In this document: positions 1-64,000 of the stretch, one piece after another
Numbering within the stretch: the stretch's first letter is position 1
How the letters are laid out: every line of letters starts with the position of its first letter
Virus record (IMG/VR): IMGVR_UViG_3300038679_000051
Location: 1 to 64,000 of that record
Source: a virus
Lineage: Duplodnaviria > Caudoviricetes
Strand: one strand, 5' to 3'
Length of the DNA stretch: 64,000 nucleotides
Made by a program: the position numbers and the translations under genes
Notes under the pieces: model-generated
The model's input: only the letters and a program-made list of their open reading frames with translations
Database searches by the model: none
Told to the model about the DNA's origin: nothing

Positions 1-210
1 AGGGTCCAACAGGACCACAAGGTCATCAGGGTCCAACAGGACCACAAGGTCATCAGGGTCCAACAGGACCACAAGGTCATCAGGGTCCAACAGGACCACA
101 AGGTCATCAGGGTCCAACAGGACCACAAGGTCATCAGGGTCCAACAGGACCACAGGGTTATCAGGGTCCAACAGGACCACAAGGTCATCAGGGTCCAACA
201 GGACCACAGG
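1..210 (+). repeat. 27-nt tandem repeat GGTCCAACAGGACCACAAGGTCATCAG (about 7 copies)
   Basis: Read directly; near-perfect copies with one GYQ variant. Confidence 0.95.
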
Positions 211-359
211 GTAGTATTGGCAGTCAAGGTAGTATTGGTGCCCAAGGTCCACAGGGTCATCAGGGTCCAACAGGCCCACAGAATGTTGCAGGTGCTCAGG
301 GTGCACAAGGTGCTCAGGGTGCACAAGGTTCCACAGGGCCGCAAGCAACGTGGGGATAA
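1..359 (+). CDS. Collagen-like fibre protein, 5'-truncated by the window
   Basis: Frame starting at nt 3 reads (GPTGPQGHQ)n...[16 protein letters not shown] and stops at TAA 357-359; missed by the ORF track. Confidence 0.9.
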
Positions 360-362
360 ACG

Positions 363-1337
363 ATGTCATTTTCTTATGCTGATTTTGAAGACATTGTGCC
401 CGGTGATGCGGTCGTCATGCTTGCAGTTCATGGCAATGAACTACGTTCAGCAATTCTTGAACGTGCCGAACTAATTGACTTAGACATCTCGACGATAATC
501 CCAGATGCGTTAGTTCCAGGAGAATCCCCTTTTCTGTATTCTTGGTTGACCGGTATGCGCGATGCCATTGAGGCGATTGTAGATCAGGGGAAATACGGGA
601 TATTACAGCAACAATACGATCCTGTTTGGGTAACGTCTCTTGAAGACATATTGACAGAGGTACATGCTCGATTCAGTGATTGTGGGGAGTCAGATGCTTG
701 GATTTCGGTCGATCAATATGACAAACCGATGGCATCACATATAAGAGAATTGTTTTATGTATGTGAGGCGGTGTCATTTCTGGGTTCAAGTCAAACTACG
801 TATGGTTTATGGGTTGCTACCGGTGGTTCTATTTATTATAATATAGATCAAGGAGAGTGGTTATCGGGGACATCACCATACCATACCACAGACGACATAA
901 ACACATATCGTTATCCGTTACCACCAGATGACGGTAATTTTTATGAAGAACGTGCATACGTAAGTTTAAATATTTATAAACCGTATGAGTTTTCAGGCTC
1001 GCCAGAGACGTTGATGCCGTGTACGGAGATATATATAGGTAACGGCCGTAGTGATCAGTCGAGTGACCCTATGACAATTTATGCGGGTGACGGTTGGTCT
1101 GGAACTGCCGGACAATTTATAGGGGGTGGCAAGGTTGGCTGGTCAGCTTTTTACTCATTAGACGATGTAACGTCGTTCACTTTCTCGTTTGGACCAATAT
1201 GGCCTCAACCTGATTATTCGCACGGTTTAGGATCTGTATTGGAGAATGCGACGACTTATTTTAGTCTTACACCAGATTTTATTGTCAGGCCGACATTTGA
1301 AAGAAATAACGCGTTGTTTGAGTTGAATCCAGAATAG
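363..1337 (+). CDS. Hypothetical protein, probably virion-associated
   Basis: 324-aa ORF 3 nt after the collagen stop; acidic and aromatic-rich. Confidence 0.75.
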   Translation: MSFSYADFEDIVPGDAVVMLAVHGNELRSAILERAELIDLDISTIIPDALVPGESPFLYSWLTGMRDAIEAIVDQGKYGILQQQYDPVWVTSLEDILTEVHARFSDCGESDAWISVDQYDKPMASHIRELFYVCEAVSFLGSSQTTYGLWVATGGSIYYNIDQGEWLSGTSPYHTTDDINTYRYPLPPDDGNFYEERAYVSLNIYKPYEFSGSPETLMPCTEIYIGNGRSDQSSDPMTIYAGDGWSGTAGQFIGGGKVGWSAFYSLDDVTSFTFSFGPIWPQPDYSHGLGSVLENATTYFSLTPDFIVRPTFERNNALFELNPE

Positions 1338-1347
1338 GAGATAAAAC

Positions 1348-1659
1348 ATGTTGCTGAAAAAAGTGCAGCTAGAGGGTGAATTTGAGCACCGCGATCGGAA
1401 TGCTCAAATCATCATTGAGAGTTCGTTAAAGTATGCGCCTGATGTGCGCATACTCGTGCGCCGGGAGCGGATGCTGATGAAAGACGGCAAACCGTATTAT
1501 TCACCGGATCATAGTGAGCGGTACGCCGTGGAAAAGAAATTGAGCGAAATAAAGGACGAAACTGTAACGTTACCGGCCGAGGCCGGCGGGCTTACCCTGA
1601 CGGCCGGGCAGATTGCTTTGGCGATGGAACTACTGACGGATAAATTTGCCAAAAAGTAA
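1348..1659 (+). CDS. Hypothetical protein (locally high GC)
   Basis: AGGAG RBS, 103 aa; nt 1561-1620 are 39/60 GC. Confidence 0.7.
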   Translation: MLLKKVQLEGEFEHRDRNAQIIIESSLKYAPDVRILVRRERMLMKDGKPYYSPDHSERYAVEKKLSEIKDETVTLPAEAGGLTLTAGQIALAMELLTDKFAKK

Positions 1660-1722
1660 ACATTTTTATTACCATTAAAAAATATTTTGTGAGTGATCAC
1701 CTTTTTCAAGGAGACATGTAAA

Positions 1723-2406
1723 ATGCTAGTTGATGAAGCTAAAAAGAAATTGGATGTTTTATCGCTCGAAGACGTGCAGGAGTTGGCTAGAGGTGAATTC
1801 CAGAAGCGCGACATAAACACGCTAGCCGACGTTTGCATTGCGTTAATGGATAAAGAGCAATTGTCCGAATGGGCCATCCCAGCCATCATCAGTGAAGAGA
1901 GACATCATCCCACGAAATGTGGGCGTCTCAATGAACAAGCATTAAAGAAGATGTTTCCTCAATTTGTGATCGAGAATGATCGGGTATATGTCCCACTTGC
2001 ACAAAGCACCGTTGTTGCAAATGAAATGTTTGAGAAAAATTCCGTTCGTTTGGTTTGTGAGGGATATAGTGGTGACGATCTATTGATGAGTGCATTTGGG
2101 CCAATTATTGAAGATGAAACGCGTATGGACAGTAAGGCCGATGCAGCCATGAACATTAAATATTTTAAGACTCTACATCGGGCGTTGAATGAGATGGACC
2201 CACAACGCGATTGGTTCATAGACGTACATTGGAAGGAGCCACTCCCTAATGGGGAATGGAAGGAATTTGCAGCTTATGGTCCATTGAACAAACAATTCTT
2301 CGAATTTTTAGAACAACATTGGAAGCATTGGCAGGATAAAGCGAATGCGTACGTGCATTTGCGGGAGATACATCGTCATTCAAAAGGCAATGAGATCTCC
2401 TGGTAA
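1723..2406 (+). CDS. Hypothetical protein
   Basis: AAGGAG upstream of ATG 1723, in frame with ORF 1693-2406. Confidence 0.75.
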   Translation: MLVDEAKKKLDVLSLEDVQELARGEFQKRDINTLADVCIALMDKEQLSEWAIPAIISEERHHPTKCGRLNEQALKKMFPQFVIENDRVYVPLAQSTVVANEMFEKNSVRLVCEGYSGDDLLMSAFGPIIEDETRMDSKADAAMNIKYFKTLHRALNEMDPQRDWFIDVHWKEPLPNGEWKEFAAYGPLNKQFFEFLEQHWKHWQDKANAYVHLREIHRHSKGNEISW

Positions 2407-2416
2407 GGGGGCATAG

Positions 2417-2617
2417 ATGAAGTTATATGAATTGATTGGGTATGTTAGAAACGTGCAGAAGAGAAAAAAGGAGGTCAACTGTCATGGCCATGATGATCCG
2501 GCGAAAAGATGGATGGATGTAATGGCAAAACCACAGATCAACGTTTCGTCACCACATCACGTTTCCAATCTGGTCGCACCAAACCCAATGAGGCCAACTG
2601 GGAGGTTTGTGAGATGA
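2417..2617 (+). CDS. Small hypothetical protein
   Basis: AAGGGGG RBS; ATGA-type overlap with the next gene. Confidence 0.55.
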   Translation: MKLYELIGYVRNVQKRKKEVNCHGHDDPAKRWMDVMAKPQINVSSPHHVSNLVAPNPMRPTGRFVR

Positions 2618-3426
2618 ATTATCGACTTGGTTGGCGTCCAGACGTTCCGGACATACGCGATTACATCCCCGAAACGTTTGCTAAAGATGATCGTCTGAAA
2701 TGCGTCGGTCTACATGAGAATGAATCATTGCCAAAGTTCGTCGATTTGCGGCAATGGTGCCCACCAATCCAAGATCAGAAGAGCTTAGGCAGTTGTACAG
2801 CCCAAGCTGGATGTGGCATGTATGAATATTTCGAACGTAAATCGTTTGGAAAATTTATACCGCATTCTCGTTTATTTCTCTATAAAGTGACTAGAAATCT
2901 TATGAAGGAGACTGGTGACAATGGTGCGATGTTGCGTACCACCATGCAGGCGATGGCGACGTTTGGCGTATGTCCTGAAGAATATTGGTTATATGACCTT
3001 TCAAAATTCGACGTGGAACCATCACAATTCTGTTATGCATTTGCGCAGAATTTCCAGGCTCTGAAATATTTCAGATTAGACGCCCCTAATAATACTAGAG
3101 CTGACGTATTACATAGAGTTAAAGAATATCTGTCTCGTGGGTATGCCGTAATGTTTGGATTTTCAGTTTATGATTCAATTCAGCGGATGGTCAATGGGGT
3201 GATTCCATTCCCATCTCGACATGATTTATTACAGGGCGGCCATGCCGTTTGTTCAGTTGGGTACGATGATGACAAGGATGCACTGTTGATTCGTAACAGT
3301 TGGGGTACGTCGTGGGGCGATGGTGGTTATGGGTGGTTGCCCTATCAATATGTGTTGAGCGACCTAGCTGATGATTTCTGGTCCATGACTTCCGCTGAAT
3401 TTCTAGATAGCGGGCAATTTTCATAG
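2614..3426 (+). CDS. Papain-family (C1A) cysteine peptidase
   Basis: QDQKSLGSCT (Gln/Cys), GGHAVCSVGY (His), IRNSWG (Asn); GGAGG RBS before ATG 2614. Confidence 0.93.
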   Translation: MNYRLGWRPDVPDIRDYIPETFAKDDRLKCVGLHENESLPKFVDLRQWCPPIQDQKSLGSCTAQAGCGMYEYFERKSFGKFIPHSRLFLYKVTRNLMKETGDNGAMLRTTMQAMATFGVCPEEYWLYDLSKFDVEPSQFCYAFAQNFQALKYFRLDAPNNTRADVLHRVKEYLSRGYAVMFGFSVYDSIQRMVNGVIPFPSRHDLLQGGHAVCSVGYDDDKDALLIRNSWGTSWGDGGYGWLPYQYVLSDLADDFWSMTSAEFLDSGQFS

Positions 3427-3429
3427 GAG

Positions 3430-5415
3430 ATGGAAATGAGTGATTTTTCAAAGCAATTGAACGACAAATTAGTTTTCGAAGCTAAAGACATGATGGATCT
3501 TGGCGACCTAGGTGATGCCACAAAGGTAGAGAAATTATCCAAAATCGCTAAGAAAACTGCCGATGAAATTAAGGATTATGACGTAGACCCTGCGTTGGAT
3601 CAATGGACGTTACCTGAAGGTAGAACTACGGCAGACATTAAAAAGACATATTTGCCAATCTATTGGGTAGAAGGCGACGATGCATTTGTAAGTAAATGGA
3701 ACATGAATCCTACTGATCGAGTTAAGAAGAAAACCGAATTAATAAAACAAGGCGAACAAGAATCGACTGACAATTGGACGGTTGAAGAAGTAGTGATGGC
3801 ATGCATGCCATTTATCAAGAAATGGGCAAGAAGATATGCAGGTCACAATTTTGAAATCGATGATGCCATATCAGAGGGGATGGCGGCAGTGATTGATTCT
3901 ATAAGATTGGATAAAGGGACGACGCCATTCGGATTATATGCAGCTACGCATATTAGAGACCACATAAAAGACAAAGCAATGGATTCGGGACTGGTACGGG
4001 TGCCGCCGAAGGAATATGCAGCTAGTAAGGTTAGGGCTGAGAAATTAGCCAACGATAAGATAGCGGAATTGGAAAAAGTGAATGAACGCCCGTTATCGGA
4101 CGATGAAAAGAGAGAAATTCGCAAACATTATAATCGACAAGAGTTAAGGGGCGGTATGAGCAGTAAAGGATATGGGGTGCAATCACTTAGTACGCCGACT
4201 GGCGAAGAAGGAGAAGGAACCATATCGGACATCATACCAGGCTCTGCTGCAGAACGTCAATTTGGTGCTACTGAGAAAGGATTAGAAAGAGGCGATTTGG
4301 CTGCTTCGTCGATCCCTCTAAGTGCAGAGAGGATTGAAGAACTGCAATATAGTAGAGAACTCATTGACAAGGCATTTAATCTCGCAAACCTTAATCCGAC
4401 CGAAAGAGAAATCATCAAAATGTCTTATGGCATTACGGACGATGATTTATTTGATGTCGAACGAAGTGAGGAAGACATAGAAAAAGATGTGGAAGGGGAA
4501 GTGACTGGTAAAAGGACATTAGACGTCCCAATTACATATAGGACGTTGAAACAGAGACATACAATGTCCAATGATGAAATTGCAAGAGAATTAAAGAAAA
4601 AGAACAAAAAACTTACAGTCCATCGATTGGGTAAGTATAAGGGTAAACAGACATTAATGCCAAAAGAAATGACCCCAAGTGAAGATTTCGTTGCAGAAGT
4701 GAAGAAAATAGCATTAGGTAAATTAGTTAAAGCAGCAGAAAAATTGAAGAGACAGGATGAATTACCTCCGCGCAGTAGGACGTCACCGGAGGCAGAAAAA
4801 ACCGCCGAATTATATAAAAGGATTGCACACGAGAAGACGCCGCTTGAAAAATGGAAAAAGCTTGAGGATGAACCAGAAATTAAAAAACCAGAAGCACCAA
4901 CGATGCCCAAAAAACACAAAGATGACGTGGAAAGCATGTTGTCATTGAATCCAGAATTGAGATCGATGACGCCAGAAATGCGGAAGAAATATCTCGAATT
5001 GCGATCGAAAATGCAGGACATAAGTCTTGCGTCTGATGAACCTGAATCCGAACCAGAGGAACCAGAGGAGCCAAAGAAAAGTGGCATCCCTGCGGGATTA
5101 CCTCCTGAATTGGCTGCAGCATTGAAAATGGCAAAAAAGGACGTTAAATCTGAGGCGCATGACCAAATATATCGGGTGATTTCAGAGATCATTGGATTAA
5201 ATGATGAATCAGATTTAATGCGAGACGTGATGGATATTGCTGGATTGACATTAGAAGAAGGTAGAATAATTAAATCAGAGGAAACGAATGATGAACGGAA
5301 CGGCATGATTATAAATAAATTAATTGAAGCGGTCGAAGTGATTGGTTCGGTCGGTGGTAAATATGTTCAGATGCGTAGGATCATGATTGAAATGGTTCAG
5401 AGATTGTCAAAATAA
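3430..5415 (+). CDS. Sigma-70-like factor with long extensions and insertions
   Basis: Region-2-like PFIKKWARRY..EIDDAISEGMAAVIDSIRLDKGTTPFGLYAATHIRDHI; region-4-like LNPTEREIIKMSYGI..SNDEIAREL. Confidence 0.8.
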   Translation: MEMSDFSKQLNDKLVFEAKDMMDLGDLGDATKVEKLSKIAKKTADEIKDYDVDPALDQWTLPEGRTTADIKKTYLPIYWVEGDDAFVSKWNMNPTDRVKKKTELIKQGEQESTDNWTVEEVVMACMPFIKKWARRYAGHNFEIDDAISEGMAAVIDSIRLDKGTTPFGLYAATHIRDHIKDKAMDSGLVRVPPKEYAASKVRAEKLANDKIAELEKVNERPLSDDEKREIRKHYNRQELRGGMSSKGYGVQSLSTPTGEEGEGTISDIIPGSAAERQFGATEKGLERGDLAASSIPLSAERIEELQYSRELIDKAFNLANLNPTEREIIKMSYGITDDDLFDVERSEEDIEKDVEGEVTGKRTLDVPITYRTLKQRHTMSNDEIARELKKKNKKLTVHRLGKYKGKQTLMPKEMTPSEDFVAEVKKIALGKLVKAAEKLKRQDELPPRSRTSPEAEKTAELYKRIAHEKTPLEKWKKLEDEPEIKKPEAPTMPKKHKDDVESMLSLNPELRSMTPEMRKKYLELRSKMQDISLASDEPESEPEEPEEPKKSGIPAGLPPELAAALKMAKKDVKSEAHDQIYRVISEIIGLNDESDLMRDVMDIAGLTLEEGRIIKSEETNDERNGMIINKLIEAVEVIGSVGGKYVQMRRIMIEMVQRLSK

Positions 5416-5424
5416 TATTGGAGA

Positions 5425-5712
5425 ATGAAATTGGGAACGCCGTTGGAAGATGCCATTACGAAAAGATATGCTACGCTGGGATTTGCCCATACCATGGTAG
5501 GTGGGAATCCACATCAATTTATCGAATTATATGGTGGGAAACTCGTTGAAATGGTTGCACATCAACCCAGTGCGTCTACTTTTAGAGATGAATATTATTA
5601 CAATACGATGGAAAATCAGTTATATAAGAAAAACAACAATCCGCCACGATGGGTTAGAATAAGTGACGTCGTCATGTCTGATGACGGTATGAAGGATGTT
5701 GGAAGCGCATAA
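5425..5712 (+). CDS. Hypothetical protein
   Basis: GGAGA RBS, 95 aa, in operon. Confidence 0.7.
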   Translation: MKLGTPLEDAITKRYATLGFAHTMVGGNPHQFIELYGGKLVEMVAHQPSASTFRDEYYYNTMENQLYKKNNNPPRWVRISDVVMSDDGMKDVGSA

Positions 5713-5746
5713 AGACCAAAAATAAGTAAAGAAAAGGAGAAATGAA

Positions 5747-8209
5747 ATGACCAATTACAGAATCCCAGCAGTAAGTGGGTTGGTGGATCAACAATGGGTT
5801 GAAGTCATAGGACCGGATGGACTCACCACCTCCTTTTCATATGATGCCGAATCAAAATCATTATATATTAAAGAGTCCCAAATCATCATTCCACCATTCC
5901 ACGGTGGGATGCATGTCACGTCTGATCCCATACCAGAGGCGACTTGTGATCTCAAGGGCTTAATGTCTGCCGATGATAAATGCAAATTAGATGCAGTCAC
6001 ACAGACTAGACTCGGCGTTCTAGGTTTCCAAGGTAGTGGATTCCCAGATGATGGTGGTTGGATGACCGGTGACATAATGCTTGCTGCCGGTACGGAGTTC
6101 ATTTCTTTAGAACGCATTGGCAACGTCATTCGGTTTACCGTCGATTCGCCGTTGCCGCTGGCTTGTGATTGTGAAGAATGTTATCAAATATTCTGGCAGC
6201 AAGATGAGTCAGACGTTGCTGCAATACGCCCACCGTCATGTAATGGTAAACTACCTGGCGTCAATGCTTATGGTGAAGTGAAATTTTATTTAATGCCAGA
6301 GACGGCAATATTGGATACGACTAAGCCATTGTCATTGTTGAATCAGAAGGGCAAATATCCCTCGCTGATTTTCAAACGATACGATGATGCCATAACGCCT
6401 GGATCAGGCGAACTAGACATCGTTTTAAAGCGGCGGGCTAATTTAGCCACGCAAATCGGTTGGTCATTTACTCCTGGTGCGAGTGGAGTGCCACAATGTG
6501 TGTGGACGCTCGGTGACGATTCCCAAGGTAATGAACGACGATTCGAATTCAGGCCGCAATCTGATCCTGGTTTGTTAGGCGAGCTTTTATATAAAGGCCA
6601 TTTATTGACCAAACAAATGGCCGTCATCGTCGGCTATGATGCTACCGTGTTGTCTACCAATCAATATAAGGCACGTTATTGGGACGTCAAAAATGCCGTC
6701 CCGATTGGTGATCAATTCACGGCAACTAACGTTTGGCGTTATGAAAATCCAGAAAATCAATGTACGGCAGTGGTCAACCCTAAGGTATTGACTGTTGACG
6801 GTTCACAAGACATCCTACCGACCGGTACGTTGGTTTCTCTCTGGGAGTACAAGGTCGGCGGCTCAAGCCAACCAATTCGCCGCCGATTTTTTAGTCAACG
6901 ACCACCGTTGAATGCCGGTTCGTTGTGGGCTATGACTGATGCCATTAAATTTGGTGATTTATTGGTGGCACGCGAAGAATTACCAGAAGGTGATTCAGCA
7001 GAACTTTCCGCTAGTGATGTTGGCGTTGCCGACATTAGACTAATTGAGCGCACCATTTGGGGCTTGACTGGTTTTGAGGATCGTTTAATCTTGTCAGATG
7101 ACGGTGAAGAACATGAACCGTCTGGCATGGTATTGAATCAGCAAGCTGTAGCTGATATTGATTATTCTTTACCGGGTATGCGCGTGCATACCATCGATCC
7201 AGAGGCAGTTGTTGAGCGGCCAGTATTCCTGTGGACGCGTAGAAATCATAGAAATGCATACGTTAAGGCATTGATAGGCATGCCAACTAGAAGCGATTTT
7301 CCACCATATGACATATTGCTCCGTGCACCAGTCGACAGTTTTGATGACGTATATATGAGGGTCACTCATCGTGGCACGTTCACTACTGGTCCATTTGCTG
7401 GTAGCAATTATATAGTAGTTAAGGGACAACACTGGCGTGACGTGCCCTCATCAGGAACGTTGCGACACCTGACGCCGGATCATTTAGGCCAATTGTGGAA
7501 ATATTATTTCAAGGCAGCTTTCTCCTATACCGACGACGATGGCATAACTTTAATTGGCGGTTCCGAGCCATTTCCTTTTGATTATGGAACTGCTGGAACT
7601 AGCGTGCCAAATGAACCAATCACCGTACAATTACTACATCATGATTATAACGCTCCATGCGTCCGCGTTGAATTTTCAGTTGATGAGACGACTGATGCAA
7701 ATTCAGTGCAACTGCAGTTTAAGGTCGGCATACTCGACATGTCAGAACGATATGAATTGAACAAAAGTCTGGAAAGCAAGGATGATTTGGTCCGTGGTTT
7801 GATGCCAGGTTATTGCGTCAGTAAAGTGATGACGCAAGATGGGTTCATCATTCATGGTGATGAAAAACCAGCCTCTGATCCACTTGGTTTCAAAGTCTAT
7901 AAAGGTGGATATCTGACCATACCGATCCAAGGACAAAGTGAGATTTGGAACACGCTTGAAATAATGTATAGAGATTCGCAAGTGTGGATATGGTGGAATG
8001 GGTTGCTTGTTCCGGCTGATGCAGCTGCCTCTGCTGCTTTACCGCACCCTGTCGTAGCTAATACTCCTTATTTTCCATTGATTTCTAATGTAGAAATTGG
8101 AAAGGTCGCTCTTCGAATGTTTCCAGATGCTACAATAAGAAAATTAGAGGTGAGTGATCAGTGTGCACAACACAATGAATATCAATATGGTCAAATCAAT
8201 TTAGTATAA
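5747..8209 (+). CDS. Putative tail/fibre structural protein
   Basis: 820 aa; AT..GLMS..DK.KLD fibre motif (ATCDLKGLMSADDKCKLD); beta-rich. Confidence 0.75.
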   Translation: MTNYRIPAVSGLVDQQWVEVIGPDGLTTSFSYDAESKSLYIKESQIIIPPFHGGMHVTSDPIPEATCDLKGLMSADDKCKLDAVTQTRLGVLGFQGSGFPDDGGWMTGDIMLAAGTEFISLERIGNVIRFTVDSPLPLACDCEECYQIFWQQDESDVAAIRPPSCNGKLPGVNAYGEVKFYLMPETAILDTTKPLSLLNQKGKYPSLIFKRYDDAITPGSGELDIVLKRRANLATQIGWSFTPGASGVPQCVWTLGDDSQGNERRFEFRPQSDPGLLGELLYKGHLLTKQMAVIVGYDATVLSTNQYKARYWDVKNAVPIGDQFTATNVWRYENPENQCTAVVNPKVLTVDGSQDILPTGTLVSLWEYKVGGSSQPIRRRFFSQRPPLNAGSLWAMTDAIKFGDLLVAREELPEGDSAELSASDVGVADIRLIERTIWGLTGFEDRLILSDDGEEHEPSGMVLNQQAVADIDYSLPGMRVHTIDPEAVVERPVFLWTRRNHRNAYVKALIGMPTRSDFPPYDILLRAPVDSFDDVYMRVTHRGTFTTGPFAGSNYIVVKGQHWRDVPSSGTLRHLTPDHLGQLWKYYFKAAFSYTDDDGITLIGGSEPFPFDYGTAGTSVPNEPITVQLLHHDYNAPCVRVEFSVDETTDANSVQLQFKVGILDMSERYELNKSLESKDDLVRGLMPGYCVSKVMTQDGFIIHGDEKPASDPLGFKVYKGGYLTIPIQGQSEIWNTLEIMYRDSQVWIWWNGLLVPADAAASAALPHPVVANTPYFPLISNVEIGKVALRMFPDATIRKLEVSDQCAQHNEYQYGQINLV

Positions 8210-8224
8210 TTTGCGGCATTTGCA

Positions 8225-8377
8225 TCATCCAATTCTTTTACCACAAAATGGACAATATTTCATCTTGCTGATTTCTTCTAGAAAACGTACATGAAGTTCT
8301 TTCCCACAAGCGAACGACATTGCGTCATTGCGTATTTTGACCATGCATTTCTTTTGTTTCAATTTTTCATCACTCAT
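8225..8377 (-). CDS. Small Zn-ribbon protein
   Basis: Translated by hand: MSDEKLKQKKC...CGKELH...KYCPFCGKRIG; GGGGGTAAGGA upstream. Confidence 0.6.
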   Translation of the reverse strand: MSDEKLKQKKCMVKIRNDAMSFACGKELHVRFLEEISKMKYCPFCGKRIG

Positions 8378-8380
8378 TCC

Positions 8381-8662
8381 TTACCCCCTTTCGTCGTCGC
8401 ACGTTCCGGGAAGATTCTCCCTGGTCCTAAATATCTTTGGTTTCCATAACGATACATCTTCGCATACTATTTCTTCTACATTGGTGTCCCTATTCTTGAT
8501 TTTCAGTTGTTCCAAATGATACCTCAAGCATCTTGCAGCAAACCCATGCCCGCTAAAATATCCATGATGCCCTTTGCCAAACTGGTCTTCCCCGAACACC
8601 AAGAAATCTTTTATAACTTTTTCAATCTCGTGCTTGTGAAAAGTTTCGTTAAACATTTTCAA
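8381..8662 (-). CDS. Hypothetical protein
   Basis: ORF track; fits the - strand gene run. Confidence 0.65.
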   Translation of the reverse strand: MKMFNETFHKHEIEKVIKDFLVFGEDQFGKGHHGYFSGHGFAARCLRYHLEQLKIKNRDTNVEEIVCEDVSLWKPKIFRTRENLPGTCDDERG

Positions 8663-9026
8663 TCCTTTCTTGGTCTAGCAAAACTTGGTCGGCCTCTTCC
8701 ACTGCATGCAACCTTGCTTTTTCGGCATCCTCTTCTGCGTACTTTGCCGCCAACAAAAACAATTCTCTGCTTCTTTGAGAAATTGCACGTGCCAAGTATT
8801 TACCAAGTTTATTACTTATTGCCGAATGACCTGTAGTATTGGTGGCAGGGTAGAAACGCACGGATAATGTTGAACTTCCATAGTAACCATATGAGGTGTT
8901 AATAGAAAATTTCATTGTGTCCTCGAACGCGTCAAAGTCATTGTCTTCACCCAATACACAAATAACTCTACGCTTTACATTCTTAGCGGTCAGCTTTGCT
9001 TCTATGTAGTCTTCGATCTTGTTCAT
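8649..9026 (-). CDS. Hypothetical protein
   Basis: Start trimmed to ATG 9026 (ATGA overlap with upstream gene). Confidence 0.7.
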   Translation of the reverse strand: MNKIEDYIEAKLTAKNVKRRVICVLGEDNDFDAFEDTMKFSINTSYGYYGSSTLSVRFYPATNTTGHSAISNKLGKYLARAISQRSRELFLLAAKYAEEDAEKARLHAVEEADQVLLDQERIENV

Positions 9027-9217
9027 CCCCCCCGGCTCCTTTCTCTTTCCGTTCCATGCATTTGTATCCGCTGGACGTACTCGTTCCTTACTTCGCTCCA
9101 AACCATATCGTGTGCTGCCATCATATGATGATTCAATCGCCTGTGTGGTTCTTTACGTTGGTGCATCTTGCAGATCGGACACTTCCATGAAAAATTAAAG
9201 CGACCGATGTCACTCAT
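9023..9217 (-). CDS. Small C2H2-like Zn-finger protein
   Basis: CPIC...HHMMAAH; strong RBS. Confidence 0.6.
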   Translation of the reverse strand: MSDIGRFNFSWKCPICKMHQRKEPHRRLNHHMMAAHDMVWSEVRNEYVQRIQMHGTERERSRGG

Positions 9218-9313
9218 TCCTTACCCCCTTTCAACCATTCCCACAAACATATGATCAAAACTCCAACGAGGAGGATGATCAAAATGATGTCCTTTATAGT
9301 AAAAATTATCATT

Positions 9314-9568
9314 TCACTGGTGCTTTCTTTTGTCCCACTGCGGACATGCGGTAGCATGATTTTCTACCCAGCGCGGCGATTTAAGCAACCCTACCGCGCA
9401 GGTGTTCCACACCTTTCCCGTATCCGCGACTACTGTGCCGTGATGCATGCATGTCTCACATGATCGCGAGGCTGGGTTAGAATGACATTCCAACTCATGC
9501 TGTAGACATTCCTCGGCGGTATCGCCGTGATCCGTTTCACACCATTTACATTCATATCTTACTCGCAT
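9314..9568 (-). CDS. Cys-rich Zn-binding hypothetical protein
   Basis: CKWC..HELEC..CETC..C; GGAG RBS before ATG 9568. Confidence 0.65.
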   Translation of the reverse strand: MRVRYECKWCETDHGDTAEECLQHELECHSNPASRSCETCMHHGTVVADTGKVWNTCAVGLLKSPRWVENHATACPQWDKRKHQ

Positions 9569-9942
9569 GTTCTCTCCTTGTTCGACTGAGGCTTGAGTTC
9601 CTCGGTGATCTTCCGTGCTTCTGTACGCCATCGTTCGACTTCCTGTTTACAATGCTCACTATGGTCCCATTTCTTAGTTGGGACTTCAATTGGTAAATCG
9701 GGATTGTCCAGCAATGCCCATTCAAGTGAGCATGTGACAATTCTTACTTTTTTGCCTTCTCGACGGAGACGACCACCTATAATTAAACCATTTTCATTTT
9801 TGATCAATTCCTCACAGGCTCCGTCGTGATATGCGGGTATTCTCTCTACACATAAGATCGCTTCGTTCCCTGGACATACGACTTGTTCTTCACCAGTTGG
9901 GTCCGACCGTTGAAGTTCAGCAATCAATTCTTTCGTCGTCAT
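9559..9942 (-). CDS. Hypothetical protein
   Basis: MTTKELIAELQ start after GAGGGG. Confidence 0.7.
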   Translation of the reverse strand: MTTKELIAELQRSDPTGEEQVVCPGNEAILCVERIPAYHDGACEELIKNENGLIIGGRLRREGKKVRIVTCSLEWALLDNPDLPIEVPTKKWDHSEHCKQEVERWRTEARKITEELKPQSNKERTCE

Positions 9943-9955
9943 TTTACACCCCTCA

Positions 9956-10264
9956 TTATTTATCGACATTGTCTTCTTTAGATTGTTTTGCTTGGATGGC
10001 AGCTTTTTGACCACCCTGACTCTGACGAAAACGCGTATATATCGGTTTAATGACTCGCCGTTTACATTGCGCGATCATTTCCGATAAATGTTCTAGACCT
10101 TCCTGAATTGTGACCAATGAATCCATATTTAGATTGTAAATGGTCTTCTGGTCAGCAAGTTTCTTAGAGAAAGCTTCAACTGCAGTTGAAGCTATGGCCA
10201 ACCCCTTCAGCGTCTCTTGGTCTATTGCCGGATCACCAATTTTTGACATGTTCAAATCCCCCAA
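9956..10264 (-). CDS. Hypothetical coiled-coil protein
   Basis: ORF track. Confidence 0.6.
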   Translation of the reverse strand: MGDLNMSKIGDPAIDQETLKGLAIASTAVEAFSKKLADQKTIYNLNMDSLVTIQEGLEHLSEMIAQCKRRVIKPIYTRFRQSQGGQKAAIQAKQSKEDNVDK

Positions 10265-10321
10265 TCCATTGTAGACATCTTTGCCCTATATGATTTATCA
10301 ACGTGGGTCGTCTTGTCAATT

Positions 10322-10858
10322 CTAGAGCCAATAAAGCACTGTGGATCGAGCGTCGTGATTTAATGGTATTTGCCAGACAAAATAATAGGCATGATCTGGG
10401 TCTTGATCAGAGACAAAGTGTTCTATGTTGTTACGAAGGGTTGCGATGCCTGTGTGTTTCTCGCCATCAATGACATAAAACTCTAGGGGCTGGCTTTTCC
10501 ATTTTGTGCCGTCATAAGTGATATCGGGCCAGAATCTACTATTATGCATCTTTTTTAACAACGGCCTCAATTCTACCGCATAAAGATCAAAGGTGGTTGG
10601 GTCGACAGAATTACTATAAGGAGAATTAATTATAGCTGACAGAAAGATGTCTGCATTAATCAATTCAGTGACTATGACGTGGTCAGGTGGTGGTTCGTTC
10701 GGAGTTCCACCATTACCGACATGTTTTTTCCAATTATCTTTTACAAATTGAATGAGACTGGTTAATGATTCAAGGGTTGCAGTCTCAATAAATTGGAGTT
10801 GAATTTGCGACATTGCCTTAAAATATGGATGGCGATCGGCTGCACTGTTCATATCCAA
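10322..10858 (-). CDS. Hypothetical protein
   Basis: 178-aa ORF with no competing long ORF. Confidence 0.7.
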   Translation of the reverse strand: MDMNSAADRHPYFKAMSQIQLQFIETATLESLTSLIQFVKDNWKKHVGNGGTPNEPPPDHVIVTELINADIFLSAIINSPYSNSVDPTTFDLYAVELRPLLKKMHNSRFWPDITYDGTKWKSQPLEFYVIDGEKHTGIATLRNNIEHFVSDQDPDHAYYFVWQIPLNHDARSTVLYWL

Positions 10859-10882
10859 AATTATCGACGTAATGCCGTCTTG

Positions 10883-11560
10883 TCAATACTCTTTTTCTTC
10901 CCATTTTACACCAGATTGGAAAGCGTTGACGTCCTCTAAATATTGTTGACGCGTAGCCCGAATGGTAAATGCATCAATGTGCAATTTTGATGCATATTGA
11001 TCTAAAATGCCTTTTGCGGCTCTCGCTTTATGGGAATTCACCCAATCAGCGACAATTATAAAACGGGTAGAAGGATTCTCTTTTGTTCTTTGACGCAAAT
11101 AATCTATAAAATCACTGCCATCCATGGCATTAAACATCTTACCGAGCGTTTCTGGATCATCTGGAGGAAGATTCTGGGAAATTGATTCAAGTTTGATTTT
11201 TCCTATGCGTTTAGGAGGTCCTATATATTTTCTTGATAAATTGACGGTATTTTGAGCGTATTTGGTGGTTCCGACTTCATCAATATCGGAATTACTCGGT
11301 TTTCTTACCTCACCAACACTACCTGTACCACCTTGGCGTACATGTTCAATCGTATCATCTGAATATTGTTTTGATCCAACTTCAGTTATGTCATTATCCT
11401 CGTTGAACCATTTATTCCGTTGTTCTGGGTGCGTCATGAAACTTAGGCGATTCTTACCCTTACCACCGCGTATCTTGATTTTGCTTTTGTCACCCAATTT
11501 ACCGGGATGACCGGACACCGCCTGCCAACTTCCATCTTCGTGTAAATTGCTTAATTTCAT
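10883..11560 (-). CDS. Hypothetical protein, possibly head-packaged
   Basis: 225 aa, N-terminus MKLSNLHED. Confidence 0.7.
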   Translation of the reverse strand: MKLSNLHEDGSWQAVSGHPGKLGDKSKIKIRGGKGKNRLSFMTHPEQRNKWFNEDNDITEVGSKQYSDDTIEHVRQGGTGSVGEVRKPSNSDIDEVGTTKYAQNTVNLSRKYIGPPKRIGKIKLESISQNLPPDDPETLGKMFNAMDGSDFIDYLRQRTKENPSTRFIIVADWVNSHKARAAKGILDQYASKLHIDAFTIRATRQQYLEDVNAFQSGVKWEEKEY

Positions 11561-11564
11561 GGTT

Positions 11565-11720
11565 TTACTCCGTTTTTGCTTCCTCTTTTACTTCGGTTTT
11601 CACTTCCTCTTTTGCTTCGGTTTTCACTTCTTCCGTCTTCACTTCCGTTACTTCTCCGGTTTTCGCACAACCGAATAACCCAACCAATCCAAACACTGCC
11701 AAACAAGCCATTAAACGCAT
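11565..11720 (-). CDS. Small lipoprotein with (V/A)KTE repeats
   Basis: MRLMACLAVFGLVGLFG-C lipobox; GGAG RBS. Confidence 0.65.
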   Translation of the reverse strand: MRLMACLAVFGLVGLFGCAKTGEVTEVKTEEVKTEAKEEVKTEVKEEAKTE

Positions 11721-11805
11721 GATCTCATCTCCTTTGTCTCTGTTTTCCGTTGTTTTGTTACGCACAAATTATCTTTGACGTATTTAATAAGAGGGAGGAA
11801 ATTTC

Positions 11806-12384
11806 ATGAACGTTTTTATGGGCATAGACTTATCACTTACTGGCACTGCTTATGCTTTCCATGATGGTGAGACATATGACTGGCGACTAATAGAGACCAA
11901 ACCAAAAGAACATATTGATCGATGGCATAGATATGAGTTCATCGCCAATGAAGTCTGTACGGCGATAGAAAGTAGAAATCCGTCATTCGTCATATTGGAA
12001 GATTATATATGTAGTCCATATAACGTGAAAACCACCATGGCATTGATCGAAATGGGTGCAATAGTCAGACACAAGATTAATGGGACTAAAATCAACGACC
12101 ATAACGTCCCATGGATGACCGTCGTCGGCAGTCAATTGAAGAAATACATTACGGGTCGTGGGATCGGTCATAAATCACTAATTATGAAGGAAGTTTATAA
12201 GAATTTGGACGTTGACGTAAACGACGATAATGTGGCGGATGCAATAGTGTTATCTAAGATCGCGGCGGACATGCATGTGTACAGACATGACAATGTCTTG
12301 CCGCAGTTAAAATATAGAGCTGAAGTATTAAAGAAAATTGAATCCAATCGTGAGACGTTTAATGAGTCGTACTGGGTCAGGTAA
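11806..12384 (+). CDS. ruvC: RuvC-like Holliday junction resolvase
   Basis: GIDLSLTGTA, VILEDY, KKYITGRG..K, DDNVADA catalytic motifs. Confidence 0.88.
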   Translation: MNVFMGIDLSLTGTAYAFHDGETYDWRLIETKPKEHIDRWHRYEFIANEVCTAIESRNPSFVILEDYICSPYNVKTTMALIEMGAIVRHKINGTKINDHNVPWMTVVGSQLKKYITGRGIGHKSLIMKEVYKNLDVDVNDDNVADAIVLSKIAADMHVYRHDNVLPQLKYRAEVLKKIESNRETFNESYWVR

Positions 12385-12417
12385 TCTGCGGACAATAATG
12401 ATCGGAGAGAAAATCAA

Positions 12418-13356
12418 ATGCGAGCTGATTGTCATAGGCATTTTGCTGGAAGCATATCCGTAGACCATGTGTGGGACATGATATGTCGACATAATGCTTA
12501 TGATGTGGCGACTGATGTGGAAGATTTAAAGAGAAAAATGACGTTTAATGGTAATGATGAGCATGATTTTGATCTTTTTTTGAAGAAATTCAACGTTTTC
12601 AATAAGATTCCGTGGACTATGATTGAAATAGAAATGGCGATTGATTCGATTGCACGTTCTTTAAGAGATGAATGCATTGATTATTGTGAATTGAAATTCT
12701 CGCTTTATAAATATGGTCGTGACCACATCATCGAGGCTGCAGAAACCATTTGTAATAAATTAAATTCAATTAAAGACGTCATGATCGTACCAGTACTGTC
12801 GTTTAAATATGAAAGCGAACCGGCCGAACAAATTTGGTTATCCAATACATTGCTTAGGCACAAAGTTTCGGACAAAATACAAGCAATAGATTTTGTTGGC
12901 AATGAACGATGTTTCGAGGACGTCCGTGTTCGCGACGTATGTTGCGTCATATGTGAAGATTGGATCTCCTATGGCAAAATAGCGGCAATGCACGTTGGTG
13001 AGAGCCAGACGGGCACGAACGTCCGAAAGGCCATTAAGATGGGCGTCAGGAGAATATGTCATGGCATTCGGGCCATTGACGATGATCCTGGTGCCATTGA
13101 TATGGCAAATGAATATGGTGTGTGTTTTGATATGGCATTGTCATCAAATTATAGAACCGGCGTTATAAGAGACTTGAGGGATCATCCAATCAAGAAATTT
13201 TTGCGGAAAGGATGTGAAGTGACCATTGGCACTGATGATCCAGTAGTGTTGAACACTACTTTGACGAAGGAGTATGACATTGCCAAGAACGTAGTTGGAT
13301 TATCGTCGGATGAAATAAATCTATTAAAAACTAATGCCGCCGAAAGACGGTCGTAA
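12418..13356 (+). CDS. Adenosine/AMP deaminase-family amidohydrolase
   Basis: DCHRHFAGS (HxH), MHVGES, ICHGI, IGTDDP: full metal/catalytic set. Confidence 0.9.
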   Translation: MRADCHRHFAGSISVDHVWDMICRHNAYDVATDVEDLKRKMTFNGNDEHDFDLFLKKFNVFNKIPWTMIEIEMAIDSIARSLRDECIDYCELKFSLYKYGRDHIIEAAETICNKLNSIKDVMIVPVLSFKYESEPAEQIWLSNTLLRHKVSDKIQAIDFVGNERCFEDVRVRDVCCVICEDWISYGKIAAMHVGESQTGTNVRKAIKMGVRRICHGIRAIDDDPGAIDMANEYGVCFDMALSSNYRTGVIRDLRDHPIKKFLRKGCEVTIGTDDPVVLNTTLTKEYDIAKNVVGLSSDEINLLKTNAAERRS

Positions 13357-13442
13357 AATATATTATATGGAAATCATCGTAATCATCATTTTGTTTTGCA
13401 TTTTGTATGGTTCGACTAGAGGAAGTGAGGATAAATAGTTAT

Positions 13443-15116
13443 ATGGCTGAAGCTACAGTTTGTAAACCATATCCGAATCAACCGTTCAATGGACAGGTGA
13501 TGGTTGATTCGTATGGCGTTAGGTGGATATTTGATGGTGAGTTTAATTGTTGGCGTAGGGATGCCAGCGTTTCTAAATTTCCGTTGGCCAATAGAACTAC
13601 GACTGGTTTAATGTCGGCGCATGATAAAGGTTTAATTGATTCAATACCGCATAAAGGTGGTGGATTTGGGATAATAGTTAAACCATTACTTGGGGTGTCG
13701 GACCCGGCAAATCCAGATGGTGTGATCTGGGGTGACGTCGAATTCGTTTCAGATTCCATAGACATCACATGTGTAACTGGTGACGGTTCGGAATTGAAAA
13801 ATCTGAAACAACCGGGGTGCAACCCTGCTGGATGTTCGGTTGGTTCGACGCCAGACAATGCTCCAAAACCAGGTTTCAATTTTCAGGTCAGTCAGAAATT
13901 TATAAATTCATTATGCTTTGAGATACCGGGTTGTGCCGGTCCTAAGGGTGAGACTGGTCCATTAGGCAAGCGGGGTGCGCCTGGCACTGGGGATGGACCA
14001 CAGGGGGCCAAAGGTGATCCTGGCGTCGATGCACTTGAACCCCATAAGTTTACTGGCATTAAAACGATAGAATTGGATGAAATTAGGGATACGGCCATTG
14101 TTGGATTAGAATTGAATCCTGAACGGGGGATAATGTCAGTAATTAAGTCGCGCATGCGCGTGCCGACCAGTGACATACCAGCCGATCAAGTTATAGCTTC
14201 ACCGATCATTAGAAGCATCGAATTTACCGACGATGAATTTGGATATGAAATTGTGAAATTAGGGGATGATCCATTATCGTCAACAGACGTTACAACCATG
14301 CATTATCCTCGTGGGTTTGAACCGGGTGGTGAGATTAAAGAGACAGACGTAAATGCCAGCACGTTGTCAGCATTCATCAATTCAATTGTGAATTATTATA
14401 GAAATGAACTCCTGAAATTGAATGAGAAATATGACGTTCAAATCAGAGAACACATAATTGGTAGAGACGATGCAGCTAGACAACAATTGAACATTCTCGC
14501 TGAAGAATTGGCTAATTGTGAATTTAAACTGCCCATTGAGACGTGTTTTGGAATATCTCCCGAAGATTGTGGCGAGGGTGATCCAAACGATGCTCTTGCC
14601 GTGTATTTCTTCGGTGAGAAATACAAAGACGGTGCAAGCATCATTGATATAGGTACGTTTACGTTGACGCCGGGAGTGGACGTATTGGTCAGGATTGATG
14701 AAAACGGGAAGGGCAATTTCTTCTCGACTACGTTGCCTGACGGCGATTATGTCATTCAATATATTGGCGGTGCCATTTACGATCAAATTGACTCAACCGC
14801 TGGATATGTGGTCGGTTCCAGCGTTGCTGGGGTTGGCGTTTCAGCCCAAATAATCACTACTAGTACCGTCACGTTGAAATTGCCACAAACTACGGAATCA
14901 CATAACAAATTCGATTCTGAATCGGTACAAAACGCATATTTAAACGGTCCAATCCTAGAGAAGGCAATGGTAACGTCGTTGCCGGATACCGGCGGTAGGA
15001 TCATTCTGCGTGCTGACGTTGCAAGTGGCATAGGCACGGGTGAAATATACATGCGCGTCGTGCGTTTCACGTTGAAGCGTACACACGTCGTCAACGAAGT
15101 CATACCGGAACCATAA
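13443..15116 (+). CDS. Fibre/structural protein with short collagen segment
   Basis: GLMS..DK motif; GPKGETGPLGKRGAPG..GPQGAKGDPG. Confidence 0.75.
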   Translation: MAEATVCKPYPNQPFNGQVMVDSYGVRWIFDGEFNCWRRDASVSKFPLANRTTTGLMSAHDKGLIDSIPHKGGGFGIIVKPLLGVSDPANPDGVIWGDVEFVSDSIDITCVTGDGSELKNLKQPGCNPAGCSVGSTPDNAPKPGFNFQVSQKFINSLCFEIPGCAGPKGETGPLGKRGAPGTGDGPQGAKGDPGVDALEPHKFTGIKTIELDEIRDTAIVGLELNPERGIMSVIKSRMRVPTSDIPADQVIASPIIRSIEFTDDEFGYEIVKLGDDPLSSTDVTTMHYPRGFEPGGEIKETDVNASTLSAFINSIVNYYRNELLKLNEKYDVQIREHIIGRDDAARQQLNILAEELANCEFKLPIETCFGISPEDCGEGDPNDALAVYFFGEKYKDGASIIDIGTFTLTPGVDVLVRIDENGKGNFFSTTLPDGDYVIQYIGGAIYDQIDSTAGYVVGSSVAGVGVSAQIITTSTVTLKLPQTTESHNKFDSESVQNAYLNGPILEKAMVTSLPDTGGRIILRADVASGIGTGEIYMRVVRFTLKRTHVVNEVIPEP

Positions 15117-15119
15117 ACC

Positions 15120-18100
15120 ATGGGATTTCCTCCGAATCCGATCGATAAACAAATAGTTGAAGTTGGTGGGTCGGTCTACATTTATTCAACGTCAAGCAAA
15201 GCATGGATTAGGGTAGATGGGATATTTGATCCATCTTTAGCTACGCCACAGTCTGATGGGTTGATGTCTAAAGAAGATTTTAATAAGATCATGGGTTTGT
15301 TATTGCCTCCACCGAGAATCACACTGACTTCACAGGATTGCAATGCGAAATTCGATCAAGGCGTAATTTCATTACGTTCATTAGATGAATCCTTAAACAT
15401 AACGTCATCACCTAAAATAATGAACAAAATTGCCGGGGTTTCTGGTCAAGATAAACCATGGCATTTACATGAAGATACCCATGCATTCGATTTTACCGTA
15501 AACATTGATCAATTATTGGAAGAGGTGTCGCAACGTGGCAAATTGCGATACAAAAAGACAAAAGGCCCACAAGGGGCAAAGGGACCAAGGGGTGAACCGG
15601 GGATTGACCGCTTAGATACGGGTCCACAGGGTCCTGTCGGCGATCCTGGTGCCAATGCTCCATTTGATGGCATCTTGACGTTGGATAACGTTTCATTTGT
15701 ACAAGCTGACCCAAACGCAAATCGGGCAATAGTTGACATAACTACGGAAAGCATCTCTCCTGAAGAGAATTATATAGTGGTAAGTCGTGCCACTATTGGC
15801 AATCCAAATGCTTGTCCAAAATTAGTGAGGCCGAAGAAATATAACAGCCCATGGTTGTTAGTCGCTGACGTACCGCCCGGTCAGTGTTTCGTGCGAGATC
15901 CAAAATGTGATACGTCATGCGGTACGACGTTGTATTACGTTGACGTGACGATCATTTTGCAATTGTTACAAGAACGATATGAGACGTTGGTTCGTACTTT
16001 GAAAGCCAGAAAAGAAGCATTGGTACTTGAGTGGATGAGGACGATGATTGCCGTCTTCAATACTCAGAAGAATGCCATATGTTGTGCTTTAGAAAACTGT
16101 CAATCTAGAACGAGAAACCAGGATTTCCGTGACAGAGTTGACAATGCTCGAATTCAAGCAGCACAAAGCGATTTAAAATTAATCATGCAGGGGCCAGGTA
16201 AGGATATGATTGAAATGGATCCGGACAAGGAATGTTCTTTGCCCGGTGGTGGTGCAGACGTGGTACAAATGAAGTGTTCATCGTTGATCCAATCCATTCC
16301 AAACAGTTGGGTACAATCGCCGGATGGTTATGAACCGGTGCCGCTCGCAGACATCCCTGGTATGAATTTGCCAAACGGTGGGCCATGGACCGATGCACCG
16401 ACGCCATATAATTTGGCCGTCGATTTGGAGCGTGGTCTATATAGAGCTAAAATAATTGATTGTTGCCCAGTAAACATCGGTGATGCTGATCCGGGTGGTG
16501 TAGGGACTGATGACGTTGCCACTCGAAATGGTAATTGGCGAACTACTGGCGACATGAAACGGTGGAGAAATTCTGGATTGGTGGTTGTGAACATTGGCGA
16601 CAATAAGGCGATGGTCATAGGTGGTTTAGGGGGCGTTAATCATCCAAAAACTGACAGTGGTTGGAATATGGATTATGTCAGCAGTAGGACTATCCCAGAA
16701 ATTTATGACTATTCGACTGAGAGATGGACGGATGCTGCGTCCGTAACATATGCGCCGGGATATATTGGTGGACATAATGCCATTCTTTTAAACAATGGTA
16801 AAGTTCTGCTTGCTGGTGGTTATGATGCCTATTCTGGGGCTTACGCACCGTTCTGTGAATTATATAATCCATCTACTGATACTTGGGCAACAACTGGTAA
16901 TATGGTTGGCGTACTTGGTCGTCGTGAATTTACCATGACGATGCTCAATGATGGTAGGGTTTTGGTTGTCGGGGGGCGACATCCAACTAGCGCATCAAGT
17001 TATGCAAGTTTGACGCCCACCATTTCGTGTGAGATTTATGATCCAAACACTGGAACCTGGGCTGTGACCGGCGGTATGTCGGTGCCTAGATTTGGACATA
17101 CGGCAACGTTATTGTCTAATGGTACGGTGCTCGTTGCTGGTGGTAGAGATGGAAGTTCGGTAACGCATAAGACGGCGGAAATTTATGACATAGCTTCTGG
17201 GACGTGGTCTCAGACTGGCGAAATGACTTATGGGGTATATGGACATGATGCAGCATTAATGACGGATGGAAGGGTCGTCATTGCTGGTGGTGTGAAATCC
17301 GACCCAAGCGTTTATACTGCAACGGAAACTACATCATGTCAATTTTATACGCCATCTACTAATTCATGGATTAATGCACCAGAGATGCACACTGGGTCAA
17401 GTAGATTGGCAATATTGCCTAACGGCAATATGTTGAATGGTGGTCCGAGAGCCAGCGAAGTGTTAGCAAGATCAGATGGATCATATAAATGGGGTGACAT
17501 ATATACGTCGGCAAGCGGTGGAACAAATGTTGCATCAACTACGCTTGACAATAGCGTCATAATTGCAGTGGGGCATAATACAATTAGTTATGGATTCAAT
17601 AAGAATTCGTCCGTTTATGAACCATTGACTGCAGGAAATGAGATTGATCCATACAATCCAGAAGGTGCATATCCCACAATCCACAAATCACGCAAGATAC
17701 AATTGGCATATAATTCAGGTGACAATTATTTGGTATTAGGCCAAATCAAGGATTATTCAAAGGAAATTGCCAAGCTGGGCGGCGTAAAGGCGCTGGATCC
17801 TGCGTCGGTCGTCTGGCCGAAATTGCATAACATCATGAATTCGGATCCAAACAATCATGTGCCGGTTCTATTCAGTCACAATGGTGGTTGGGTAGGAAGT
17901 TTCATCAATCATGATCAGCCCTATACTAATTCCGGTCCAAACGACGCCATAGTGATGGGTCCTGCAACCATATTAATTGAAGACATGGAGTGTGCCTGTC
18001 GTGGTGCGCTCGTCACACTTGATCCTCGCATCCACGTTACGTCGGAATTCAATGAAAACATCGGCGTGCGCGTTGATGGGTTGCAAGCGGGCGAATATGT

Positions 18101-18842
18101 CATAGAGATCGTCGATTGTTGTAGTGCTTATAAGGAAGGTCTCTATACCGGTGCTTTCCGATATACGCAACAAATGAATGATGGAAAATACAAGACTTCT
18201 GAAGTCATGATACCGAGCGGTCAACCATATCCAGATGAAGACGCCTTCCCAACGCTTGCCGAGGCTGAAGCGGCATATCTTGGATTGCGACATTCACTGA
18301 GTCATCCTGGCGGGCCGCTTTGGCTTTGGATTCGGGATGTGCCAATTGAAGATAATTTTGGTTCGACTACGTTACTTATTAAAGACGTGCTTTGCTATGA
18401 GCAAGACATAGTGGGCACTGACGTTACTGGTGCTGCGCCATTAATTCCTAATAGTTGTGAAATGGCTGCAACTCAAGTAGAATGGTATGAACGCGGTTGG
18501 CGCATTGAGGAATGTTGCGGTGCATATGTCGTGGTTGATGGCGTCAAATGGATAGTGGTTAAACGGAGTCTAGGCGTAGACATGACGTGTGGCGGCGGTG
18601 AAACTATGAATACGCCATGCGTACGAAAATTCATAGAGGCTGAAGCTGGGCATCCGGCAATAGCTTGGCCTACGCTTGATGGCGTAGAATTTGAAGGACG
18701 GCCGGATTCAGGCGTGGCGACGTTTTATTATGATAAGACCATGTCAGACAAAATCATGCAGAAAATATTGGCAGATGAATCAATCAAAACGCTAGGCGAT
18801 CCTAAATCAATAGAATTGATTCTAACCCCTGCGATTCAGTAA
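15120..18842 (+). CDS. Large fibre protein with collagen segment and Kelch beta-propeller
   Basis: GLMSKED motif, G-X-Y run, repeated H.A.LL.nG.VL..GG...CE.YdP.T.tW Kelch units. Confidence 0.85.
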   Translation: MGFPPNPIDKQIVEVGGSVYIYSTSSKAWIRVDGIFDPSLATPQSDGLMSKEDFNKIMGLLLPPPRITLTSQDCNAKFDQGVISLRSLDESLNITSSPKIMNKIAGVSGQDKPWHLHEDTHAFDFTVNIDQLLEEVSQRGKLRYKKTKGPQGAKGPRGEPGIDRLDTGPQGPVGDPGANAPFDGILTLDNVSFVQADPNANRAIVDITTESISPEENYIVVSRATIGNPNACPKLVRPKKYNSPWLLVADVPPGQCFVRDPKCDTSCGTTLYYVDVTIILQLLQERYETLVRTLKARKEALVLEWMRTMIAVFNTQKNAICCALENCQSRTRNQDFRDRVDNARIQAAQSDLKLIMQGPGKDMIEMDPDKECSLPGGGADVVQMKCSSLIQSIPNSWVQSPDGYEPVPLADIPGMNLPNGGPWTDAPTPYNLAVDLERGLYRAKIIDCCPVNIGDADPGGVGTDDVATRNGNWRTTGDMKRWRNSGLVVVNIGDNKAMVIGGLGGVNHPKTDSGWNMDYVSSRTIPEIYDYSTERWTDAASVTYAPGYIGGHNAILLNNGKVLLAGGYDAYSGAYAPFCELYNPSTDTWATTGNMVGVLGRREFTMTMLNDGRVLVVGGRHPTSASSYASLTPTISCEIYDPNTGTWAVTGGMSVPRFGHTATLLSNGTVLVAGGRDGSSVTHKTAEIYDIASGTWSQTGEMTYGVYGHDAALMTDGRVVIAGGVKSDPSVYTATETTSCQFYTPSTNSWINAPEMHTGSSRLAILPNGNMLNGGPRASEVLARSDGSYKWGDIYTSASGGTNVASTTLDNSVIIAVGHNTISYGFNKNSSVYEPLTAGNEIDPYNPEGAYPTIHKSRKIQLAYNSGDNYLVLGQIKDYSKEIAKLGGVKALDPASVVWPKLHNIMNSDPNNHVPVLFSHNGGWVGSFINHDQPYTNSGPNDAIVMGPATILIEDMECACRGALVTLDPRIHVTSEFNENIGVRVDGLQAGEYVIEIVDCCSAYKEGLYTGAFRYTQQMNDGKYKTSEVMIPSGQPYPDEDAFPTLAEAEAAYLGLRHSLSHPGGPLWLWIRDVPIEDNFGSTTLLIKDVLCYEQDIVGTDVTGAAPLIPNSCEMAATQVEWYERGWRIEECCGAYVVVDGVKWIVVKRSLGVDMTCGGGETMNTPCVRKFIEAEAGHPAIAWPTLDGVEFEGRPDSGVATFYYDKTMSDKIMQKILADESIKTLGDPKSIELILTPAIQ

Positions 18843-18850
18843 ATAATGAC

Positions 18851-19471
18851 ATGAAAATAAAAACGAGTTTATTTTGTGCAACGTCCAGGAACGTACGGTG
18901 GCAGACGTGGCTTAGAGAACATGCTAAAGATCTTTATGACGACTTAATGAAAACGATCAAGGGAAACAGTTGTAAAGCCAACAAAGATAAAATGATGCAA
19001 ATATTGGTTGCGATTCGCGAACGAAATATGATTGAAAAATTTGAAAATTTGGTAAGGTCGGAATTCCCATATTTAGAGGATCGACCGCCACGATTGGTAA
19101 ATTCCATACCCAAACCGAATTGTTTCAAAAAGAAACTTACGCCGCCGGAAAAGATTATTGATTTAAATCCAGAAGAAGAAATGGCAGTCAATAAACATAA
19201 AGTGTTCAGATCATACCGACCGCATACGTTGACGTTTCCTTGTCGTTTAATCATCATTGGTAGAAACAAAGAAGAATTAAAAAAAAGGGCGTTGACGTTT
19301 ACTAGAAATAAAATTGGGGTTGATTGGATCATAATTGAAGATAGGGTGTATATAGAATATTTCTTTGAACAATATAGGAAGACGGTAGAAAAAATCAATG
19401 TGGAGGATCGTGAAATATTTCAATATCGTAGGGCGAACAATCTTCCAGATGGACATAGAGGTGATCTATGA
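18851..19471 (+). CDS. Hypothetical basic protein
   Basis: 206-aa ORF in operon. Confidence 0.65.
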   Translation: MKIKTSLFCATSRNVRWQTWLREHAKDLYDDLMKTIKGNSCKANKDKMMQILVAIRERNMIEKFENLVRSEFPYLEDRPPRLVNSIPKPNCFKKKLTPPEKIIDLNPEEEMAVNKHKVFRSYRPHTLTFPCRLIIIGRNKEELKKRALTFTRNKIGVDWIIIEDRVYIEYFFEQYRKTVEKINVEDREIFQYRRANNLPDGHRGDL

Positions 19472-20700
19472 CTAAGGGATTCGTTTATGGTTGCAATAGC
19501 GGCGATTTCATCAATTTAATCGTTTCAATAAATGCATTGCGTCATTATAGTCATGCTGAACCGATCTGCGTATATGATTTAGGATTGAGAAAAGATCAAT
19601 GTTCGTTTTTGACGAATGAATTGTCAGTGACCGTTTCAGAAATTCCGGCGACGATAAAATTGAACAAGAGATGGCAACGTGAATGTAAATCTTATATCAT
19701 GTCGAATAAACAATTCGACCACGTGATATGTTTAGAATGTAACGTAATGCCATTGACTAATTTTAATGATCTGTTTGAATGCGTCAAAGACGGATCGATC
19801 GTTGGGATTAAAGAAGGAGATGGTGCATTCTATGGTCCTGACCATCGCAGATATGGGTTCATGGAAGATTTCTTCAACAACAAATATGTGTCAATCGCCA
19901 TTATGGCGCTTGACGTCAATAAACATGAGGCAATGCTTAAAAAATGGTGTGATCAATGTCATGAAATCATCTTTTGTGATGATTCAATGCGGTGGCCTGA
20001 ATTTGAGCAAGACGTATTTAACGTAATTGCGTGTTCATCGGGTGAATATGAAAAGATAATGCCGCTGGAGTATGACATATGGTATGGTAAATGGTCATTT
20101 ATAAACAATCTACCTATAGTGATTGATCATAAGATAAACATGGCTACGCAGACTGGGGACATACAGCGTGCATTATATTGTGATTTTGGAAATCCAGGCA
20201 GAGTTGAAATGTTGAGTAGGAATAACGTTCTTGATCCTTTATTTGTATATCTCAAATTTCTATTCAACGGTCCGACGCCACCATCAGTTCCAAATCATCT
20301 AAATGTCTTCAGACATAAACATCAAAACCAAATAGACATGCTTGACCCTAAACCAGATGCTCGAAAAACACCAAGATTGAGTGACGACGTCGTATTAATT
20401 TTTAATGATTTAAATGTGCAATTTTATGATGGCACTGTAGTTTTAAAATTCGACGAACCATTGCAAGCATTCAATCTATTAAAGCAAATGAAATTTTCAG
20501 ATGCATATGTTTTTGGTCTCGATACGACTAAAAGAGACCAAAGTGACATTCATAGGTTGACTACCACAATTAATGATTTCGGTAGACGAAAGAGGAAAGT
20601 ACACATATGTCATGATAGTGAGATACCATTGGAATGGGTAAATTTCTTTGGTATCGTGAGCCATATATCTGTTTCGGAGGGATTAAAACAAACCACTTAA
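19468..20700 (+). CDS. Glycosyltransferase-like (GT-A, GT8-like) protein
   Basis: LIVSINALRHYS..VYDLGL; VICLECNV at the DxD position; EQDVFN. Confidence 0.7.
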   Translation: MTKGFVYGCNSGDFINLIVSINALRHYSHAEPICVYDLGLRKDQCSFLTNELSVTVSEIPATIKLNKRWQRECKSYIMSNKQFDHVICLECNVMPLTNFNDLFECVKDGSIVGIKEGDGAFYGPDHRRYGFMEDFFNNKYVSIAIMALDVNKHEAMLKKWCDQCHEIIFCDDSMRWPEFEQDVFNVIACSSGEYEKIMPLEYDIWYGKWSFINNLPIVIDHKINMATQTGDIQRALYCDFGNPGRVEMLSRNNVLDPLFVYLKFLFNGPTPPSVPNHLNVFRHKHQNQIDMLDPKPDARKTPRLSDDVVLIFNDLNVQFYDGTVVLKFDEPLQAFNLLKQMKFSDAYVFGLDTTKRDQSDIHRLTTTINDFGRRKRKVHICHDSEIPLEWVNFFGIVSHISVSEGLKQTT

Positions 20701-20753
20701 AATAGCCGTTTAAGAAAACATATTAATAGGATTGATTTTACCATCTTAGGAGA

Positions 20754-21851
20754 ATGCACATGCCACTGCCAGCACTTAAATCGTTAGCCAAAAAAGCCAA
20801 GAAATCGCCGTCTGATGCTGAACGATATTGGAAGGAGGCTGAATCCTGTGATAAATTGCCGGGGAGTCGCAAGTACAAATGTAAAATGGCCACTGTTAAG
20901 AAACGGTTAGGTCTTGAAAATTTCAACCCTGATCTTAAATATCATTTAATCAGTGGTTGGGAAAAGAACGATGGCATGATTGGTGAAGAATGGTATGGGG
21001 CAGTGGAACGAGATGATGCCAAATATTTGGTCGTTTTAGATGGTTTTGCTGCGCGAGGTGCATCGATCAATCATATGGGTACGACGACTATGTGTGAATG
21101 CGCATTGATGGAAGCTTATTTTGAGGACGTATTCGCATTTAATCAGACGAAATCAAATGGTGAGGAGGTAATCTTCACTGCTGAAGATGGTGAATTAGTC
21201 ATTAAAAAGGATGGCTCAGTGGAATGTCGGAAGGATGGCAAGACGAGAGTGGCTGATTTTAAAGTGCAATTCCCAGTCACTGGTACGCTGTCACAAGAGG
21301 ATGAATGGAAGATCATGGATTGGAAAGAATCTGAAGCAAAGACTGAGGAAGTTTCAACCGGTGGCATAGCCGACGTTATGGCTGGTCAACCGAAGATAGA
21401 GGCAGAATCATACAACGACAATTACAATCGTGGCATGGATCACAAACTGCGTACGCGAGAGGCCGACGGCAGCAACCCAGCACGGAATGAATGGGTACAC
21501 ACGGCGACCGGAAAAACCGGCATCTTCGAATCCAAAAACGACAAATACATGTCCATCAAAACCGACGTGGGTATGGTCGTAGATTTCATCGAAGAATTCC
21601 GAGAAGTTGGTCCAGAACCGGTATTGGAAGAATTGATGAATGAATTGAAGTTGAGAGATTTCGTCGTTGAAAGACGCGGCAATAAGTTGATCGTGTCAAA
21701 AGGCATGTTCAGAGCCGGTGAGTTGTGCGTCGTTGAGGACAAAGTAATCTATGAAATGAAAGGATTGATGCCAAAAATCTTTGTTTACGCACCGGAGAAA
21801 CTAATTACGATCATCGATTCGATATTTGGTAAAAACGATGATATACGCTAA
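20754..21851 (+). CDS. Hypothetical protein, possibly head-associated
   Basis: AGGAG RBS, 365 aa, basic N-terminal helix then acidic body. Confidence 0.7.
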   Translation: MHMPLPALKSLAKKAKKSPSDAERYWKEAESCDKLPGSRKYKCKMATVKKRLGLENFNPDLKYHLISGWEKNDGMIGEEWYGAVERDDAKYLVVLDGFAARGASINHMGTTTMCECALMEAYFEDVFAFNQTKSNGEEVIFTAEDGELVIKKDGSVECRKDGKTRVADFKVQFPVTGTLSQEDEWKIMDWKESEAKTEEVSTGGIADVMAGQPKIEAESYNDNYNRGMDHKLRTREADGSNPARNEWVHTATGKTGIFESKNDKYMSIKTDVGMVVDFIEEFREVGPEPVLEELMNELKLRDFVVERRGNKLIVSKGMFRAGELCVVEDKVIYEMKGLMPKIFVYAPEKLITIIDSIFGKNDDIR

Positions 21852-23022
21852 TGATGGTCGTTTTTATAATCTAGAATTTGCCTATGGCTCCGTTGATCCG
21901 TGTGGATATATTTATTATGAAACAAAAGTTTATAGAAAAATATCTGATCAACATAAAAAATCTATGATTGGAATCATAGAAATTATACAGAATTTAGATG
22001 GCATAATTAAAACAAAATTCGTCGCTGATTCTGTAGTCGAACATCCATATGTGCCATTTATTTCGCTTATTAGTGAATGGCCGCCAGAAGCAATTCGTGA
22101 TGCGGCCATATTGTTTATTGAGTTACAACACAAACTATCGAAACATAATCTAATGATTAAGGATGGTCATAGTTTTAATATACAATTTATGCATGGCAAA
22201 CCAATTTTTATTGATATTGGTTCAATAATTGGTGGTAATTATAAAAAGAATATTGTTTGGTGGGATCAATTTAAGGATTTTTTCTTAAGAACTCTAATAT
22301 CGTTTACAGAATTAGAATTTGAAAAAGAAGTGTGGACGTTAGATTATGATGAAATGTTGGATAAACTCAAATCAATTAGATTTAAATGTGCCGACCATGG
22401 GTGGTCACAATACCCACAACCAGACGAACTCGTGCGTCCTAAAGATGCCATTGTAAATCAGTTGTTACAAGAATTGCCTGGTCATACGTTAATTGACATA
22501 GGTAGTAATCGTGGATTATATTCAAAAATTGCTGCTAAAGCTGGTAAAATAGTTGTTGCGACTGATGTTGAGACAAATTCATGTAATGAATTATATGTGT
22601 CGGCTAAAACTAATAATTTAAACATTCTGACATTGAATCATAACATAAAATCGAATTATGGCGAGGGACACTGGGGAAAATATTATGCGACGCAATCATA
22701 TTTAATCCGATCATCTTTCAGGCGTCTTAAATGTGATTCTGGTATAGCATTAGCTATTGTGCATCATTTAGCTCGTGCTGGGTGGTCTCTAGAAGAAATA
22801 GCAAAGAGATTGAGTTCTTACATACGTCACAAATTGATTGTAGAATTTATACCAAAAGAGGACGAATATGTTGCTGGATGGCCATTTCCTAAAAATTATT
22901 CACTTGAAACGTTTGTCAATATATTAAAGTTATATTGGAAAACGATTAATGTCGTTGATAGTTCGCCATCACCGAGGGTTTTTGTGGTATTGAGTGATAA
23001 ATATAAAGATAAGGAAGAATAG
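21838..23022 (+). CDS. NoeA-like protein: kinase-like N-domain plus class I SAM methyltransferase
   Basis: HPYVPFIS..EW, KDGHSFNIQF..GKPIFID; LIDIGSNRG; ALAIVHHL. Confidence 0.8.
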   Translation: MIYANDGRFYNLEFAYGSVDPCGYIYYETKVYRKISDQHKKSMIGIIEIIQNLDGIIKTKFVADSVVEHPYVPFISLISEWPPEAIRDAAILFIELQHKLSKHNLMIKDGHSFNIQFMHGKPIFIDIGSIIGGNYKKNIVWWDQFKDFFLRTLISFTELEFEKEVWTLDYDEMLDKLKSIRFKCADHGWSQYPQPDELVRPKDAIVNQLLQELPGHTLIDIGSNRGLYSKIAAKAGKIVVATDVETNSCNELYVSAKTNNLNILTLNHNIKSNYGEGHWGKYYATQSYLIRSSFRRLKCDSGIALAIVHHLARAGWSLEEIAKRLSSYIRHKLIVEFIPKEDEYVAGWPFPKNYSLETFVNILKLYWKTINVVDSSPSPRVFVVLSDKYKDKEE

Positions 23023-23030
23023 GAGATGAC

Positions 23031-23648
23031 ATGCTTTCCATAATCATACCACATAAATCAACGCCGCAGAATGATGAATCTCTTGAATTGGCAAAGAAAT
23101 CAATAAAAGACAACACTGGGTGTGAATACGAACTCATGATCATCACTGATCCACCCGGTTGCACAGGTCGTGATCCATATGCGTTGTGGAATGAATACGT
23201 GCCACAGGCGAAATTTGAGAACATTGTATTCTCAAATTCCGACGTCATATTTGGACCAAATTGGGATTCATATTTTTTGAAATATGCTGGAGACAATAGA
23301 ATTCTGACACAATTTTTAGTCGAACCAGGAATCATTGGTGTATCCGCTCATAACATAAAACAAGACTGGGGCATTAGGCCATCTGACTTTCAATACAAAA
23401 CATTTTGTGATTGGGTTAAAACGGTTATGCCACAAGTCCCAGAAATAGAAGAGAAGATGGGGCATCATATGCCATCAATGTTGTTAAAATCATTTTTCAT
23501 TCGGATGGGTAAGTTTCCATGTGTATATCCATTCCCACATAGTAATGATCAAACATTTTTCGCTGCGTGCGTACACGGCGGCGCTAAGATTTATAAAGTT
23601 AGATCATTTGCGTATCATTTCCAGCAATTATCTAGGACGCCGAGGTAG
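23031..23648 (+). CDS. Glycosyltransferase family 2-like
   Basis: LSIIIPH; IVFSNSDVIF. Confidence 0.75.
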   Translation: MLSIIIPHKSTPQNDESLELAKKSIKDNTGCEYELMIITDPPGCTGRDPYALWNEYVPQAKFENIVFSNSDVIFGPNWDSYFLKYAGDNRILTQFLVEPGIIGVSAHNIKQDWGIRPSDFQYKTFCDWVKTVMPQVPEIEEKMGHHMPSMLLKSFFIRMGKFPCVYPFPHSNDQTFFAACVHGGAKIYKVRSFAYHFQQLSRTPR

Positions 23649-24483
23649 CCATAATCTCCAACAACCTACGTAAATCGATCATCGGTCTCCACCCAATGCT
23701 GCGCATTGTTCTTGGGTCAGAAATGAGGTAAGAGTATTCCGATTTAAACGATGATTTAGTTGTGATGTGATCTAAGTAATTGAGACCATAATATGAGAAA
23801 CAGAGTTCGGCCCAATCTTTTATTGTATATCCATCACCAGACCCAATTACTGCTTCGGTTATTTTGTCTTGTTCTACTAACGTTTTTATGCCATTTACTA
23901 CGTCACCGGCATATGTCCATTCTTTAAAAACATCCAGATCACCAATTTCTAAGACTTCTTTATGTCCTTCGGAGATTCGTCTAGCGGCATTCAATATTAT
24001 TTTACTAATACTCGTTGGTTGTCTATGTTGACTTTCATGATGAAACAGGTAACCAACATATGTTTTTATACCAATCGTTCGATAATATCTTGCCAAATAT
24101 GTTGAATAGATTCTGGCTGCCGAATATGAATTATTGGCTTCGAAGGGATTAGATTCATGTATTGGTTTATTTTCGCTTCTGAATTGTAAACCACTTCCGG
24201 TTATAAACACTTTGGTTTTCGGCGAATATGTTTTAATGGCTTCTAAAATATTGAGCGTTCCAGTAGTAATGGTAGTATGATTTTCGAAAGTTACTGAATG
24301 TTTGGTACTCGACCTAGCAGCAAAGTTATAAATAATGTCTGGTTTTATGTCATTAATGACATGTGATATTCTATTATAATCACTGACATCACAATCTTTG
24401 TGTGACAACCCAATGACGTTGTCATATAATTTTGACATTAATCGGCCATCTTGACCATTCGACCCGAAAATCATGATTCTCAT
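23632..24483 (-). CDS. gmd: GDP-mannose 4,6-dehydratase
   Basis: GSNGQDG, YNFAARS, YSAAR (YxxxK-like), LFHHES, IGDLDVFKEWTYAGD. Confidence 0.85.
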   Translation of the reverse strand: MRIMIFGSNGQDGRLMSKLYDNVIGLSHKDCDVSDYNRISHVINDIKPDIIYNFAARSSTKHSVTFENHTTITTGTLNILEAIKTYSPKTKVFITGSGLQFRSENKPIHESNPFEANNSYSAARIYSTYLARYYRTIGIKTYVGYLFHHESQHRQPTSISKIILNAARRISEGHKEVLEIGDLDVFKEWTYAGDVVNGIKTLVEQDKITEAVIGSGDGYTIKDWAELCFSYYGLNYLDHITTKSSFKSEYSYLISDPRTMRSIGWRPMIDLRRLLEIMATSAS

Positions 24484-25691
24484 AAAATTTTAAACTTCGG
24501 GAGTGGTTGGACGAAATTACAATTTCGTTTTTTGAACAAATTGCGCCAACCATACGAAAGCAATTGTTTCTCCCTCTTTAGAAATTCATCCATGAAATAC
24601 CACGGAAATACCAGCACGAAATCTGGTTTGTCATTGCGCATCTCTTCTTCTGGACAAATTCGGATGTTTGTACCAGGTGTGTAAAGACCGTATTTTTTAG
24701 GGTTACGCTCAGCAATTGCGATTATATCATTTTGTTTAAGTTGACAATATTGTAGGATAATTTGTCCTTTTGTTGATGCACCATATCCATAAATTTTCTT
24801 TCCTCTTGTACGTTCAAAGAAATCTAATAGATCTTCTCTTGATTTTTTTACTAATCGTGCAAATTCATTATACGGTTCATCATGATCATAATTATGCATT
24901 TCTTTTTCTTTTATGTTAGATACGTTTGCGGAAATGGTTCTCTTTCCAGATTTTGATACAAATAATCTGAATGATCCACCATTCATATCATTAAATTTAA
25001 CGTCAAACACTTCTAAGCCACTATCTTCAAGCACTTTGTTGAAAGTTTCTAAGCAATAGAATGTGACATGTTCATGACATATGGTATCATACGAGACTTT
25101 GTCCAACATAGATGGCATATAACTGAGTTCTAAGACCCAGATACCATCGTCTAATAAGCAATCTTTGATGTCTTGTACGAATTTCTTTGGGTTATCTAGA
25201 TCATAAAACATAGCTATTGAGGTGATTATCTTAAATTTGTCATTGACATTTTCTGCTGTAAAATAATCATTGATATGCTTGTCAATTCCAGAAGGTGTAA
25301 TGTTTGACGGGTCAATACCAACTGTGAAGATATTTTCCCCATAATTTGATAAGAGAGTACAATCATTGCAACCAATATCTAACACTTTATCGCCGGTATT
25401 GAGTTCGATGTGTTCCAAAACATCATCTACGATCCCCTTTAAATGGACCCGCATCGTGTTGTTGATTCCAGATTTATACCAATATGATTTATACATTAAA
25501 TCTCTATTAACCGAATGTGATAATTGAACTAAATTACAATCATTACATCTCATTAATGTCAGTGGGGCAGTCATGGTTGGTGCATCGTCTCCATGATGAA
25601 AAGCATTCGCCACATATTGTTGTCCTAAATCCAAAATTGGTATGAAATTAGCATTAGAACAAATTCTACATTTGGTCGCAGCACAATGCAT
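24480..25691 (-). CDS. NDP-hexose C-methyltransferase (Zn-binding N-terminus)
   Basis: CRIC..LDLGQQ..C..C.LVQL; LDIGCNDCT; ICHEHVTFY; YGASTKG. Confidence 0.9.
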   Translation of the reverse strand: MHCAATKCRICSNANFIPILDLGQQYVANAFHHGDDAPTMTAPLTLMRCNDCNLVQLSHSVNRDLMYKSYWYKSGINNTMRVHLKGIVDDVLEHIELNTGDKVLDIGCNDCTLLSNYGENIFTVGIDPSNITPSGIDKHINDYFTAENVNDKFKIITSIAMFYDLDNPKKFVQDIKDCLLDDGIWVLELSYMPSMLDKVSYDTICHEHVTFYCLETFNKVLEDSGLEVFDVKFNDMNGGSFRLFVSKSGKRTISANVSNIKEKEMHNYDHDEPYNEFARLVKKSREDLLDFFERTRGKKIYGYGASTKGQIILQYCQLKQNDIIAIAERNPKKYGLYTPGTNIRICPEEEMRNDKPDFVLVFPWYFMDEFLKREKQLLSYGWRNLFKKRNCNFVQPLPKFKIL

Positions 25692-25749
25692 TTGGATTCT
25701 CCTTTATTTTATATATTTACGGAGCATACATAAAATAAAGGAGAATTAA

Positions 25750-26394
25750 ATGAATCAATTTCTACGCAATCAACAGGAAATAACGGACAGTACTAAATTT
25801 TTGATTAATGGCAAATTTCTGCGGAATGAAGTATGTGAACCTAAGAATTGGGATTTGACGTTGATTCTTCCTCGCCTAGGACATGGCAACATTTTGGATG
25901 TGGGGTGCCAGGGGTCGGTTGTTTTAAATAATTGTCTCAAAATGGGTTTGCACGGTGATAAGGTCGGCATAGACTTAATTCAGATACCGGCACCAAATGG
26001 AATCAGGCATTTAGTTGGTGATATCACAAACAATGATTTACCTTCCGAATATTTCAATTATATTACTTGCTTGTCTGTGATTGAACATGGGGTCGACATA
26101 AATAAATTCTTCGTGGAGAGTTCAAGGTTGTTAAAAAGTGGTGGTCATTTATTTATGTCATTTGATTATTGGAATCCAAAATTAGACACTGATGGAGTGC
26201 TTGTTTTTGGGTTGCCGTGGCATATCTTCTCTAGAAGTGAGGTTGAGGAAATGATACAAGTGGGAAGCAGTGTTGATCTAAATCTTAATGGCCCAATTGA
26301 TTGGACGATTCAAGACGGTACAATTAAGCCGGGTTATTGGTCACCATGTAATCATAATTATACGTTTGGAATGCTTGAATTCATTAAAACCTAG
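25750..26394 (+). CDS. Class I SAM methyltransferase
   Basis: ILDVGCQGS; CLSVIEHG; LKSGG. Confidence 0.85.
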   Translation: MNQFLRNQQEITDSTKFLINGKFLRNEVCEPKNWDLTLILPRLGHGNILDVGCQGSVVLNNCLKMGLHGDKVGIDLIQIPAPNGIRHLVGDITNNDLPSEYFNYITCLSVIEHGVDINKFFVESSRLLKSGGHLFMSFDYWNPKLDTDGVLVFGLPWHIFSRSEVEEMIQVGSSVDLNLNGPIDWTIQDGTIKPGYWSPCNHNYTFGMLEFIKT

Positions 26395-27322
26395 CAACTA
26401 TGGCATTTAAACTTCCCACCAAATTCTGTGGCGACCATTCTTGTTTAAATGGAACTAATGGTAAAATTGAGTTTTCTATGATGGTAGGCAAACTAGTTTC
26501 TTCAATTAAAATCGATGGTCTTGCATTGTAAATGTGTCTGAACATATGTGTTCTATTAATGGCGATTGGTCGATTTACGGCTAATGCATAGTCTATGGTG
26601 CTCGATATTCCACGATGCATGTTGTCATAAAGAAAAGCATTCATGGTGTTTTTTGCTAGAAAATCAAGAAGTTCCGCCGTAGACAACAAATCATGCGAAG
26701 CAATTATTTCTATCCCAGGTTTTTTAATTATATTGCGCATTTCTTGCACTCTCGCTCGTGCTTCTGCACCTGATGGATCGAAATATTTGCTAAAAGCAAT
26801 ATGAACTCTGATGATCGCTTTATCGAATTGATCTTGAACTAACGAAGCAAGACGAGAAAAACCCTTATTTGAAAATCCAAATCCGAAACTGCCAATAGTT
26901 GGTATCCATGGCAATGGGTAATTATTGGCATATTGCGTATATATTGGTCTACCAATTTTAGAAATGTGTTGATTAATGATCAAAGTTGGGTCGCTGCAGA
27001 TCCAATGATGAAAAGGATGAGCGGACCGTAAGTTGTTTGCAGCATCTTGGGTTATCTCGTGATATATTCCAATACATGGTCGTCGTAAACTTTGTATGAA
27101 TGGCCAACTTACATATGGTTGAGTATGTGGATGATAATTAAAGATTATTGTTTTTGGATTTGTGTTATTAACAGCAGTTTGCACTTCTTGTGCCGTGGCA
27201 CAATAAGCAATATGAAAATCATTTTCAGTTTTTGCCGAGTTTAAAATATTATAAAGATTAATACCAAATTGATAAACGCCACAGGCACTTTCTGTTGCGT
27301 TGATAATCAATGCATTACTCAT
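26384..27322 (-). CDS. Glycosyltransferase-like (GT-B-like) protein
   Basis: CGVYQFG; IGSFGFGFSNKGF; GISSTIDYALAVNRPIAI; glyco-island context. Confidence 0.6.
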   Translation of the reverse strand: MSNALIINATESACGVYQFGINLYNILNSAKTENDFHIAYCATAQEVQTAVNNTNPKTIIFNYHPHTQPYVSWPFIQSLRRPCIGIYHEITQDAANNLRSAHPFHHWICSDPTLIINQHISKIGRPIYTQYANNYPLPWIPTIGSFGFGFSNKGFSRLASLVQDQFDKAIIRVHIAFSKYFDPSGAEARARVQEMRNIIKKPGIEIIASHDLLSTAELLDFLAKNTMNAFLYDNMHRGISSTIDYALAVNRPIAINRTHMFRHIYNARPSILIEETSLPTIIENSILPLVPFKQEWSPQNLVGSLNAIVARF

Positions 27323-27323
27323 A

Positions 27324-27970
27324 TCAAGCCTTCATATAGAAATGATTGATTTGTTGTTTGTGTACTAATTTATATCCAATTGAACTAAATTGGGCAGCTT
27401 CTGCGGCATTTCTGTTTTCGTATGGACATTCAATCACGAATACCTTCGGATATAATTCTTTTTTAGTGAATCCTTTTATAGCATCAAGTTCACCACCTTC
27501 TAGATCAACCGACATTACGTCTATGCTCTTAATATCTGCCATGTCCGTTTCGAACAATTTATCAAGTGTTCTGACTTTTACCTTGATATCTTTTTTATAT
27601 TTATAAATGCCAGTTTTAAGATCAGCTTCAGTATGTATATATGGTTTTAGAGCTGAAGCAGCTTCCATCGTTACTACTCCACCAGCATATCCAGCCCAAT
27701 CGGTTGCTCTAAATATTGAAAATTTACGTCATCAGCATTATAATCAGCAACGGCACATTCGATTATTCTGCGATTAGCAGCGCGATGCATTTGGGTGAAT
27801 TCAGGATTTGCTTCTATTCCAACGGTAATCCAACCCGATTCAAAAAAATGACGAGACAAAGAAATGAAATCAGGTCTACCCGCACCTACTTCAATGAACG
27901 TGCCTTTATAATTCATGTCTGGAAAGATGTTTCTGATGGCCTGATCAGTCTCGAATTCTCCATAAAACAT
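27324..27970 (-). pseudogene. FkbM-family methyltransferase split by a -1 frameshift at AAATTTT (27725-27719)
   Basis: 5' half has FIEVGA..GIEANP; 3' half has VRTLDKL..IDVMSVDLEGGE..VFVIE; halves join with one extra T. Confidence 0.8.
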
Positions 27971-28729
27971 TTAGATGATGTCCTTTGTGTAGTATGGGTG
28001 GGTTTTTAACACATTTGGCAAATTTTCTAGCTCAAATGGTTTGGCAACCCCCCAAAAATTCTGATGGCAGGTTGGATGCAGGTCTGACATTGACCTATCC
28101 ATAGGCCATGCTTTGAACTTGGATTCAAACCATTCAGGTCGCCATTCACCTTTATGACCATGAATGTCAATTTTATATTTGATGAATCTCTCCTCGCGAG
28201 CATATCCAAAATGAAATACTGGTCCAAATTCTGCTGGTACGCAGCGATATGTGCCATATGATGCCGTCCTTTTAGGAGCATATAATCTATCTGGCATGCA
28301 TGGATCAGTGAGATGATATTTGAATGATCTCCAGAAATGAATGAATGGCATTTTAAAACAACTAACGTCGGTTGTTTTTAAACAATACTCGATGATTCTA
28401 CCTATTGTGTTCTCATGCCATATTTCATCAGCATCTACCACCAAAATGAGATCAGCCGCTCCATAATGCTTCCCAACCACACCACGGTGCTGTCCCTCGT
28501 GGGCATAACGTCCATCTACAACATGAATTTTATTTCCTGGATCTCCAAAAACATAGAGTGCATCCATAACGTCAGCACGAGTCTCTGGGTTTAATAAATT
28601 GGTGCCATGTCCATGAGATGGTTGATCAGTATAAACGACAAATATTTTGTCAACATGATCATAAATCGATTTTACTGAATATGCTAAATAATCGCATCCG
28701 TAATGTAAGATGTAGTTTGCTACAATCAT
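27971..28729 (-). CDS. Glycosyltransferase family 2-like
   Basis: ILVVDADEIW; PVFHFGY. Confidence 0.75.
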   Translation of the reverse strand: MIVANYILHYGCDYLAYSVKSIYDHVDKIFVVYTDQPSHGHGTNLLNPETRADVMDALYVFGDPGNKIHVVDGRYAHEGQHRGVVGKHYGAADLILVVDADEIWHENTIGRIIEYCLKTTDVSCFKMPFIHFWRSFKYHLTDPCMPDRLYAPKRTASYGTYRCVPAEFGPVFHFGYAREERFIKYKIDIHGHKGEWRPEWFESKFKAWPMDRSMSDLHPTCHQNFWGVAKPFELENLPNVLKTHPYYTKDII

Positions 28730-29487
28730 GTTGATCTCCTTATTTTTTCTAAAAAGATGTAAACATCCCCGTAATTCTTACAGTTGACGAAATTGTTATC
28801 CCACAATTTGAAAGGGTAATTCCAACCAAGAAACGCTCTTGGTTTATTTCTATTTATCTCTGTGTAACTAGCGGCATTCACTCCACTGCCACGCATCATT
28901 AAGGCGGTACAGACATTGCTCAAATTAGACAATGAAATTAAATTTGCGCTCTGACAATCATGTACGTTTGGAAAACCAGTGGGGGGAGTTGATGAGGTAT
29001 AAAATTGGAGATCTTTAAAATCGTTGGCCATTTTTGGTATTATCTCATTCATGTCGATATAATTTTGAAATGATAAACTTGGACCATTTTCAACTAAGAT
29101 ACATTTCTGGGGCATAGTAGTAATTTCTACATGTGGAAATTCTATCATCGGATGTTTGTCTGGTGGCTGTAATCTATAGAATAATTTTTGTTGTTCCATT
29201 TGTCTATTGAATGAATGGAGTTGAGTAAAATATGTCATGTGATGGGCATGTAGGATGTCATGAAAATAGCCAAACCAAGCATTAAAAATATTGCTGTTGT
29301 TTGCTTTTTCTACTACGGGGAGACCCAAATCACTCAATAAATAATGATGTTTTGCTGGGAATTGTAAAGTAATCCGTATGTCTTCAAAGGAATTTTTAAT
29401 AGATAAAATGATTGGTCTGGTTAAAATTACGTCGCCAGCGTGTGACTGGTTTCCATCATGAAAACGATTGATGATTGTTAAATCCAT
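28726..29487 (-). CDS. Hypothetical protein (glycosyltransferase-like)
   Basis: GDVILTRP GT9-like start; island context. Confidence 0.55.
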   Translation of the reverse strand: MDLTIINRFHDGNQSHAGDVILTRPIILSIKNSFEDIRITLQFPAKHHYLLSDLGLPVVEKANNSNIFNAWFGYFHDILHAHHMTYFTQLHSFNRQMEQQKLFYRLQPPDKHPMIEFPHVEITTMPQKCILVENGPSLSFQNYIDMNEIIPKMANDFKDLQFYTSSTPPTGFPNVHDCQSANLISLSNLSNVCTALMMRGSGVNAASYTEINRNKPRAFLGWNYPFKLWDNNFVNCKNYGDVYIFLEKIRRST

Positions 29488-29532
29488 TTTCCTAGAAATA
29501 CATAAATAGGAACGGGGAGGAGATTAAGACAC

Positions 29533-30360
29533 ATGCGATTAATTTTTGTTCTCACCAGAACGTCATACGATTCATATGCTGATTATAGGACGTTAGTTGA
29601 GAAAGCTTGGGGAGACGTGTGTTATGTAGATGAAATAAAAATGTCTGAGCCTGTGGTTTACGTGGTCTCGCCTATGAATGGTGAATTTCGACCACATATT
29701 GACAATCACCGTAACGAAGACAAGAAATGTAAAATCCTGTGGTGGAATCTTGAGCGACCGCCGCGAGACGAGAATCATAATGCTCATAAACGTGACATAA
29801 ATGATCTTTTAAATAGATATGTCGACAAAATGGTCGTCTCTGATCTGTGGTATAAACATACATACTACAAGGAATTCGGTGATAAAATAATCTTTTGTCC
29901 AATAGGGGTTGATAAGGTTCTTTGTGATGACCCATGGAGAGACCATAAATCATATAATTTCGCGCATATGAGTTACGTCTGGGGTAGACGTGATATTTTA
30001 AATCGGCTACCTAGCATGTTTGGAAATTGTTGGGGTGATGCTAGAAGAAACGGATTACTGAATACCAAATTCATGGTGAACGTCCACCAAGATCAATATG
30101 GCATCATTGAACCATTACGATTTGCTCTCGCCGTATCTCATGGTTTGCCAATAATAACTGAAAATTGTCATAATCCATTCCCATATGAACCCGACAAGGA
30201 CGTCGTAATGACGGATTATAATCAAATAATAGATGTGGCCAATAGATGTGCTTTGGGAAACTATGATCATTACATACAAATGGCTCAGAGGACATATGAC
30301 AAAATGTCCAATCAATATGGTTTTGTAAAGTGTGTGAAAGAATTGTCCAACTTATTTTAA
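29533..30360 (+). CDS. Glycosyltransferase-like protein
   Basis: KFMVNVHQ..EPLRFALAVSHGLPIITE. Confidence 0.65.
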   Translation: MRLIFVLTRTSYDSYADYRTLVEKAWGDVCYVDEIKMSEPVVYVVSPMNGEFRPHIDNHRNEDKKCKILWWNLERPPRDENHNAHKRDINDLLNRYVDKMVVSDLWYKHTYYKEFGDKIIFCPIGVDKVLCDDPWRDHKSYNFAHMSYVWGRRDILNRLPSMFGNCWGDARRNGLLNTKFMVNVHQDQYGIIEPLRFALAVSHGLPIITENCHNPFPYEPDKDVVMTDYNQIIDVANRCALGNYDHYIQMAQRTYDKMSNQYGFVKCVKELSNLF

Positions 30361-31074
30361 GCGTTCACCAATTGGCATTTGCATTCTTGTTTTGAACGTT
30401 TTGGCGTCTATTGATGACATGTTATTTCCAAAGACGTCATGTTCATCTTGTGTACGGAACCCATGTGAATAATGTCTATGATTGAACGTTAAGTGATATG
30501 CCATTTTAATTAAATTAAGTTCATGTAGATTATAATATAGCTCTACGTCCGAATATTGCCAGTGATATGCATGATGGTAAATTATCTTATTTAGTTTCAA
30601 TAAACAATCGTAGGTCATTATTGGTATTGTCATAACACCAGTGCTTTTAAACCCATCATTAACCACAACTGAGCCATTCCAATCATCAAAAATGCCGATT
30701 AATGATTTATCCCAATCTAATGGTGAAAAGAAGTCATCTGAAACTACGATGATGATTGGATTGTCTTCGCATTTTATTGATTGTGTCAAATTATAGGTAG
30801 CCCAGGTTGGGCCACGTTTATTACCTACAACCATCACATCCATAAAATCCGACAATTCATTGCGCTGAGCAACATCATTAACGGCTATTTTAACGTCGAT
30901 TTTGTTCTCTTTAGACGACGTATCAATCCAATGTTGATACGTCGTCTTCATAATTTGCGGCCTTACGGTTGGCCATAACAATAATATGCGACGTTTAGGC
31001 ATCTTTCTACCATCCATTATCATTCCAAAAGTATATACTTTCGGAAAAGGAAAGTATATGATAATGCCTTGCAT
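30352..31074 (-). CDS. Glycosyltransferase family 2-like (true start may be downstream)
   Basis: LLWPTVRP; IVVSDDF; YSDVEL..FNHRHY. Confidence 0.7.
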   Translation of the reverse strand: MQGIIIYFPFPKVYTFGMIMDGRKMPKRRILLLWPTVRPQIMKTTYQHWIDTSSKENKIDVKIAVNDVAQRNELSDFMDVMVVGNKRGPTWATYNLTQSIKCEDNPIIIVVSDDFFSPLDWDKSLIGIFDDWNGSVVVNDGFKSTGVMTIPIMTYDCLLKLNKIIYHHAYHWQYSDVELYYNLHELNLIKMAYHLTFNHRHYSHGFRTQDEHDVFGNNMSSIDAKTFKTRMQMPIGERLK

Positions 31075-31138
31075 TATGGATCTGATTATCTTGGTTGGTC
31101 AATCAAAATGAAATCACATCCTTATTATAATCTAGACA

Positions 31139-31876
31139 TCATTTAATCTTTTTGAATTCGGTTACGACGAACTTACCGAAGCCTTGTGACCGACTGGCAC
31201 CTAAGCCATCTCCTTCGGCCAATTTCAGCATCCGCTTAATGTGCTCTTCTTTGAAGGCACCGTTGATTGGCCACTTGATGGTAAAGGTGGCTTGTGCTTT
31301 TTCGACATATTCATGTCTACCGATGGCCGACCGTCGTCCGGATGCATCGCTGATGTGCTTTATGCGATCGACGTTGCCGTCTGCTTTCTTAATTGGTTTA
31401 CCGTCTTTGAGCAACCTGATGCGCAGTGGGTCGATGTGTAGGCCGTGCTGCAACGTTTGGCGACCACCAGCATGTCCAGCATTGTCGTCATTGCTCTTGC
31501 GTTTGCCGGGCGGCAATTGCGTTATACCAAGCGTGACGGCACATTCGCGCAACAATGCCTTGACGTTGGCATGCCATATGGTCAAACATTGTTCATTGTC
31601 GCGTTCAAACACGCAGCAATTCGATTCCTTAGCCGATACCAATTCATTATCGAGCAATTTTCCATCTCGCACTCGTTCGCGAAATTCCTCCTTTTCCTTA
31701 TCGGACATGTGTTTGGCTTCCATGTAAAATTCAAGCATGTCACCCATCGCAGGGCAACCACCAAGCACTTTGTCTAAGAAACATATGCTCACTTGATATT
31801 CTTCAAAAAGTTTGACGTCATCCAACACTGACAACACTGATTTCGTTTTTGTTTCAGTCTTTGTTTTGATTTGCAT
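31139..31876 (-). CDS. Solitary Cas7/RAMP-like protein (Csf2/Vipr-like)
   Basis: YQVSICFLDKVLGGCP; FERD...IWHANVKALLRE; C-terminal G-loop GLGASRSQGFGKFVV; AAGGAG RBS. Confidence 0.8.
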   Translation of the reverse strand: MQIKTKTETKTKSVLSVLDDVKLFEEYQVSICFLDKVLGGCPAMGDMLEFYMEAKHMSDKEKEEFRERVRDGKLLDNELVSAKESNCCVFERDNEQCLTIWHANVKALLRECAVTLGITQLPPGKRKSNDDNAGHAGGRQTLQHGLHIDPLRIRLLKDGKPIKKADGNVDRIKHISDASGRRSAIGRHEYVEKAQATFTIKWPINGAFKEEHIKRMLKLAEGDGLGASRSQGFGKFVVTEFKKIK

Positions 31877-31891
31877 TTTTGTCTCCTTTAA

Positions 31892-32091
31892 GGGTTGCCT
31901 TGGAAAGGCCAGGTCTAGATGGGCATGTCACTTGGGCGGAGCAGGAGCGACTTGGTGTGGCCCGTCTCAAATGTCTCAGCATGTCACACTCCGGGTTAAA
32001 TGGCATGTCGCAAAGGCTCGGCTTGAATTGGCTAGTCTCAAATGTCACAAAGGCCCGGAATGGCTTGTCACGGACTGTACCGACTTGTCAC
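31892..32091. repeat. Pentamer-periodic array G(G/T/A)N-NN with recurring GTCNC-AAA(T) punctuation; candidate guide RNA locus
   Basis: 36 pentamers in 7 runs, 33 start with G (+ strand); GTC[A/T/G]C occurs 9 times; lies directly 5' of the RAMP gene RBS. Confidence 0.75.
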
Positions 32092-32155
32092 ATGGACGTC
32101 TATTCTTTTTATGCTCGTTCGTCAATTTTCTAGGATTCTTGACCAAATATATTTT

Positions 32156-33325
32156 ATGATAGGCACTACTAAATATATTGAATTGGTTGCCGTTAGACAG
32201 CATGGCAGCGTCACCATAAGCAATGGTAACGTCCGTGAAATTTATACACCTACGTTTGGCATGGTGATTAGGGACGTCGTCTGGAAAGCGAATTTGAATC
32301 CATCTGATTTTGATGTTTGGGTGCCTGATTATGAGCACATGAATCTTAAACAAGCTGGTGTGATGGATCCGGTCACCAATGGTGACGTAATCGTATTGAC
32401 GCACATTGCATTTGGGATGGATTATAAAAAAGCCACTGAGGCATATGCATTGCTCAAATCAATCATGCCCAGTAGATATGCCGTCTTTAGGGAATCCGAC
32501 CCTGGTTCTGGCTCTGACATACCGTCCAAGGTCCCGCCACACGCCATCATCAGCCTTACCGAACGTTTTGGCGATGCGCCGTTGGACGTTTTGTTCGATG
32601 CGTCTGGGTCATATGATGAAATCGTTTCAATAACTGAATATGAGTGGAATTTTGGTGACGGCAACAAATCATCTGAACCGGTGGTTGACCATCAATATCA
32701 GAAAAATGGTGCTTTCACGGTCACGCTGACCGTGAAAAATGATTTGGGCATGATCGGCAGTACGACCAGACAGATATTGGTCGGTCCAGCCAACGTTCCG
32801 ACGGCAGCAGATCAATCGGTTGCCACGGTGGTCAACAGGAGCGTCAACATAACTTTAGTGGCGAATGATCCACAGGGACGTAGTTTGACGTATTCGGTTG
32901 TTAGGGTGCCATTGCATGGTACGCTTACTGGCATGGCACCTAATTTGACATATACGCCAAATGCCACATACGAAGGTGATGACGACTTCATTTTCAAGGC
33001 CAATAATGGGGCAGTAGACACTAACTCTGCGACCGTCAGCATCTCCATCAAATCTTCTGAGACGCCAGAAATTATCTCAGGACCTACTGTGACGCCGGAT
33101 TCAGTCAGCATGGATGAACCGGTATATTTTGGAATATCTGCCATTTCCACCAGTCCGATTGCCTTAAGATATATGTGGAATTTCGGCGATGGCAACATAT
33201 CTACTGTACAGAATCCAATGCATACATATGCATCGTCGGGGACGTTTATAGCGACCGTGACCATTAGCGTGGGCAACAGCACGACGGTGAAAACGGTTGC
33301 GGCGATTAGTGTCTTAGTAGGCTAA
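32156..33325 (+). CDS. PKD / Ig-like (PKD-Big_9-PKD) decoration protein
   Basis: FDASGSYD..YEWNFGDG..HQY..GAFTVTLTV; LTYTPNATYEGDDDFIFKANNG; YMWNFGDG..HTY. Confidence 0.88.
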   Translation: MIGTTKYIELVAVRQHGSVTISNGNVREIYTPTFGMVIRDVVWKANLNPSDFDVWVPDYEHMNLKQAGVMDPVTNGDVIVLTHIAFGMDYKKATEAYALLKSIMPSRYAVFRESDPGSGSDIPSKVPPHAIISLTERFGDAPLDVLFDASGSYDEIVSITEYEWNFGDGNKSSEPVVDHQYQKNGAFTVTLTVKNDLGMIGSTTRQILVGPANVPTAADQSVATVVNRSVNITLVANDPQGRSLTYSVVRVPLHGTLTGMAPNLTYTPNATYEGDDDFIFKANNGAVDTNSATVSISIKSSETPEIISGPTVTPDSVSMDEPVYFGISAISTSPIALRYMWNFGDGNISTVQNPMHTYASSGTFIATVTISVGNSTTVKTVAAISVLVG

Positions 33326-33338
33326 GAAGTAAATAACT

Positions 33339-33881
33339 TTGATGATTACTTTCGTCATACCGACCATAGGTCGATCAACTTTAATGCGATCTATTGATTC
33401 GCTACGTGCACAGACTGATCAAAATTGGAAAGCCATAATAGCCTTTGATACAATAGAACCGACTTTGTTGTCTGATGAAAAATTGAAGATCATTAAGGTG
33501 CGGCCGACCGGTCAATGGCGTGCTGGAGCAGTTCGGAATGCTGCTATCGATCTTGTAGAATCACCATGGGTAGGTCTATTGGATGATGACGATACCATAT
33601 GCCCGAATTATGTTGAGACGCATATGAAAATGATAAATGATGATTCTGCAGCTGACATTTTCTTATATAAGATGCTCAACCAAGATGGCAGAACGTTGCC
33701 TGACGTGCCAGATCTGCGTTGTAACCATGTTGGGATATCGTTCGCCTTCCGCAAACGGGTGTTTGAGAAGGTTAAGTTTAGGCAGATGAAATGTGAAGAT
33801 TTGGATTTTCTGCGTACTGCGAGAGTGAGGGGCTTTCGCATAAAGTTCGCCGACGCCGTCCTCTACAGGGTGAAACAATGA
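33339..33881 (+). CDS. Glycosyltransferase family 2
   Basis: ITFVIPTIGR; GAVRNAAI; GLLDDDD. Confidence 0.9.
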   Translation: MMITFVIPTIGRSTLMRSIDSLRAQTDQNWKAIIAFDTIEPTLLSDEKLKIIKVRPTGQWRAGAVRNAAIDLVESPWVGLLDDDDTICPNYVETHMKMINDDSAADIFLYKMLNQDGRTLPDVPDLRCNHVGISFAFRKRVFEKVKFRQMKCEDLDFLRTARVRGFRIKFADAVLYRVKQ

Positions 33882-34573
33882 TCATAATTACGGTAAGTCA
33901 TGATGCTAAGAATTTCGTTGAATTGTGCATTAAAGCGGTGCATCATTACACGAAGGGTGAACATCTACATCTAGTGATCGACAATGGTTCGCAGTTGGAT
34001 GCATTGAAATTGCTGCGCGGGTTTGCCAATAAAAAATGGATACAATTAATTGAGCGAAAATTATCTAAGAATGCTTCCGGACATGCATTGTCATTAGATT
34101 GGATCTTGAAAAATTATTATAATTTTGGTGATAAGTTCGTATGTTTAATGGATTCTGACGCTCATCCATCATCACATGGTTGGGACGTTGAATTATTGAA
34201 GCGGATGGAAGGGCATTCTGCTATTGGCTGCGTGCATTTCCGTGACGATAAATTGTTGCATCCATCGACGATGATTTTCAAACATGCAGAATATAAACGA
34301 ATTGGATGTCCAAGCTTTAGAATCATAAAGAATCAGGACGGTTTTATGGATACTGGCATGATTGTTTGTAAGGAGATGATTAAGCAAGGATTGAAATTAT
34401 TGCCGATGAGCAGAGAGGAAATGGCACAATTCGTACGCCATAGATGGTGCGCTACGCGCCGTGAATTAGTGACTGGTGACAAACTCGACGATCAACCTAC
34501 GGCCAAATACGACGAAGAAACGATGGCGTTTTTGGCACACCCATCGGCGCGGGAGGCATTGCAACATGCATAA
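33878..34573 (+). CDS. Glycosyltransferase family 2
   Basis: LVIDNGS; GHALSLD; CLMDSDA. Confidence 0.85.
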   Translation: MIIITVSHDAKNFVELCIKAVHHYTKGEHLHLVIDNGSQLDALKLLRGFANKKWIQLIERKLSKNASGHALSLDWILKNYYNFGDKFVCLMDSDAHPSSHGWDVELLKRMEGHSAIGCVHFRDDKLLHPSTMIFKHAEYKRIGCPSFRIIKNQDGFMDTGMIVCKEMIKQGLKLLPMSREEMAQFVRHRWCATRRELVTGDKLDDQPTAKYDEETMAFLAHPSAREALQHA

Positions 34574-35276
34574 ATTTCTGTTTTTGTCATTATTATTGTC
34601 ATTCATACCCGGTTGTCTCAATCCGACGCAACGCATGGATCCGCAACCAATTGTGATTACGCACAAGGAACCGGACGTTAAGGTCGCAACTAGGGACGAT
34701 CTAACGACGAGCACCAATTCATTGCAGACGCAAATTCAGGGCATTGGTGCAACCATAGGTCAATTGGCTAATAAAATGTCATTAGTCGAAGGCGATTTAT
34801 TGAAGATACAAAATTCGTTGGAGATTAAAGCCAGTGCAACGGCGATTGCTGAATTGCAGACCGACGTTCGTGCATCAATTAAAGCGATTACTGACGTTAA
34901 ATTGCAATTCGACGCTGAAATCAATGCCATTACCGACATTAAAGCACAATTGAATGCCCAAGCCAATTTATTTGCACAACTTGAGGCTAAATTGCAGGGA
35001 CAAGTTGGCTTATCCAATAAAATAGATGAATTGAAGAATGAAGTCAGTTCTGGTCGTGATAGCGTGGTCACGACCATTCAATTTACTGACAACGTAATGA
35101 AGACGATCATCTACGGCAATTTATTTTATGCCGGAATAATCATAGTGATCGTGGTATCCATATGCGTCGTCATAATTGTGTTAATGTCCAATTCTAGAAA
35201 GCGTGCTGAAGATCGATACAAGATGGAACGTGATCATCGGATGACGTTTAACGTTCAAAGAGGGGGAACGCAATGA
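34566..35276 (+). CDS. Lipoprotein with coiled coil and C-terminal TM helix (unimolecular-spanin-like architecture)
   Basis: MHKFLFLSLLLSFIPG-C lipobox; heptad region; GIIIVIVVSICVVIIVLM TM; basic tail; GGAGG RBS. Confidence 0.7.
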   Translation: MHKFLFLSLLLSFIPGCLNPTQRMDPQPIVITHKEPDVKVATRDDLTTSTNSLQTQIQGIGATIGQLANKMSLVEGDLLKIQNSLEIKASATAIAELQTDVRASIKAITDVKLQFDAEINAITDIKAQLNAQANLFAQLEAKLQGQVGLSNKIDELKNEVSSGRDSVVTTIQFTDNVMKTIIYGNLFYAGIIIVIVVSICVVIIVLMSNSRKRAEDRYKMERDHRMTFNVQRGGTQ

Positions 35277-35692
35277 AAAAAGTGAAAATGAAGAAAATCA
35301 AATTTGACGTTAAAGCTAGACCAGAATATCGAGACGTGCCAAAATACGCGAAACTTGGGGAGGAGCCAATTGAGGGGCAAATAGTTGACGCATGGTACAT
35401 TAACAAAGACGATTTGAAACCGTTCGATCCTGGTGCATATTTTCAAACGTCTGGTGAGGCAGTGGCAAAAGGCATAAAGATGTTGTCGGATGCTCATAAA
35501 TTCGTTGGACGATTGCAATCATTGGTATCGAAATTAAAGAAGACGAAAGCTAACAATAAATTTTTAGAAGTCGGACATGATGATTTCCAGATCGTATGTA
35601 AAAACAAGAATCCCAGAGTATTCAAGAAAAAAGAAGATAGGAAGATTAAGAAGAAACCCGAAGAGGACGATTGGGGAACGTCATGGCATTAA
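35273..35692 (+). CDS. Hypothetical basic protein
   Basis: ATGA overlap; GGGGG RBS. Confidence 0.65.
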   Translation: MKKVKMKKIKFDVKARPEYRDVPKYAKLGEEPIEGQIVDAWYINKDDLKPFDPGAYFQTSGEAVAKGIKMLSDAHKFVGRLQSLVSKLKKTKANNKFLEVGHDDFQIVCKNKNPRVFKKKEDRKIKKKPEEDDWGTSWH

Positions 35693-36273
35693 TATCCATC
35701 ATTACGCCAACTCATAAACGAAATCCAATTATCCTAGAAAGATGTTTTATATCAGTAGAAAGACAGACATATGATCAATGGGAACATTTGGTCGTTGCCG
35801 ATGGCGGTGATCTCAACGCTAAGAATATGATCATCGTGGGAAACAATGACAAGAGATCATATCATGAAATTGAACGTAGGGGCGGTTATGGTGCAGCGGT
35901 GCGTCAAGCAGCCTTGGATAAAGCCAAAGGCAAATATTTAGTTTTTCTAGATGATGATAACATAATCTTTCCAACGTTTTTAGAAAAGATGATCAGTGCC
36001 CTGGAGAGTGCAAAAGACGACGAAAAATTCGCGATTTGTCAGATGCTGCATTTTGGGCCGGTACAACCATTTCTTGGACCGCCACCAATCGTATTGGAAG
36101 GAATTCCGAAGATGTATCACATTGATACGCTTCAAATAATGATTGACAAAGAGGCATTTATGTCGGTTGGATGGCAAGGTAACGATTATTTTTCAGATGG
36201 TAGGACATATGAAATGTTGGGCAGCAAATTCAAATACGTGAAAGTTCCGGAAGTGTTGTGTGTACATCTATGA
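35683..36273 (+). CDS. Glycosyltransferase family 2
   Basis: ISIITPTH; VVADG; VFLDDDN. Confidence 0.9.
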   Translation: MALISIITPTHKRNPIILERCFISVERQTYDQWEHLVVADGGDLNAKNMIIVGNNDKRSYHEIERRGGYGAAVRQAALDKAKGKYLVFLDDDNIIFPTFLEKMISALESAKDDEKFAICQMLHFGPVQPFLGPPPIVLEGIPKMYHIDTLQIMIDKEAFMSVGWQGNDYFSDGRTYEMLGSKFKYVKVPEVLCVHL

Positions 36274-36282
36274 GGATCAAAC

Positions 36283-37485
36283 ATGGCTAATAATTTGGTC
36301 ACGGTCTTGTTAATTGGTATGAATGACGCCAAACCACATACGACTGAACGCAATGGTACGTTGGGTTTTGAATGTCATTATTTGGACAATGATGAAAATC
36401 TCGAACGAGCGTTAGTTGAACATCATCCACAAGTAATCGTCACTTTCGGTGACGTCCGATCATATAAGAGATTATGGAATGCACCAATTGAGATTAGAAA
36501 ACGTTGGCTCAATTTTGATAAACCAATCGATCCGCTTAAATTAGGTTCATCTATCTTAAGTTGTTATGCGATCAATGCAACCGGTAGAATTTTTGGTGAA
36601 TTGCCATTGATGTCCATCATTACGCCGACGTATAGAACTGGGCGTAAGATATTCCGACCGTTCAATTCATTGATGCAACAAACTTATAAGAACTGGGAAT
36701 GGGTCATCTTTGATGATTCTATGGATGATGATAAGACATATAATGAGATGTGCCATTTGGCTAAGCAAGATCATCGCATTTCGGTTTATAAAGCACACAG
36801 ACATTGCGGCGTGATTGGTGAATTGAAACGACGTGCCGCGATGTTGTCAAAAGGTGATTACATAGTTGAATTGGATCATGATGATGAACTTACACATGAA
36901 TGCCTGGATTATGTCATTGAGGCATTCAAACAATTTAATGACGCCGGTTTTGCTTATGGAGATTGTGCAGAGATATATGACGATGGACGCAATAGGACAT
37001 ATGGCCGATGGGCGTTCGATTATGGCAGTTATCGCAAAGAAATTTATGATGGTAGGGAATTGTTTGTGACTAATTATCCAAACATCAATTCTAAAACCAT
37101 CCGACACATTGTCGGCGTACCAAATCACGTCCGCGCATGGCGTAAAGATGATTATTTCGTAATTGGTGGTCACGGTAGCGACGTTCACGTCGCTGACGAT
37201 TATGAATTGTTGTTACGGACGTTTTTATATACGCCAATGATCAAAATACCAAAACTTACGTACATACAATATCATAACAGAAATGGTGGCGGCAATACGC
37301 AGATGTCTAGAAATGCAGAGATACAACGGTTGGTAAGACAATTCTCACATCATTATAATAAAGAGATCCATGATCGATTCATGGAATTGGGCGTCGATGA
37401 TTTCATTTGGGCGGAGAATGGACTAAATTGGAACGTTCCAAATAAGGACCCAGAATCAATCGCCAATTATGTGGCAGTTTTTTGA
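36283..37485 (+). CDS. Glycosyltransferase family 2 with N-terminal extension
   Basis: MSIITPTY; VIFDDS; VELDHDD; ADDYELLLR. Confidence 0.92.
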   Translation: MANNLVTVLLIGMNDAKPHTTERNGTLGFECHYLDNDENLERALVEHHPQVIVTFGDVRSYKRLWNAPIEIRKRWLNFDKPIDPLKLGSSILSCYAINATGRIFGELPLMSIITPTYRTGRKIFRPFNSLMQQTYKNWEWVIFDDSMDDDKTYNEMCHLAKQDHRISVYKAHRHCGVIGELKRRAAMLSKGDYIVELDHDDELTHECLDYVIEAFKQFNDAGFAYGDCAEIYDDGRNRTYGRWAFDYGSYRKEIYDGRELFVTNYPNINSKTIRHIVGVPNHVRAWRKDDYFVIGGHGSDVHVADDYELLLRTFLYTPMIKIPKLTYIQYHNRNGGGNTQMSRNAEIQRLVRQFSHHYNKEIHDRFMELGVDDFIWAENGLNWNVPNKDPESIANYVAVF

Positions 37486-37865
37486 ATTAATGCAATTAGA
37501 CATGATCCTAGATTGTTCAGGACATGTTTTAAATATTTTTCAGAATACCCTGAATCAAATAATCTGTAAAATATGACGCAATATCGATCGTCTTGCATAT
37601 AATTTAAACCGAATTGTTGCGTGATTACTGGTATTAGTGGTGAATCTAGTTCTTGTCTACCGTCATAATATATCTTAATGTCTATAAATGACGTATTGCC
37701 GATTTTGGTCAATATTATGCTTGGTGGGCAAAGGGATTCTCGACTTCCCATTTTCCTGGTCATCATCACCGATTTAATCGTTCCACCATTTGATGTGATG
37801 ATGATATATCCAAGAGATTCAAGCATCTTAATTAATGCATTCATGTAATTATATACGTTAAACAT
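37467..37865 (-). CDS. Hypothetical protein (start 37865 or 37844)
   Basis: 3' part of ORF 37467-38045; the 5' extension overlaps the GC-rich RNA. Confidence 0.55.
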   Translation of the reverse strand: MFNVYNYMNALIKMLESLGYIIITSNGGTIKSVMMTRKMGSRESLCPPSIILTKIGNTSFIDIKIYYDGRQELDSPLIPVITQQFGLNYMQDDRYCVIFYRLFDSGYSEKYLKHVLNNLGSCLIALIQKTAT

Positions 37866-37868
37866 AAT

Positions 37869-38024
37869 GATGGACCCATGTGAGGTATCACGCAGCCGGG
37901 TGACGTGACCGAGGGCGGGTCTGAGGTTTAGCGATCTGAACCTCGCTTCTCCCCATATCTCCGGCAGACCATGGTGGTACTCGTCACTGAATGGTTGACC
38001 CGCCGGTCGGTCTAAAGGCCGGCA
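37869..38024. ncRNA. Unassigned structured GC-rich RNA
   Basis: 37907-37921 pairs with 37997-38012; 9-bp hairpin 37923-37944; GCCGG 37895 with CCGGC 38019; GTGACG 37900 with CGTCAC 37982. Confidence 0.55.
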
Positions 38025-38075
38025 ATAAATAACATTGGCAAACATAAAAATGGGACATATAACTGGAGGAATGAG

Positions 38076-38564
38076 ATGAACATCAGCGATCGTATAATGT
38101 CGGCATTAGCTGAAGCAATACCGATACCAACCAAGGAAACTATAGCGAGAAGGAAGGAAGAGGTGGCTGACGCAGAGGCAGAAGTTGCTTCTGATCCAGC
38201 AGACATTGATACTGCGTCCGAATTTTTGGGCATAGCACCAGAAACGCCGGAAACGCCACCGGATGCACCAGGAGCACCGCCGCCGCCAGGAGAAGTACCG
38301 GGAGCGCCAGAGGCAGCACCACCGGTAGCGCCAGAGGCAGCACCACCGGTAGCACCAGAGGCAGGAGAAATAACAGGACCGGAAAAGACTGAACGAATCG
38401 ACATGCGGATCAAGCCATCGGATAAATCAGAAATTGAAGCAGCGGCTAGTAATCTTGGTTTGACTGTTTCGGCTTATGTCATGTTTTTACATAAGAGTTA
38501 TGGTGGTAGGGTCGGTATGCCACAGCCACAGCAGCCACAGCAGCCACAAGGCTCAATACAATAA
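38076..38564 (+). CDS. Pro/Ala-rich protein with C-terminal ribbon-helix-helix
   Basis: GGAGG RBS; ERIDMRIKPSDKSEIEAAASNLGLTVSAYV. Confidence 0.7.
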   Translation: MNISDRIMSALAEAIPIPTKETIARRKEEVADAEAEVASDPADIDTASEFLGIAPETPETPPDAPGAPPPPGEVPGAPEAAPPVAPEAAPPVAPEAGEITGPEKTERIDMRIKPSDKSEIEAAASNLGLTVSAYVMFLHKSYGGRVGMPQPQQPQQPQGSIQ

Positions 38565-38762
38565 ATCTAATGGTATGTCGTCGTATCTTCGTTTTAATAA
38601 TGGTGGTAACCGATTGCCAACTTTTGTCGGTTTAATTCTATTATTGTCATTAATTGGTCGCCCAAAGTCCTTGTTGGATATTCTACGAATATTGCAGCTC
38701 CTACAGTAGCCACTCCTATTCCTAGCGTAAATTTCTTTTTTGCAAACGACACATCGCCTCAT
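38553..38762 (-). CDS. Small Zn-finger protein
   Basis: CVVC..SGYCRSC; GGAG RBS. Confidence 0.5.
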   Translation of the reverse strand: MRRCVVCKKEIYARNRSGYCRSCNIRRISNKDFGRPINDNNRIKPTKVGNRLPPLLKRRYDDIPLDLLY

Positions 38763-38778
38763 GTTCTTCTCCGTTCGG

Positions 38779-38851
38779 TAGTCCCAGAAGGATTCGAACC
38801 TTCGACCGAGGGATTATGAGTCCCCTGCTCTCACCGCTGAGCTATGGGACC
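38779..38851 (-). tRNA. tRNA-Ile2 (CAU anticodon), CCA not encoded
   Basis: GGTCCCATAGCTCAG..GGGGA-CTCATAA-TCCCT..GGTTCGAATCC..TGGGACTA; C4:G69 and C5:G68 fit Ile2/TilS; elongator Met not excluded. Confidence 0.88.
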
Positions 38852-39144
38852 TTAGTTGTTTTCTTCTGTGCCCAACACATTAATAATGCCCCATTACCAT
38901 ATGGTTTACCACCATGGTTCGGACCTATCAAGGTGATGCCCTTGTCACAAATGCTTTCAACGACAAAAGGTATTTTAGGTATGCCATGATGAAACCCCAT
39001 GTCTTGAAAATACGGGATTTCATTGTCTGGAAATTGTATTGTACAACCGACTAATGGATGTGCATTGTCGGCTATTGTTTGGGCCACAAGATTTTTAACT
39101 TCCCTGCGTATCTGGTCCATGATTTCTTTCTCGTCCATCTTCAT
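38842..39144 (-). CDS. Hypothetical protein whose stop codon lies inside the tRNA
   Basis: MKMDEKE..KKTTKVP*; TAG equals tRNA nt 8-10. Confidence 0.6.
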   Translation of the reverse strand: MKMDEKEIMDQIRREVKNLVAQTIADNAHPLVGCTIQFPDNEIPYFQDMGFHHGIPKIPFVVESICDKGITLIGPNHGGKPYGNGALLMCWAQKKTTKVP

Positions 39145-39160
39145 GCCCTTTCGTTTTTTG

Positions 39161-39541
39161 TGGAGGCGAGGGGAATCGAACCCCTGTCCCAAAAGAATTC
39201 CGACTCGACCGCTACATGTTTAGCACCATTTTAATCTTTTGCTTTCCTCTTTATGGTGCGACGCTGGAAAGCTACGGTTCCATTGATCTTACATGTTTCA
39301 CCTGGAACAACGGTTTGACATGCCAGTTCGTTTCGGTTACGCGTCTTAGGCGACCACGAACGGGGTCATCCTAAAACACGTCGCTGTTCTTAGGCAGCGA
39401 AGGCAACGCCCTTGCGAGCGTTGACTGCAAAGATGTTCTCTTTGGCAGTTGAAAGTTTGTGGATTTGATTTAAGAGAGATTCCACTGCTCTCTACATGCT
39501 GTCGAAATCTTCCTTCAAATGGTCGAAACCTTTGCGCCCCC
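39161..39541 (-). ncRNA. ssrA: tmRNA; tag (A)AKENIFAVNARKGVAFAA
   Basis: 5' GGGGGCG pairs with 3' CGCCTCC-A with G3.U70; T-arm GGTTCGATTCC; resume context AACT|GCC at 39446; stop 39392-39390. Confidence 0.95.
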
Positions 39542-39565
39542 TTTCTGTTATCAAAGAAAAACAGA

Positions 39566-39603
39566 AGAGTTGTGCAGACAGAACATCAAATCTGCACAAC
39601 TCT
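39566..39603 (-). terminator. 13-bp inverted repeat followed by U-rich tract, upstream of tmRNA
   Basis: AGAGTTGTGCAGA / TCTGCACAACTCT; followed on - strand by TCTGTTTTTCTTT. Confidence 0.65.
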
Positions 39604-39634
39604 ATCTGCCGAACAAACCCATTGAATCACAACA

Positions 39635-40009
39635 TTATTTTCTTTCAGTAAGGGCTTTTCTAAATATCCAATATTCTTCAATTTCACCCTTCCTTCTGAT
39701 TTTTACCACGTCAGAAAAAAAGCCGCCTGACTCTACGATAAAAACTTCTTGACCGCCTTTGAAATCCATAATGGTTCCACGTAAAACACCAGCAGTGATT
39801 GCTTTTACAAACGCTTCTTTATCCTCTCGGATGAGATATTCCACGATTTTGTCATGTTCTTCTTGCGTTGTACAACCAAACCATGTTCCCTTAGTTATGA
39901 TTCTATGTGACAACGGTTTCTCTTCACGCACAATCAATTCTTTTTCGTTCCGTTCACTGCAAAATGAAAAAGAACAAGCGAATATCAAAACAAATAGAAA
40001 TTTTTTCAT
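39635..40009 (-). CDS. Secreted or lipoprotein-like hypothetical protein
   Basis: MKKFLFVLIFACSFSFCS signal; AAGGTT upstream. Confidence 0.7.
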   Translation of the reverse strand: MKKFLFVLIFACSFSFCSERNEKELIVREEKPLSHRIITKGTWFGCTTQEEHDKIVEYLIREDKEAFVKAITAGVLRGTIMDFKGGQEVFIVESGGFFSDVVKIRRKGEIEEYWIFRKALTERK

Positions 40010-40028
40010 GGTTTTAACCTTTCTTTTC

Positions 40029-40634
40029 TCAAAGCTCCCCAACATCTTTATCTATCGATTTACACAATTCTATGATCTTGCAACGATTGCATGTTGGCAA
40101 CTTCTTTCCATATTCATCCCAACACTCGCAAATTAATTCCTTTGCGAGGTCTTTGATCTTGCTAAGTGATGTCTCCAATTCATTGATGTGCACGACAACT
40201 TTACCGTGCATCTCTTCTACGTCTTCGCAATCCGCGCAACAGTCGTTCACGCAGGTTACGTAACTCCCGACGATCTCAAATTTATGACTCATTTTTACTT
40301 CTCCTAGTTCTTCCAACAGCTCCTTATGTAGTTCTTGTTTGTTGTAAAAATCCAAGAATTCTACGCGCCAACCAATAGGTGCACCATCATCAATCATTGC
40401 TGTGCAACATGGACGACCTTCGTTGTCTATCCAAGCCGTTTCAAACGTATTATTGTTCAATATCTCTATTTTTGATGCTGCTCGCAAATCAGGGTCGTTG
40501 CCATTATGATAATTGTCCAGTATTTCTGACATTAAACTCTTTATGGCATATGTAAAATCGATGGACAAGTCCATCCCTGCTTTTTGCCATTGATGATATT
40601 TCATTTGAAGTTTGTCATGTTCCTCAAATGTCAT
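40029..40634 (-). CDS. Hypothetical protein
   Basis: AAGGAG before ATG 40634. Confidence 0.7.
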   Translation of the reverse strand: MTFEEHDKLQMKYHQWQKAGMDLSIDFTYAIKSLMSEILDNYHNGNDPDLRAASKIEILNNNTFETAWIDNEGRPCCTAMIDDGAPIGWRVEFLDFYNKQELHKELLEELGEVKMSHKFEIVGSYVTCVNDCCADCEDVEEMHGKVVVHINELETSLSKIKDLAKELICECWDEYGKKLPTCNRCKIIELCKSIDKDVGEL

Positions 40635-40908
40635 TAGAATCTCCTTTAACGTCGTATTGTTTACATCGTTTGTCCCACGATATAACCTTGCCGCCATCTT
40701 TAAAACATATCCTGCAATAATTTCTAAAACCTTTTATTTTGCTTGGTGCTTTAATTAAGTGTCTATTAGAAATATATTCATCATGCCCACCGCATACCGT
40801 GGTCTTACCATCAACCGTCGCATGGATCAATGATGGTTGACCGGTAGAATCCAACCATGATATTCGTTGACATTGTTTTGACATCATTTCTCCTAAAATT
40901 TCGCTCAT
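40624..40908 (-). CDS. Small Cys/His hypothetical protein
   Basis: HAT..TVCG..CRIC. Confidence 0.6.
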   Translation of the reverse strand: MSEILGEMMSKQCQRISWLDSTGQPSLIHATVDGKTTVCGGHDEYISNRHLIKAPSKIKGFRNYCRICFKDGGKVISWDKRCKQYDVKGDSNDI

Positions 40909-41229
40909 TCTCTTTTAATCGTCATTATTCTGTCGTAAATATGTTCCGGCTGCGATTATTTCTTGATCTTGGATGTTAATTGGTCCTTCAAATATCATTT
41001 TCTCTCCTTGCTTTTTAATGTACGGTCCATTCTATAACACATTGTTTTGTCGCGACAGTTCTTTCTACGTTCCTTATTCCATCCGAGTGAATTCGGACAT
41101 GTTTTCTTGCAGAGTTGGTCAAGTTTCGATTCACTTAGGGGCATTTTGTTGACCTTTCGCTTTGATCTTTTCACTTTATTTGCCTTTGTAAATACTTGAT
41201 GTTTCAAAAATAAAGAAAATGGAGGAAAC

Positions 41230-41862
41230 ATGTACGGAATTAGATTAGGCATAATATTTGAAGACGCAAGCATGATGCGAAGGCTCGCTATGGAATTCCC
41301 TAATTTCGATAAACTGTTGCGTAGGTTTGGGTTTGATGTCAACGATCTAGAATTGATTGGATATGGCGATCATGGACTTGCTTTCGCCAGCAATGATAAA
41401 GTAATTAAGATAACCGATGACAAGAATGAAGCTAGAGCGGCTGCGAATTTAATAAACAAGAAACTCACCGGCACCAACCAGATATATTATGTCGGATCAT
41501 TTAGTAAACTAATACAATACCACGATCCAGAAATCACCGACGATAAGATCCAATATTATGTGATCATACAAGAATTGGTTGATACCGTTTTGTCGGCAGA
41601 TGAACGCAAGGCGATAGATTTAGTATCAAATTGGTTGGATGAGTTGGAACGATGGCCATTCGACGTAGATGAAGCATGTCGTAAGATTGGTGAAAACGGT
41701 GCTGTGAGATCATTGTTGAACAGCATCAATGAATTATATAAACATGGCGTAAAGTATATGGACATACATTCTGGAAACGTGGGGCACAACAAAGATGGTA
41801 AATTGGTCGTATTTGATTTGGGCGTATCCGAAGCAAAGTCAGTTGCATATGGACGAATTTAG
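41230..41862 (+). CDS. Ser/Thr protein-kinase-fold protein
   Basis: IGYGDHGLAF (Gly loop), VIKIT, helix-C Glu, DIHSGNV, FDLG; GGAGG RBS. Confidence 0.85.
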   Translation: MYGIRLGIIFEDASMMRRLAMEFPNFDKLLRRFGFDVNDLELIGYGDHGLAFASNDKVIKITDDKNEARAAANLINKKLTGTNQIYYVGSFSKLIQYHDPEITDDKIQYYVIIQELVDTVLSADERKAIDLVSNWLDELERWPFDVDEACRKIGENGAVRSLLNSINELYKHGVKYMDIHSGNVGHNKDGKLVVFDLGVSEAKSVAYGRI

Positions 41863-41873
41863 GGAAGATTTTC

Positions 41874-42323
41874 TCATTCAGTCATTATCCGATGTCCAAT
41901 CACATGCTTCCGTTCCCGTTTTTCTTGTACTTGCTCTTGTTGTACTTGTTCTTGTATACCACCATGATGTGCTCGAATCCATTTTTGTAAAATCCCAACA
42001 ATTATGTCTTCGTCTTCTGAAGCAGTTCCATTTATGACCATCGTCCTTGAATGGAATTCAAATTCCATACGGAATCTGAACGGGCCTGAACCTAAAACGT
42101 GATGATAAATGTCATGTCCATATGGGGGATGTCTCTCTATTTTATAGTCAATTTCGATGTTCGATGGAATTAGTTTATCTATTAGATTAATGTGAACGTT
42201 GCTGTCTCTATAAACGCCGCTATCATTAAATGAATTTAGGCCGTCATTTATCTCTGCTGTGCCCGTTCCCCGGCAATCAGGTACGCTTGTGCCCGTCGGA
42301 CCTATAACACCATTGTCACTCAT
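41874..42323 (-). CDS. Hypothetical protein
   Basis: 149 aa; ATGA overlap. Confidence 0.6.
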   Translation of the reverse strand: MSDNGVIGPTGTSVPDCRGTGTAEINDGLNSFNDSGVYRDSNVHINLIDKLIPSNIEIDYKIERHPPYGHDIYHHVLGSGPFRFRMEFEFHSRTMVINGTASEDEDIIVGILQKWIRAHHGGIQEQVQQEQVQEKRERKHVIGHRIMTE

Positions 42324-42673
42324 TTTATGATCTCCTTAATTATATGCCAATGTGCATAACCATACATCAACGCTGCACATATTAATATGTTTAATGTGGT
42401 ATATGTCAATATGCTCAATAATCGAGATTTTCTACGCCCGATGATTGCACCAGGGGAAACAAGTACGCCGTTAGCATCTTCAAAATGGACATGGACGTGA
42501 TCATATAAAGACAGTTGTAATGCCCATTTCGGCATAACTCCTGTCTTTGGATTCGCCACAATCTCGATCATCGTGCCCCCATCCGTATGGAAGACCATGC
42601 GACGAATTCCACTTGTCTGACTGTTCAAAACAGATGCACCCGCCTGATTGTTCAAAACAAGTGTCGCTTTCAT
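42320..42673 (-). CDS. Hypothetical protein with C-terminal TM helix
   Basis: LLSILTYTTLNILICAALMYG. Confidence 0.65.
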   Translation of the reverse strand: MKATLVLNNQAGASVLNSQTSGIRRMVFHTDGGTMIEIVANPKTGVMPKWALQLSLYDHVHVHFEDANGVLVSPGAIIGRRKSRLLSILTYTTLNILICAALMYGYAHWHIIKEIIK

Positions 42674-42685
42674 TTCCTATTCTCC

Positions 42686-43210
42686 TTAACATTTTCGACG
42701 TTGGAAAATACTGATGATTTTATGAAGTTTTTCACGATTGTCTGCAAGCATCGCATCACAAAGATTTTGTCTGCGCCTTCTGAACTCAGAAGCATCAAAG
42801 GACCCATATATTATGAGAGCCAACAGGCAACTATCTCCCTCTCTTGTGATTTCGAATTCACAACCTTCAAAAAATTTGGGTGTGTTTGCGTTAAGCCAGT
42901 AAATGTCACCCATGTCCGTTTCTTTTGATTCGATTTCAGCGAGAACGTTACGGGCTGCATTTGCCAATCTATCAATGTTGATCTGAAGAGGTGCGGTCGT
43001 CGCCAGTGGCCCAAGCGCTTTTAAGATGGCCTCCTTTTCGCTGCCAGCGGCACAATCTCCGCTATCTGCCCACTCGATGGCGTGTAGAGCATCCGCAATC
43101 GGAAGTATGATCTGCCCTAGGGCGACTCTCTCTGGGGCTTCGCTTGACATAAGCTCTTTTGCCACATCTTCGAATGTGTTGCTGACGTAGTTCCAACTTC
43201 CGCCACTCAT
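42686..43210 (-). CDS. Hypothetical protein
   Basis: GGAGG before ATG 43210 (MSGGSWNY). Confidence 0.7.
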   Translation of the reverse strand: MSGGSWNYVSNTFEDVAKELMSSEAPERVALGQIILPIADALHAIEWADSGDCAAGSEKEAILKALGPLATTAPLQINIDRLANAARNVLAEIESKETDMGDIYWLNANTPKFFEGCEFEITREGDSCLLALIIYGSFDASEFRRRRQNLCDAMLADNREKLHKIISIFQRRKC

Positions 43211-43211
43211 C

Positions 43212-43598
43212 TCACACCTCCTTAACGAAGCGACTACAACATTTATCATCTTGCCTAAGAGGCGTAAAGCGTGGTACGCAGTCATGACAAAACGTCTTAC
43301 CACATTTAGGGCAATTACCTAAATTAAAGGACAATTTCCCGCAACTATAACATTTCTCAATTGCTCGTTTTTGAACGCGATGAAATGAGCTTGCTATTGT
43401 GCCATCAGTAAAACGGAAATATGTGGAAATTTTTGATTCTTGCAGTCGCCGCTGTTCTTCTTCATTCCATTCGATAATTTTGATTGATGCTATCCGTTTT
43501 CGTTGAGGCACACCCTCTTTGAAACCGCTATCTTCAATGTGCGTTACGTGATCGCCGATTCTTAGATCATTATATTCTTCAACTTGCTCAATCTTCAT
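43212..43598 (-). CDS. Hypothetical protein with C-terminal Zn finger
   Basis: CYSC..CPKC..C..C. Confidence 0.65.
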   Translation of the reverse strand: MKIEQVEEYNDLRIGDHVTHIEDSGFKEGVPQRKRIASIKIIEWNEEEQRRLQESKISTYFRFTDGTIASSFHRVQKRAIEKCYSCGKLSFNLGNCPKCGKTFCHDCVPRFTPLRQDDKCCSRFVKEV

Positions 43599-43791
43599 TG
43601 TTTTCTCCTAGCGTTTGCAATGACGCAAGCATATGTAACACTTGTCGTTCGTCTGCAATTACCTTCTCTTCAGACCCGTGTGGACTGGACTTGATTTTAT
43701 CGTCGAGGAATTTCACTTGCTTGCTATCTTCACCAAACAAGACGACAGTAATCTTACGGTAATTACCGTATCGCCGCGTTCTTATCACCAC
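43588..43791 (-). CDS. Small hypothetical protein
   Basis: ORF track, overlapping gene run. Confidence 0.55.
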   Translation of the reverse strand: MVIRTRRYGNYRKITVVLFGEDSKQVKFLDDKIKSSPHGSEEKVIADERQVLHMLASLQTLGENNED

Positions 43792-43798
43792 TTCTCAT

Positions 43799-44008
43799 TT
43801 ACCACCATTTGAATGTTTTGCCAAGGCCATAGACGGCCAAGCCTGTTATCGCACCTGCGATGATGACGGGAGCAGCCGTGACCGCAATGGCAGTCCCACC
43901 GATGACAAGACCACCACGCCCAACGATGGCGGCAACGGTCGCCCCCGCTGCTGCCCCGGCGGCGGTCGCCGTCCCAGACTTTGCCAATTCTTTTTCTTTC
44001 TCATTCAT
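43799..44008 (-). CDS. Glycine-zipper small membrane protein
   Basis: GAAAGATVAAIVG..GAITGLAVYGLG. Confidence 0.65.
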   Translation of the reverse strand: MNEKEKELAKSGTATAAGAAAGATVAAIVGRGGLVIGGTAIAVTAAPVIIAGAITGLAVYGLGKTFKWW

Positions 44009-44049
44009 GCGTTTTCTCCTTGTCTGGTTCTCCCTCACGTTTCCTAAAA

Positions 44050-44081
44050 AAATGCAGGGGCTGGCTATAACCCCTGCATTT
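44050..44081 (-). terminator. Rho-independent terminator
   Basis: 11-bp stem AAATGCAGGGG/CCCCTGCATTT followed by T run on - strand. Confidence 0.8.
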
Positions 44082-44209
44082 GGAAATTGTTAATTAATTA
44101 ACGTTCCGGCGATGAAACTGAGTACGCACAACGCTAAACCAAGCATTATTAACGACTTAAACATGGCTACGACGACTGCAATGACGGCCATCATTCCCCC
44201 TTTCTACGG

Positions 44210-44377
44210 TTACCTACCGGGCCGGCCGGTCTTAGCCTCGTAATCGGCCTTGGACAGCCAATTTCCGGATGACTTCTTTGCCGACACGCCGCGATCGACG
44301 TGATTGGCGTGGGCACGACGATTGTAATCGCTCGTCTTTTCGCCCTTTGCCCTGCTCGTGACCCATTTGCTTGCCAT
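44210..44377 (-). CDS. Small basic protein
   Basis: Translated by hand: MASKWVTSRAKGEKTSDYNRRAHANH..KTGRPGR; GGGAGGG RBS; not in the ORF track. Confidence 0.55.
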   Translation of the reverse strand: MASKWVTSRAKGEKTSDYNRRAHANHVDRGVSAKKSSGNWLSKADYEAKTGRPGR

Positions 44378-44557
44378 TTCTTCTTCCCTCCCCTAGCCCA
44401 ACTGCTCTCTGCGTCTTCCTGCACATGTCATGCACCAGTGCTGAAATTCACAATTCTCTCGTTCTTTACACTATGTCCTTTCGCCTTTTCGTCAATATCC
44501 CCGGCATCTGCATATCTAGTCTCGTCATGTTTCTACGCTCCCCAAATTGCTAGCGGA

Positions 44558-45175
44558 CTAACCAATAACGATGTGCTCAATGAGTAATTCTTCGTCTTTA
44601 TTTTTCGACTCATGTTCTTTCTTCGCCGCCCTCGCCTCCTGTAAGGAACAGAAGACATTGCCATTGTATATGAAAGCTCGCTTAATTTCGCTCACGTGGC
44701 CAACCAACATTTGTCCAACTATCCCTCTTAATTTCTCATCTCTGATATGCCCAAGCGCGTCATTATTTTGTTTTACTGCTGCCAGACAGATTTCTGGCGT
44801 CTGTTCTTTGACGTATTCAAGTGCCGAACCATCCCATTGCACTGCTGCTATACACATTTCTGGCGTCTGCTCTCTGACATATCGAAGTGCCCAACCAATT
44901 CGTTGCACTGCTGCTATACACATTTCTGGCGTCTGTTCCTTGACATATTGAAGTGCATTACAGTCTTCTCGTACCGCCGTTATGCATATTTCAGGAAATT
45001 GTTTATCTAAATGTTTAAGTACATCACACCAGAAGGAATATAAAGACACTTTATCATTCAATAATTGCTCAACGATCATTTCGTCCTCCATGTTTTTATG
45101 ATTATCATCAATCTTCCTCACTGCCTGGATCACGTCATTCAATTGTTCTTTAGTCACCTCAGAGAGCCAATGCAT
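44558..45175 (-). CDS. DUF4116-repeat protein, paralog 1
   Basis: (EQTPEMCIAAV.....AL.YVK)n; AAGGAG RBS. Confidence 0.85.
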   Translation of the reverse strand: MHWLSEVTKEQLNDVIQAVRKIDDNHKNMEDEMIVEQLLNDKVSLYSFWCDVLKHLDKQFPEICITAVREDCNALQYVKEQTPEMCIAAVQRIGWALRYVREQTPEMCIAAVQWDGSALEYVKEQTPEICLAAVKQNNDALGHIRDEKLRGIVGQMLVGHVSEIKRAFIYNGNVFCSLQEARAAKKEHESKNKDEELLIEHIVIG

Positions 45176-45211
45176 GTTTTATCTCCTTGCACATCAAATC
45201 ACACCGATAAT

Positions 45212-45679
45212 TCAGTACAAATCGTCCACTCCCCGTTCCCATTGCGCTTGTTTTTCAACAAAACCTTTATCACCTCCAATGCGTTCGAGCATGCTTGCCG
45301 ATGATTTAAGATAACCGGCGGTAAAGTCCAATCTGCTTGATCCGCCTACTCCAGTTGGCGGACATCCTGGATAAATGTGCTGTTCAAATAACGAATGACA
45401 AGTCCTGTCGAGACCTACGGCAATTTTGTATAATTCTTCTATAGTTTCGGTAGACACATCAACAAGATCTCCGGCAGCACCAATCCGTTCAAGCATGCCC
45501 GCCGCTGATCTCAGATAATGAACGGTCCACGCCAACTCGTTTGTTCCAGTTACCCCAGTCGGTCCTATCGCTTGTTTGAAGGAGGTATTGAATAGTGCCT
45601 CGCAAGTGTCATTGACTTTTTTAGCGGTTGGGTATAATTCTATTCTGACTTTAACAACCAATTCATGCTCGCTTAACAT
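45212..45679 (-). CDS. Hypothetical protein with internal repeat
   Basis: YLRSAAGMLERIG / YLKSSASMLERIG. Confidence 0.7.
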   Translation of the reverse strand: MLSEHELVVKVRIELYPTAKKVNDTCEALFNTSFKQAIGPTGVTGTNELAWTVHYLRSAAGMLERIGAAGDLVDVSTETIEELYKIAVGLDRTCHSLFEQHIYPGCPPTGVGGSSRLDFTAGYLKSSASMLERIGGDKGFVEKQAQWERGVDDLY

Positions 45680-45746
45680 GTCTTAACCCTCCAAAATTGC
45701 TGCATTCTTCTCATTTTTTAATACTGGTTCCGTTGTCGTCAATGTT

Positions 45747-46109
45747 TTATCTGAGAATTGCATTCCGTATGTTTTCTATATGTTGATCTAACTCAGCAGG
45801 AGGGATGTCCCAACTCCGGATTTGACCATTCACACAGACGAGTGCAGTAATTTCACCAACATTGTAAGTCTCAACATATGCATATGTTTTATTTGAGGGT
45901 GTGGTGAATGATATCGCTACGCCTTCTTGTACACTTGCTAAGACGTTAGTCCAAGGGAACGTTTTCTCGTACGCAGACATGATTGTTCTCTTTGCTAAAT
46001 CGACCGCAATTATATTTGGTGCTTCTGACCCATATCCATCCCAATCACGTTCTAATTTTAACATGTCATCTAATGATTTTAATGCGGCGATCTTATTTCG
46101 TTCGTCCAT
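45747..46109 (-). CDS. Phage hypothetical protein (DWDGYG motif)
   Basis: LERDWDGYGSEAPN; GGAAGG RBS. Confidence 0.7.
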   Translation of the reverse strand: MDERNKIAALKSLDDMLKLERDWDGYGSEAPNIIAVDLAKRTIMSAYEKTFPWTNVLASVQEGVAISFTTPSNKTYAYVETYNVGEITALVCVNGQIRSWDIPPAELDQHIENIRNAILR

Positions 46110-46112
46110 ATG

Positions 46113-46523
46113 TCACCTTCCTATTGTTTTAAGATTATCAGTAACCTGCATGGCGAAATCATTAAGCGCATGTTTGAAAAAATTGTTCATGCCGGTTAAG
46201 AGTGCTGCTCCAGCACCATTGCGGATGACCTCCTGCATGGTTTCTTCAACTTTTGCATGATTGTCATCCAGCCATTTTCTCAACAAAATGTCCATTCGTT
46301 CTTTCATCAAATTTGACACCAATTCATGAGCGAGCGGTGGTAAGATCTTAGTTTCGCTCCAAGAAGAACTTTGAGTCCTTCTCTCATTAAAGAATAGTTC
46401 TTCCATGCTGCGTGTGATCAACTTCATGATGTCCTCATCGCTTAAACAATCCCCGATGGAGGCTCTAATCCGGTCTTTCATTCGTTGTTCGAACGTCGCA
46501 GTCGCAGTTAATTCATCGGCCAT
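46113..46523 (-). CDS. Hypothetical helical protein
   Basis: GAGGAG before ATG 46523. Confidence 0.7.
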   Translation of the reverse strand: MADELTATATFEQRMKDRIRASIGDCLSDEDIMKLITRSMEELFFNERRTQSSSWSETKILPPLAHELVSNLMKERMDILLRKWLDDNHAKVEETMQEVIRNGAGAALLTGMNNFFKHALNDFAMQVTDNLKTIGR

Positions 46524-46698
46524 GATTTGTCTCCTCAAAAGAATCGTTGGTAACAACGCGGACAGACGTGACGCGTCCTATCCGTTTTCACCGTATATCT
46601 AACCCGCCTGAACGGTCTCCCACACATCTCGCATTTGCTGTGTCTTATTTCGTCATATGTAATAAATACAAACAAAATTGACATTGCTATAAAAGCGA

Positions 46699-47403
46699 CT
46701 AACATGAGGGTTCTGCTCCTATCCCTGCTTTTCTCAATGATGTACGAAGCTTTTCATTCTTGACGAATTCAAATGCCCGACCATTTTGTTTTATTGCCGC
46801 CATACATATCTCTGGTGTCTGTTCTATGACATATTTGAGTGCATAACCGTCTTGTTTTACTGCTGCCATGCATATTTCTGGCGTCTGCCCTTTGTTGTTC
46901 GCAGAACATTTAACATATTCAAGTACTGGGCCATGTCGTTTTACTGCCATCATACACATTTCTGGTGTCTGCTCTTTGATCCATTGAAGTGCCCGACCAT
47001 TTTGTTTTATTGCCGCCATACATATCTCTGGCGTCTGTTCTTTGACAAAATGGAAACAGTGGACGAATTCATCCTGCTTCACTGCTGCCATACATAATTC
47101 AGGCGTCTGTTCTTTGACATATTCAAGTGCCCAACAATTCTGTTTTACTGCCGCTAAACATAATTCTGGCGTCTGTTCTTTGATAAATAAGAGTGCATGG
47201 CCATTCTGTTTTACTGCGGCCATACAAATTGCGGGGAATTGTTTATCTAAATGCGCAAGCGTCTCATATAAATCTATGTCATCATCCAGTAATTTCTTGA
47301 CAATTTTTTTGTCTTTCATTGAAGCATGGACATCATCTATGCTTCTTACGGCTCGAAACACGTCCTGCAACTGTTTATCGGTCACTTCCATCATCCAATG
47401 CAT
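46699..47403 (-). CDS. DUF4116-repeat protein, paralog 2
   Basis: Six EQTPE(I/L/M)C repeats, one interrupted by CSANNKG. Confidence 0.87.
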   Translation of the reverse strand: MHWMMEVTDKQLQDVFRAVRSIDDVHASMKDKKIVKKLLDDDIDLYETLAHLDKQFPAICMAAVKQNGHALLFIKEQTPELCLAAVKQNCWALEYVKEQTPELCMAAVKQDEFVHCFHFVKEQTPEICMAAIKQNGRALQWIKEQTPEMCMMAVKRHGPVLEYVKCSANNKGQTPEICMAAVKQDGYALKYVIEQTPEICMAAIKQNGRAFEFVKNEKLRTSLRKAGIGAEPSC

Positions 47404-47415
47404 GTTCTATCCTTT

Positions 47416-47670
47416 TCATTCATCATCTGCGATGGCTTGTGCCGTTGCTCGTATAAATTCATCTGCAAATAAACCAGCCCGACGGACTGAAAACAATTCT
47501 GATTCTTTGTCTTTAGATATTATAGCAATGGCGAATAACAAATGATCTATGAGGTGCGTCATTTGTTTGAGATTTTCAAATCTCACATCATCCTCGTTCG
47601 TTTCACCAACCGGATTGATGGGTCCGACCAACTTATTAACGACTTTGTTCAAATTAATGTCGTTTCCCAT
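47416..47670 (-). CDS. Hypothetical protein
   Basis: GAAGGAG RBS; 84 aa. Confidence 0.7.
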   Translation of the reverse strand: MGNDINLNKVVNKLVGPINPVGETNEDDVRFENLKQMTHLIDHLLFAIAIISKDKESELFSVRRAGLFADEFIRATAQAIADDE

Positions 47671-47833
47671 TATCAGCTCCTTCCAACGGTACGTAATGTT
47701 TATAATTTGCCTTTAACAATGCCATTATCAGCTCCTTCCAACGGTACGTAATGTTTATAATTTGCCTTTAACAATGCCATTATCAGCTCCTTCCAACGGT
47801 ACGTAATGTTTATAATTTGCCTTTAACAATGCC
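47667..47833. repeat. Three perfect tandem copies of a 55-nt unit
   Basis: Units start at 47667, 47722 and 47777; each carries RBS plus ATG on the - strand. Confidence 0.95.
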
Positions 47834-48084
47834 CGTAAAGCAGTTTTCTCCAGACTGTCGCGGTTCCTCTGCGTGCATCGCAAAGCACCGTCAATGCCGA
47901 ATGCAAATCCATCCATAAAAATGCGAGCATCATACCAATTTTTGAATTTAAAATCATTGATATATACGAATCCATTGTCAATCCTTATGGTTGACTTAAA
48001 CATAAGACATGTCTTGCGACACAATTCTTCGTCAACGTCGCGTGGCATTGGGTCCAACATCATTTTGCGTGGTTTTTCATTCAT
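47755..48084 (-). CDS. Hypothetical protein; C-terminus altered by the repeat
   Basis: ORF track. Confidence 0.6.
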   Translation of the reverse strand: MNEKPRKMMLDPMPRDVDEELCRKTCLMFKSTIRIDNGFVYINDFKFKNWYDARIFMDGFAFGIDGALRCTQRNRDSLEKTALRALLKANYKHYVPLEGADNGIVKGKL

Positions 48085-48397
48085 GTTTTGAATTCTTCTT
48101 TATCTTGCTTTCGTTCATGTAAATCAATGCAAAGTCGCTTGCCGCCATCCAACATCATCAACAGCATTTCCACTGTCCAATTCAGACACGCATTCTGGAC
48201 AGCAGACTCTGCCATTTCTAATGGCCCAACCCAGACTCTGGACAAGCTCTATAAAGCCTGTCTTTTTATATCCCGATCGTTGTACCCATACGCTGCATCG
48301 AGCACACCAAATTGTATATTCGATAGTTATTGCATGATTATATCGTTTCATGTCTGCTCTAGACATTCGTATCAACCTCTATCCTTTTCATCGGCTG

Positions 48398-49369
48398 TCA
48401 TCTGCGATGGCTTGTGCCGTTGCTCGTATCATCTTCTGGCGATATTATTATGCGATCGTTTGGGAACTTTTTACGGAATACATCTACGATATATTCTTGC
48501 CATTTTATGGTGTGAAAATTTGGAACTGAAATGCGGTGTTCATTCTTTTCTGCGTCATAAATTGTCGTAAACAACATTTCGTTGCAATCAGAACAATAGA
48601 CAATATAAGCTGGAACGACATGACAACCTTTTGAATGCCATTCCCATAACGGAGAATGATGTGTGCAGTCGCTCATCCTTCGCTTGTCGCATATTTTACA
48701 TTTTTCGGGAGGTTCTTGTTGCATGTTATTTTCTCCTTCTTGTTTGTCTGTTTTTATTTCTTCTGTCTTGTGTGTAAATTCCACTGATTTACCCGTCGCT
48801 CTGGCGTAAGCAATTTCGCGGCGCGTGCTCTCGCCGATATATCCACCAGGATTGATTACCAACACATGAGATGCCATGTCAATCTTACGGAGATGAAGTT
48901 CGTCCAGCCGTCGTTTGTCATCGTCCGTTATGTGGTCACCAGAATGCATGAACACACCTGGTGCAAGAACGATCCGTCCGGTCATCGTTTCGCGACGATT
49001 GGCTTCGATAAATTCATCCCGGAAACGCGTTGATCCACATAGACATACCACAGTGGGTAACGTAAGACCTTTGATTGCTTCAGATTCTCCTGCCGCAACC
49101 AAAGGCAACAGCCTTTTGTCAGGCAACTCCTTAACTTTGTCGCTTAAACCCTTTTTACTCTCATTAATTGCTTCGAAGAGAGCCTTTCCATGTATGTCTT
49201 CTCGTTTGCTTGCACCCGTTTCCTCATCATGTTCGTCATTCATGACCTCATCATATGACCACCCTGGACGTTTTGGTTTATCCTTTGGTTTGTGATCGTT
49301 ACATAATTTCCACATCAATATCGTAGAACAGATTAAACAGATAATCATGAACAACAACGTTTCTGACAT
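48398..49369 (-). CDS. Multi-module protein with N-terminal TM and nucleoside 2-deoxyribosyltransferase-like (DUF4406-like) domain
   Basis: VCLCGSTRF..LDELHLRKIDMASHVLVINPGGYIGESTRREIAYA. Confidence 0.75.
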   Translation of the reverse strand: MSETLLFMIICLICSTILMWKLCNDHKPKDKPKRPGWSYDEVMNDEHDEETGASKREDIHGKALFEAINESKKGLSDKVKELPDKRLLPLVAAGESEAIKGLTLPTVVCLCGSTRFRDEFIEANRRETMTGRIVLAPGVFMHSGDHITDDDKRRLDELHLRKIDMASHVLVINPGGYIGESTRREIAYARATGKSVEFTHKTEEIKTDKQEGENNMQQEPPEKCKICDKRRMSDCTHHSPLWEWHSKGCHVVPAYIVYCSDCNEMLFTTIYDAEKNEHRISVPNFHTIKWQEYIVDVFRKKFPNDRIIISPEDDTSNGTSHRR

Positions 49370-49390
49370 AACATCTCCTTTTGTCAGTTC

Positions 49391-49660
49391 TTACTTGATT
49401 GTCTCAAATGGAAGAAAGTCGTCTCTCGGATCGTTCCAGAAGAATGGAAGAGCAACCCAATCTGTGGCTGATATTTCGGCAAGACATGGTTGCCATAAGT
49501 CTTTTCGACGTTTATTCAATTCATTCTCTTCATGGCAAATCCAAGCGAGGTTGTCTATACCGAATACCAAAATGCTGCTTAATTTCCCATTTAGATACCA
49601 TGTTTTTCTAGTTGCAAAACCACGTGCTCCCAAATGATCAGCAATTTCACCAATTGTCAT
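49391..49660 (-). CDS. Hypothetical protein
   Basis: AAGGA RBS. Confidence 0.6.
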   Translation of the reverse strand: MTIGEIADHLGARGFATRKTWYLNGKLSSILVFGIDNLAWICHEENELNKRRKDLWQPCLAEISATDWVALPFFWNDPRDDFLPFETIK

Positions 49661-49701
49661 GATTAGATCCTTTCTTATCAGGCCAGTTTCTGCTCAAATA
49701 C

Positions 49702-49920
49702 TTAGAGCACCAATTTACGGTTTCTGTTTTTATTTGATCTAATTCGTGGGTCGTTTAATGCGATTGTCCCAACACCATTACAAAATTCGCAATCTTGTCC
49801 ACTACATTTTCCATATCCACCACATTGTGGGCATAAATAATCGATTCCATTCGATTGTAGTGGACCATATGTTGATCCTTCGGCCCACATCCCAGATTGC
49901 GTATATCCAACTTCAGTCAT
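49702..49920 (-). CDS. DnaJ-type Zn-finger-like small protein
   Basis: CPQCGGYG..CEFCNGVG. Confidence 0.6.
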   Translation of the reverse strand: MTEVGYTQSGMWAEGSTYGPLQSNGIDYLCPQCGGYGKCSGQDCEFCNGVGTIALNDPRIRSNKNRNRKLVL

Positions 49921-50477
49921 TTTTCATCCTCTTCTGATGGTTGAATGTCTTCACATAAAACGCTTATTGTCATTCCAGGATGGACAGCTGCTATATCCTG
50001 CTGGAACGCCACCAAGTCAGCATCGTGAATGCCTGTAAGACATAACAACTTAGACTTGATCGTCTCTTTATCCTCTGGGAATAATTTTAATAATTTTTCG
50101 AGCCATATAAATTTGGATTCGGCACGGACTGATGCGTCCATGATTAAAAGTAATTTGGATTTGATCGACTCCTTCTCTTCTGGGAATAATTCTAATAGTT
50201 TACATAACTCGGAAAATCTGAATTCCATATCAGACGAATGAGTAGAAAATTCTCTCATGGATTTTGCACGATTGAGACATTCATGGCGACTTTCTATTTT
50301 TGTGCACATTGAAACGATAGCCATGTAATTATCAACGTCGTCATCGGAATTGAAGCTTGAGATTGCCATTCCATATGCAGTCTCACGCATCGATTTAATT
50401 GTCGTGCTTTCATTAAGGTCTGGAACGCGGTCTGTCATTTCAGTTCTCCTTTTAAAGGGGTTGGCATCATCTTTCAT
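49917..50477 (-). CDS. Hypothetical protein with internal repeat
   Basis: KLLELFPEEKESIKSKLL / KLLKLFPEDKETIKSKLL. Confidence 0.7.
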   Translation of the reverse strand: MKDDANPFKRRTEMTDRVPDLNESTTIKSMRETAYGMAISSFNSDDDVDNYMAIVSMCTKIESRHECLNRAKSMREFSTHSSDMEFRFSELCKLLELFPEEKESIKSKLLLIMDASVRAESKFIWLEKLLKLFPEDKETIKSKLLCLTGIHDADLVAFQQDIAAVHPGMTISVLCEDIQPSEEDEK

Positions 50478-50934
50478 TCGGAATCACGAATGAGGCACGT
50501 CCGAGCGTTGGTGTTCTTGAACTATGTCCGAACGTTGGTGTTCTTGAACTCTTGATCATATCCCATTCTTCCTGGATATGTATTTTTTTAATCACAGTCG
50601 TCTTTTTTCTCACATGTTTTAAATACATTTCACATGATTCAATTAGATCAGAACATGGATAAATGGTCAATGTGTGTAATTCAAATATTCGGTCAACCAA
50701 TTCTTCCAGCATAGCGACAGGTTTGTCTTTTACTGGTTTCCCTTTCTCTACTTTGATTCCTGGACCAATAGATCCAATTATGGGTGGTTTATCATTCAAT
50801 GCAGCGGATAACTGTTCGACTTTCTTTTGAAGCTTTTCATGAATAACACCAACGTCACAAAGCATCAAGAATGCTTCTACATATTCTTTTTCCAACATTG
50901 ATTTGTTTTTGCGTTTTTTACTCATCCTCTCCAC
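50467..50934 (-). CDS. Hypothetical protein
   Basis: ORF track; 27-nt duplication near the 3' end. Confidence 0.65.
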   Translation of the reverse strand: MERMSKKRKNKSMLEKEYVEAFLMLCDVGVIHEKLQKKVEQLSAALNDKPPIIGSIGPGIKVEKGKPVKDKPVAMLEELVDRIFELHTLTIYPCSDLIESCEMYLKHVRKKTTVIKKIHIQEEWDMIKSSRTPTFGHSSRTPTLGRASFVIPNER

Positions 50935-51238
50935 CTTTCTCTCTTTGTTCCTTAAGTTCCAAAGTCACATTTTGTTCCTTAAGTTTCAAAGTCACATAAG
51001 CAGTGATTATGTCCTCTTGTGCTTTGATGTTCTCTTTTGTTCCTCCGTCCTGTGCTGGCGTTCTTACATACAACATAATCAACAAGCAGGTGACATGCAA
51101 CAGTAAATATAAGACGCTGTCGTAAGAAACTCCAATTACTAGCATACGCAATAAATAAAAAAGGATGGCAACAGAATAGAAAACAATACAGAAAACAGTA
51201 CAGAAAACCACAAAGATTCTAAAGGCTCGCATTTTCAT
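50918..51238 (-). CDS. Two-TM membrane protein, paralog A
   Basis: MKMRAFRIF..LFYLLRMLV..VLYLLL. Confidence 0.7.
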   Translation of the reverse strand: MKMRAFRIFVVFCTVFCIVFYSVAILFYLLRMLVIGVSYDSVLYLLLHVTCLLIMLYVRTPAQDGGTKENIKAQEDIITAYVTLKLKEQNVTLELKEQREKGGEDE

Positions 51239-51467
51239 TCCTTCCTTTCTGTTTGGTTTCTTGTGCTGTTTTTTCAATCATATCTAATGCTGTCTTGAAT
51301 TTGTTTAATTCACGTCGCATTTTAGTCTCTATATTATCGAGACGGTTAAGCAGATTTCTCAATTCCGGCCACGGTTCAGGTGAGGGCGGAGACGAACAAC
51401 AACGACATAAGCCACCCTTGCAGTCTGCCCCTGCTTTTCCACATGCAGAGCAAAGAAGATTACTCAT
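51219..51467 (-). CDS. Small hypothetical protein
   Basis: CSAC..CKGGLC; ATGA overlap. Confidence 0.6.
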   Translation of the reverse strand: MSNLLCSACGKAGADCKGGLCRCCSSPPSPEPWPELRNLLNRLDNIETKMRRELNKFKTALDMIEKTAQETKQKGRNENASL

Positions 51468-51865
51468 CCTCTATCGTCCTTTTCTGATGCCCATCCCTTA
51501 TCGTCCTTCATAATTTCTAATACCCAATCCCCATCATCACGCTCGAACCACTTGCCGACGCTGCGGCATTTTCTGTTGTCGAATTCAATCCCGACAAATT
51601 CTGGAAATTCCGGACCAAGTGAGCCACGAAAGACAATGCTGATCACGGAACAGTGTGCATCTTGTGGGCCTTGTTGAATGATAGGTCTCTCTTGGCCCAC
51701 CTGAACGAGTACAGGACTGTTAATCTGTGTATGTGACCATTTTAATAGGTCCATGATGCTCGCTTTGCTTGGCAGACCATTGGTTGTGTTAATCCAATCA
51801 GCCAATAATTCGTCGAATGCCTTATGTAATTCCATGTGACGTTTCTTGTGTTCTTCTGTCGTCAT
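51464..51865 (-). CDS. Hypothetical protein
   Basis: GGAGG RBS; ATGA overlap. Confidence 0.7.
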   Translation of the reverse strand: MTTEEHKKRHMELHKAFDELLADWINTTNGLPSKASIMDLLKWSHTQINSPVLVQVGQERPIIQQGPQDAHCSVISIVFRGSLGPEFPEFVGIEFDNRKCRSVGKWFERDDGDWVLEIMKDDKGWASEKDDRG

Positions 51866-52128
51866 TGTTGTTCCTCCTGTTTTCCGTCCTGTTTTTCACT
51901 TTGTTCTCTAAGAACCTTAAGTTCCAAGACCACATTTTGTGCTTTGATGATCATGTTTTGTGTTTTGATGCTATAAATCATAATAAACGAAATGATGGTA
52001 TACAATAGTAAATATAGAACATTGTAGTAATCGCCAGTCACTAACATGCGTAATAAATAAAAAAGGGCGGCGAAGGAATAGAAGACAACACAGAAAATCA
52101 TTAAAATTTTATAAGCTCGCATTTTCAT
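51862..52128 (-). CDS. Two-TM membrane protein, paralog B
   Basis: MKMRAYKIL..LFYLLRMLV..VLYLLL. Confidence 0.7.
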   Translation of the reverse strand: MKMRAYKILMIFCVVFYSFAALFYLLRMLVTGDYYNVLYLLLYTIISFIMIYSIKTQNMIIKAQNVVLELKVLREQSEKQDGKQEEQQ

Positions 52129-52519
52129 CTCCCTTCATTGCTGCCAGATATAAATCATCCATGTAACGCCAATGGGTAGTATTCTCTGCTCCGTAGCTGT
52201 CTCGGCCAGCAAGGAGCCATTTCGGTTCTTCCTCGTCCCACTGACTGACATAGCCAATGCGTATGTCACCATCGCACCGAATTAATACGTTCTTTGATCT
52301 TAAATTACCAATGTCACTTAACGTCATTTCTGGTAAACACTCTTTGACCGATTTCCATGTTATGCTTGACCCCTTAACCGTTGTCGGCTTTGCCCCGCAA
52401 TTATTGCATACGAAAGGTAATCCCTTATGCCTTAAGTCCTCTTCTGTCATTTTTCTCATTATTTTCTCCTGTAAATGCTCCGCAATTACATCGATCGGGA
52501 ATCCTCGCACCGAGAACAT
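52109..52519 (-). CDS. DUF551-like phage protein (true start probably MRKMTEE)
   Basis: WKSVKECLPE..VLIR..IGY..THWRYM. Confidence 0.65.
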   Translation of the reverse strand: MFSVRGFPIDVIAEHLQEKIMRKMTEEDLRHKGLPFVCNNCGAKPTTVKGSSITWKSVKECLPEMTLSDIGNLRSKNVLIRCDGDIRIGYVSQWDEEEPKWLLAGRDSYGAENTTHWRYMDDLYLAAMKGDENASL

Positions 52520-53094
52520 ACGAAGGGTAATTCCCCTGGGTAATATTGACGGCCAAGTCCCTTAACCACCATATTTTTACACTGTGGGCAGATTTTAGTT
52601 GATCCATCTGTTAAATGTCGTCCTAATAGATAAGAAGTTTCAAGATCGGATATATGTGGTTTGACGTGATAACGTTTACATGTTGGGCACCATGCCGGAA
52701 GGTCATCAAGCGTCAATTCGGACAGACCGGCGAATTTCCGCAGCATGTTCCAGAACATCATGGAGTGTGGGTTTGCCCCGTGATCTGCGACGGTACGGAA
52801 ATGCTTGCGTTCCGTTTCTGCGATGAATCGAAGTAGGTTTTCATTTTTAGAGTCTTTTGTTTCAGGTTCTTGCTCTTTTTGTGTTTGCTCTTCTTGTGTT
52901 TTCAACAATTCTTGCTCTTCTTGTGTTTTCAATTCTGGCTCTTGTGTTTTCAACAATTTCAATATTTCATCACGTACAAGAACATATTCCCCTACCGCAC
53001 CAGCATATTTGAAACTGTGTGGGTCTTTCATTGCATTAAAGAGATGGGTCTCTACGTCCAGCAATTTTCTAACGGCATTTGGTAAAGTGTCCAT
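52486..53094 (-). CDS. Hypothetical protein with KTQE repeats and Zn-ribbon motifs
   Basis: GGAGG RBS; CPTC, CPQC, CSRC. Confidence 0.65.
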   Translation of the reverse strand: MDTLPNAVRKLLDVETHLFNAMKDPHSFKYAGAVGEYVLVRDEILKLLKTQEPELKTQEEQELLKTQEEQTQKEQEPETKDSKNENLLRFIAETERKHFRTVADHGANPHSMMFWNMLRKFAGLSELTLDDLPAWCPTCKRYHVKPHISDLETSYLLGRHLTDGSTKICPQCKNMVVKGLGRQYYPGELPFVCSRCEDSRSM

Positions 53095-53302
53095 CTTTCT
53101 CGCCTCCTCCCTTGATCGGTTTCAACAAGATATGAGCATATATGCGATGAGACCAACGATGATGAACGCCAATGCGTTACCATCTTTCTCTCTTCTGGTT
53201 TCGCCTGATTCAAAGATCGTCAACAATAAGACAATACCTACTATAATCAGGGCAGTTACTGGTTCCATCATTTGCTCCTTTCATCAGGTTATTCATCCAA
53301 CA

Positions 53303-53635
53303 TCATTTTTTCTTTAATTGCATCCCGCTTTTCTTCGTACCGTGAAAATGTGGTACATATTTTATGCTCACCTCAACGGTACAATACGGGTTTTCGTCAT
53401 CTTTTTCCCAATACAGATTGAATGTGAGCGGCCATTTATAACTCCGCCCCCCGCGCTGCCAAAATCTTTCGGCGCACTCCTCGGCAATGCTTTCGGCCTC
53501 ACCCGTATCTGCCGATGGTTCCCTCAGCAAATACTTTGATTCGCCCACTTCCTTAATCGAATACCATATCTTTTTCATTATATGCCACTTTCCGTTAAAC
53601 ATTAACGTTGCGTTTGCCGGTATACGTGCCAGCAT
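53303..53635 (-). CDS. Hypothetical protein
   Basis: ORF track. Confidence 0.6.
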   Translation of the reverse strand: MLARIPANATLMFNGKWHIMKKIWYSIKEVGESKYLLREPSADTGEAESIAEECAERFWQRGGRSYKWPLTFNLYWEKDDENPYCTVEVSIKYVPHFHGTKKSGMQLKKK

Positions 53636-53867
53636 CGAGGGCGGCTACAATCTCTGCGGCTTTTGTGTAAACCGCCCCGAAATCTTTTACCGACCCCCGA
53701 ATGCGAACCTTTACAGCCGACTTTCTACAGCCCTTCCCGTTCGTCTTCGGCAGCCACTGGAAGATTCCAACACTAAAAGTGCTGATGGTTGCTCCCATAA
53801 CAGATGGGTCGCACAACCCACTGAAAGCGTGCTTGCCTACCTCGTGACTCTCAACCTTTTTGTTCAT
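53595..53867 (-). CDS. Hypothetical protein
   Basis: ORF track, overlapping gene run. Confidence 0.65.
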   Translation of the reverse strand: MNKKVESHEVGKHAFSGLCDPSVMGATISTFSVGIFQWLPKTNGKGCRKSAVKVRIRGSVKDFGAVYTKAAEIVAALDAGTYTGKRNVNV

Positions 53868-54066
53868 GTTTGGGCCGTCTTTCTAGAGTTTCACAAATCA
53901 TGGCGGTCATACACAACGCATTCATTCGCGTTACACTCTCGACATTCGTCCAATCCGCTTTTTGAACTTTCTCCAATGCAGCAATCAGTGCTTCTAATGC
54001 CTCATTCACGCCGTCTGGCGGCAAAACCTCTTGAGTCAGTTTATTTGTACTCACCGTGTCCTCCAA
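53851..54066 (-). CDS. Small hypothetical protein
   Basis: ORF track. Confidence 0.55.
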   Translation of the reverse strand: MEDTVSTNKLTQEVLPPDGVNEALEALIAALEKVQKADWTNVESVTRMNALCMTAMICETLERRPKHEQKG

Positions 54067-54075
54067 TTCTCTTCC

Positions 54076-54354
54076 TTACGGTTTTAACTCGTCCAACATT
54101 GTTTTTATCATCTCGTCCGTCGTCGTAAAAAGTGGTATGTCGATCTTTTTTCTCCCCTTAATTGGACTGGCTTTGAATTTTTTCAAAAAATGATTGTGTG
54201 CCGCCGTCTCCAACAATTCACGCTTATTCATCAGACACAATTTGAGCAATGTCTTCTTTTTCTCATTACTCATCTTGGACGAGTAGACGGCATCGACGAA
54301 CGCATCGCGATTGTAGAGGATTTGGTGGAGAATATCAGTCATGTGATTGACCAA
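54076..54354 (-). CDS. Hypothetical protein
   Basis: ORF track. Confidence 0.6.
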   Translation of the reverse strand: MVNHMTDILHQILYNRDAFVDAVYSSKMSNEKKKTLLKLCLMNKRELLETAAHNHFLKKFKASPIKGRKKIDIPLFTTTDEMIKTMLDELKP

Positions 54355-54404
54355 TGAAATGAAATTCCATTATTATGCTCCATATTAATCGGATATAAAT
54401 CCGA

Positions 54405-54887
54405 TTAAGGTGTCAACGGCCTTTGTGCTTGTGCTAAACTAAATTTGCAAATTTTCTTAACTCTCCAAATAGGAAAGAATGCAAGCAATTTACCAATATC
54501 CAATTTAAATAGTCGGAGATCAACTTGTGAAAACAAATCATATTCAATCGATAATCGTAGTTCTGGAAGCCTACCTCCATATGAAGTTCCTAATTGTATA
54601 AAGAATTGTGTTGTTGCATTATTTGATATTCCATATTCTATAACTTGTTTTGAATATAGTTCATCGATCTTAATGATTTCCGTTCCAGTTCCAAAGTTTT
54701 CTGCTCCATATAACTCGATCACTGGTGTTATTTTAATGTTTTTTATAAGAAACGGGCCTGCATTTGCGATTAAACAAAAATAACCAATACAATTACCACT
54801 ACATTGACTTGAACAAAGATGGATAGTTGGACCAAACCAATGCTTCGTTTTAAGCAATAAATCAATCGCTGGTTCGTAAGTATTCAT
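54405..54887 (-). CDS. AT-rich hypothetical protein coupled to the RM-like gene
   Basis: ATGA overlap with 54884. Confidence 0.6.
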   Translation of the reverse strand: MNTYEPAIDLLLKTKHWFGPTIHLCSSQCSGNCIGYFCLIANAGPFLIKNIKITPVIELYGAENFGTGTEIIKIDELYSKQVIEYGISNNATTQFFIQLGTSYGGRLPELRLSIEYDLFSQVDLRLFKLDIGKLLAFFPIWRVKKICKFSLAQAQRPLTP

Positions 54888-57800
54888 TTTATCATCCTTT
54901 CAAATTCTGCATCAATCCCAGCAAGGAAATTATCCTTGTCTCGTACATTGTTTTCTATCCATTCCATGTACGCTTTGACGCGTTCCGGTCGGTCATTGAG
55001 ATAAAAGTCATAATCTGGAACTGGTGCATCTTTAAAAATGTTATTTATGAGTTGATAATTTGTGCCACCTTTTTCTATTCGTTTGCGTTTTAGGAATTTT
55101 TGTATTTTCCCTCTAAACATAGTAGAGTTAAGCCACCCAAATAGCCAAATAATTTTCTCTTTAGACATAGGACCAATATGTTTCATATATCCAGTCCCTT
55201 GACCAACACACATTTTTTGCACATCAATAGATAAATCATTGCATTTGATGATTTTAAATAAGACATCAATATTATTGCTGCTCCTAATGTAGACAAATTC
55301 CGATCTGGCTATATAAAAATTTTCACCACCCAAATCAAAATAAGCACCAGAATTTAATTTATGCTGACCATCTCTGTTTCCTCTACCAGACACTTGAACA
55401 GTTCCATAATCATTCATTGTCTTAAAATTGAAACTAGGCTTCCAGTCATCAGTTAATTTATCTATAAATCTTTGTTGGAGAAGATCACTTTCTGAATATT
55501 GATATTCCTTATCATTATAAATGAGTTTATTTTCTATTACATTATTTAAACAAACCACGGTGGTTGGCAGATCACCACCACCATTCATTGAATATGAAAT
55601 TATCTTGGAATTTGATACTATCTCTCGTATTTTACCACAAATAAGTAAACGTGTCTGCTTTGCGCCTTCGGCTAATTTATTTAATAACCAAACATCGCTT
55701 ATATTTAAGGCGCATATTCCATTGTCTAAATGGTTTAAAGACCATAGGACAAATATCTGAGCAAAATCCATTTGTTCTTTATATTCAGAATATTTATATC
55801 CAATAAATCTAGTATAGGGCGGATTCCCCACGATCATATCATATTTCTTGTTTCGGATTTCTTCCGGCAACAATCCACCTTCATTTTCCGGACGACCGAT
55901 TTCGACATCAACATCCTTGCCTTCTTTGTCCTTGTTGTTCGCAGAACATTTGATCGTCTTCTTAATGACTGGTTGTTGATACCATTCTTCTTTGGTATCA
56001 TCCGGCATACAGATCGTGTTGCCCCAGTGGATGTTCAACACTTTGCCGTTATTGGTCGGTGACCAATTATCCATCAGATCAACATATTTTGTGCAGTCAC
56101 CACCATGTTTTAGGACCGTCTCGAAGTGTGCCGTAACTAAACGGATTTTGCAAGCATAATACATCGGTTCTAGGATTTCGATGCCGTGGAGACAATGGGT
56201 CAGAATGTGGTATGAGCGTTCAATTGGATCAACGATGGATGTGCCTTCTCTCATCAATTTGTGATAGAGGAAGATCAAGAAATTGCCGTCGCCGCTGGCT
56301 GGATCGCAATAAGTAAGGTTCAAAATGTCAACGTCTTTAGGAAGATATTTGAAAGCCAAATCCACGGTCTCTTTTACTACAAATTCCGGCGTATAGATTG
56401 TGCCATACTTCTTCCGACAATCATCGGAGAAGACGCCGCGCTTTGCTTTCCGTGCTTTGTCGATCGTCTTCAAGTAATCCTCATCCCTCTTGTAGCGTCG
56501 CCATGCTCGGTCGTCGTATTCTTTCAATCCGTCTTTAAACCACGTCTTAATTTTACCAAATACTTTATCTTTAGCATCCGGATCGGCAATGAACAAATTT
56601 AATAAATCAAAGACCGCCAATTCATGGATTTCAAGCGGTCGGTCCAAATCATCCTTTACTTCTTGGAAATACTTTTCAACTTCCATTTTAGACGTTTTTA
56701 AGCGTCTCGTTAGACTATTTTGTCCTTTGGGTTCTTCGTCCTTTGCACCGAACATGTCGTCAATTCTGATCATTTCTTTATCTAAACCATATTCATCGAC
56801 CAACGTATAAAGCAGATCTTTATATCTCTCTGTATAGTCTTTCGATTCAATCAACACGCGTGGTATGACGATTGCGGCGTAGGGTTTGACGAATCGGACA
56901 TGTTGTTCTGGTTTTAGAGAACCCTCATAAAGTGCCTTCCTGTCGTCTCTTTGAAGACGACAGGACCGACCGACACCCTGCTTAAAACCGGTGTCGGACA
57001 TTGATCGAAGCGGCATGAACGACGTAATGCCAGGGACGTCAATGCCTTCCGTCAACATGTCTACATATAGAATGATGGCTTTGTCGTCTTCCTTAAGGTT
57101 TTGGAGATTTCTCAAAAACGGGTCTTTATGACGAGACGGCAGCATCCAATCATCGGACGTCCCTTGAATCACCCAACCATCGGAATATACGCCGACGTTG
57201 GAGGACAATGCCATGACGTGGACGTCTGTTCTGGTCTTGTGGAACTCCTGCAATTCCTTACTGTTCAATATTCCCTTCAACGTCTTTTGATCCTTTACGG
57301 TGATCAACATTTTTGCGCCGATTTTGGTCGGTTCTTTGCTCTTTAGAAACAACCATTCTTCATGTCTGGCAAATGTAAGCATCAAACATCTGGTTATTTC
57401 GTCATAGGCATCTACTTTTACTTCTGCTTCCTTGTTGCTTTCACCTAATGCTTCCACGATGTGTAAGGCTGGCGGCAACATTTCACCGGCGTCAATCATT
57501 TCACGCGGCGTCTTTCTAAAGATGATTTTGCCAAATTTCTCCTCATTGTTCATACCATAACCTTTTTTGCCACCTTCAGTTATTTTGGGTGTGGCGGTAA
57601 ATGAATAAGAGAAATTGCCGATTGACGTAAATTTACCAAATTCGTCAGAAACCATATGATGAGCTTCATCATTGAGTTGAACGTCCAATTCGAAGCCCAA
57701 TTTCTTGGCTTCGTCCAGTTGTTCAGCAGAATGATATGTAGATGAGATAACCAACGGTTTATTGTTGGCTTGTGCTCGTTTGTATACTTCATAAATTTCC

Positions 57801-58744
57801 AACGACGACGTAGTTGATTTAACTTGACTGACCAACATGCCGGATGATTTTCTTGCCTCGTTGATTTCAGTCTCGTCGAAACGACCACTGTTGACGTTAA
57901 GATATTCAACTTCGGTACCAATGCCGTTGAGATATTCTGCGACGTTTTCCAACAGTTGAAACGACAACAGAATTCGGGGTGAGAAAACTGCAAACGTTTT
58001 CATTCCCTTTTTGATCAATTCATTGATAATTGCAGCTTGCACGTACGTCTTGCCGGTTCCAGTCGGCAATTCCACAATGCCTTTGTTGACGTTTGAAGCG
58101 ATTAATCCAACCACCACGTCAATGGCTTCAGTCTGATGTTGTCGCAATTTGATTTGTTGTCTATCCGCCGTCGGCGTCTGACTTGCAATGACTGACGCCT
58201 TAAAATCAGACCAGAAACCTACCATGTTGTCGGTCATATGGCGGAGGTCTTCACGAAGAAGCGTCCGCACCTTGCCCTGTAACATCTCAGATTCCGTAAA
58301 ATGATGTATGCTACCGGCCGAAGACATGATCAGCATGTTCTTGTCGTCTTTAATATGGACGCCATATTTACCCCACGACGCAGACAATAAATTCGTCAGT
58401 TTGTCTTCATTCGTCAACACATGATTTGCTTGACGATATTTTGCTTGTACCGTGATTGGTCTTCCATTTATTGTGGATGTGCCTTTGCCGTCAACGCCAG
58501 TATCTGAAGATACGTCTACTGGTTCATAATCGGAAATGCCGATCCGATTATCGTTTGATGACATTTTAATTAAATATTCAACGAACAATTCGAACCCATT
58601 GCCCTTAATTAAATTCGGTTCCATTCTGTTGGCATATTTAATAGCCAATGATTCGAGTTTATTACAATATGCATTCAGACCATTCACGCCGTCAAATAAT
58701 TCATCCGGATCAACGAAGTCCCGAAATGGGTGAATCAATCTCAT
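54884..58744 (-). CDS. Type ISP/IIG-like single-polypeptide RM enzyme (Mrr-like nuclease, SF2 helicase, N6-A methyltransferase, TRD)
   Basis: FELF..DTGVDG..VQAKY; PTGTGKT; DEAH; MLTEGIDVP; QGVGRSCR; DPASGDGNF; IVGNPPY. Confidence 0.87.
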   Translation of the reverse strand: MRLIHPFRDFVDPDELFDGVNGLNAYCNKLESLAIKYANRMEPNLIKGNGFELFVEYLIKMSSNDNRIGISDYEPVDVSSDTGVDGKGTSTINGRPITVQAKYRQANHVLTNEDKLTNLLSASWGKYGVHIKDDKNMLIMSSAGSIHHFTESEMLQGKVRTLLREDLRHMTDNMVGFWSDFKASVIASQTPTADRQQIKLRQHQTEAIDVVVGLIASNVNKGIVELPTGTGKTYVQAAIINELIKKGMKTFAVFSPRILLSFQLLENVAEYLNGIGTEVEYLNVNSGRFDETEINEARKSSGMLVSQVKSTTSSLEIYEVYKRAQANNKPLVISSTYHSAEQLDEAKKLGFELDVQLNDEAHHMVSDEFGKFTSIGNFSYSFTATPKITEGGKKGYGMNNEEKFGKIIFRKTPREMIDAGEMLPPALHIVEALGESNKEAEVKVDAYDEITRCLMLTFARHEEWLFLKSKEPTKIGAKMLITVKDQKTLKGILNSKELQEFHKTRTDVHVMALSSNVGVYSDGWVIQGTSDDWMLPSRHKDPFLRNLQNLKEDDKAIILYVDMLTEGIDVPGITSFMPLRSMSDTGFKQGVGRSCRLQRDDRKALYEGSLKPEQHVRFVKPYAAIVIPRVLIESKDYTERYKDLLYTLVDEYGLDKEMIRIDDMFGAKDEEPKGQNSLTRRLKTSKMEVEKYFQEVKDDLDRPLEIHELAVFDLLNLFIADPDAKDKVFGKIKTWFKDGLKEYDDRAWRRYKRDEDYLKTIDKARKAKRGVFSDDCRKKYGTIYTPEFVVKETVDLAFKYLPKDVDILNLTYCDPASGDGNFLIFLYHKLMREGTSIVDPIERSYHILTHCLHGIEILEPMYYACKIRLVTAHFETVLKHGGDCTKYVDLMDNWSPTNNGKVLNIHWGNTICMPDDTKEEWYQQPVIKKTIKCSANNKDKEGKDVDVEIGRPENEGGLLPEEIRNKKYDMIVGNPPYTRFIGYKYSEYKEQMDFAQIFVLWSLNHLDNGICALNISDVWLLNKLAEGAKQTRLLICGKIREIVSNSKIISYSMNGGGDLPTTVVCLNNVIENKLIYNDKEYQYSESDLLQQRFIDKLTDDWKPSFNFKTMNDYGTVQVSGRGNRDGQHKLNSGAYFDLGGENFYIARSEFVYIRSSNNIDVLFKIIKCNDLSIDVQKMCVGQGTGYMKHIGPMSKEKIIWLFGWLNSTMFRGKIQKFLKRKRIEKGGTNYQLINNIFKDAPVPDYDFYLNDRPERVKAYMEWIENNVRDKDNFLAGIDAEFERMIK

Positions 58745-58777
58745 GTTTTCTCGCTTTCATTATGGGGTGGGATTGTT

Positions 58778-59110
58778 TTACCACGTCAGTTTGGTGTTGT
58801 GTTTGTCCGTCGCCGTCATTATCTCGTCCGTCCGGTTTCTGCCGTCTTTTATCCCATCAACGAGCATTCGTAAAGATAATTCAATCACGCAGAGCAGTCC
58901 GTCCACGTCGGCAAGACATGCCAATTTATTGTCACCGAGATCAGGCCGGGGCGTTGGTTCACCTATGATTCTAATCCTTGGCGTAATCCACACGCCGTCC
59001 ATCTTGGGCAATTGTAATTGCCCGATGACAAGACCCATTATTGCTCCTTTCTTTGCGTTCGTTCCAAAAGACCAGCGGGTGCAAACCATTGCACAGGCAC
59101 TTGTTCGCAT
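58778..59110 (-). CDS. Hypothetical protein (true start probably MGLVIG)
   Basis: ORF track; GGAG upstream of the internal ATG. Confidence 0.55.
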   Translation of the reverse strand: MRTSACAMVCTRWSFGTNAKKGAIMGLVIGQLQLPKMDGVWITPRIRIIGEPTPRPDLGDNKLACLADVDGLLCVIELSLRMLVDGIKDGRNRTDEIMTATDKHNTKLTW

Positions 59111-59550
59111 ATTTCCTTCCTTAATTCCTTCCTTAATCTCTCGTCTTTGACATATTGAAGTGCATTGCTATTTTGTTTTATTGCTGCCATGCATATTTCT
59201 GGTGTTTGTTCTCTGACATATTCAAGTGCATGACCATCCTGTTTTACTGCTGCCAGACACATTTCCGGCGTCTGCTCCTTAACGTGATCTATCGTTCGAC
59301 CAGTGGTTACGCTCAGTGTGTATTTTCCGCCGCTAAGGAAATCCCAATCATCTTTCGTTATGGCTGCCATACAGATCTCAGGGAATTGTTTATCCAAACG
59401 TTTAAGTATCTCACAAAAATTTATTTCATCACTCAACAGTTTCTCGACAATTTCCTCATCCTTCATTTGTTCATAATCATTGTTTATCTTCCTTACTGCT
59501 TCAATTACGTCAGCTAATTGTTCCTTGCTTGCGCTCATCATCCAGTGCAC
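59038..59550 (-). CDS. DUF4116-repeat protein, paralog 3
   Basis: MHWMMS..QL.DVI.AVR.I N-terminus plus EQTPE repeats; GTG start. Confidence 0.8.
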   Translation of the reverse strand: MHWMMSASKEQLADVIEAVRKINNDYEQMKDEEIVEKLLSDEINFCEILKRLDKQFPEICMAAITKDDWDFLSGGKYTLSVTTGRTIDHVKEQTPEMCLAAVKQDGHALEYVREQTPEICMAAIKQNSNALQYVKDERLRKELRKEICEQVPVQWFAPAGLLERTQRKEQ

Positions 59551-59666
59551 GTTTTATCCTCTCTTCCGTCTCAGCCTGTAGAGCTTGTAGAGCTTTTTCT
59601 GTGGCCTGCCGCACACATTCTACAGCATTACGATGCCGTCGCCGCTTCTCGTCCTTGGCTGCTTGT

Positions 59667-60050
59667 TTACGTTGGCTTCGTACTCTCATCCCTATCCTCA
59701 TTCCCATCACCCTCGTCAGTCGAAATAAAAGCATATTCGCGTAGTTGGGATCGGGCATATGACAAAATCTTCTGAATCTCAACGATCACATCCCTAACCG
59801 TATCTCGATCACCTGCAGGATTTCTGGTTTCGACATCCAGATCACCATATTCGTCGCGCAATTTCAATAATTTCTCAACCAATTCAGTAATTTTCATTTC
59901 TTGTCTACTCCTATTTTTGTGCCTTTGGCGAGTCAACCTTAATGTGCGAAGCGGCAGGTACGCCAAATAAAACAGCCAGATCGCCAATGTCGAATACAAG
60001 ACACGCACACGGACGATCTGTTTGAAGGTCAAACCCCTCAATGTTGTCAA
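59667..60050 (-). CDS. Hypothetical protein (true start probably MKITELVEKL)
   Basis: LLKLRDEYGDLDV phage-type motif. Confidence 0.55.
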   Translation of the reverse strand: MTTLRGLTFKQIVRVRVLYSTLAIWLFYLAYLPLRTLRLTRQRHKNRSRQEMKITELVEKLLKLRDEYGDLDVETRNPAGDRDTVRDVIVEIQKILSYARSQLREYAFISTDEGDGNEDRDESTKPT

Positions 60051-60939
60051 TCAACGTCACAAATTGTAAGCATATGCGAGTACCACCCTGCTCAACGGTA
60101 TATTCCAGCCCTGGATACACCTTGTCGGCGATCGTGGGCCACAGCGTATGTAGAATTTTGCACTGCAATTCAGTCAGTTTTTTAACATCCGTTGCCGTCT
60201 CTTTAACCGTTGCCGTCTCTTTAACAATAGGGACGTCTCGCCATTCCGCTTCACATTTTCCTTCCGCACCAACAAGCCACTTCTGTTGTAAAATCTCTTT
60301 ATTAGATGTCTTCGCAATGTTTTTCGTCCCGTCAACCAGGATAAGCACTTCCCTCGTCACCAGCCGTAGTTCTGTCGTTCGTTCTTCCATGTCCGCCGTT
60401 TTCGGAACATCGTTTATCATCTTTCCTTCCTCTTTACTCACTGTGGTGTTGGTGTGTGTGTTTTGTGACTCCCAACTTATGCGTAATACGAAACCCCGGC
60501 CGAATGTGGCTTCCTGCCCGACAAAATACACACTTGAACCAACCCGTTCGATATGAACTGCATATCCGGCATCTGAGAGTTTATTTTTGATCAATTCACC
60601 TAGCGCGATTGAGGGTATCCAATCAATATCATTAAATCTCGTATTGTCTAACATAAACATCGATCTCCGTAGCTGCGGATCAATTTTACTAAACGCATCG
60701 GATATATTCGACGAGTCTACCACAATTGACAGCTTCTCGTTCATAGCCGCCTCTCTGATTCGATTACCTACAAATGAGACAACAGATGACACTACATGTT
60801 CCAATTCGCATTCTTTTTGGCATGTTTCCAGCAACTTTGCAGCTACATCCCCCCTCGCCGCAATTGCATTGCGGACTAACGCCCTAGCGTCTACAGCTGA
60901 TAATGATATTTTTTCATCTTCCTTCTCCCACTCTTTCAT
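59911..60939 (-). CDS. Hypothetical multi-module protein
   Basis: 342 aa; GGAAG RBS. Confidence 0.7.
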   Translation of the reverse strand: MKEWEKEDEKISLSAVDARALVRNAIAARGDVAAKLLETCQKECELEHVVSSVVSFVGNRIREAAMNEKLSIVVDSSNISDAFSKIDPQLRRSMFMLDNTRFNDIDWIPSIALGELIKNKLSDAGYAVHIERVGSSVYFVGQEATFGRGFVLRISWESQNTHTNTTVSKEEGKMINDVPKTADMEERTTELRLVTREVLILVDGTKNIAKTSNKEILQQKWLVGAEGKCEAEWRDVPIVKETATVKETATDVKKLTELQCKILHTLWPTIADKVYPGLEYTVEQGGTRICLQFVTLIDNIEGFDLQTDRPCACLVFDIGDLAVLFGVPAASHIKVDSPKAQK

Positions 60940-60952
60940 CTTCCTTCTCCTT

Positions 60953-61456
60953 TCATTGTGGCGATTCTGATCTCCATATCTTGCCGCAGTCTTTACATCG
61001 TAGGGTTACGACATCACCACCAGGATGACCATCTTCACATTTGATTTCCTCTACGTTGGTATGTTCCCATCGCCCTGTGGCGTCTTTGGGCATTGGATGC
61101 TCAGGGGAGCATGTTTGTCTTAATTGCTCATCCCTTGCTTCCTTCTCATCTATTGGCACTAGTGCATAATCATAATCGTCAATCATACCGGTCTCCCAAT
61201 CTCGTCTTATGTTACAGGTCTTCACTTCATAAATACCATCTTCGTATTTGTTGAGGTTCATTTTTAATGACATTTCTTCGGCACCTACATATTCTATGTC
61301 GTTTTCGAGAAGATTATGCCCCATACATTTACGACGCAGATAAGTCAGGCTGCGCTTGACATGAAAACCATTTTTGTCCGACCAAATCGACGTTCGCAAT
61401 CGAATGACGCAGCGACATTTCTCGATTGGAGGATGCAGATCAAGTTTGAGGTTCAT
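60953..61456 (-). CDS. Hypothetical protein
   Basis: GGGGAG RBS; ATGA overlap. Confidence 0.65.
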   Translation of the reverse strand: MNLKLDLHPPIEKCRCVIRLRTSIWSDKNGFHVKRSLTYLRRKCMGHNLLENDIEYVGAEEMSLKMNLNKYEDGIYEVKTCNIRRDWETGMIDDYDYALVPIDEKEARDEQLRQTCSPEHPMPKDATGRWEHTNVEEIKCEDGHPGGDVVTLRCKDCGKIWRSESPQ

Positions 61457-61881
61457 GTTCTCCCCGACTCCTTAAAGGCATGTTGAAGTTTGTCTGCTAG
61501 CTTTGGATATGTACTTATTATCAAATCTTTATATTCCTGACTGGTTTCTAGTAATTCTCCGCGAACGAATTTATCAACGTCTTCGCGCCATTTCGGCGGT
61601 ATTTCAAATACAAAAGTAGCATATGTTGAATCGTAAGGATCGTCGTAATCAGTCACATAACCATTTTTGGATTGTAGGGCTGAAATTTGATTGGCGTATT
61701 CCTCTCTATTATTACCCCCAACGCGAGTATAAATATGAATCATTCCATTGTATTCCGGACATGTTTCATCCATTAAGAAACAGTCACGAAACCGAGGATA
61801 TTTGTCTGGATGTTGACCAAGAATCGGAAGCACAAAAAATGTTGCTGGAGTCATGCCGTGAAGTAAATTGTAAAGGCTCAT
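61453..61881 (-). CDS. Phage hypothetical protein
   Basis: RFRDCFL..IYTRVGGNNRE..DDPYDSTYATF; AAGGAG RBS. Confidence 0.75.
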   Translation of the reverse strand: MSLYNLLHGMTPATFFVLPILGQHPDKYPRFRDCFLMDETCPEYNGMIHIYTRVGGNNREEYANQISALQSKNGYVTDYDDPYDSTYATFVFEIPPKWREDVDKFVRGELLETSQEYKDLIISTYPKLADKLQHAFKESGRT

Positions 61882-61916
61882 TTCCGTTCTCCTTATAGCC
61901 TCCTTTTATTGCAGCC

Positions 61917-62426
61917 TCATAACTGCAATATTCTCCCGCGTTTCTTCTTTGACACGGCGCGTTTCGCCCCGCTTACTTTATTCAAACATACGTCTTCGGC
62001 TTCGCCCGGATTAATGGCAAAATATGGTTGACCATATTCGCGCCACGTTTTATTATCAATACATAAAAATAATCTGACGTACGTGCCATAATGTGGATTG
62101 TTGGTATCGTCTAACATCCTACCAAAAGCATAATCGTTGATTCGTTGGTCAAATGGGTCAACACCTTCATAGATTGCTTTCATCAACTTTCTTCTGGCGG
62201 ATATAACGTCATGTCGATTGTGTTGAATATAACCACTGCCGTTTTTGAAACTGATGTCGCTATTTGAATGCAGTCCTGATAGAATCTCTTCATTTGTCAT
62301 GGGCATCTCCATTCTCTTGTCATCGTTACCGTCTCTTATTGGCTGGCTTTTTGAGGTCTTCAAATTCTTGGCGTGAATAGGTGACGACCAATACGCCTGC
62401 TGTCTTATGTCCATATTCCATGACAC
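61917..62426 (-). CDS. Hypothetical protein (true start probably MEMPMTNEE)
   Basis: ORF track. Confidence 0.55.
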   Translation of the reverse strand: MSWNMDIRQQAYWSSPIHAKNLKTSKSQPIRDGNDDKRMEMPMTNEEILSGLHSNSDISFKNGSGYIQHNRHDVISARRKLMKAIYEGVDPFDQRINDYAFGRMLDDTNNPHYGTYVRLFLCIDNKTWREYGQPYFAINPGEAEDVCLNKVSGAKRAVSKKKRGRILQL

Positions 62427-62541
62427 CTAATGGTCTGTCTTGTGGGGCGCATTTGATGCATTCCGTCAATCCGAGTTCCAATCTCTCTTCAGGCATCACT
62501 TGTCCACAAAAAGCACATTTACACATGTCGTTCCTCCTCAA
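62326..62541 (-). CDS. TraR/DksA C4-type Zn-finger protein
   Basis: CAFCGQVMPEERLELGLTECIKC. Confidence 0.7.
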   Translation of the reverse strand: MRRNDMCKCAFCGQVMPEERLELGLTECIKCAPQDRPLGVMEYGHKTAGVLVVTYSRQEFEDLKKPANKRR

Positions 62542-62570
62542 ACGATGAATGTTTACTTAATTTATCGAGA

Positions 62571-63140
62571 CTATGTTTTAACGTCGTTTGCTTGATCAAA
62601 CAACTTCCGATCTCCTTTAGTCAATGCCTTTAACAATTCTTCCTTCTCTTGTAAGTATAATTGAGCAAAGTGTGGATCGTGATCGACGATGGATTTCGTA
62701 TTGTCGATGAGATCGGCCAACTTGATGGTCTGAACCTCAGCACAACATTCTCCCAATCGTCGGCATTCAGTCGCTTTTCGAACAGCCCGATTGCCCAGAC
62801 CACTGCTCTGATCAGTAAGCTCGCATACATAGAAAATGACTTGTTTGTCGATTCCCATCTCTTGCATGTGGGCTACTGTAATCTTGGTGTCTTCCAACAC
62901 ATCATGCAACCAAGCAGCAGCAACTATGGCATCGCATCTGCCCTCCACGGCGTTCACCATAGTGGCTACGGCTGCGGGATGAACGATATAGGGGTCGCCG
63001 GTATATTTCCTGTCTTGCCCATAATGGGCATTGGCTGCCAGACGTGCCGCGTCATGGATCATTTTACTCACCCTCGATAGAGGCCAGATTCGACGTCTCA
63101 ATTGGTGTCTGATTTTACTTCTTTTGGACCTTACCGTCAA
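62571..63140 (-). CDS. HD-domain (SpoT/MESH1-like) hydrolase
   Basis: AHYGQDRKYTGDPYIVHP; AAWLHDVLEDT; IKLADLIDN. Confidence 0.9.
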   Translation of the reverse strand: MTVRSKRSKIRHQLRRRIWPLSRVSKMIHDAARLAANAHYGQDRKYTGDPYIVHPAAVATMVNAVEGRCDAIVAAAWLHDVLEDTKITVAHMQEMGIDKQVIFYVCELTDQSSGLGNRAVRKATECRRLGECCAEVQTIKLADLIDNTKSIVDHDPHFAQLYLQEKEELLKALTKGDRKLFDQANDVKT

Positions 63141-63850
63141 TACTTTTCGCTGTTTCTAAGATAATTCTTCCATTGTCCTTTCATAAAGCCTTCAGGGTTT
63201 ACTTCAAACGGTCCGACTTCTACCGGTTTGGCGTGTTGGAAATCATTGTGATCAGTCTTTGCGTCGAGAAAACCGAGCATGGCCGTTTTACCGACTTTCG
63301 ACAGCATTTTGCTGCCATAACCCAATCCAGGGCTGATGAAGTGCAGCGGTCTAAACAGCAGCGAAAATTTACCGTGGTTGTCAGCAAATTCACCAGTCAG
63401 ATGAAGCATGCTGATTTTGAATCGTTCAATTGATTTCTCCAGATTTGGAAAGAGGACGACGTGATACTTGTCGCTCTCAGCATAAACAAACAATTTAAAC
63501 CATTCAGACGGATTGCCTTCCGTCCAAACCTTTAGGTGTTCGACGACCTCCTCAGCCCGATCGATTAAGAAGCAGGGCGTGGCCGTCCCGCCGTCTTCAG
63601 TGGAGTACCAGAGACATGCTCCAGGCGAGGGTGCTTCATTTATGGCACGGGATATTTCGTTGGAATACTCTTCCACGTCTTTCTCGACCTTTGCGTAGAA
63701 CATGACCGGTGCCGGTTTCAAGAACAGTGGGATGTAACTGACGACGAGATACGTCGTACCTTTCTCTTCTTTCATGATTTCACCCCTCCTATAGCCCCAT
63801 GCTATTGTGTCATCAGTCCTTGACATGCGTCCCACGACGAGACATAACAT
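63137..63850 (-). CDS. Hypothetical protein (true start probably MKEEKG)
   Basis: ORF track; AGGAGGGG RBS before the internal ATG. Confidence 0.7.
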   Translation of the reverse strand: MLCLVVGRMSRTDDTIAWGYRRGEIMKEEKGTTYLVVSYIPLFLKPAPVMFYAKVEKDVEEYSNEISRAINEAPSPGACLWYSTEDGGTATPCFLIDRAEEVVEHLKVWTEGNPSEWFKLFVYAESDKYHVVLFPNLEKSIERFKISMLHLTGEFADNHGKFSLLFRPLHFISPGLGYGSKMLSKVGKTAMLGFLDAKTDHNDFQHAKPVEVGPFEVNPEGFMKGQWKNYLRNSEKY

Positions 63851-64000
63851 TCAAATCGCCCATCTCTCGTTCCATTTGTTGTTACCAAATCATGAATGTT
63901 TGCTTTATAAACAGAATCTTCAAATCCGAAGTATTCATATTGACCATGAAACCTTAAATGTCCTTTAGAAATTTCAACCATGCAAAGTTCGTCAGAAACT

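Follow-up and report, generated by a model that had tools for sequence, protein, structure and literature searches.

A patchwork of predicted glycan-assembly genes without export functions in a T4-like jumbo phage from groundwater

Pelagimyophages and cyanomyophages possess 34–45-kb host-recognition clusters rich in glycosyltransferases (GTs), along with "LPS-like" glycosyltransferase islands (PMC7029224), and a survey of jumbo phages described multi-family GT clusters under "capsular polysaccharide modification" (PMC7824862). The locus characterized here resembles these clusters in that it lies in a large aquatic T4-like phage, combines GTs of multiple families with NDP-sugar-modifying enzymes and O-methyltransferases, adjoins fiber-like genes, and varies in its mosaic content between relatives. 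Unlike them, it encodes a branch for a 3-C-methyl deoxy-sugar as well as a GT-B of an unclassified family, and it is located outside any recognized structural module; in a relative its core lies beside replication genes. Another precedent is the O-glycosylation of mycobacteriophage virions (Che8, Corndog, and Myrna; Freeman et al. 2023, as cited in PMC12619734). As outlined in that citation, soluble GTs, sometimes with methyltransferases, modify phage structural proteins in the cytoplasm without export machinery, as the present enzymes would. There, one to a few GTs are encoded right beside the capsid and tail-tube genes and the glycans were shown on virions, whereas the present island has about 10 GTs and is far from the capsid gene.

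The window (the whole 64,000-nucleotide stretch analyzed) is part of IMGVR_UViG_3300038679_000051, a complete 320-kb T4-like groundwater phage genome with direct terminal repeats, judged 100% complete. A T4 gp23-type capsid gene is present in the full record, 180 kb from the island. The entire 19.6-kb locus was found inside one 44.6-kb contig from another run, possibly the source run, and was recovered piecewise at ≥99% identity from a further sample. Profile searches of the full genome detected no priming transferase (PF02397 or PF00953), ABC2 exporter, or flippase; the sole Wzx match (57500–57754) is sub-threshold, contains three internal stops, and sits within the span of a helicase ORF (54884–58744) on the opposite strand. 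The sub-cassette homologs present in bacterial genomes, and a related contig that had been binned into a bacterial MAG, might raise doubts that the stretch is phage DNA at all and suggest a chimeric assembly or a host O-antigen/EPS locus instead. However, this "MAG" contig bears phage core genes 45–75% identical to those of this phage, and the terminal repeats, the completeness call, the gp23 gene, the recovery of the locus from other data, and the absence of export machinery make the idea vanishingly improbable; as far as these data reach, it is refuted.

Every ORF named in an earlier sequence-only reading is present at its given position in the island, which spans ~18 kb. The left flank and the genes preceding the core are as follows; genes are denoted by their first coordinate.

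13407–15116, plus strand: collagen-like, fiber-like protein of 569 aa in the left flank, possible acceptor (G-X-Y run at residues 175–192)
15120–18842, plus strand: 1240-aa Kelch beta-propeller protein that includes a brief collagen segment, also a possible acceptor in the left flank (Kelch_1/4/6, E 1e-18 to 1e-21)
18851–19471, plus strand: 206-aa protein with no Pfam/PHROG match, 3' end overlapping the start of 19468
19468–20700, plus strand: orphan 410-aa protein with a GT8-like lead only (language-model features)
20754–21851, plus strand: acidic 365-aa protein with no match in any library and no paralog in the genome
21826–23022, plus strand: probable class I/FkbM-like methyltransferase, C-terminal domain (weak, sub-cut-off matches)

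The Kelch gene and the ORFs that follow it as far as 23648 share one strand with little space between them, and in the plus-strand run 11806–23648 the collagen and Kelch genes abut the first GT- and methyltransferase-like genes, which argues for a virion glycan. The fiber identity of the two proteins is putative, being judged from short collagen triplets and Kelch repeats only. The weak collagen Pfam match and tail-fiber PHROG matches of 13407 are confined to the triplets, and tblastn against cultured phages gave no match; 15120 matches phrog_16216, a PHROG of no assigned function, at 1e-34. A search of 5.8 billion proteins recovered nothing but 19468 itself, which also had no match in Pfam, PHROG, and NCBIfam searches; a weak language-model lead (Atlas feature, 0.92) points to GT8/nucleotide-diphospho-sugar transferase clusters, with few shared features (~118). 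The matches of 21826 (phrog_8156 methyltransferase, 2e-4; FtsJ, 0.016; NCBIfam fkbM_fam, 9e-4; MftM, 2e-3) are all below cut-off.

A conserved 7.3-kb core (23031–30360) follows.

23031–23648, plus strand: divergent glycosyltransferase of the GT2 type (GT-A), bounding the core on the left (via homologs)
23632–24483, minus strand: GMD-family short-chain dehydrogenase (SDR) of 283 aa, putative 4-ketoreductase (PF16363, 1e-44)
24480–25691, minus strand: NDP-hexose 3-C-methyltransferase of the TylC3/TcaB9 type (Pfam Methyltransf_13, _23, and _14)
25750–26394, plus strand: SAM methyltransferase (Methyltransf_11), probable O-methyltransferase (PF08241, 2e-8)
26384–27322, minus strand: compact GT-B glycosyltransferase from a family that Pfam does not model (AlphaFold model and fold search)
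27324–27970, minus strand: FkbM-family methyltransferase in two ORFs, 27674 and 27324 (PF05050 on the C-terminal half)
27971–28729, minus strand: GT-A fold glycosyltransferase with a DAD motif (AF2 model and fold search)
28726–29487, minus strand: GT9-like (heptosyltransferase-like) GT-B protein whose family is mostly viral (ESM Atlas structure matches)
29533–30360, plus strand: CgeB-like protein related to Glyco_trans_1_2, bounding the core on the right (via homologs)

SDR 23632 had been taken for gmd. It belongs to the GMD family, but it is probably a 4-ketoreductase rather than a dehydratase, because the catalytic Glu is missing and YxxxR is present when it is aligned to GMD structures and relatives; it scores 123 bits versus a gmd equivalog cut-off of 415. 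Its activity is uncertain because Arg replaces the catalytic Lys. The genuine GMD is encoded outside the window, at 237,964–238,878 of the full record (PF16363, 455 bits). The 3-C-methyltransferase 24480 matches 4rv9 (5e-45) and 3ndi (6e-42) over its full length and shares with these TylC3/TcaB9 enzymes a three-domain build of a zinc-binding N-terminus, a SAM domain, and a C-terminal domain. The structurally solved enzymes act on dTDP-sugars in antibiotic biosynthesis, whereas the context of 24480 points to a GDP-sugar and a glycan pathway.

Two of the core GTs were assigned via homologs: 23031 has no direct Pfam match, but PF00535 is matched by 23 of 52 aligned homologs (184 in all), and PF13524 (Glyco_trans_1_2) is found in 8 of 43 homologs of 29533 (105 in all; best E 2e-7). 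None of the >341 homologs of 26384 has a GT Pfam match, and a few bear methyltransferase domains (PF13489/PF08241); its AF2 model (pLDDT 95.8) has only GT4-type GT-B enzymes as top PDB matches (E 1e-9, TMq 0.6–0.7), with viral GT1/GT4 structures also matched. The Atlas model of 28726 (pTM 0.81) matches viral clusters at TM 0.67–0.83, several of them with PF01075 (GT9). For 27971, weak PF00535/PF13641 matches lie at the DxD region, the top PDB match of the family profile is SunS (E 0.037), and the best Foldseek/VIA matches of the AF2 model (pLDDT 82) are ThuS (Z 13.1) and SunS (Z 12.2), with further GT-A folds and nucleotidyltransferase folds scoring within 1 Z of them. These peptide-glycosylating GT-A enzymes (7msp, 7msk) give the longest structural alignments (~180 residues, Z 12–13), a weak hint only of a protein acceptor; unlike them, 27971, at 13–16% identity, has no C-terminal peptide-binding domain, and there is no glycocin precursor gene. 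What separates the two FkbM ORFs is a single-base frameshift located in a T run (A_AAT_TTT, read directly from the DNA), and an intact 216-aa ortholog in locus L009 aligns over both halves. Four public runs show no indel at this site, and an RNA-library contig crosses it gap-free.

The right part of the island comprises the following features.

30352–31074, minus strand: probable GT-A glycosyltransferase (phrog_14945 glycosyltransferase, 9e-6)
31139–31876, minus strand: 245-aa protein without an obvious link to sugars, C-terminus weakly RAMP/Cas6-like (sub-cut-off matches)
31877–32155: divergent intergenic region with ~7 TGTCAC-type repeats (sequence read directly)
32156–33325, plus strand: PKD/Big_9 Ig-like-domain protein, 389 aa from its likely start, candidate surface/decoration protein and acceptor (PKD_4, 2e-32; PKD, 5e-22; Big_9, 6e-13)
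33339–33881, plus strand: GT2 glycosyltransferase of 180 aa with a DDDD motif (PF00535, 6e-11)
33878–34573, plus strand: GT2 glycosyltransferase of 231 aa (PF00535, 4e-5, just over cut-off; phrog_2456, 4e-3)
34566–35276, plus strand: envelope-type protein with a lipobox-like signal, a coiled coil, and a C-terminal membrane helix (sequence features; no family match)
35273–35692, plus strand: basic 139-aa protein (no family match)
35671–36273, plus strand: GT2 glycosyltransferase of 200 aa (PF00535, 1e-15)
36283–37485, plus strand: GT2 glycosyltransferase with an unassigned 100-aa N-terminal domain, right island end (PF00535, 6e-16)

The SDD motif of 30352 can be weakly aligned to the 23031 family at its DxD region (hhalign probability 12%, E 0.0025), and the matches of 31139 to PF03787 (0.04), Cas6_C (0.05), and TIGR01877 (0.002) are all below cut-off. 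The enclosed protein described as Thr/Ser-rich with PKD domains does have these domains and 19% Ser plus Thr (9.8% Thr, 9.5% Ser), but it probably starts at 32156 and contains no mucin-like tract, and a genome search found no paralog. Protein 34566 is the sole island ORF with a membrane-helix-like segment, the island enzymes all being without membrane helices. GT 35671 shares 41% identity with a single domain of a multi-GT protein (1202 aa) on viral contig L023, and 36283 has a full-length homolog (43% identity) in the 735-kb phage LR756501 and a TuaG/WcaA-like NCBIfam match below cut-off.

Ten of the 11 ORFs listed as GT-like (put at about 10) are supported, the exception being 19468 with its weak GT8 lead. 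Support comes directly from Pfam GT2 (PF00535) for four (33339, 33878, 35671, and 36283), from PHROG for one (30352), from homologs for two (23031 and 29533), from AlphaFold with fold search for two (26384 and 27971), and from Atlas structures for one (28726). These GTs span at least four fold/family types: GT-A (GT2-type) and GT-B (GT4-like, GT9-like, and Glyco_trans_1_2-like). The four methyltransferases were also recovered as 24480, 25750, the single frameshift-split 27674/27324 gene, and the weakly matched 21826 (three to four SAM methyltransferases). With its deoxy-sugar branch, the phage-borne gene set agrees with the proposed complex methylated glycan. The view that so large a cluster is unusual was overstated in light of the pelagimyophage, cyanomyophage (PMC7029224), and jumbo-phage (PMC7824862) clusters.

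The island is a patchwork. Its core recurs in one clear relative phage, whose contig shares phage core genes at 45–75% identity, with counterparts of 23031, 25750, and 29533 at 79, 64, and 72% identity, respectively. The linkage to fiber genes is not kept there: the relative's core adjoins SbcCD, helicase, and dCTP-deaminase genes (replication), which counts against a fiber acceptor. A sub-cassette of the 3-C-methyltransferase, the SDR (46–48% identical), and the unclassified GT-B recurs at 40–48% identity in three bacterial O-polysaccharide loci (L011, L014, and L015), in which the 26384 homolog adjoins the other two genes. These loci include Wzx, Wzm/Wzt, ManC, GMD, and Bac_transf, and the bacterial homologs presumably act on lipid-linked glycans, which counts against a virion acceptor.

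Judging from these assignments, the island most likely builds a methylated glycan containing 6-deoxy-3-C-methyl-hexose in the cytoplasm. The phage's own GMD, acting in trans from 238 kb, would first dehydrate host GDP-mannose; 24480 would then methylate the product at C3, and SDR 23632, with YxxxR and no Glu, would carry out the C4 reduction, yielding GDP-6-deoxy-3-C-methyl-hexose. The co-travelling GT-B 26384 would transfer this sugar, and the remaining GTs and O-methyltransferases would extend and decorate the heteroglycan. A GDP-mannose origin is suggested because locus L014 carries ManC and GMD as well as the cassette. A GDP-mannose route to virenose, a 6-deoxy-3-C-methyl sugar, was proposed in silico for Coxiella burnetii LPS (PMC3539893, PMC3204966); unlike that route, the phage pathway is split between 238 kb and the island, and its reductase candidate has YxxxR and lacks the Glu.

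The acceptor is the least certain step. We favor virion fiber or decoration proteins, with host-surface remodeling as the main rival. Candidates are the flanking collagen/Kelch fiber-like proteins, the enclosed PKD/Ig-like protein, and the genome's other collagen- and Ser-rich fibers: at least 10 further ORFs have collagen-type repeats, one with a 97% Ser/Thr tract, and a GT2 match lies just upstream of collagen genes at 261.9 kb. As a whole, the explanation by export-less cytoplasmic assembly, a C-methyl deoxy-sugar, and phage-made surface-protein acceptors is tentative, falling a little short of probable. In its favor are the lack of a priming transferase and ABC2 exporter, the complete genome's lack of a ThyA-type hydroxymethylase, the enzymes without membrane helices, the GMD at 238 kb with no NTP-transferase found in the genome, the conserved cassette, the further collagen-repeat ORFs with the GT2 match near them, and the mycobacteriophage precedent as cited in PMC12619734. 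The distance to the capsid gene, the frameshifted methyltransferase, the Arg replacement in 23632, and the published host-surface interpretation of similar islands (PMC7029224, PMC7824862) count against it.

In host-surface remodeling, the enzymes would act on host lipid-linked O-polysaccharide or cell-wall glycan intermediates, use the host priming enzyme and exporter, and alter the surface so that superinfecting phages are blocked or progeny do not adsorb to dying cells; this is unlikely here, though worth serious consideration. Its publication as the interpretation of pelagimyophage, cyanomyophage, and jumbo-cyanophage clusters (PMC7029224, PMC7824862), the cassette's likeness to genes of bacterial export-equipped loci, the GT9-like enzyme 28726, and the envelope-type protein 34566 among GT2 genes are consistent with it; however, priming transferase, flippase, polymerase, and exporter are all absent from the phage, ~10 GTs exceed what the mere editing of a pre-existing polymer would call for, and several families, such as that of 28726, are nearly all viral in the Atlas. 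A product that belongs to neither virion nor host envelope polymers (a glycolipid, an unattached oligosaccharide, or a peptide or small molecule bearing sugar) would suit the soluble enzymes, the glycocin S-glycosyltransferase resemblance of 27971, the antibiotic sugar pathways typical of TylC3-type enzymes, and the secondary-metabolite proposal for a second cyanophage cluster (PMC7824862), but this is improbable given that the island has no aglycone, peptide-precursor, or transporter gene and that the bacterial cassettes lie in polysaccharide loci, not natural-product clusters. Hypermodification of phage DNA bases by some of the GTs is still harder to credit: phage GT-B and GT-A enzymes are known to glycosylate DNA (Pyle 2024, bioRxiv 10.1101/2023.12.21.572611) and T4 alpha-glucosyltransferase is among the lower fold matches of 26384, but its top matches are GT4 sugar/polysaccharide enzymes, the genome has no ThyA-family hydroxymethylase, and one to three GTs suffice for DNA glycans, versus ten plus a C-methyl deoxy-sugar branch here.

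Glycan islands of this kind are already known in large aquatic phages (pelagimyophages, cyanomyophages, and jumbo phages). Under the virion-directed explanation that we favor, the present island would give phage-made surface proteins a coat of glycan comparable to those of mycobacteriophages and giant viruses.

The 320,399-bp IMG/VR record that holds the island (19468–37485) has direct terminal repeats, was judged 100% complete and is represented in the window by its first 64 kb. It encodes a phage-type helicase and a T4 gp23-type major capsid protein (213,288–214,532, E 2e-79), the latter approximately 180 kb away from the island. Given the terminal repeats, the completeness, the capsid gene and the helicase, the record is a T4-like jumbo phage rather than a host locus. 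A profile search of the genome did not find the terminase PF03237, and the NCLDV capsid model matched none of the control genomes, so the search with that model is uninformative. Several metagenome assemblies from groundwater and coal also contain DNA of the window. Metatranscriptome contigs from two libraries matched 18 of 30 and 17 of 30 island bins at a level of at least 99%, where DNA carry-over is possible and uncovered bins are uninformative.

The island comprises about 22 ORFs, and its coding strand changes six times. The GC content is 0.35–0.38 across 22–30 kb versus 0.41–0.45 in the surroundings. Neither the island nor its left flank matched any of 50,697 phage records by megablast. 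Genes for a collagen-like protein and a Kelch protein lie directly upstream, and the left part of the island is packed against them on the same strand. The main features of the region are listed below.

Features of the island and its surroundings (window positions; strand where assigned)
2509–5415 and 12418–13356: papain-family cysteine protease, 661-aa sigma-70-like protein and adenosine-deaminase-family gene
13407–15116: collagen-like protein
15120–18842: Kelch protein
23031–30360: core shared with a related phage
23632–24483, minus strand: short-chain dehydrogenase/reductase (SDR) of the GMD family, 283 aa
27716–27725, minus strand: T run at which the FkbM gene is broken
31139–31876, minus strand: 245-aa protein with a C-terminal glycine-rich motif and weak, sub-threshold RAMP/Cas6/Csm4 matches, without a paralogue or a link to sugar chemistry
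31877–32155: intergenic region from which the RAMP-like gene and the PKD gene diverge, where about seven TGTCAC-type repeats would form a probable regulator-binding array
32156–33325: PKD/Ig-like protein, its start most likely at 32156 rather than 32042
34566–35276, plus strand: protein combining a lipobox-like signal with a long coiled coil and, at its C-terminus, a membrane helix, a topology as in a one-piece spanin or another envelope-spanning protein
38777–38851: tRNA-Met, directly downstream of the island
39160–39541, minus strand: tmRNA of the phage with a tag peptide that ends in AFAA, likewise just downstream

As the left-hand surroundings of the island hold the protease, sigma-70-like and adenosine-deaminase-family genes, they are no classical structural module.

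Eleven ORFs had been called glycosyltransferase (GT)-like in the sequence-only reading, and ten of them were upheld by Pfam, PHROG, homologue-family, fold or structure support; only 19468 (ORFs are named by their window start) stays weak. Pfam assigned GT2 to 33339, 33878, 35671 and 36283, and 30352 matched a PHROG labeled glycosyltransferase (9e-6). The remaining GT-like ORFs had no direct family match and were therefore tested one by one. We found 184 homologues of 23031, with PF00535 in 23 of the 52 that were aligned, and Glyco_trans_1_2 was detected in 8 of 43 homologues of 29533. ORF 28726 matched viral clusters bearing GT9 (TM 0.67–0.83). For 26384, more than 341 homologues were found, and no GT model of Pfam matched any of them; the AlphaFold model of 26384 (pLDDT 95.8) matched GT4-type GT-B structures in the PDB (GlgM, HepE, WbnH and BshA; E 1e-9, TMq 0.6–0.7) as well as viral GT1/GT4 proteins, with T4 AGT as a lower-ranked, generic GT-B match only. 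ORF 27971 has a GT-A fold (model pLDDT 82); its longest structure matches were the glycocin S-glycosyltransferases ThuS (Z 13.1) and SunS (Z 12.2), which lie within 1 Z of other GT-A and nucleotidyltransferase folds, and SunS was also its top, weak profile match (E 0.037). DxD-type motifs were read directly in the sequences of the GT-A members. Thus, ten supported GTs of GT2, GT4-like, GT9-like and Glyco_trans_1_2-like types are gathered in 18 kb.

ORF 19468 is an orphan with a weak GT8-type lead and nothing else: no homologue but itself was found, and its Atlas model was made from a truncated form and is poor (pLDDT 0.54), rendering the structure matches meaningless. Scans of viral contigs with two single proteins, 19468 and the helicase, found nothing. 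Only chance matches were obtained with phmmer for 23031, 26384 and 29533 against PDB sequences and with the family profiles A1 and A6 against the PDB. Nothing convincing emerged from hhalign comparisons of 27971, 30352 and 19468 with the 23031 family or of the 29533 family with the 26384 family, and tblastn of 30352 against cultured phages gave nothing. The label "glycosyltransferase" at the match of 27971 in pelagiphage HTVC008M was rejected, as it belongs to the adjacent gene; the annotation of the actual homologue is "hypothetical".

Four methyltransferases had also been proposed, and all were upheld: a TylC3/TcaB9-type enzyme, a Methyltransf_11 protein, an FkbM protein split in two and a weak FkbM-like domain in 21826. 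ORF 24480 is a TylCIII-type NDP-hexose 3-C-methyltransferase with the three-domain Pfam architecture and full-length PDB matches (E 5e-45). The FkbM gene is broken by a one-base shift in the T run, at which an in-frame A_AAT_TTT heptamer occurs; its downstream half lies in the -1 frame, and a -1 shift gives the full protein back. No indel at the break was reported in four public runs, and an RNA-library contig crosses it without a gap; therefore, the break truly exists in the populations that were sampled. It may reflect a dead gene, a phase switch or ribosomal slippage. The FkbM orthologue of the related phage is unbroken, and its counterpart of the island SDR is frameshifted, the reverse of the situation here.

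The SDR had been read as gmd. Its membership in the GMD family holds (PF16363, 1e-44), but it falls short of the gmd equivalog (123 bits against a 415-bit cut-off) and lacks the dehydratase Glu. In alignments with GMD structures and the GMD that the phage itself encodes, the catalytic Ser and Tyr are retained, Leu occupies the position of the dehydratase catalytic Glu, and Arg replaces the YxxxK lysine, whereas a Ser/Thr-Tyr-Lys triad is expected of the 4-ketoreductase in a virenose-type pathway. The same Glu-less YxxxR pattern is found in the intact bacterial orthologue (locus L011) and the frameshifted orthologue of the related phage (L009). A true GMD is encoded elsewhere in the genome (237,964–238,878; PF16363, 455 bits, full length, with SSE and YxxxK intact), and no sugar nucleotidyltransferase was found in the genome. 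Based on these alignment features, the genuine GMD and the lack of a nucleotidyltransferase, the island SDR would be a 4-ketoreductase in a pathway that starts from host GDP-mannose. GDP as the nucleotide carrier is suggested by the GMD of the genome, by the presence of ManC and GMD together in one bacterial locus and by the fact that no dTDP-glucose pathway gene was seen.

From these enzyme families, which are all encoded by the phage, we infer the following carrier, order of steps and product. Starting from GDP-mannose, the trans-encoded GMD would produce GDP-4-keto-6-deoxymannose, C3 would be methylated by the TylC3-type enzyme, and C4 would then be reduced by the island SDR. The resulting 6-deoxy-3-C-methyl-hexose would be transferred by the co-travelling GT-B (26384), and the other GTs and O-methyltransferases would assemble and decorate a heteroglycan. 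The same logic underlies the virenose proposal for Coxiella LPS (PMC3539893), and both the GMD and the TylC3-type 3-C-methyltransferase are present in the phage genome. The YxxxR, Glu-less GMD-like SDR subfamily (here, L011:11784-12656 and, in a second bacterial locus, L015:11199-12032) always occurs with a TylC3-type C-methyltransferase and a 26384-type GT-B, in phages and bacteria.

The island is a mosaic. The related phage is a 58.7-kb contig (GCA_030679435.1, JAUXTJ010000077.1), a fragment of a jumbo phage, whose helicase, SbcCD, dCTP deaminase, topoisomerase and GMD are 45–75% identical to genes at 136–161 kb and 238 kb of the present genome; its topoisomerase is of type I, and it also encodes a PurZ-like adenylosuccinate synthase. 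The contig was binned in a "Nanopelagicaceae" MAG, which we did not accept as host evidence. Should the protein at 34566–35276 prove to be a spanin, this would imply a diderm host, in conflict with this actinobacterial bin. The core is syntenic in the related contig at 57–80% identity, where it adjoins replication genes and is accompanied by sulfotransferases, a second FkbM, GMD and an fcl-like gene. Neither 19468–23022 nor 30352–37485 was found in the 40 kb of that contig that was examined; only the core is common to both islands there. At 38–48% identity, the C-methyltransferase, the YxxxR SDR and the 26384-type GT-B are found together again as a trio in three bacterial polysaccharide loci, which hold Wzx, or Wzm/Wzt with ManC, GMD and Bac_transf. 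A homologue of 36283 is found in the 735-kb phage LR756501, which has no other island gene; 35671 matches one domain of a 1202-aa multi-GT protein of a viral contig; and the relatives of 27971 are in HTVC008M and 13 viral contigs.

The collagen-like and Kelch proteins could not be verified as fibre homologues in family and cultured-phage searches. The proteins at 5747–8209 and 15120–18842 have a GLMS..(D/E)(K/F).K-type motif in common near the N-terminus (regex match), and that at 13407–15116 has a looser form, GLMSAHDKGLID, outside the regex. This GLMS..DK-type motif is reminiscent of tail fibres, a likeness that was not counted as evidence. The three proteins may be paralogous fibre bases; none of them was matched in cultured phages, including by tblastn of 5747 and 13407. 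Further collagen-repeat ORFs lie at 162105–168193, 242903–244988, 261883–266821 and 301205–308410 of the record. Among them are a 1452-aa protein with a 97% Ser/Thr tract that is nearly pure Ser and a pair (162105/166460) with 39% mutual identity, and a GT2 match is located directly upstream of the 261.9-kb pair.

Large aquatic phages carry few kinds of unexplained cargo as commonly as multi-GT islands, and we know of nobody who has shown what these islands glycosylate. The possibility that the present cluster is a host O-antigen or EPS locus was checked and does not hold: in a Wzx/Wzy- or ABC-type locus, a priming transferase and an exporter are expected, whereas this T4-like phage has neither. 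Priming transferases (PF02397 and PF00953), which did match in control genomes, and the ABC exporter PF01061 were not found in the complete genome, and the flippase PF01943 gave one sub-threshold match with three stops, on the opposite strand inside the span of the helicase ORF. The phage therefore cannot run a lipid-carrier pathway alone. In T-even DNA glucosylation, a ThyA-family hydroxymethylase supplies the acceptor base, and the lack of a PF00303 match in the complete genome argues against glycosylation of this style. All of the island enzymes are soluble, the sole membrane-type ORF being the lipobox-like protein, and no multi-pass membrane ORF occurs in the island. Soluble enzymes, the lack of export genes and of a hydroxymethylase, the collagen and Ser-rich ORFs, and the packing with the collagen/Kelch genes favour phage surface proteins as the acceptor, a reading that we put forward tentatively. 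Against it, the fibre linkage is absent in the relative, the flanking "fibres" lack verified homology to known fibres, and the bacterial relatives of the trio are in O-polysaccharide loci, where the GTs presumably act on lipid-linked glycans. Remodelling of the host surface through the host's own carrier and exporter is a serious rival, somewhat unlikely in our judgment, and published accounts of comparable clusters favour this explanation (PMC7029224, PMC7824862).

The sequence-only reading had regarded a cluster of this size as unusual, which is overstated: GT-rich islands beside fibre genes average 34–45 kb in pelagimyophages and cyanomyophages (PMC7029224), and large ones are carried by jumbo phages (PMC7824862). 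The present island resembles the "LPS-like" hypervariable islands of large aquatic myophages in its multi-family GT cluster, in its NDP-sugar-modifying and decorating enzymes (GMD-family SDR, 3-C-methyltransferase, Methyltransf_11 and FkbM) and in its variation between relatives. Those islands sit among tail-fibre genes of the structural region; here, collagen-like and Kelch genes lie immediately upstream but lack verified fibre homology, and the relative's core lies beside replication genes. Virion glycosylation is proven only in mycobacteriophages (Freeman 2023, cited in PMC12619734); there, the GTs adjoin capsid or tail-tube genes, whereas the capsid gene here is distant. The present phage is uncultured, which restricts direct tests. 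Islands of this kind have thus already been described; the present one is of interest for its C-branched sugar branch, its YxxxR SDR, its unclassified GT-B family and its frameshifted FkbM.

The complete genome, without lipid-carrier and export genes, narrows the possible acceptors. In its fullest form, the surface-protein reading would have the phage coat its own collagen, Kelch and Ig-like proteins with a methylated, C-branched 6-deoxy-hexose heteroglycan, one methylation being switched at the FkbM frameshift by -1 slippage or phase variation; we consider this improbable, and if true, the virion of a jumbo phage would have a glycan coat that can be tuned. The GMD in trans, the TylC3-type methyltransferase and the YxxxR SDR would make up a three-enzyme branch leading to a rare C-methyl deoxy-sugar, one that is defined and testable. 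The 26384-type GT-B, a large family missed by all Pfam models, accompanies this branch in phages and in bacterial O-polysaccharide loci.

What the first reader, a model, noticed from the sequence alone, without database searches (positions are those of the whole stretch)
31139..32091. Solitary RAMP gene with a 5-nt-periodic array in its leader: candidate non-CRISPR RNA-guided module
Seen: 31892-32091 (+) parses as GGGTT GCCTT GGAAA GGCCA GGTCT AGATG GGCAT GTCAC / tt / GGGCG GAGCA GGAGC GACTT GGTGT GGCCC GTCTC / aaat / GTCTC AGCAT GTCAC ACTCC GGGTT / aaat / GGCAT GTCGC / aaa / GGCTC GGCTT GAATT GGCTA GTCTC / aaat / GTCAC / aaa / GGCCC GGAAT GGCTT GTCAC GGACT GTACC GACTT GTCAC. 33 of 36 units start with G, the last two bases vary freely, and most runs end in GTCNC. 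On the - strand the array ends directly at the RBS of the Cas7-like gene. Known: Cas7/RAMP subunits polymerise along guide RNA with a fixed per-subunit step, so a 5-nt constant-plus-variable period suits one subunit per unit. I recall recently reported phage single-RAMP systems with GGY-NN RNAs (VIPR), but cannot verify that here. This array is more degenerate (GTC, GAC, GGA, GTA triplets) and has A-rich punctuation, so it may be a divergent variant. Inference: small guide RNAs whose NN positions encode a gapped target, for example in competing phages or the host.
Basis: partly seen in the sequence, partly recalled or inferred. Interest (0 to 1): 0.93.

Follow-up and report, generated by a model that had tools for sequence, protein, structure and literature searches.

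The report
Jumbo-phage VIPR protein and guide array
A 320-kb phage carries a small CRISPR-like (Cas7-fold) protein gene next to a 200-base array of 5-base repeats. Together they match the phage "VIPR" RNA-guided DNA-silencing systems described in 2026 preprints, so this is a real but already known kind of system, in a short, irregular and accessory-free form.

Summary
The tract is the strongest 5-nt-periodic region in the whole 320,399-bp phage genome.

The 245-aa ORF (31139-31876, minus) folds as a Cas7/Csm3-type RAMP. Its five best AlphaFold-DB cluster matches are exactly the five proteins from which the VIPR family was discovered.

45 of 51 homolog loci carry the same kind of array. In the close clade a unit reads A-N-N-(G-R-H-N-N)n-GTCGC. 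Arrays are hypervariable between conserved flanks. So this is a VIPR system with no vap gene, no structured tail and short guides.

One feature needs experiment. In 97 of 103 arrays, and here, the G-periodic strand is antisense to vipr. In the characterised phage SUSP1 it is sense. Promoter-like and terminator-like signals mildly favour a G-strand RNA. However, the arrays abut gene ends so tightly that the C-strand must also be transcribed.

No target was found. The scan has met VIPR on other DNA before. Verdict: new member of a known kind, moderate interest.

The parts
31139..31876 (-). vipr: 245-aa single-RRM RAMP (Cas7/Csm3 fold). It has a helical insertion at about residues 47-85, a beta-hairpin at 167-191 (thumb candidate) and a C-terminal G-loop (DGLGASRSQGFGKF, residues 222-235).
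31883..31888 (-). Ribosome-binding site of vipr (AAGGAG), 6 nt before the ATG and 3 nt from the array.
   Evidence: Read directly from the sequence.
31892..32091 (+). Pentanucleotide (vrRNA-type) array: 36 units of G-[G/T/A]-[C/A]-N-N in 7 runs. The G-periodic strand is the plus strand.
31892..31931 (+). Guide unit A: 8 pentamers ending in GTCAC. Variable dinucleotides are TT TT AA CA CT TG AT (AC).
31934..31968 (+). Guide unit B: 7 pentamers ending in GTCTC. It is preceded by a 2-nt spacer (TT) instead of the clade's usual 3-nt A-N-N.
31969..32014 (+). Irregular middle part: AAAT, then 5 pentamers (GTCTC AGCAT GTCAC ACTCC GGGTT), AAAT, 2 pentamers ending in GTCGC, then AAA. It includes near-empty units of the AAATGTCNC type.
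   Evidence: Short 8-10-nt units also occur in relatives.
32012..32039 (+). Guide unit F: canonical 28-nt unit (AAA + 4 pentamers + GTCTC).
   Evidence: the clade rule is length = 3 mod 5
32040..32048 (+). Near-empty unit AAAT+GTCAC.
32049..32071 (+). Guide unit H: canonical 23-nt unit (AAA + 3 pentamers + GTCAC).
32072..32091 (+). Guide unit I: 4 pentamers ending in GTCAC, in phase with H and with no prefix.

Best explanation
This is a VIPR (Viral Interference Programmable Repeat) system of a 320-kb phage with direct terminal repeats. The gene at 31139-31876 (minus strand) encodes a Vipr protein, a minimal Cas7-like RAMP. The adjacent 200-nt tract (31892-32091) is its guide-RNA (vrRNA) array. 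By homology with the characterised SUSP1 system, the mechanism would be as follows. One Vipr protomer binds each pentamer. The constant first three bases (here G-R-H, relaxed from GGY) are held by the protein. The last two bases of each pentamer are displayed and pair with double-stranded DNA that has one skipped base per dinucleotide. The filament then blocks transcription of a rival mobile element. The most likely RNA is the G-periodic plus strand, transcribed divergently from vipr and cut or ended at each GTC(A/T/G)C pentamer into guides of 3-8 pentamers. The locus has no accessory (vap) gene and no structured 3' tail. Shown here: the fold, family membership, the periodicity, the association of arrays with homologs, and the hypervariability of arrays. 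Inferred: RNA production, its strand, processing, target pairing and silencing. The confidence given (0.6) is for the whole statement including the plus-strand RNA; that the locus is a VIPR system at all I put at about 0.85-0.9.

For: Array. Lag-5 z is 4.8 and the tract is the top periodic region of the whole genome.

Association. 45 of 51 homolog loci have periodic arrays beside the gene. In the close clade, 82 of 119 units have length 3 mod 5. The pentamer logo is G 94%, G/A 67/22%, non-G, N, N, and units close with GTCGC. The arrays are not alignable between L035 and L041, whose vipr genes are 90% identical in DNA.

Context. The source is an IMG/VR virus record, complete, with DTR. There is no other RAMP in the genome and no CRISPR-like array in the window.

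Strand. At family level, sigma-70-like promoter scores are higher at the 5' flank in the G sense than in all three controls (means 3.13 vs 2.05, 2.11 and 2.21; p 0.019, 0.042 and 0.012). Terminator-like hairpins follow arrays in the G sense 6 times and in the C sense 0 times. The closest homolog L021 has TGTATAAT pointing into the array.

Against: No RNA evidence with strand information exists. One 152-nt contig of a groundwater metatranscriptome covers 31926-32077, but contigs carry no strand and DNA carry-over is not excluded. Only 15 nt separate the array from the vipr ATG, so vipr's own mRNA must start inside or beyond the array. The C-strand copy of at least part of the array is therefore transcribed. 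No convincing promoter was found on either strand in the window. Sequence similarity to SUSP1 Vipr is limited to the G-loop (hhalign E 0.12). The G-contacting residues D177-W178-R179 of the solved type II (SUSP1-type) Vipr align with an invariant R-S-Q here. The array is short and irregular: only 3 of 9 units obey the clade's length rule. No target was identified. The pentamers allow A at positions 2 and 3, which abolished function in SUSP1 (GGY>GAY and GGY>GGA).
Confidence: 0.6

Rival explanations
1. It is a VIPR system, but the functional guide is the C-rich strand. That strand is co-transcribed with vipr and its neighbours as leader or trailer RNA and cut out of the mRNA. This would give a mirror-image repeat (GCGAC-(N-N-D-Y-C)n-N-N-U) read by a G-loop that differs from the SUSP1 one.
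For: In 97 of 103 arrays the G strand is antisense to vipr, whereas in SUSP1 it is sense. Arrays fill intergenic gaps up to the neighbouring RBS or stop codon, leaving no room for promoters. Examples are the window (15 nt) and L035, where the order is vipr stop, then array, then the next ATG. In 39 arrays both neighbours lie on the strand opposite to the G strand, against 13 on the same strand (crude ORF calls). The G-loop is RSQ instead of DWR. L021 and L044 have good sigma-70-like promoters reading into the array in the C sense.
Against: All characterised vrRNAs are G-type, and the preprint reports G-containing consensi for all seven types. Across the family, C-sense promoter scores at array flanks do not exceed controls, while G-sense scores do. 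No C-sense terminator follows any array, and four C-sense terminators lie between the upstream gene and the array. The third array of L001 lies between two genes that are on the G strand.
Confidence: 0.22
2. The vipr gene is intact, but this particular array is a decaying remnant that no longer yields useful guides.
For: Only units A, F and H obey the clade's 3-mod-5 rule, and two units are empty (AAATGTCNC). Guides specify only 6-16 bases. The closing pentamer is GTCAC or GTCTC rather than the clade's dominant GTCGC. The array has 36 pentamers, against up to 35 whole units in L029. No target was found.
Against: The periodicity is still the strongest in the genome. Short and empty units also occur inside long arrays of relatives. 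The protein has no frameshift and keeps all family-invariant residues. The tract is identical in five DNA runs.
Confidence: 0.1
3. The periodic tract acts as DNA, for example as protein-binding iterons or a regulatory region of the divergent genes. Its neighbourhood to the RAMP gene would then be incidental.
For: It lies in a divergent intergenic region between vipr and a PKD/Big_9-domain gene. A 5-nt period is half a helical turn.
Against: Arrays of the same kind accompany homologs of this protein in 45 of 51 loci, next to unrelated neighbour genes. They are hypervariable between near-identical loci. They show the base pattern of published vrRNAs.
Confidence: 0.04
4. It is an orphan Cas7 of a degraded CRISPR-Cas system.
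For: There are weak Pfam and PADLOC matches to RAMPs, Csm4 and Cas6 over the G-loop.
Against: All these matches fall below curated cut-offs. The genome has no other RAMP. There are no cas neighbours and no repeat-spacer array in the window. The nearest fold clusters are the non-CRISPR Vipr entries, ahead of the CRISPR RAMPs.
Confidence: 0.02

Closest known systems
VIPR systems (Vipr + vrRNA), bioRxiv 10.64898/2026.04.26.720920, 10.64898/2026.04.26.720927 and 10.64898/2026.10.15.759431. The reference locus is the type II system of Escherichia phage SUSP1 (NC_028808: vipr 28474-29061, vap1 28031-28471, vrRNAs in 27555-28014 and 29097-29290).
   Same: Both are phage-borne. Both have a single small RAMP with an RRM core, G-loop, thumb and helical bundle outside any cas operon. 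Both have a flanking non-coding array of pentamers with G at position 1-2 and two free bases. Guides are hypervariable between related loci.
   Different: Only the fold is shared; the sole sequence alignment is the G-loop. The G-loop reads RSQ rather than DWR. There is no vap gene and no ~40-nt pseudoknot tail or per-guide promoter. Guides are 3-8 pentamers laid head to tail and closed by GTCNC, instead of 9-16 repeats. The scaffold is relaxed to G-R-H. The G strand is antisense to vipr, where in SUSP1 it is sense.
Non-type-II VIPR types of the same preprint: 'staggered' arrays in which the end of one vrRNA is the start of the next, and alternative repeats NNNGG, YNNNG and NNNNG.
   Same: The head-to-tail arrangement of units without spacers, and a relaxed pentamer, fit that description.
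   Different: The type could not be assigned. Figures and data S4 are not held and no type-specific text is available. Staggered arrays were not among the architectures confirmed by small-RNA-seq. No hammerhead ribozymes occur in this or in 60 related loci.
Cas7-family backbone subunits of class 1 CRISPR effectors (Csm3, Cmr4, type VII Cas7).
   Different: The step is 5 nt rather than 6. There is no cas operon and no repeat-spacer array. Sequence matches fall below family cut-offs.

Membership tests
VIPR system | Non-CRISPR context: stand-alone or two-gene locus, no cas genes, no CRISPR array. | tested here: met
   Neighbours are unknown proteins, a PKD/Big_9 protein and GT2 glycosyltransferases. 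PF03787 finds nothing else in the genome. TRF finds no repeat-spacer array in the window. A crude genome-wide scan found only regularly spaced repeats (spacings of about 48-81 nt); those in the window are spacer-less tandem repeats by TRF, and the rest were not inspected.
VIPR system | Adjacent non-coding array of at least 4 tandem pentamers YNNGG/GGYNN or a related consensus (NNNGG, YNNNG, NNNNG). | tested here: met
   There are 36 pentamers, 33 with G1, 20 with G2 and 25 with a pyrimidine at position 3. Periodicity has z=4.8. The criterion is in the paper methods.
VIPR system | Arrays accompany homologs and the variable positions are hypervariable. | tested here: met
   45 of 51 loci have arrays. 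Pentamer positions 4-5 are near-uniform in base use. Arrays are unalignable between loci whose vipr genes are 90% identical.
VIPR system | Carried by a phage or other mobile element. | tested here: met
   IMG/VR virus record, 320,399 bp, direct terminal repeats, 100% complete.
VIPR system | vrRNA is expressed and co-purifies with Vipr. | not testable with these tools
   Only unstranded contigs of two metatranscriptomes touch the locus.
VIPR system | Guides match natural targets under the 1-nt-skip rule. | tested here: inconclusive
   Matches in the phage's own genome are no better than shuffled guides. Guide A has 76 exact IMG/VR matches against 38 for a reversed control, in unrelated genes. 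Two 20-base-specified guides of relative L029 gave 0 matches. Only exact matching was possible.
Type II VIPR (SUSP1 / P. fulva clade) | vap1 accessory gene next to vipr. | tested here: not met
   No conserved neighbour is shared between the window and 11 close loci. Neighbours have no DNA-binding or nuclease domains.
Type II VIPR (SUSP1 / P. fulva clade) | 9-16 GGY/NN repeats followed by an invariable structured 3' tail of about 40 nt, on the strand of vipr. | tested here: not met
   Runs have 1-8 pentamers, there is only a 5-nt closing motif, and the G strand is antisense to vipr.
Class 1 CRISPR-Cas effector (Cas7 subunit) | Encoded in a cas operon with a repeat-spacer array, and matches a Cas7-family profile above its cut-off. 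| tested here: not met
   RAMPs scores 14.8 bits against a cut-off of 22.1. There are no cas genes or arrays.

The most novel reading that the evidence does not exclude
The window belongs to a large Vipr clade (about 50 loci examined) with three shared features. Guides are tail-less mini-units of 3-10 pentamers laid head to tail. Each unit is closed by a conserved pentamer (GTCGC, GTTGC or GTCGG). The units are encoded antisense to vipr in gap-free intergenic positions. If the working RNA is the mRNA-sense, C-rich copy excised from polycistronic transcripts, this clade would use a mirror-image scaffold (N-N-D-Y-C) read by an RSQ G-loop. That would be a second RNA-recognition code within VIPR. 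If instead the G strand is used, every guide is complementary to a vipr or neighbour-gene mRNA leader, which would couple guide production to antisense control.
Probability: 0.2. Interest if true: 0.75.

Novelty: new member of a known kind. Interest (0 to 1): 0.4.

Why it matters
It places a VIPR system in a complete 320-kb groundwater jumbo phage and shows a minimal form: one protein and a 200-nt array, with no accessory gene, no RNA tail and guides that specify only 6-16 bases. The comparative work also defines a simple unit grammar for a whole clade, A-N-N-(G-R-H-N-N)n-GTCGC. It also exposes a consistent inversion of array strand relative to the characterised SUSP1 system. One strand-specific small-RNA experiment would settle that inversion, and the answer bears on how these guides are made and read.

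Tried and rejected
- **Self-targets.** I searched the phage's own genome with guides A, B, F, H+I and C-E at skips 0-3. The best matches equal those of shuffled guides; the perfect skip-3 match is the array itself.
- **Guide A in IMG/VR.** The exact 1-nt-skip pattern gave 76 matches, against 38 for a reversed control. They fall in unrelated genes of unrelated phages, multiplied by near-identical contigs, so this is chance level.
- **Long guides of relative L029.** Two guides with 20 specified bases gave 0 matches. This is uninformative because only exact matching was possible.
- **Ribozymes.** I looked for hammerheads to fix the RNA strand. Rfam finds none in the window at 29-35 kb, in 60 related loci, or at genome 104-122 kb.
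- **Promoters in the window.** Sigma-70 scans found nothing convincing on either strand. A k-mer search for a phage-specific promoter motif yielded only RBS-like words.
- **Metatranscriptomes.** Two RNA runs give single short contigs on the array (31926-32077) and on vipr (31573-31723). They carry no strand and no level, and DNA carry-over is not excluded.
- **Antisense ORF.** The long antisense ORF over vipr (31152-31727) is not unusual under synonymous-codon shuffling (p=0.21).
- **Family libraries.** PHROGs gave no significant match (one at E 0.7). Pfam and PADLOC gave only sub-threshold G-loop matches.
- **Phage records.** A DNA search of GenBank phages gave no match. A protein search gave one relative, Microcystis phage Mae-JY09, at 26% identity.
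- **VIPR type.** The type (I-VII) could not be assigned because the paper's figures and data files are not held.
- **SUSP1 Vipr structure.** PDB entry 36pp exists but did not appear among the matches of the fold searches run, so no direct structural comparison was made.

Full report
**1. The observation**

G autocorrelation against 2000 dinucleotide-preserving shuffles gives z=4.82 at lag 5, 4.67 at lag 10 and 3.19 at lag 15. Lags 2, 3, 7 and 12 are depleted.

I used a phase-independent score: G-G co-occurrence at lags 5 and 10 minus off-lags, in 100-nt windows. At threshold 14 it finds only this tract in the 64-kb window. The tract ranks first in the whole genome, with d=25.3 against a genome mean of -0.27 and sd of 2.9. 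GTCNC occurs nine times in 200 nt against 0.5 expected.

The array starts 3 nt from the RBS and 15 nt from the ATG of the ORF 31139-31876 on the minus strand. The G-periodic strand is the plus strand, so it is antisense to that gene.

**2. The protein**

- **Profile libraries.** They give only sub-threshold G-loop matches: Pfam RAMPs at 14.8 bits against a cut-off of 22.1, and PADLOC Csm4/Cas6 at E 6e-5 or weaker.
- **Homologs.** A search found 19 homologs at 38-61% identity. All are unnamed and from metagenomes, and all share an invariant C-terminal G-loop.
- **Link to VIPR.** Against the AlphaFold-DB clusters the five best matches are A0A1F4YLN4, A0A2D6XG06, X1U2U4, A0A661D0E2 and A0A0F9A1L0, with E 2e-12 to 6e-7. 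They rank ahead of all CRISPR RAMPs. These are exactly the five non-CRISPR RAMPs named in the VIPR discovery paper as the founders of the family.
- **Family size.** A profile search of 1.8 billion representatives finds 1035 clusters at E<=1e-3 and 510 at E<=1e-10.
- **Relation to SUSP1 Vipr.** Sequence similarity to the characterised SUSP1 Vipr is confined to the G-loop (hhalign E 0.12). In the solved type II (SUSP1-type) structure, D177-W178-R179 contact the GGY bases. Here an invariant R229-S230-Q231 aligns with them.

**3. The genome and the neighbours**

The window is the first 64 kb of an IMG/VR virus record of 320,399 bp with direct terminal repeats, rated complete. It is 41.5% G+C. Its DNA is present in groundwater and coal metagenomes.

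Neighbours of the gene are proteins without family matches, a PKD/Big_9-domain protein (32156-33325) and GT2 glycosyltransferases. No other RAMP is found in the genome. TRF finds no repeat-spacer array in the window. No neighbouring gene is shared between the window and the 11 closest homolog loci. There is therefore no vap-type accessory gene.

**4. Related loci**

I fetched 51 non-redundant loci with a homolog of the protein: three by identity look-up, 13 from IMG/VR, the rest from metagenomes, one MAG contig, and Microcystis phage Mae-JY09. 45 of them have 5-nt-periodic arrays beside the gene.

The close clade (35-61% identity) has a clear grammar. Of 119 units delimited by GTCNC, 82 have a length of 3 modulo 5, with modes at 33 and 38 nt. 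A unit reads A-N-N, then n pentamers, then GTCGC. The pentamer logo is G 94%, G 67% or A 22%, any base but G, N, N. The closing pentamer is GTCGC 86 times, GTCAC 23 times and GTCTC 7 times. Locus L029 has 35 such units over 1.5 kb. More distant clades use the same plan with GTTGC or GTCGG as closing pentamer.

The arrays are hypervariable. L035 and L041 share 90% DNA identity over vipr and 86-94% in the flanks, but their arrays cannot be aligned.

Measured against this grammar, the window's array is short and irregular. Units A (43 nt with its prefix), F (28 nt) and H (23 nt) are canonical. B has a 2-nt prefix. Two units are empty (AAATGTCNC). The middle part is out of rule. Such short units also occur inside long arrays of relatives.

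**5. What is known**

VIPR systems are described in three 2026 preprints.

- Vipr is a minimal RAMP, mostly phage-encoded.
- vrRNAs consist of 9-16 GGY/NN pentamers with an invariable 3' tail.
- The NN dinucleotides pair with double-stranded DNA while skipping every third base.
- Binding silences transcription.
- Natural targets are satellites and rival phages.
- Seven types exist, with relaxed repeats (NNNGG, YNNNG, NNNNG), staggered arrays, ribozyme-interspersed arrays or single vrRNAs, and six kinds of vap gene.
- The structures show one protomer per repeat, with the G-loop, thumb and helix 1 holding GGY.
- A third preprint shows competition between SUSP1 and a satellite.

The locus here meets the family's defining features that can be tested by sequence. 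It does not meet those specific to type II: vap1, a long tail, 9-16 repeats and arrays on the strand of vipr. I could not assign a type, because the figures and data files are not held. The head-to-tail units fit the paper's 'staggered arrays'. According to the text, those were not among the architectures confirmed by small-RNA sequencing.

**6. Which strand is the RNA?**

This is the one unsettled point. In SUSP1 the G-periodic strand is the strand of vipr, and the same scan recovers its known vrRNA regions. In the loci examined here, 97 of 103 arrays have the G strand antisense to vipr, whether upstream or downstream. The window follows this pattern.

For a G-strand RNA:
- All characterised vrRNAs are G-type.
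- With flanks that exclude the array, sigma-70-like promoter scores at the 5' flank in the G sense (mean 3.13) exceed all three controls. The controls are the C sense at its own 5' flank (2.05, p=0.019), the same orientation at the other flank (2.11, p=0.042) and the same flank in the other orientation (2.21, p=0.012). The C-sense scores do not exceed the controls.
- Terminator-like hairpins follow arrays six times in the G sense and never in the C sense. Four C-sense terminators lie between the upstream gene and the array.
- The closest homolog, L021, has 79 nt between vipr and the array. That gap holds a TTGACG-16-TATACA promoter towards vipr and TGTATAAT pointing into the array.

For a C-strand RNA:
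- The arrays are packed against start and stop codons, with no room for promoters.
- Most arrays lie between genes on the opposite strand to the G strand: 39 against 13, with crude ORF calls.
- In the window, vipr's own mRNA must begin inside or beyond the array.
- The G-loop residues differ from those that read G in SUSP1.

I put the G strand at about 70% given that this is a VIPR system. No ribozyme is available to fix the strand. The only RNA data are unstranded contigs.

**7. Targets**

No self-target exceeds shuffled guides, as the preprint also reports for its systems. Exact 1-nt-skip patterns in IMG/VR gave chance-level results for guide A and nothing for two long guides of L029.

**8. 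Verdict**

It is a new member of a kind published in 2026, and the scan has met this kind repeatedly on other DNA. Its particular points are the jumbo-phage host, the absence of any accessory gene or RNA tail, very short guides, and the clade-wide antisense placement of the arrays. That placement is worth one experiment.

Noticed in passing
own genome 120,880-120,990, minus strand (outside the window; locus L210 about 16,880-16,990): A very G-rich tract with a 5-nt period (score 19) in a 41% G+C genome. It lies just before a minus-strand gene and after two copies of a repeat that contains GGGTCGCATAYGG, the same GTCGCA motif that closes guide units in relatives. It could be a solo guide-like element or a G-quadruplex tract.
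   Followed up: partly
L029:3242-4709 (metagenome contig Ga0272441_10002599): This is the cleanest array of the clade: 35 head-to-tail units over 1.5 kb, nearly all 23, 28, 33, 38 or 43 nt long and closed by GTCGC or GTCAC, directly after the vipr stop codon.
   Followed up: partly
L003:5475-5984: The gene immediately upstream of a vipr homolog (53% identity) hits Pfam Acb2_Tad1_hairpin, a family of phage sponges for bacterial immune signals. vipr here sits beside a counter-defence gene.
   Followed up: no
L035:1991-2632 vs L041:1669-2423: Two soil-phage loci have 90% identical vipr DNA and conserved flanks but unalignable arrays. This pair would be a good case for studying how guides turn over.
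   Followed up: partly
window 1-329: A 27-nt tandem repeat (7.9 copies, 97% matches) is followed by 18- and 9-nt repeats. All periods are multiples of 9, as expected for collagen-like G-x-y coding repeats.
   Followed up: no
window 44775-44956 and 46762-47230; also genome about 66.9, 84.0, 94.3, 100.7 and 301.6 kb: A 66-nt periodic repeat family recurs at several places in the genome. 66 nt equals 22 codons, so these are probably a repeated protein module.
   Followed up: no
window 47667-47833: A perfect 3 x 55-nt tandem repeat (100% matches), not a multiple of three.
   Followed up: no
own genome 104,000-122,000 (L210): An earlier first-stage note claims eight type I hammerhead ribozymes at gene junctions here. 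Rfam finds no hammerhead or any other family, either at gathering score or at E<=0.5. My mapping of that note's coordinates is inferred.
   Followed up: partly
window 31926-32077: A 152-nt contig of a groundwater metatranscriptome (run X7) lies entirely within the array. Another run (X6) has a 151-nt contig inside vipr. These carry no strand information and both are low depth.
   Followed up: partly

What the first reader, a model, noticed from the sequence alone, without database searches (positions are those of the whole stretch)
31139..31876. Cas7/Csf2-like protein with no other cas gene nearby
Seen: a RAMP-type first strand (YQVSICFLDKVLGGCP), the IPxxxxKGxLR-equivalent (IWHANVKALLRE) and a terminal Gly loop (GLGASRSQGFGKF). 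I found no Cas1/2/3/5/6/8/10, DinG, CysH or repeat-spacer array in the 64 kb. The gene sits on the - strand between glycosyltransferase genes, like an inserted cassette. Alternative roles: an anti-CRISPR decoy that poisons host Cascade/Csm assembly, or a remnant of a type IV module.
Basis: partly seen in the sequence, partly recalled or inferred. Interest (0 to 1): 0.75.

Follow-up and report, generated by a model that had tools for sequence, protein, structure and literature searches.

The report
Phage VIPR RAMP gene with guide-repeat array
The lone Cas7-like gene is real, but it is the protein of a VIPR system, a phage-borne CRISPR-like RNA-guided DNA-silencing module first described in 2026 preprints, and its array of five-base guide repeats lies directly beside it.

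Summary
The 245-aa ORF (31139-31876, minus strand) and its three motifs are as described. Its AlphaFold model (pLDDT 82.8) is a single-RRM RAMP fold, closest to Csm3/Cmr4/type VII Cas7. No Cas1, Cas10, other RAMP or CRISPR array was found in the 320-kb phage genome.

It is not an orphan:
- Its five best AlphaFold-DB cluster matches are exactly the five seed proteins used to define Vipr (bioRxiv 10.64898/2026.04.26.720920).
- A profile of its family aligns to the family of the characterised SUSP1 Vipr (hhalign 96.4%, E 1.3e-9).
- The 205-bp gap next to its start codon (31886-32091) holds nine units of (NNNGG)n followed by NNNGTC[A/G/T]C. This is the densest such cluster in the genome (P about 1e-9).
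- The same architecture flanks homologues in 11 other phage loci.

Best reading: a VIPR locus, Vipr plus a vrRNA-like array, probably silencing competing mobile elements.

Differences from the reference system:
- units are short (3-7 repeats);
- the GG register lies antisense to vipr;
- the residues that read the two G's in SUSP1 are not conserved;
- no vap gene is evident.

The transcribed strand, the pairing rule and the targets remain open. This scan has already reported VIPR loci in at least 17 other genomes. Verdict: a new member of a known kind.

The parts
31139..31876 (-). vipr-like gene: a 245-aa minimal RAMP. In the AF2 model: strand 1 at residues 24-33, then GG-P (39-42); a helical bundle at 47-85; helix 1 at 102-116; a variable linker at 118-137; a long beta-hairpin ('thumb') at 167-191 carrying the conserved motif KHISDASG+RSAIGRH; the Gly loop at 224-234; the last strand at 236-243.
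31882..31887 (-). Ribosome-binding site AAGGAG of the vipr-like gene. The first repeat unit abuts it.
   Evidence: Read directly from the sequence
31886..32091 (+). vrRNA-like array. Nine segments each end in GTC[A/G/T]C. Six of them carry 2-7 phased NNNGG-type pentamers plus NNN before the end motif. The GG register is on the plus strand, antisense to the gene. Which strand is transcribed is not settled.
   Evidence: 9 end motifs against 0.43 expected (P 1e-9); the densest 210-nt window in 320 kb on either strand; GG autocorrelation peaks at lags 5, 10 and 15 (reached by 1 of 5000 shuffles)
31889..31931 (+). Unit 1: seven pentamers (TAAGG GTTGC CTTGG AAAGG CCAGG TCTAG ATGGG) plus CAT GTCAC
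31932..31968 (+). Unit 2: six pentamers of NNNG[G/A] type plus CCC GTCTC. Two short fragments follow it (31969-31977 and 31978-31987), each ending in GTC[T/A]C.
31988..32011 (+). Unit 3: degenerate, ending AATGG CAT GTCGC
32012..32039 (+). Unit 4: four pentamers (AAAGG CTCGG CTTGA ATTGG) plus CTA GTCTC. The fragment AAATGTCAC (32040-32048) follows.
32049..32071 (+). Unit 5: three pentamers (AAAGG CCCGG AATGG) plus CTT GTCAC
32072..32091 (+). Unit 6: degenerate (GGACT GTACC GA) plus CTT GTCAC
32092..32155 (.). AT-rich 64-bp spacer between the array and the divergent PKD-domain gene (32156-33325, plus strand). It is the only repeat-free room for promoters in this divergent gap.
   Evidence: The sigma-70 scan found nothing convincing here.

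Best explanation
The gene and the gap beside it form a VIPR (Viral Interference Programmable Repeat) locus of a 320-kb jumbo phage from groundwater: a Vipr protein and its array of short guide RNAs.

The mechanism is carried over by analogy with the characterised SUSP1 system. Vipr protomers would bind one pentamer each along the RNA. The Gly loop, helix 1 and the thumb would hold the fixed bases. The variable bases would be presented for gapped pairing with double-stranded DNA. The filament would then repress transcription of a competing phage, satellite or prophage.

Shown here:
- the RAMP fold;
- homology to Vipr;
- the repeat array and its recurrence beside homologues;
- the absence of cas genes.

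Inferred:
- that the array is transcribed and bound by the protein;
- that it guides DNA binding;
- that the targets are rival mobile elements.

Open:
- which strand is the RNA. I put the GG strand, antisense to vipr, at about 60%. I put the CC strand, co-transcribed with vipr, at about 40%.
- whether two or three bases per pentamer pair with the target.
For: 1. Fold. The AF2 model (pLDDT 82.8) is a single-RRM RAMP with a thumb hairpin and a Gly loop. PDB hits are Csm3, Cmr4 and type VII Cas7.

2. Vipr seeds. The five best AFDB cluster hits are A0A1F4YLN4 (2e-12), A0A2D6XG06, X1U2U4, A0A661D0E2 and A0A0F9A1L0. All rank ahead of any CRISPR-annotated cluster. These are exactly the five Vipr seed entries named in the Methods of bioRxiv 10.64898/2026.04.26.720920.

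3. Profile homology. The family profile A2 (71 sequences) aligns to the SUSP1 Vipr family A3 with hhalign probability 96.4%, E 1.3e-9, over 143 columns. A3 matches the PDB chain named 'SUSP1 Vipr protein' at 5e-82. The SUSP1 residue numbers agree with the structure paper.

4. The array. 31886-32091 holds (NNNGG)n plus NNNGTC[A/G/T]C units, and the statistics are strong. The same scan recovers all four published SUSP1 vrRNAs as a positive control.

5. Recurrence. The same unit architecture lies next to homologues in L001 (the isolate Microcystis phage Mae-JY09), L002, L004, L006, L009, L010, L016, L017, L026, L027 and L028. There are 146 strict units on one strand against 10 on the other.

6. 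Published variants. The paper reports alternative NNNGG, YNNNG and NNNNG repeats, 'staggered' arrays in which one vrRNA ends where the next starts, and stand-alone vipr genes.

7. Family range. The family is viral: Atlas clusters are 72-100% viruses and the IMG/VR loci lie on contigs of 10-103 kb.

8. No cas genes or CRISPR array in the genome.
Against: - Expression and RNA binding are not shown. Two metatranscriptome runs have contigs over 31926-32077 and 31573-31723. Cover is thin and patchy, carries no strand information, and could be carried-over DNA.
- The GG register is antisense to vipr, unlike SUSP1, where it is on the gene strand.
- Units are much shorter (3-7 pentamers, modal 5-6 in relatives) than the published 9-16. 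The 'tail' is 8 nt and has no predicted structure.
- In the hhalign register, SUSP1 D177/W178 (which read G1 and G2) correspond to Ala227/Ser228, and E71/M72 to Asn104/Val105. The base motif that is read may therefore differ.
- No conserved accessory (vap) gene was found.
- No target was found.
Confidence: 0.85

Rival explanations
1. A solo Cas7 decoy (anti-CRISPR). The phage protein joins the host type I, III or IV effector backbone and poisons its assembly. The nearby repeats are unrelated.
For: It has a Cas7-like fold and there are no cas partners in the genome. A homologue in L017 sits directly after an Acb2/Tad1-like counter-defence gene.
Against: Its structural neighbours are Vipr seeds, not host Cas7. 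Identity to any CRISPR RAMP is 9-20%, which is poor for a mimic that must fit a host complex. The family is linked to its own pentamer arrays in 12 loci of very different GC content and presumably different hosts.
Confidence: 0.04
2. A decaying remnant of a type IV or type III CRISPR-Cas module once carried by the phage.
For: Type IV Csf2 structures match at VIA Z 9.0-9.2. Some huge phages carry CRISPR systems (general knowledge).
Against: The ORF is intact and well conserved, with 26 invariant columns across 20 homologues. The family has 1035 representatives, almost all 200-300 aa and solo. Csm3 and Cmr4 score higher than Csf2. No DinG, Csf1, Csf3 or CRISPR repeat was seen in the 320 kb.
Confidence: 0.03
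3. The GTC[A/G]C-punctuated region is a DNA-level element: an operator or promoter array in the divergent control region between the RAMP gene and the PKD gene. The RAMP protein would then act on some other RNA.
For: The array fills a divergent promoter gap. In five related arrays the repeats abut the ribosome-binding site of the next gene. No transcript strand is known.
Against: The 5-nt phasing, with fixed G's and variable other positions, is the published signature of vrRNAs. It is also seen in kilobase-long arrays (L004 2.9 kb, L010 1.8 kb, L009) far larger than any operator region. The arrays occur upstream of, downstream of, or kilobases away from the gene.
Confidence: 0.06

Closest known systems
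VIPR systems (Vipr protein plus vrRNA). Reference: the type II system of Escherichia phage SUSP1 (KT454805; vipr 28474-29061, vap1 28031-28471). Papers: bioRxiv 10.64898/2026.04.26.720920 and 10.64898/2026.04.26.720927.
   Same: - A phage-borne minimal single-RRM RAMP with thumb and Gly loop.
- No cas genes.
- A flanking intergenic array with 5-nt period, fixed G's and variable other positions, each unit closed by a conserved 3' element.
- Profile-profile homology and the same AFDB neighbours.
- The Gly-loop core G-x-G..R..FG+F, including R179/R229, is kept.
   Different: - 245 aa rather than 195, with a larger helical insertion and linker.
- The repeat is NNNGG, with no pyrimidine constraint, rather than YNNGG.
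- 3-7 repeats per unit rather than 9-16.
- An 8-nt NNNGTC[A/G]C end rather than a roughly 40-nt pseudoknotted tail.
- Units abut one another.
- The GG register is antisense to vipr.
- D177/W178/E71/M72 are not conserved.
- No vap gene.
- The host is a 320-kb jumbo phage.
Non-canonical and 'staggered' VIPR arrays: NNNGG, YNNNG and NNNNG repeats in 10.64898/2026.04.26.720920; GAC/NN, CAC/NN and WGT/NN clusters in 10.64898/2026.10.21.760802.
   Same: A 5-nt period with a divergent fixed part beside a Vipr-like fold. Units in which the end of one marks the start of the next.
   Different: I could not see the figures or the type table, so I cannot say which of the seven types this clade belongs to. 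The text says staggered arrays were not among those confirmed by small-RNA sequencing.
Type III and type VII CRISPR Cas7 (Csm3, Cmr4, Cas7 of type VII)
   Same: The best solved-structure matches. Csm3 9g9a_D: Z 11.3, rmsd 4.7 A, 161 aligned residues. Cmr4 6s6b_I: Z 10.8, rmsd 4.5 A, 160 aligned. Csm3 6ae2_B: Z 10.4, rmsd 3.5 A, 153 aligned. Type VII Cas7: Foldseek E 2e-7. Shared features are the RRM core, thumb and Gly loop.
   Different: 9-20% identity. No Cas10, Cas5, Cas11 or Cas6 partners. No CRISPR array. Repeat period of 5 nt rather than 6.
Type IV Csf2 (Cas7)
   Same: RAMP fold. Matches: 8rc2_A Z 9.2 (rmsd 5.4 A, 156 aligned), 7jhy_e Z 9.1 (4.5 A, 153 aligned), 8rc3_A Z 9.0 (4.7 A, 174 aligned).
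   Different: It scores below Csm3 and Cmr4. No Csf1, Csf3, DinG or CysH was found.

Membership tests
VIPR system | A Vipr protein: a small single-RRM RAMP with a Gly-rich loop and a thumb, lacking a second RRM | tested here: met
   AF2 model (one RRM core, a beta-hairpin at 167-191, the Gly loop at 224-234). RAMP matches.
VIPR system | Closer to the published Vipr seed proteins than to CRISPR RAMPs | tested here: met
   The top five AFDB cluster hits are the five seed accessions in the paper's Methods. CRISPR-annotated clusters follow from rank 6.
VIPR system | Sequence homology to an experimentally characterised Vipr (SUSP1) | tested here: met
   hhalign A2 against A3: 96.4%, E 1.3e-9, 143 columns. 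A3 matches PDB 'SUSP1 Vipr protein'. A single-profile HMM search alone was weak.
VIPR system | Not associated with cas genes or a CRISPR array | tested here: met
   over the whole 320-kb genome
VIPR system | A tandem pentanucleotide array (fixed G's, variable N's) in the intergenic DNA flanking vipr | tested here: met
   31886-32091. Recurs in 11 homologous loci. SUSP1 served as a positive control.
VIPR system | Canonical type II vrRNA: 9-16 YNNGG repeats plus a structured 3' tail, on the same strand as vipr | tested here: not met
   3-7 NNNGG repeats, an 8-nt end motif, and a GG register antisense to the gene. This rules out type II, not VIPR as a whole, because the paper lists NNNGG and staggered variants.
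VIPR system | Residues that read the GGY motif in SUSP1 (H17, D177, W178, R138, R179, E71, M72) | tested here: inconclusive
   In the hhalign register R179 corresponds to R229 (invariant) and R138 to H188/R187. D177 corresponds to A227, W178 to S228, E71 to N104 and M72 to V105. The alignment has 12% identity, so the register could be off by a residue.
VIPR system | An accessory vap gene next to vipr | tested here: inconclusive
   No neighbour is shared with the close homologue loci within 5 kb. The neighbours are GT2 or PKD genes or have no Pfam hit. The paper allows stand-alone vipr genes.
VIPR system | vrRNAs are expressed, processed and bound by Vipr | not testable with these tools
   Only unstranded metatranscriptome contigs were available; one spans 31926-32077.
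VIPR system | Guides match competing mobile elements under a gapped pairing rule | tested here: inconclusive
   Only exact contiguous-triplet searches were possible. IMG/VR gave chance-level hits that did not extend. JGI metagenomes gave none. There were no self-targets.
Type III CRISPR Cas7 (Csm3/Cmr4) | A subunit of a Cas10-containing effector encoded in a cas operon with a CRISPR array | tested here: not met
   No Csm1/Cas10, Cas1 or further RAMP and no CRISPR array in the genome
Type IV CRISPR Cas7 (Csf2) | Encoded together with Csf1, Csf3 and usually DinG or CysH | tested here: inconclusive
   No other RAMP was detected in the genome, so no Csf3. I did not search specifically for Csf1, DinG or CysH models.

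The most novel reading that the evidence does not exclude
This clade of Vipr proteins may use a guide format and code that differ from the published one. The guides would be abutting mini-guides of only 3-7 pentamers, closed by NNNGTC[A/G]C, with three free positions per pentamer. The residues that read G1 and G2 are replaced.

The RNA would then be one of two things:
- an antisense transcript that starts inside the neighbouring gene, or
- a CCNNN-type RNA carried in the leaders and intergenic gaps of the vipr operon itself. That would be a fixed-base motif complementary to the known one.
Probability: 0.3. Interest if true: 0.7.

Novelty: new member of a known kind. Interest (0 to 1): 0.45.

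Why it matters
VIPR is a newly described, minimal RNA-guided DNA-recognition system proposed to be older than CRISPR. This locus extends it to a 320-kb groundwater jumbo phage. It also documents a large, almost wholly metagenomic Vipr clade with unusually short abutting guides and diverged base-reading residues.

If the strand and pairing rule of this clade differ from SUSP1, that would widen the known code space of these programmable binders. The cultured Microcystis phage Mae-JY09 carries the same clade and array type, so it offers a way to test this at the bench.

For the scan, the practical lesson is that a 'solo RAMP' in a phage should prompt a look for 5-nt periodicity in the flanking gaps.

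Tried and rejected
**Canonical repeat scan.** A scan of the genome for GGYNN-type tracts (at least 6 of 9 units in phase) found nothing near the gene. The array only showed up with a looser 5-of-7 GG scan.

**Target searches.**
- Triplets of units 1 and 2 were concatenated into contiguous 18-mers. IMG/VR returned 2 and 4 contigs, which reduce to one and two independent families. That is about the chance expectation, and the flanking triplets did not extend the match.
- The 21-mer of unit 1 had no hit in JGI metagenomes.
- A 21-mer from a thrice-repeated L004 unit had no hit in IMG/VR.
- There were no matches within the window at up to 3 mismatches.
- Real guides did no better than shuffled guides against the 320-kb genome plus all fetched loci at skip 0 or skip 1.
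- The published xNN rule gives only 14-16 fixed bases for these short units. That is too few for an exact-match scan, so I did not run it.

**Transcript strand.**
- Sigma-70 and terminator scans were uninformative in the window.
- In the relatives the signals conflict. For vipr-sense transcription: a strong terminator follows the L004 array on that strand, a hairpin follows the array at the right end of the Mae-JY09 genome, and arrays abut the next gene's ribosome-binding site in five cases.
- Against it: vipr-sense terminators sit directly in front of the L002 and L026 arrays, leaving no room for a promoter.
- Short similarities to the start of the SUSP1 tail (GG-GTAGT, TAGTCTCA) favour the GG strand.

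**RNA evidence.** Metatranscriptome contigs (X6, X7) cover parts of the array and the gene at 100% identity. They are sparse and unstranded.

**Other checks.**
- Rfam found no family in the array.
- Among isolated phages, tblastn with three family members found only Mae-JY09.
- The closest homologue's contig (P0002) could not be read.

Full report
**Observation.** The ORF at 31139-31876 (minus strand, 245 aa) is present, with an AAGGAG site upstream of its ATG. They are conserved in 19 metagenomic homologues of 38-61% identity.

Library HMMs give only weak hits, but they agree with each other. Pfam RAMPs scores E 0.04. PADLOC Csm4 scores 6e-5, and Cas6, Csm3, Cmr1 and type IV Cas5 models score lower. 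All hits fall on the C-terminal Gly loop.

An AlphaFold2 model built on the alignment has pLDDT 82.8 and pTM 0.72. It is a single-RRM RAMP. Foldseek against the PDB returns type VII Cas7 and Csm3 at E about 1e-7. The Foldseek-independent VIA search gives:
- Csm3 9g9a_D: Z 11.3, rmsd 4.7 A, 161 aligned residues;
- Cmr4 6s6b_I: Z 10.8, rmsd 4.5 A, 160 aligned;
- Csm3 6ae2_B: Z 10.4, rmsd 3.5 A, 153 aligned;
- type IV Csf2 chains: Z 9.0-9.2.

So the fold claim is confirmed.

**Genome context.** The window is the first 64 kb of a one-contig, 320,399-bp IMG/VR virus record. That genome has no match to Pfam RAMPs, Cas1 or Csm1/Cas10. It has no second member of this family and no CRISPR-like array. 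The 55-66-nt periodic repeats I found are a perfect tandem triplication and coding repeats. To the right of the gene lie a PKD-domain gene and three GT2 genes. The ORFs to the left have no Pfam hit.

**What the protein is.** A profile search of 1.8 billion representatives finds 1035 relatives at E 1e-3 or better, and 510 at 1e-10 or better. Almost all are 200-300 aa. Neither Pfam nor PHROGs names the family. ESM Atlas neighbours are viral clusters without annotation.

A literature search led to bioRxiv 10.64898/2026.04.26.720920. It describes VIPR systems with these parts:
- a minimal phage-encoded RAMP (Vipr);
- sometimes an accessory vap gene;
- vrRNAs made of tandem pentamers with fixed G's and variable bases, encoded in the long gaps flanking vipr.

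The ribonucleoprotein binds double-stranded DNA through gapped pairing and silences competing phages.

Three tests place my protein in this family:
1. The paper's Methods name five AFDB cluster entries as the founding Vipr hits. Those five are exactly ranks 1-5 of my earlier Foldseek search, at E 2e-12 to 6e-7, ahead of every CRISPR-annotated cluster.
2. I located the SUSP1 locus (KT454805), collected its protein family and compared profiles. The result was hhalign 96.4%, E 1.3e-9, over 143 columns.
3. That SUSP1 family matches a PDB chain titled 'SUSP1 Vipr protein'. Its residue numbers agree with the cryo-EM paper 10.64898/2026.04.26.720927.

**The array.** The 280-bp gap between the gene and the divergent PKD gene is not empty. 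Read on the plus strand, 31886-32091 consists of nine segments, each ending in GTC[A/G/T]C. Six of them carry 2-7 phased pentamers of NNNGG type, followed by three free bases and the end motif.

The statistics are:
- nine end motifs against 0.43 expected (Poisson P about 1e-9);
- the densest such 210-nt window on either strand of the 320-kb genome (10, against at most 5 elsewhere);
- GG autocorrelation peaks at lags 5, 10 and 15, reached by 1 of 5000 shuffles;
- under a strict unit definition, three units within 150 nt here, against four scattered singletons in the remaining 640 kb of both strands.

The two next-densest places are not arrays. The same simple scan recovers the four published SUSP1 vrRNAs, one upstream and three downstream of the genes, which serves as a positive control.

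**Recurrence.** The same architecture lies beside homologues in loci of very different GC content:
- L002: three arrays;
- L017, L026, L027 (about 20 units) and L028 (about 17 units), all from the close clade;
- L004 (2.9 kb, at least 37 units), L006, L009, L010 and L016;
- the cultured Microcystis phage Mae-JY09 (L001).

The end motif drifts with the clade (GTCGC, GTCGG, GTTGC). The modal unit has 5-6 pentamers. Position 4 is G in 93% of pentamers and position 5 in 76%, while positions 1-3 are free. The paper reports NNNGG, YNNNG and NNNNG variants, 'staggered' arrays whose units abut, and stand-alone vipr genes. A later preprint adds further non-canonical 5-mers. I therefore file the locus as a VIPR member, but not of the characterised type II.

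**How it probably works.** This part is carried over from SUSP1 and is inferred, not shown. One protomer binds per pentamer. Helix 1, the Gly loop and the thumb hold the fixed bases. The variable bases pair with DNA at three target nucleotides per pentamer. The filament then blocks transcription of a rival element.

In the hhalign register the Gly-loop core and R179 (R229 here) are kept, and R138 aligns with H188/R187. The residues that read G1 and G2 (D177, W178) align with Ala227 and Ser228. The pyrimidine-pocket residues E71 and M72 align with Asn104 and Val105. This fits the loss of the pyrimidine constraint. It also leaves open that a different fixed motif is read.

**Unresolved: the strand.** In SUSP1 the GG register is on the vipr strand. 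In this clade it is antisense: 146 strict units against 10.

Evidence for transcription with vipr, which would give a CCNNN-type RNA:
- Arrays fill gaps between co-directional genes and end exactly at the ribosome-binding site of the next gene. This holds in the window, in two arrays of L002, in L017 and in L026.
- A strong terminator follows the L004 array on that strand.
- In Mae-JY09 every annotated gene in the last 9 kb is on that strand, and a 13-bp hairpin follows the array.

Evidence for the GG strand:
- It gives the published orientation, repeats followed by a 3' end element.
- There are short matches to the start of the SUSP1 tail.
- Vipr-sense terminators directly precede the L002 and L026 arrays, with no room for a promoter.
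- In L027 the array continues a minus-strand operon.

I put the GG strand at about 60%.

**Targets and expression.** Exact searches with contiguous triplets gave only chance-level hits that did not extend. The units are too short for an exact search under the xNN rule.

The phage DNA occurs in groundwater and coal metagenomes from several studies. Two metatranscriptome runs hold unstranded contigs over part of the array and part of the gene. That is compatible with expression but does not prove it.

**Rivals.** The decoy, remnant and operator-array readings are each hard to square with three facts: the protein's nearest neighbours are Vipr seeds, the family is large and intact, and the protein is linked to phased arrays, some of them kilobases long, across many loci.

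**Earlier scan notes.** Notes from this scan report VIPR loci in at least 17 other genomes. Another first-reader note on this same stretch also records a 5-nt-periodic array. I had found the array independently before seeing that note.

**Verdict.** The anti-CRISPR decoy and type IV remnant interpretations are not supported. The locus is a new member of the VIPR kind, with variant guide architecture and an open question about strand and code.

Noticed in passing
window 38777-38851 and 39158-39541 (minus strand): The phage carries a tRNA-Met (CAT) and a full-length tmRNA (Rfam 151 bits). ARAGORN reads the tag peptide as AKENIFAVNARKGVAFAA.
   Followed up: partly
window 1-280 and genome 320,150-320,399: Both ends of the contig lie inside a 27-bp tandem repeat that codes collagen-like Gly-X-Y. 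The 'direct terminal repeat' and 100% completeness in IMG/VR may therefore be an assembly break in a repeat, not a true terminus.
   Followed up: partly
window 47667-47831: A perfect 55-bp tandem triplication. Its minus strand reads like a promoter plus ribosome-binding site plus ATG, so it may be a triplicated gene start.
   Followed up: no
G000:C1:120889-120991 (outside the window): A roughly 100-nt, extremely G-rich tract (runs of GGGG/GGGC) on the minus strand. It is not phased like the array and I have no explanation for it.
   Followed up: no
L027 3992-4702; L010 3286-5037: Gene calls or long ORFs on the vipr strand run straight through pentamer arrays and are probably spurious. Array DNA can be mistaken for protein-coding sequence in annotation.
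   Followed up: partly
L017 5475-5984: In a 53%-identical homologue locus the gene directly upstream of vipr carries an Acb2/Tad1 hairpin domain, as in anti-CBASS and anti-Thoeris sponges. This suggests the module sits among conflict genes.
   Followed up: no
L001 (Microcystis phage Mae-JY09, PP395641) 7965-8711 and 8744-9105: A cultured cyanophage has a Vipr of this clade (26-36% identity) with an array of at least six units (GTCGG ends) in the last 500 bp of its genome. Both are annotated only as hypothetical or unannotated. It is a tractable model for this clade.
   Followed up: partly
L002 15093-15206: A third small array of three units lies 4.4 kb downstream of the vipr homologue, next to a caspase-like (Peptidase_C14) gene. 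Arrays need not be adjacent to vipr.
   Followed up: no
window 27324-27970 (minus strand): Two adjacent ORFs (114 and 98 aa) look like the two halves of one protein. I did not check it.
   Followed up: no
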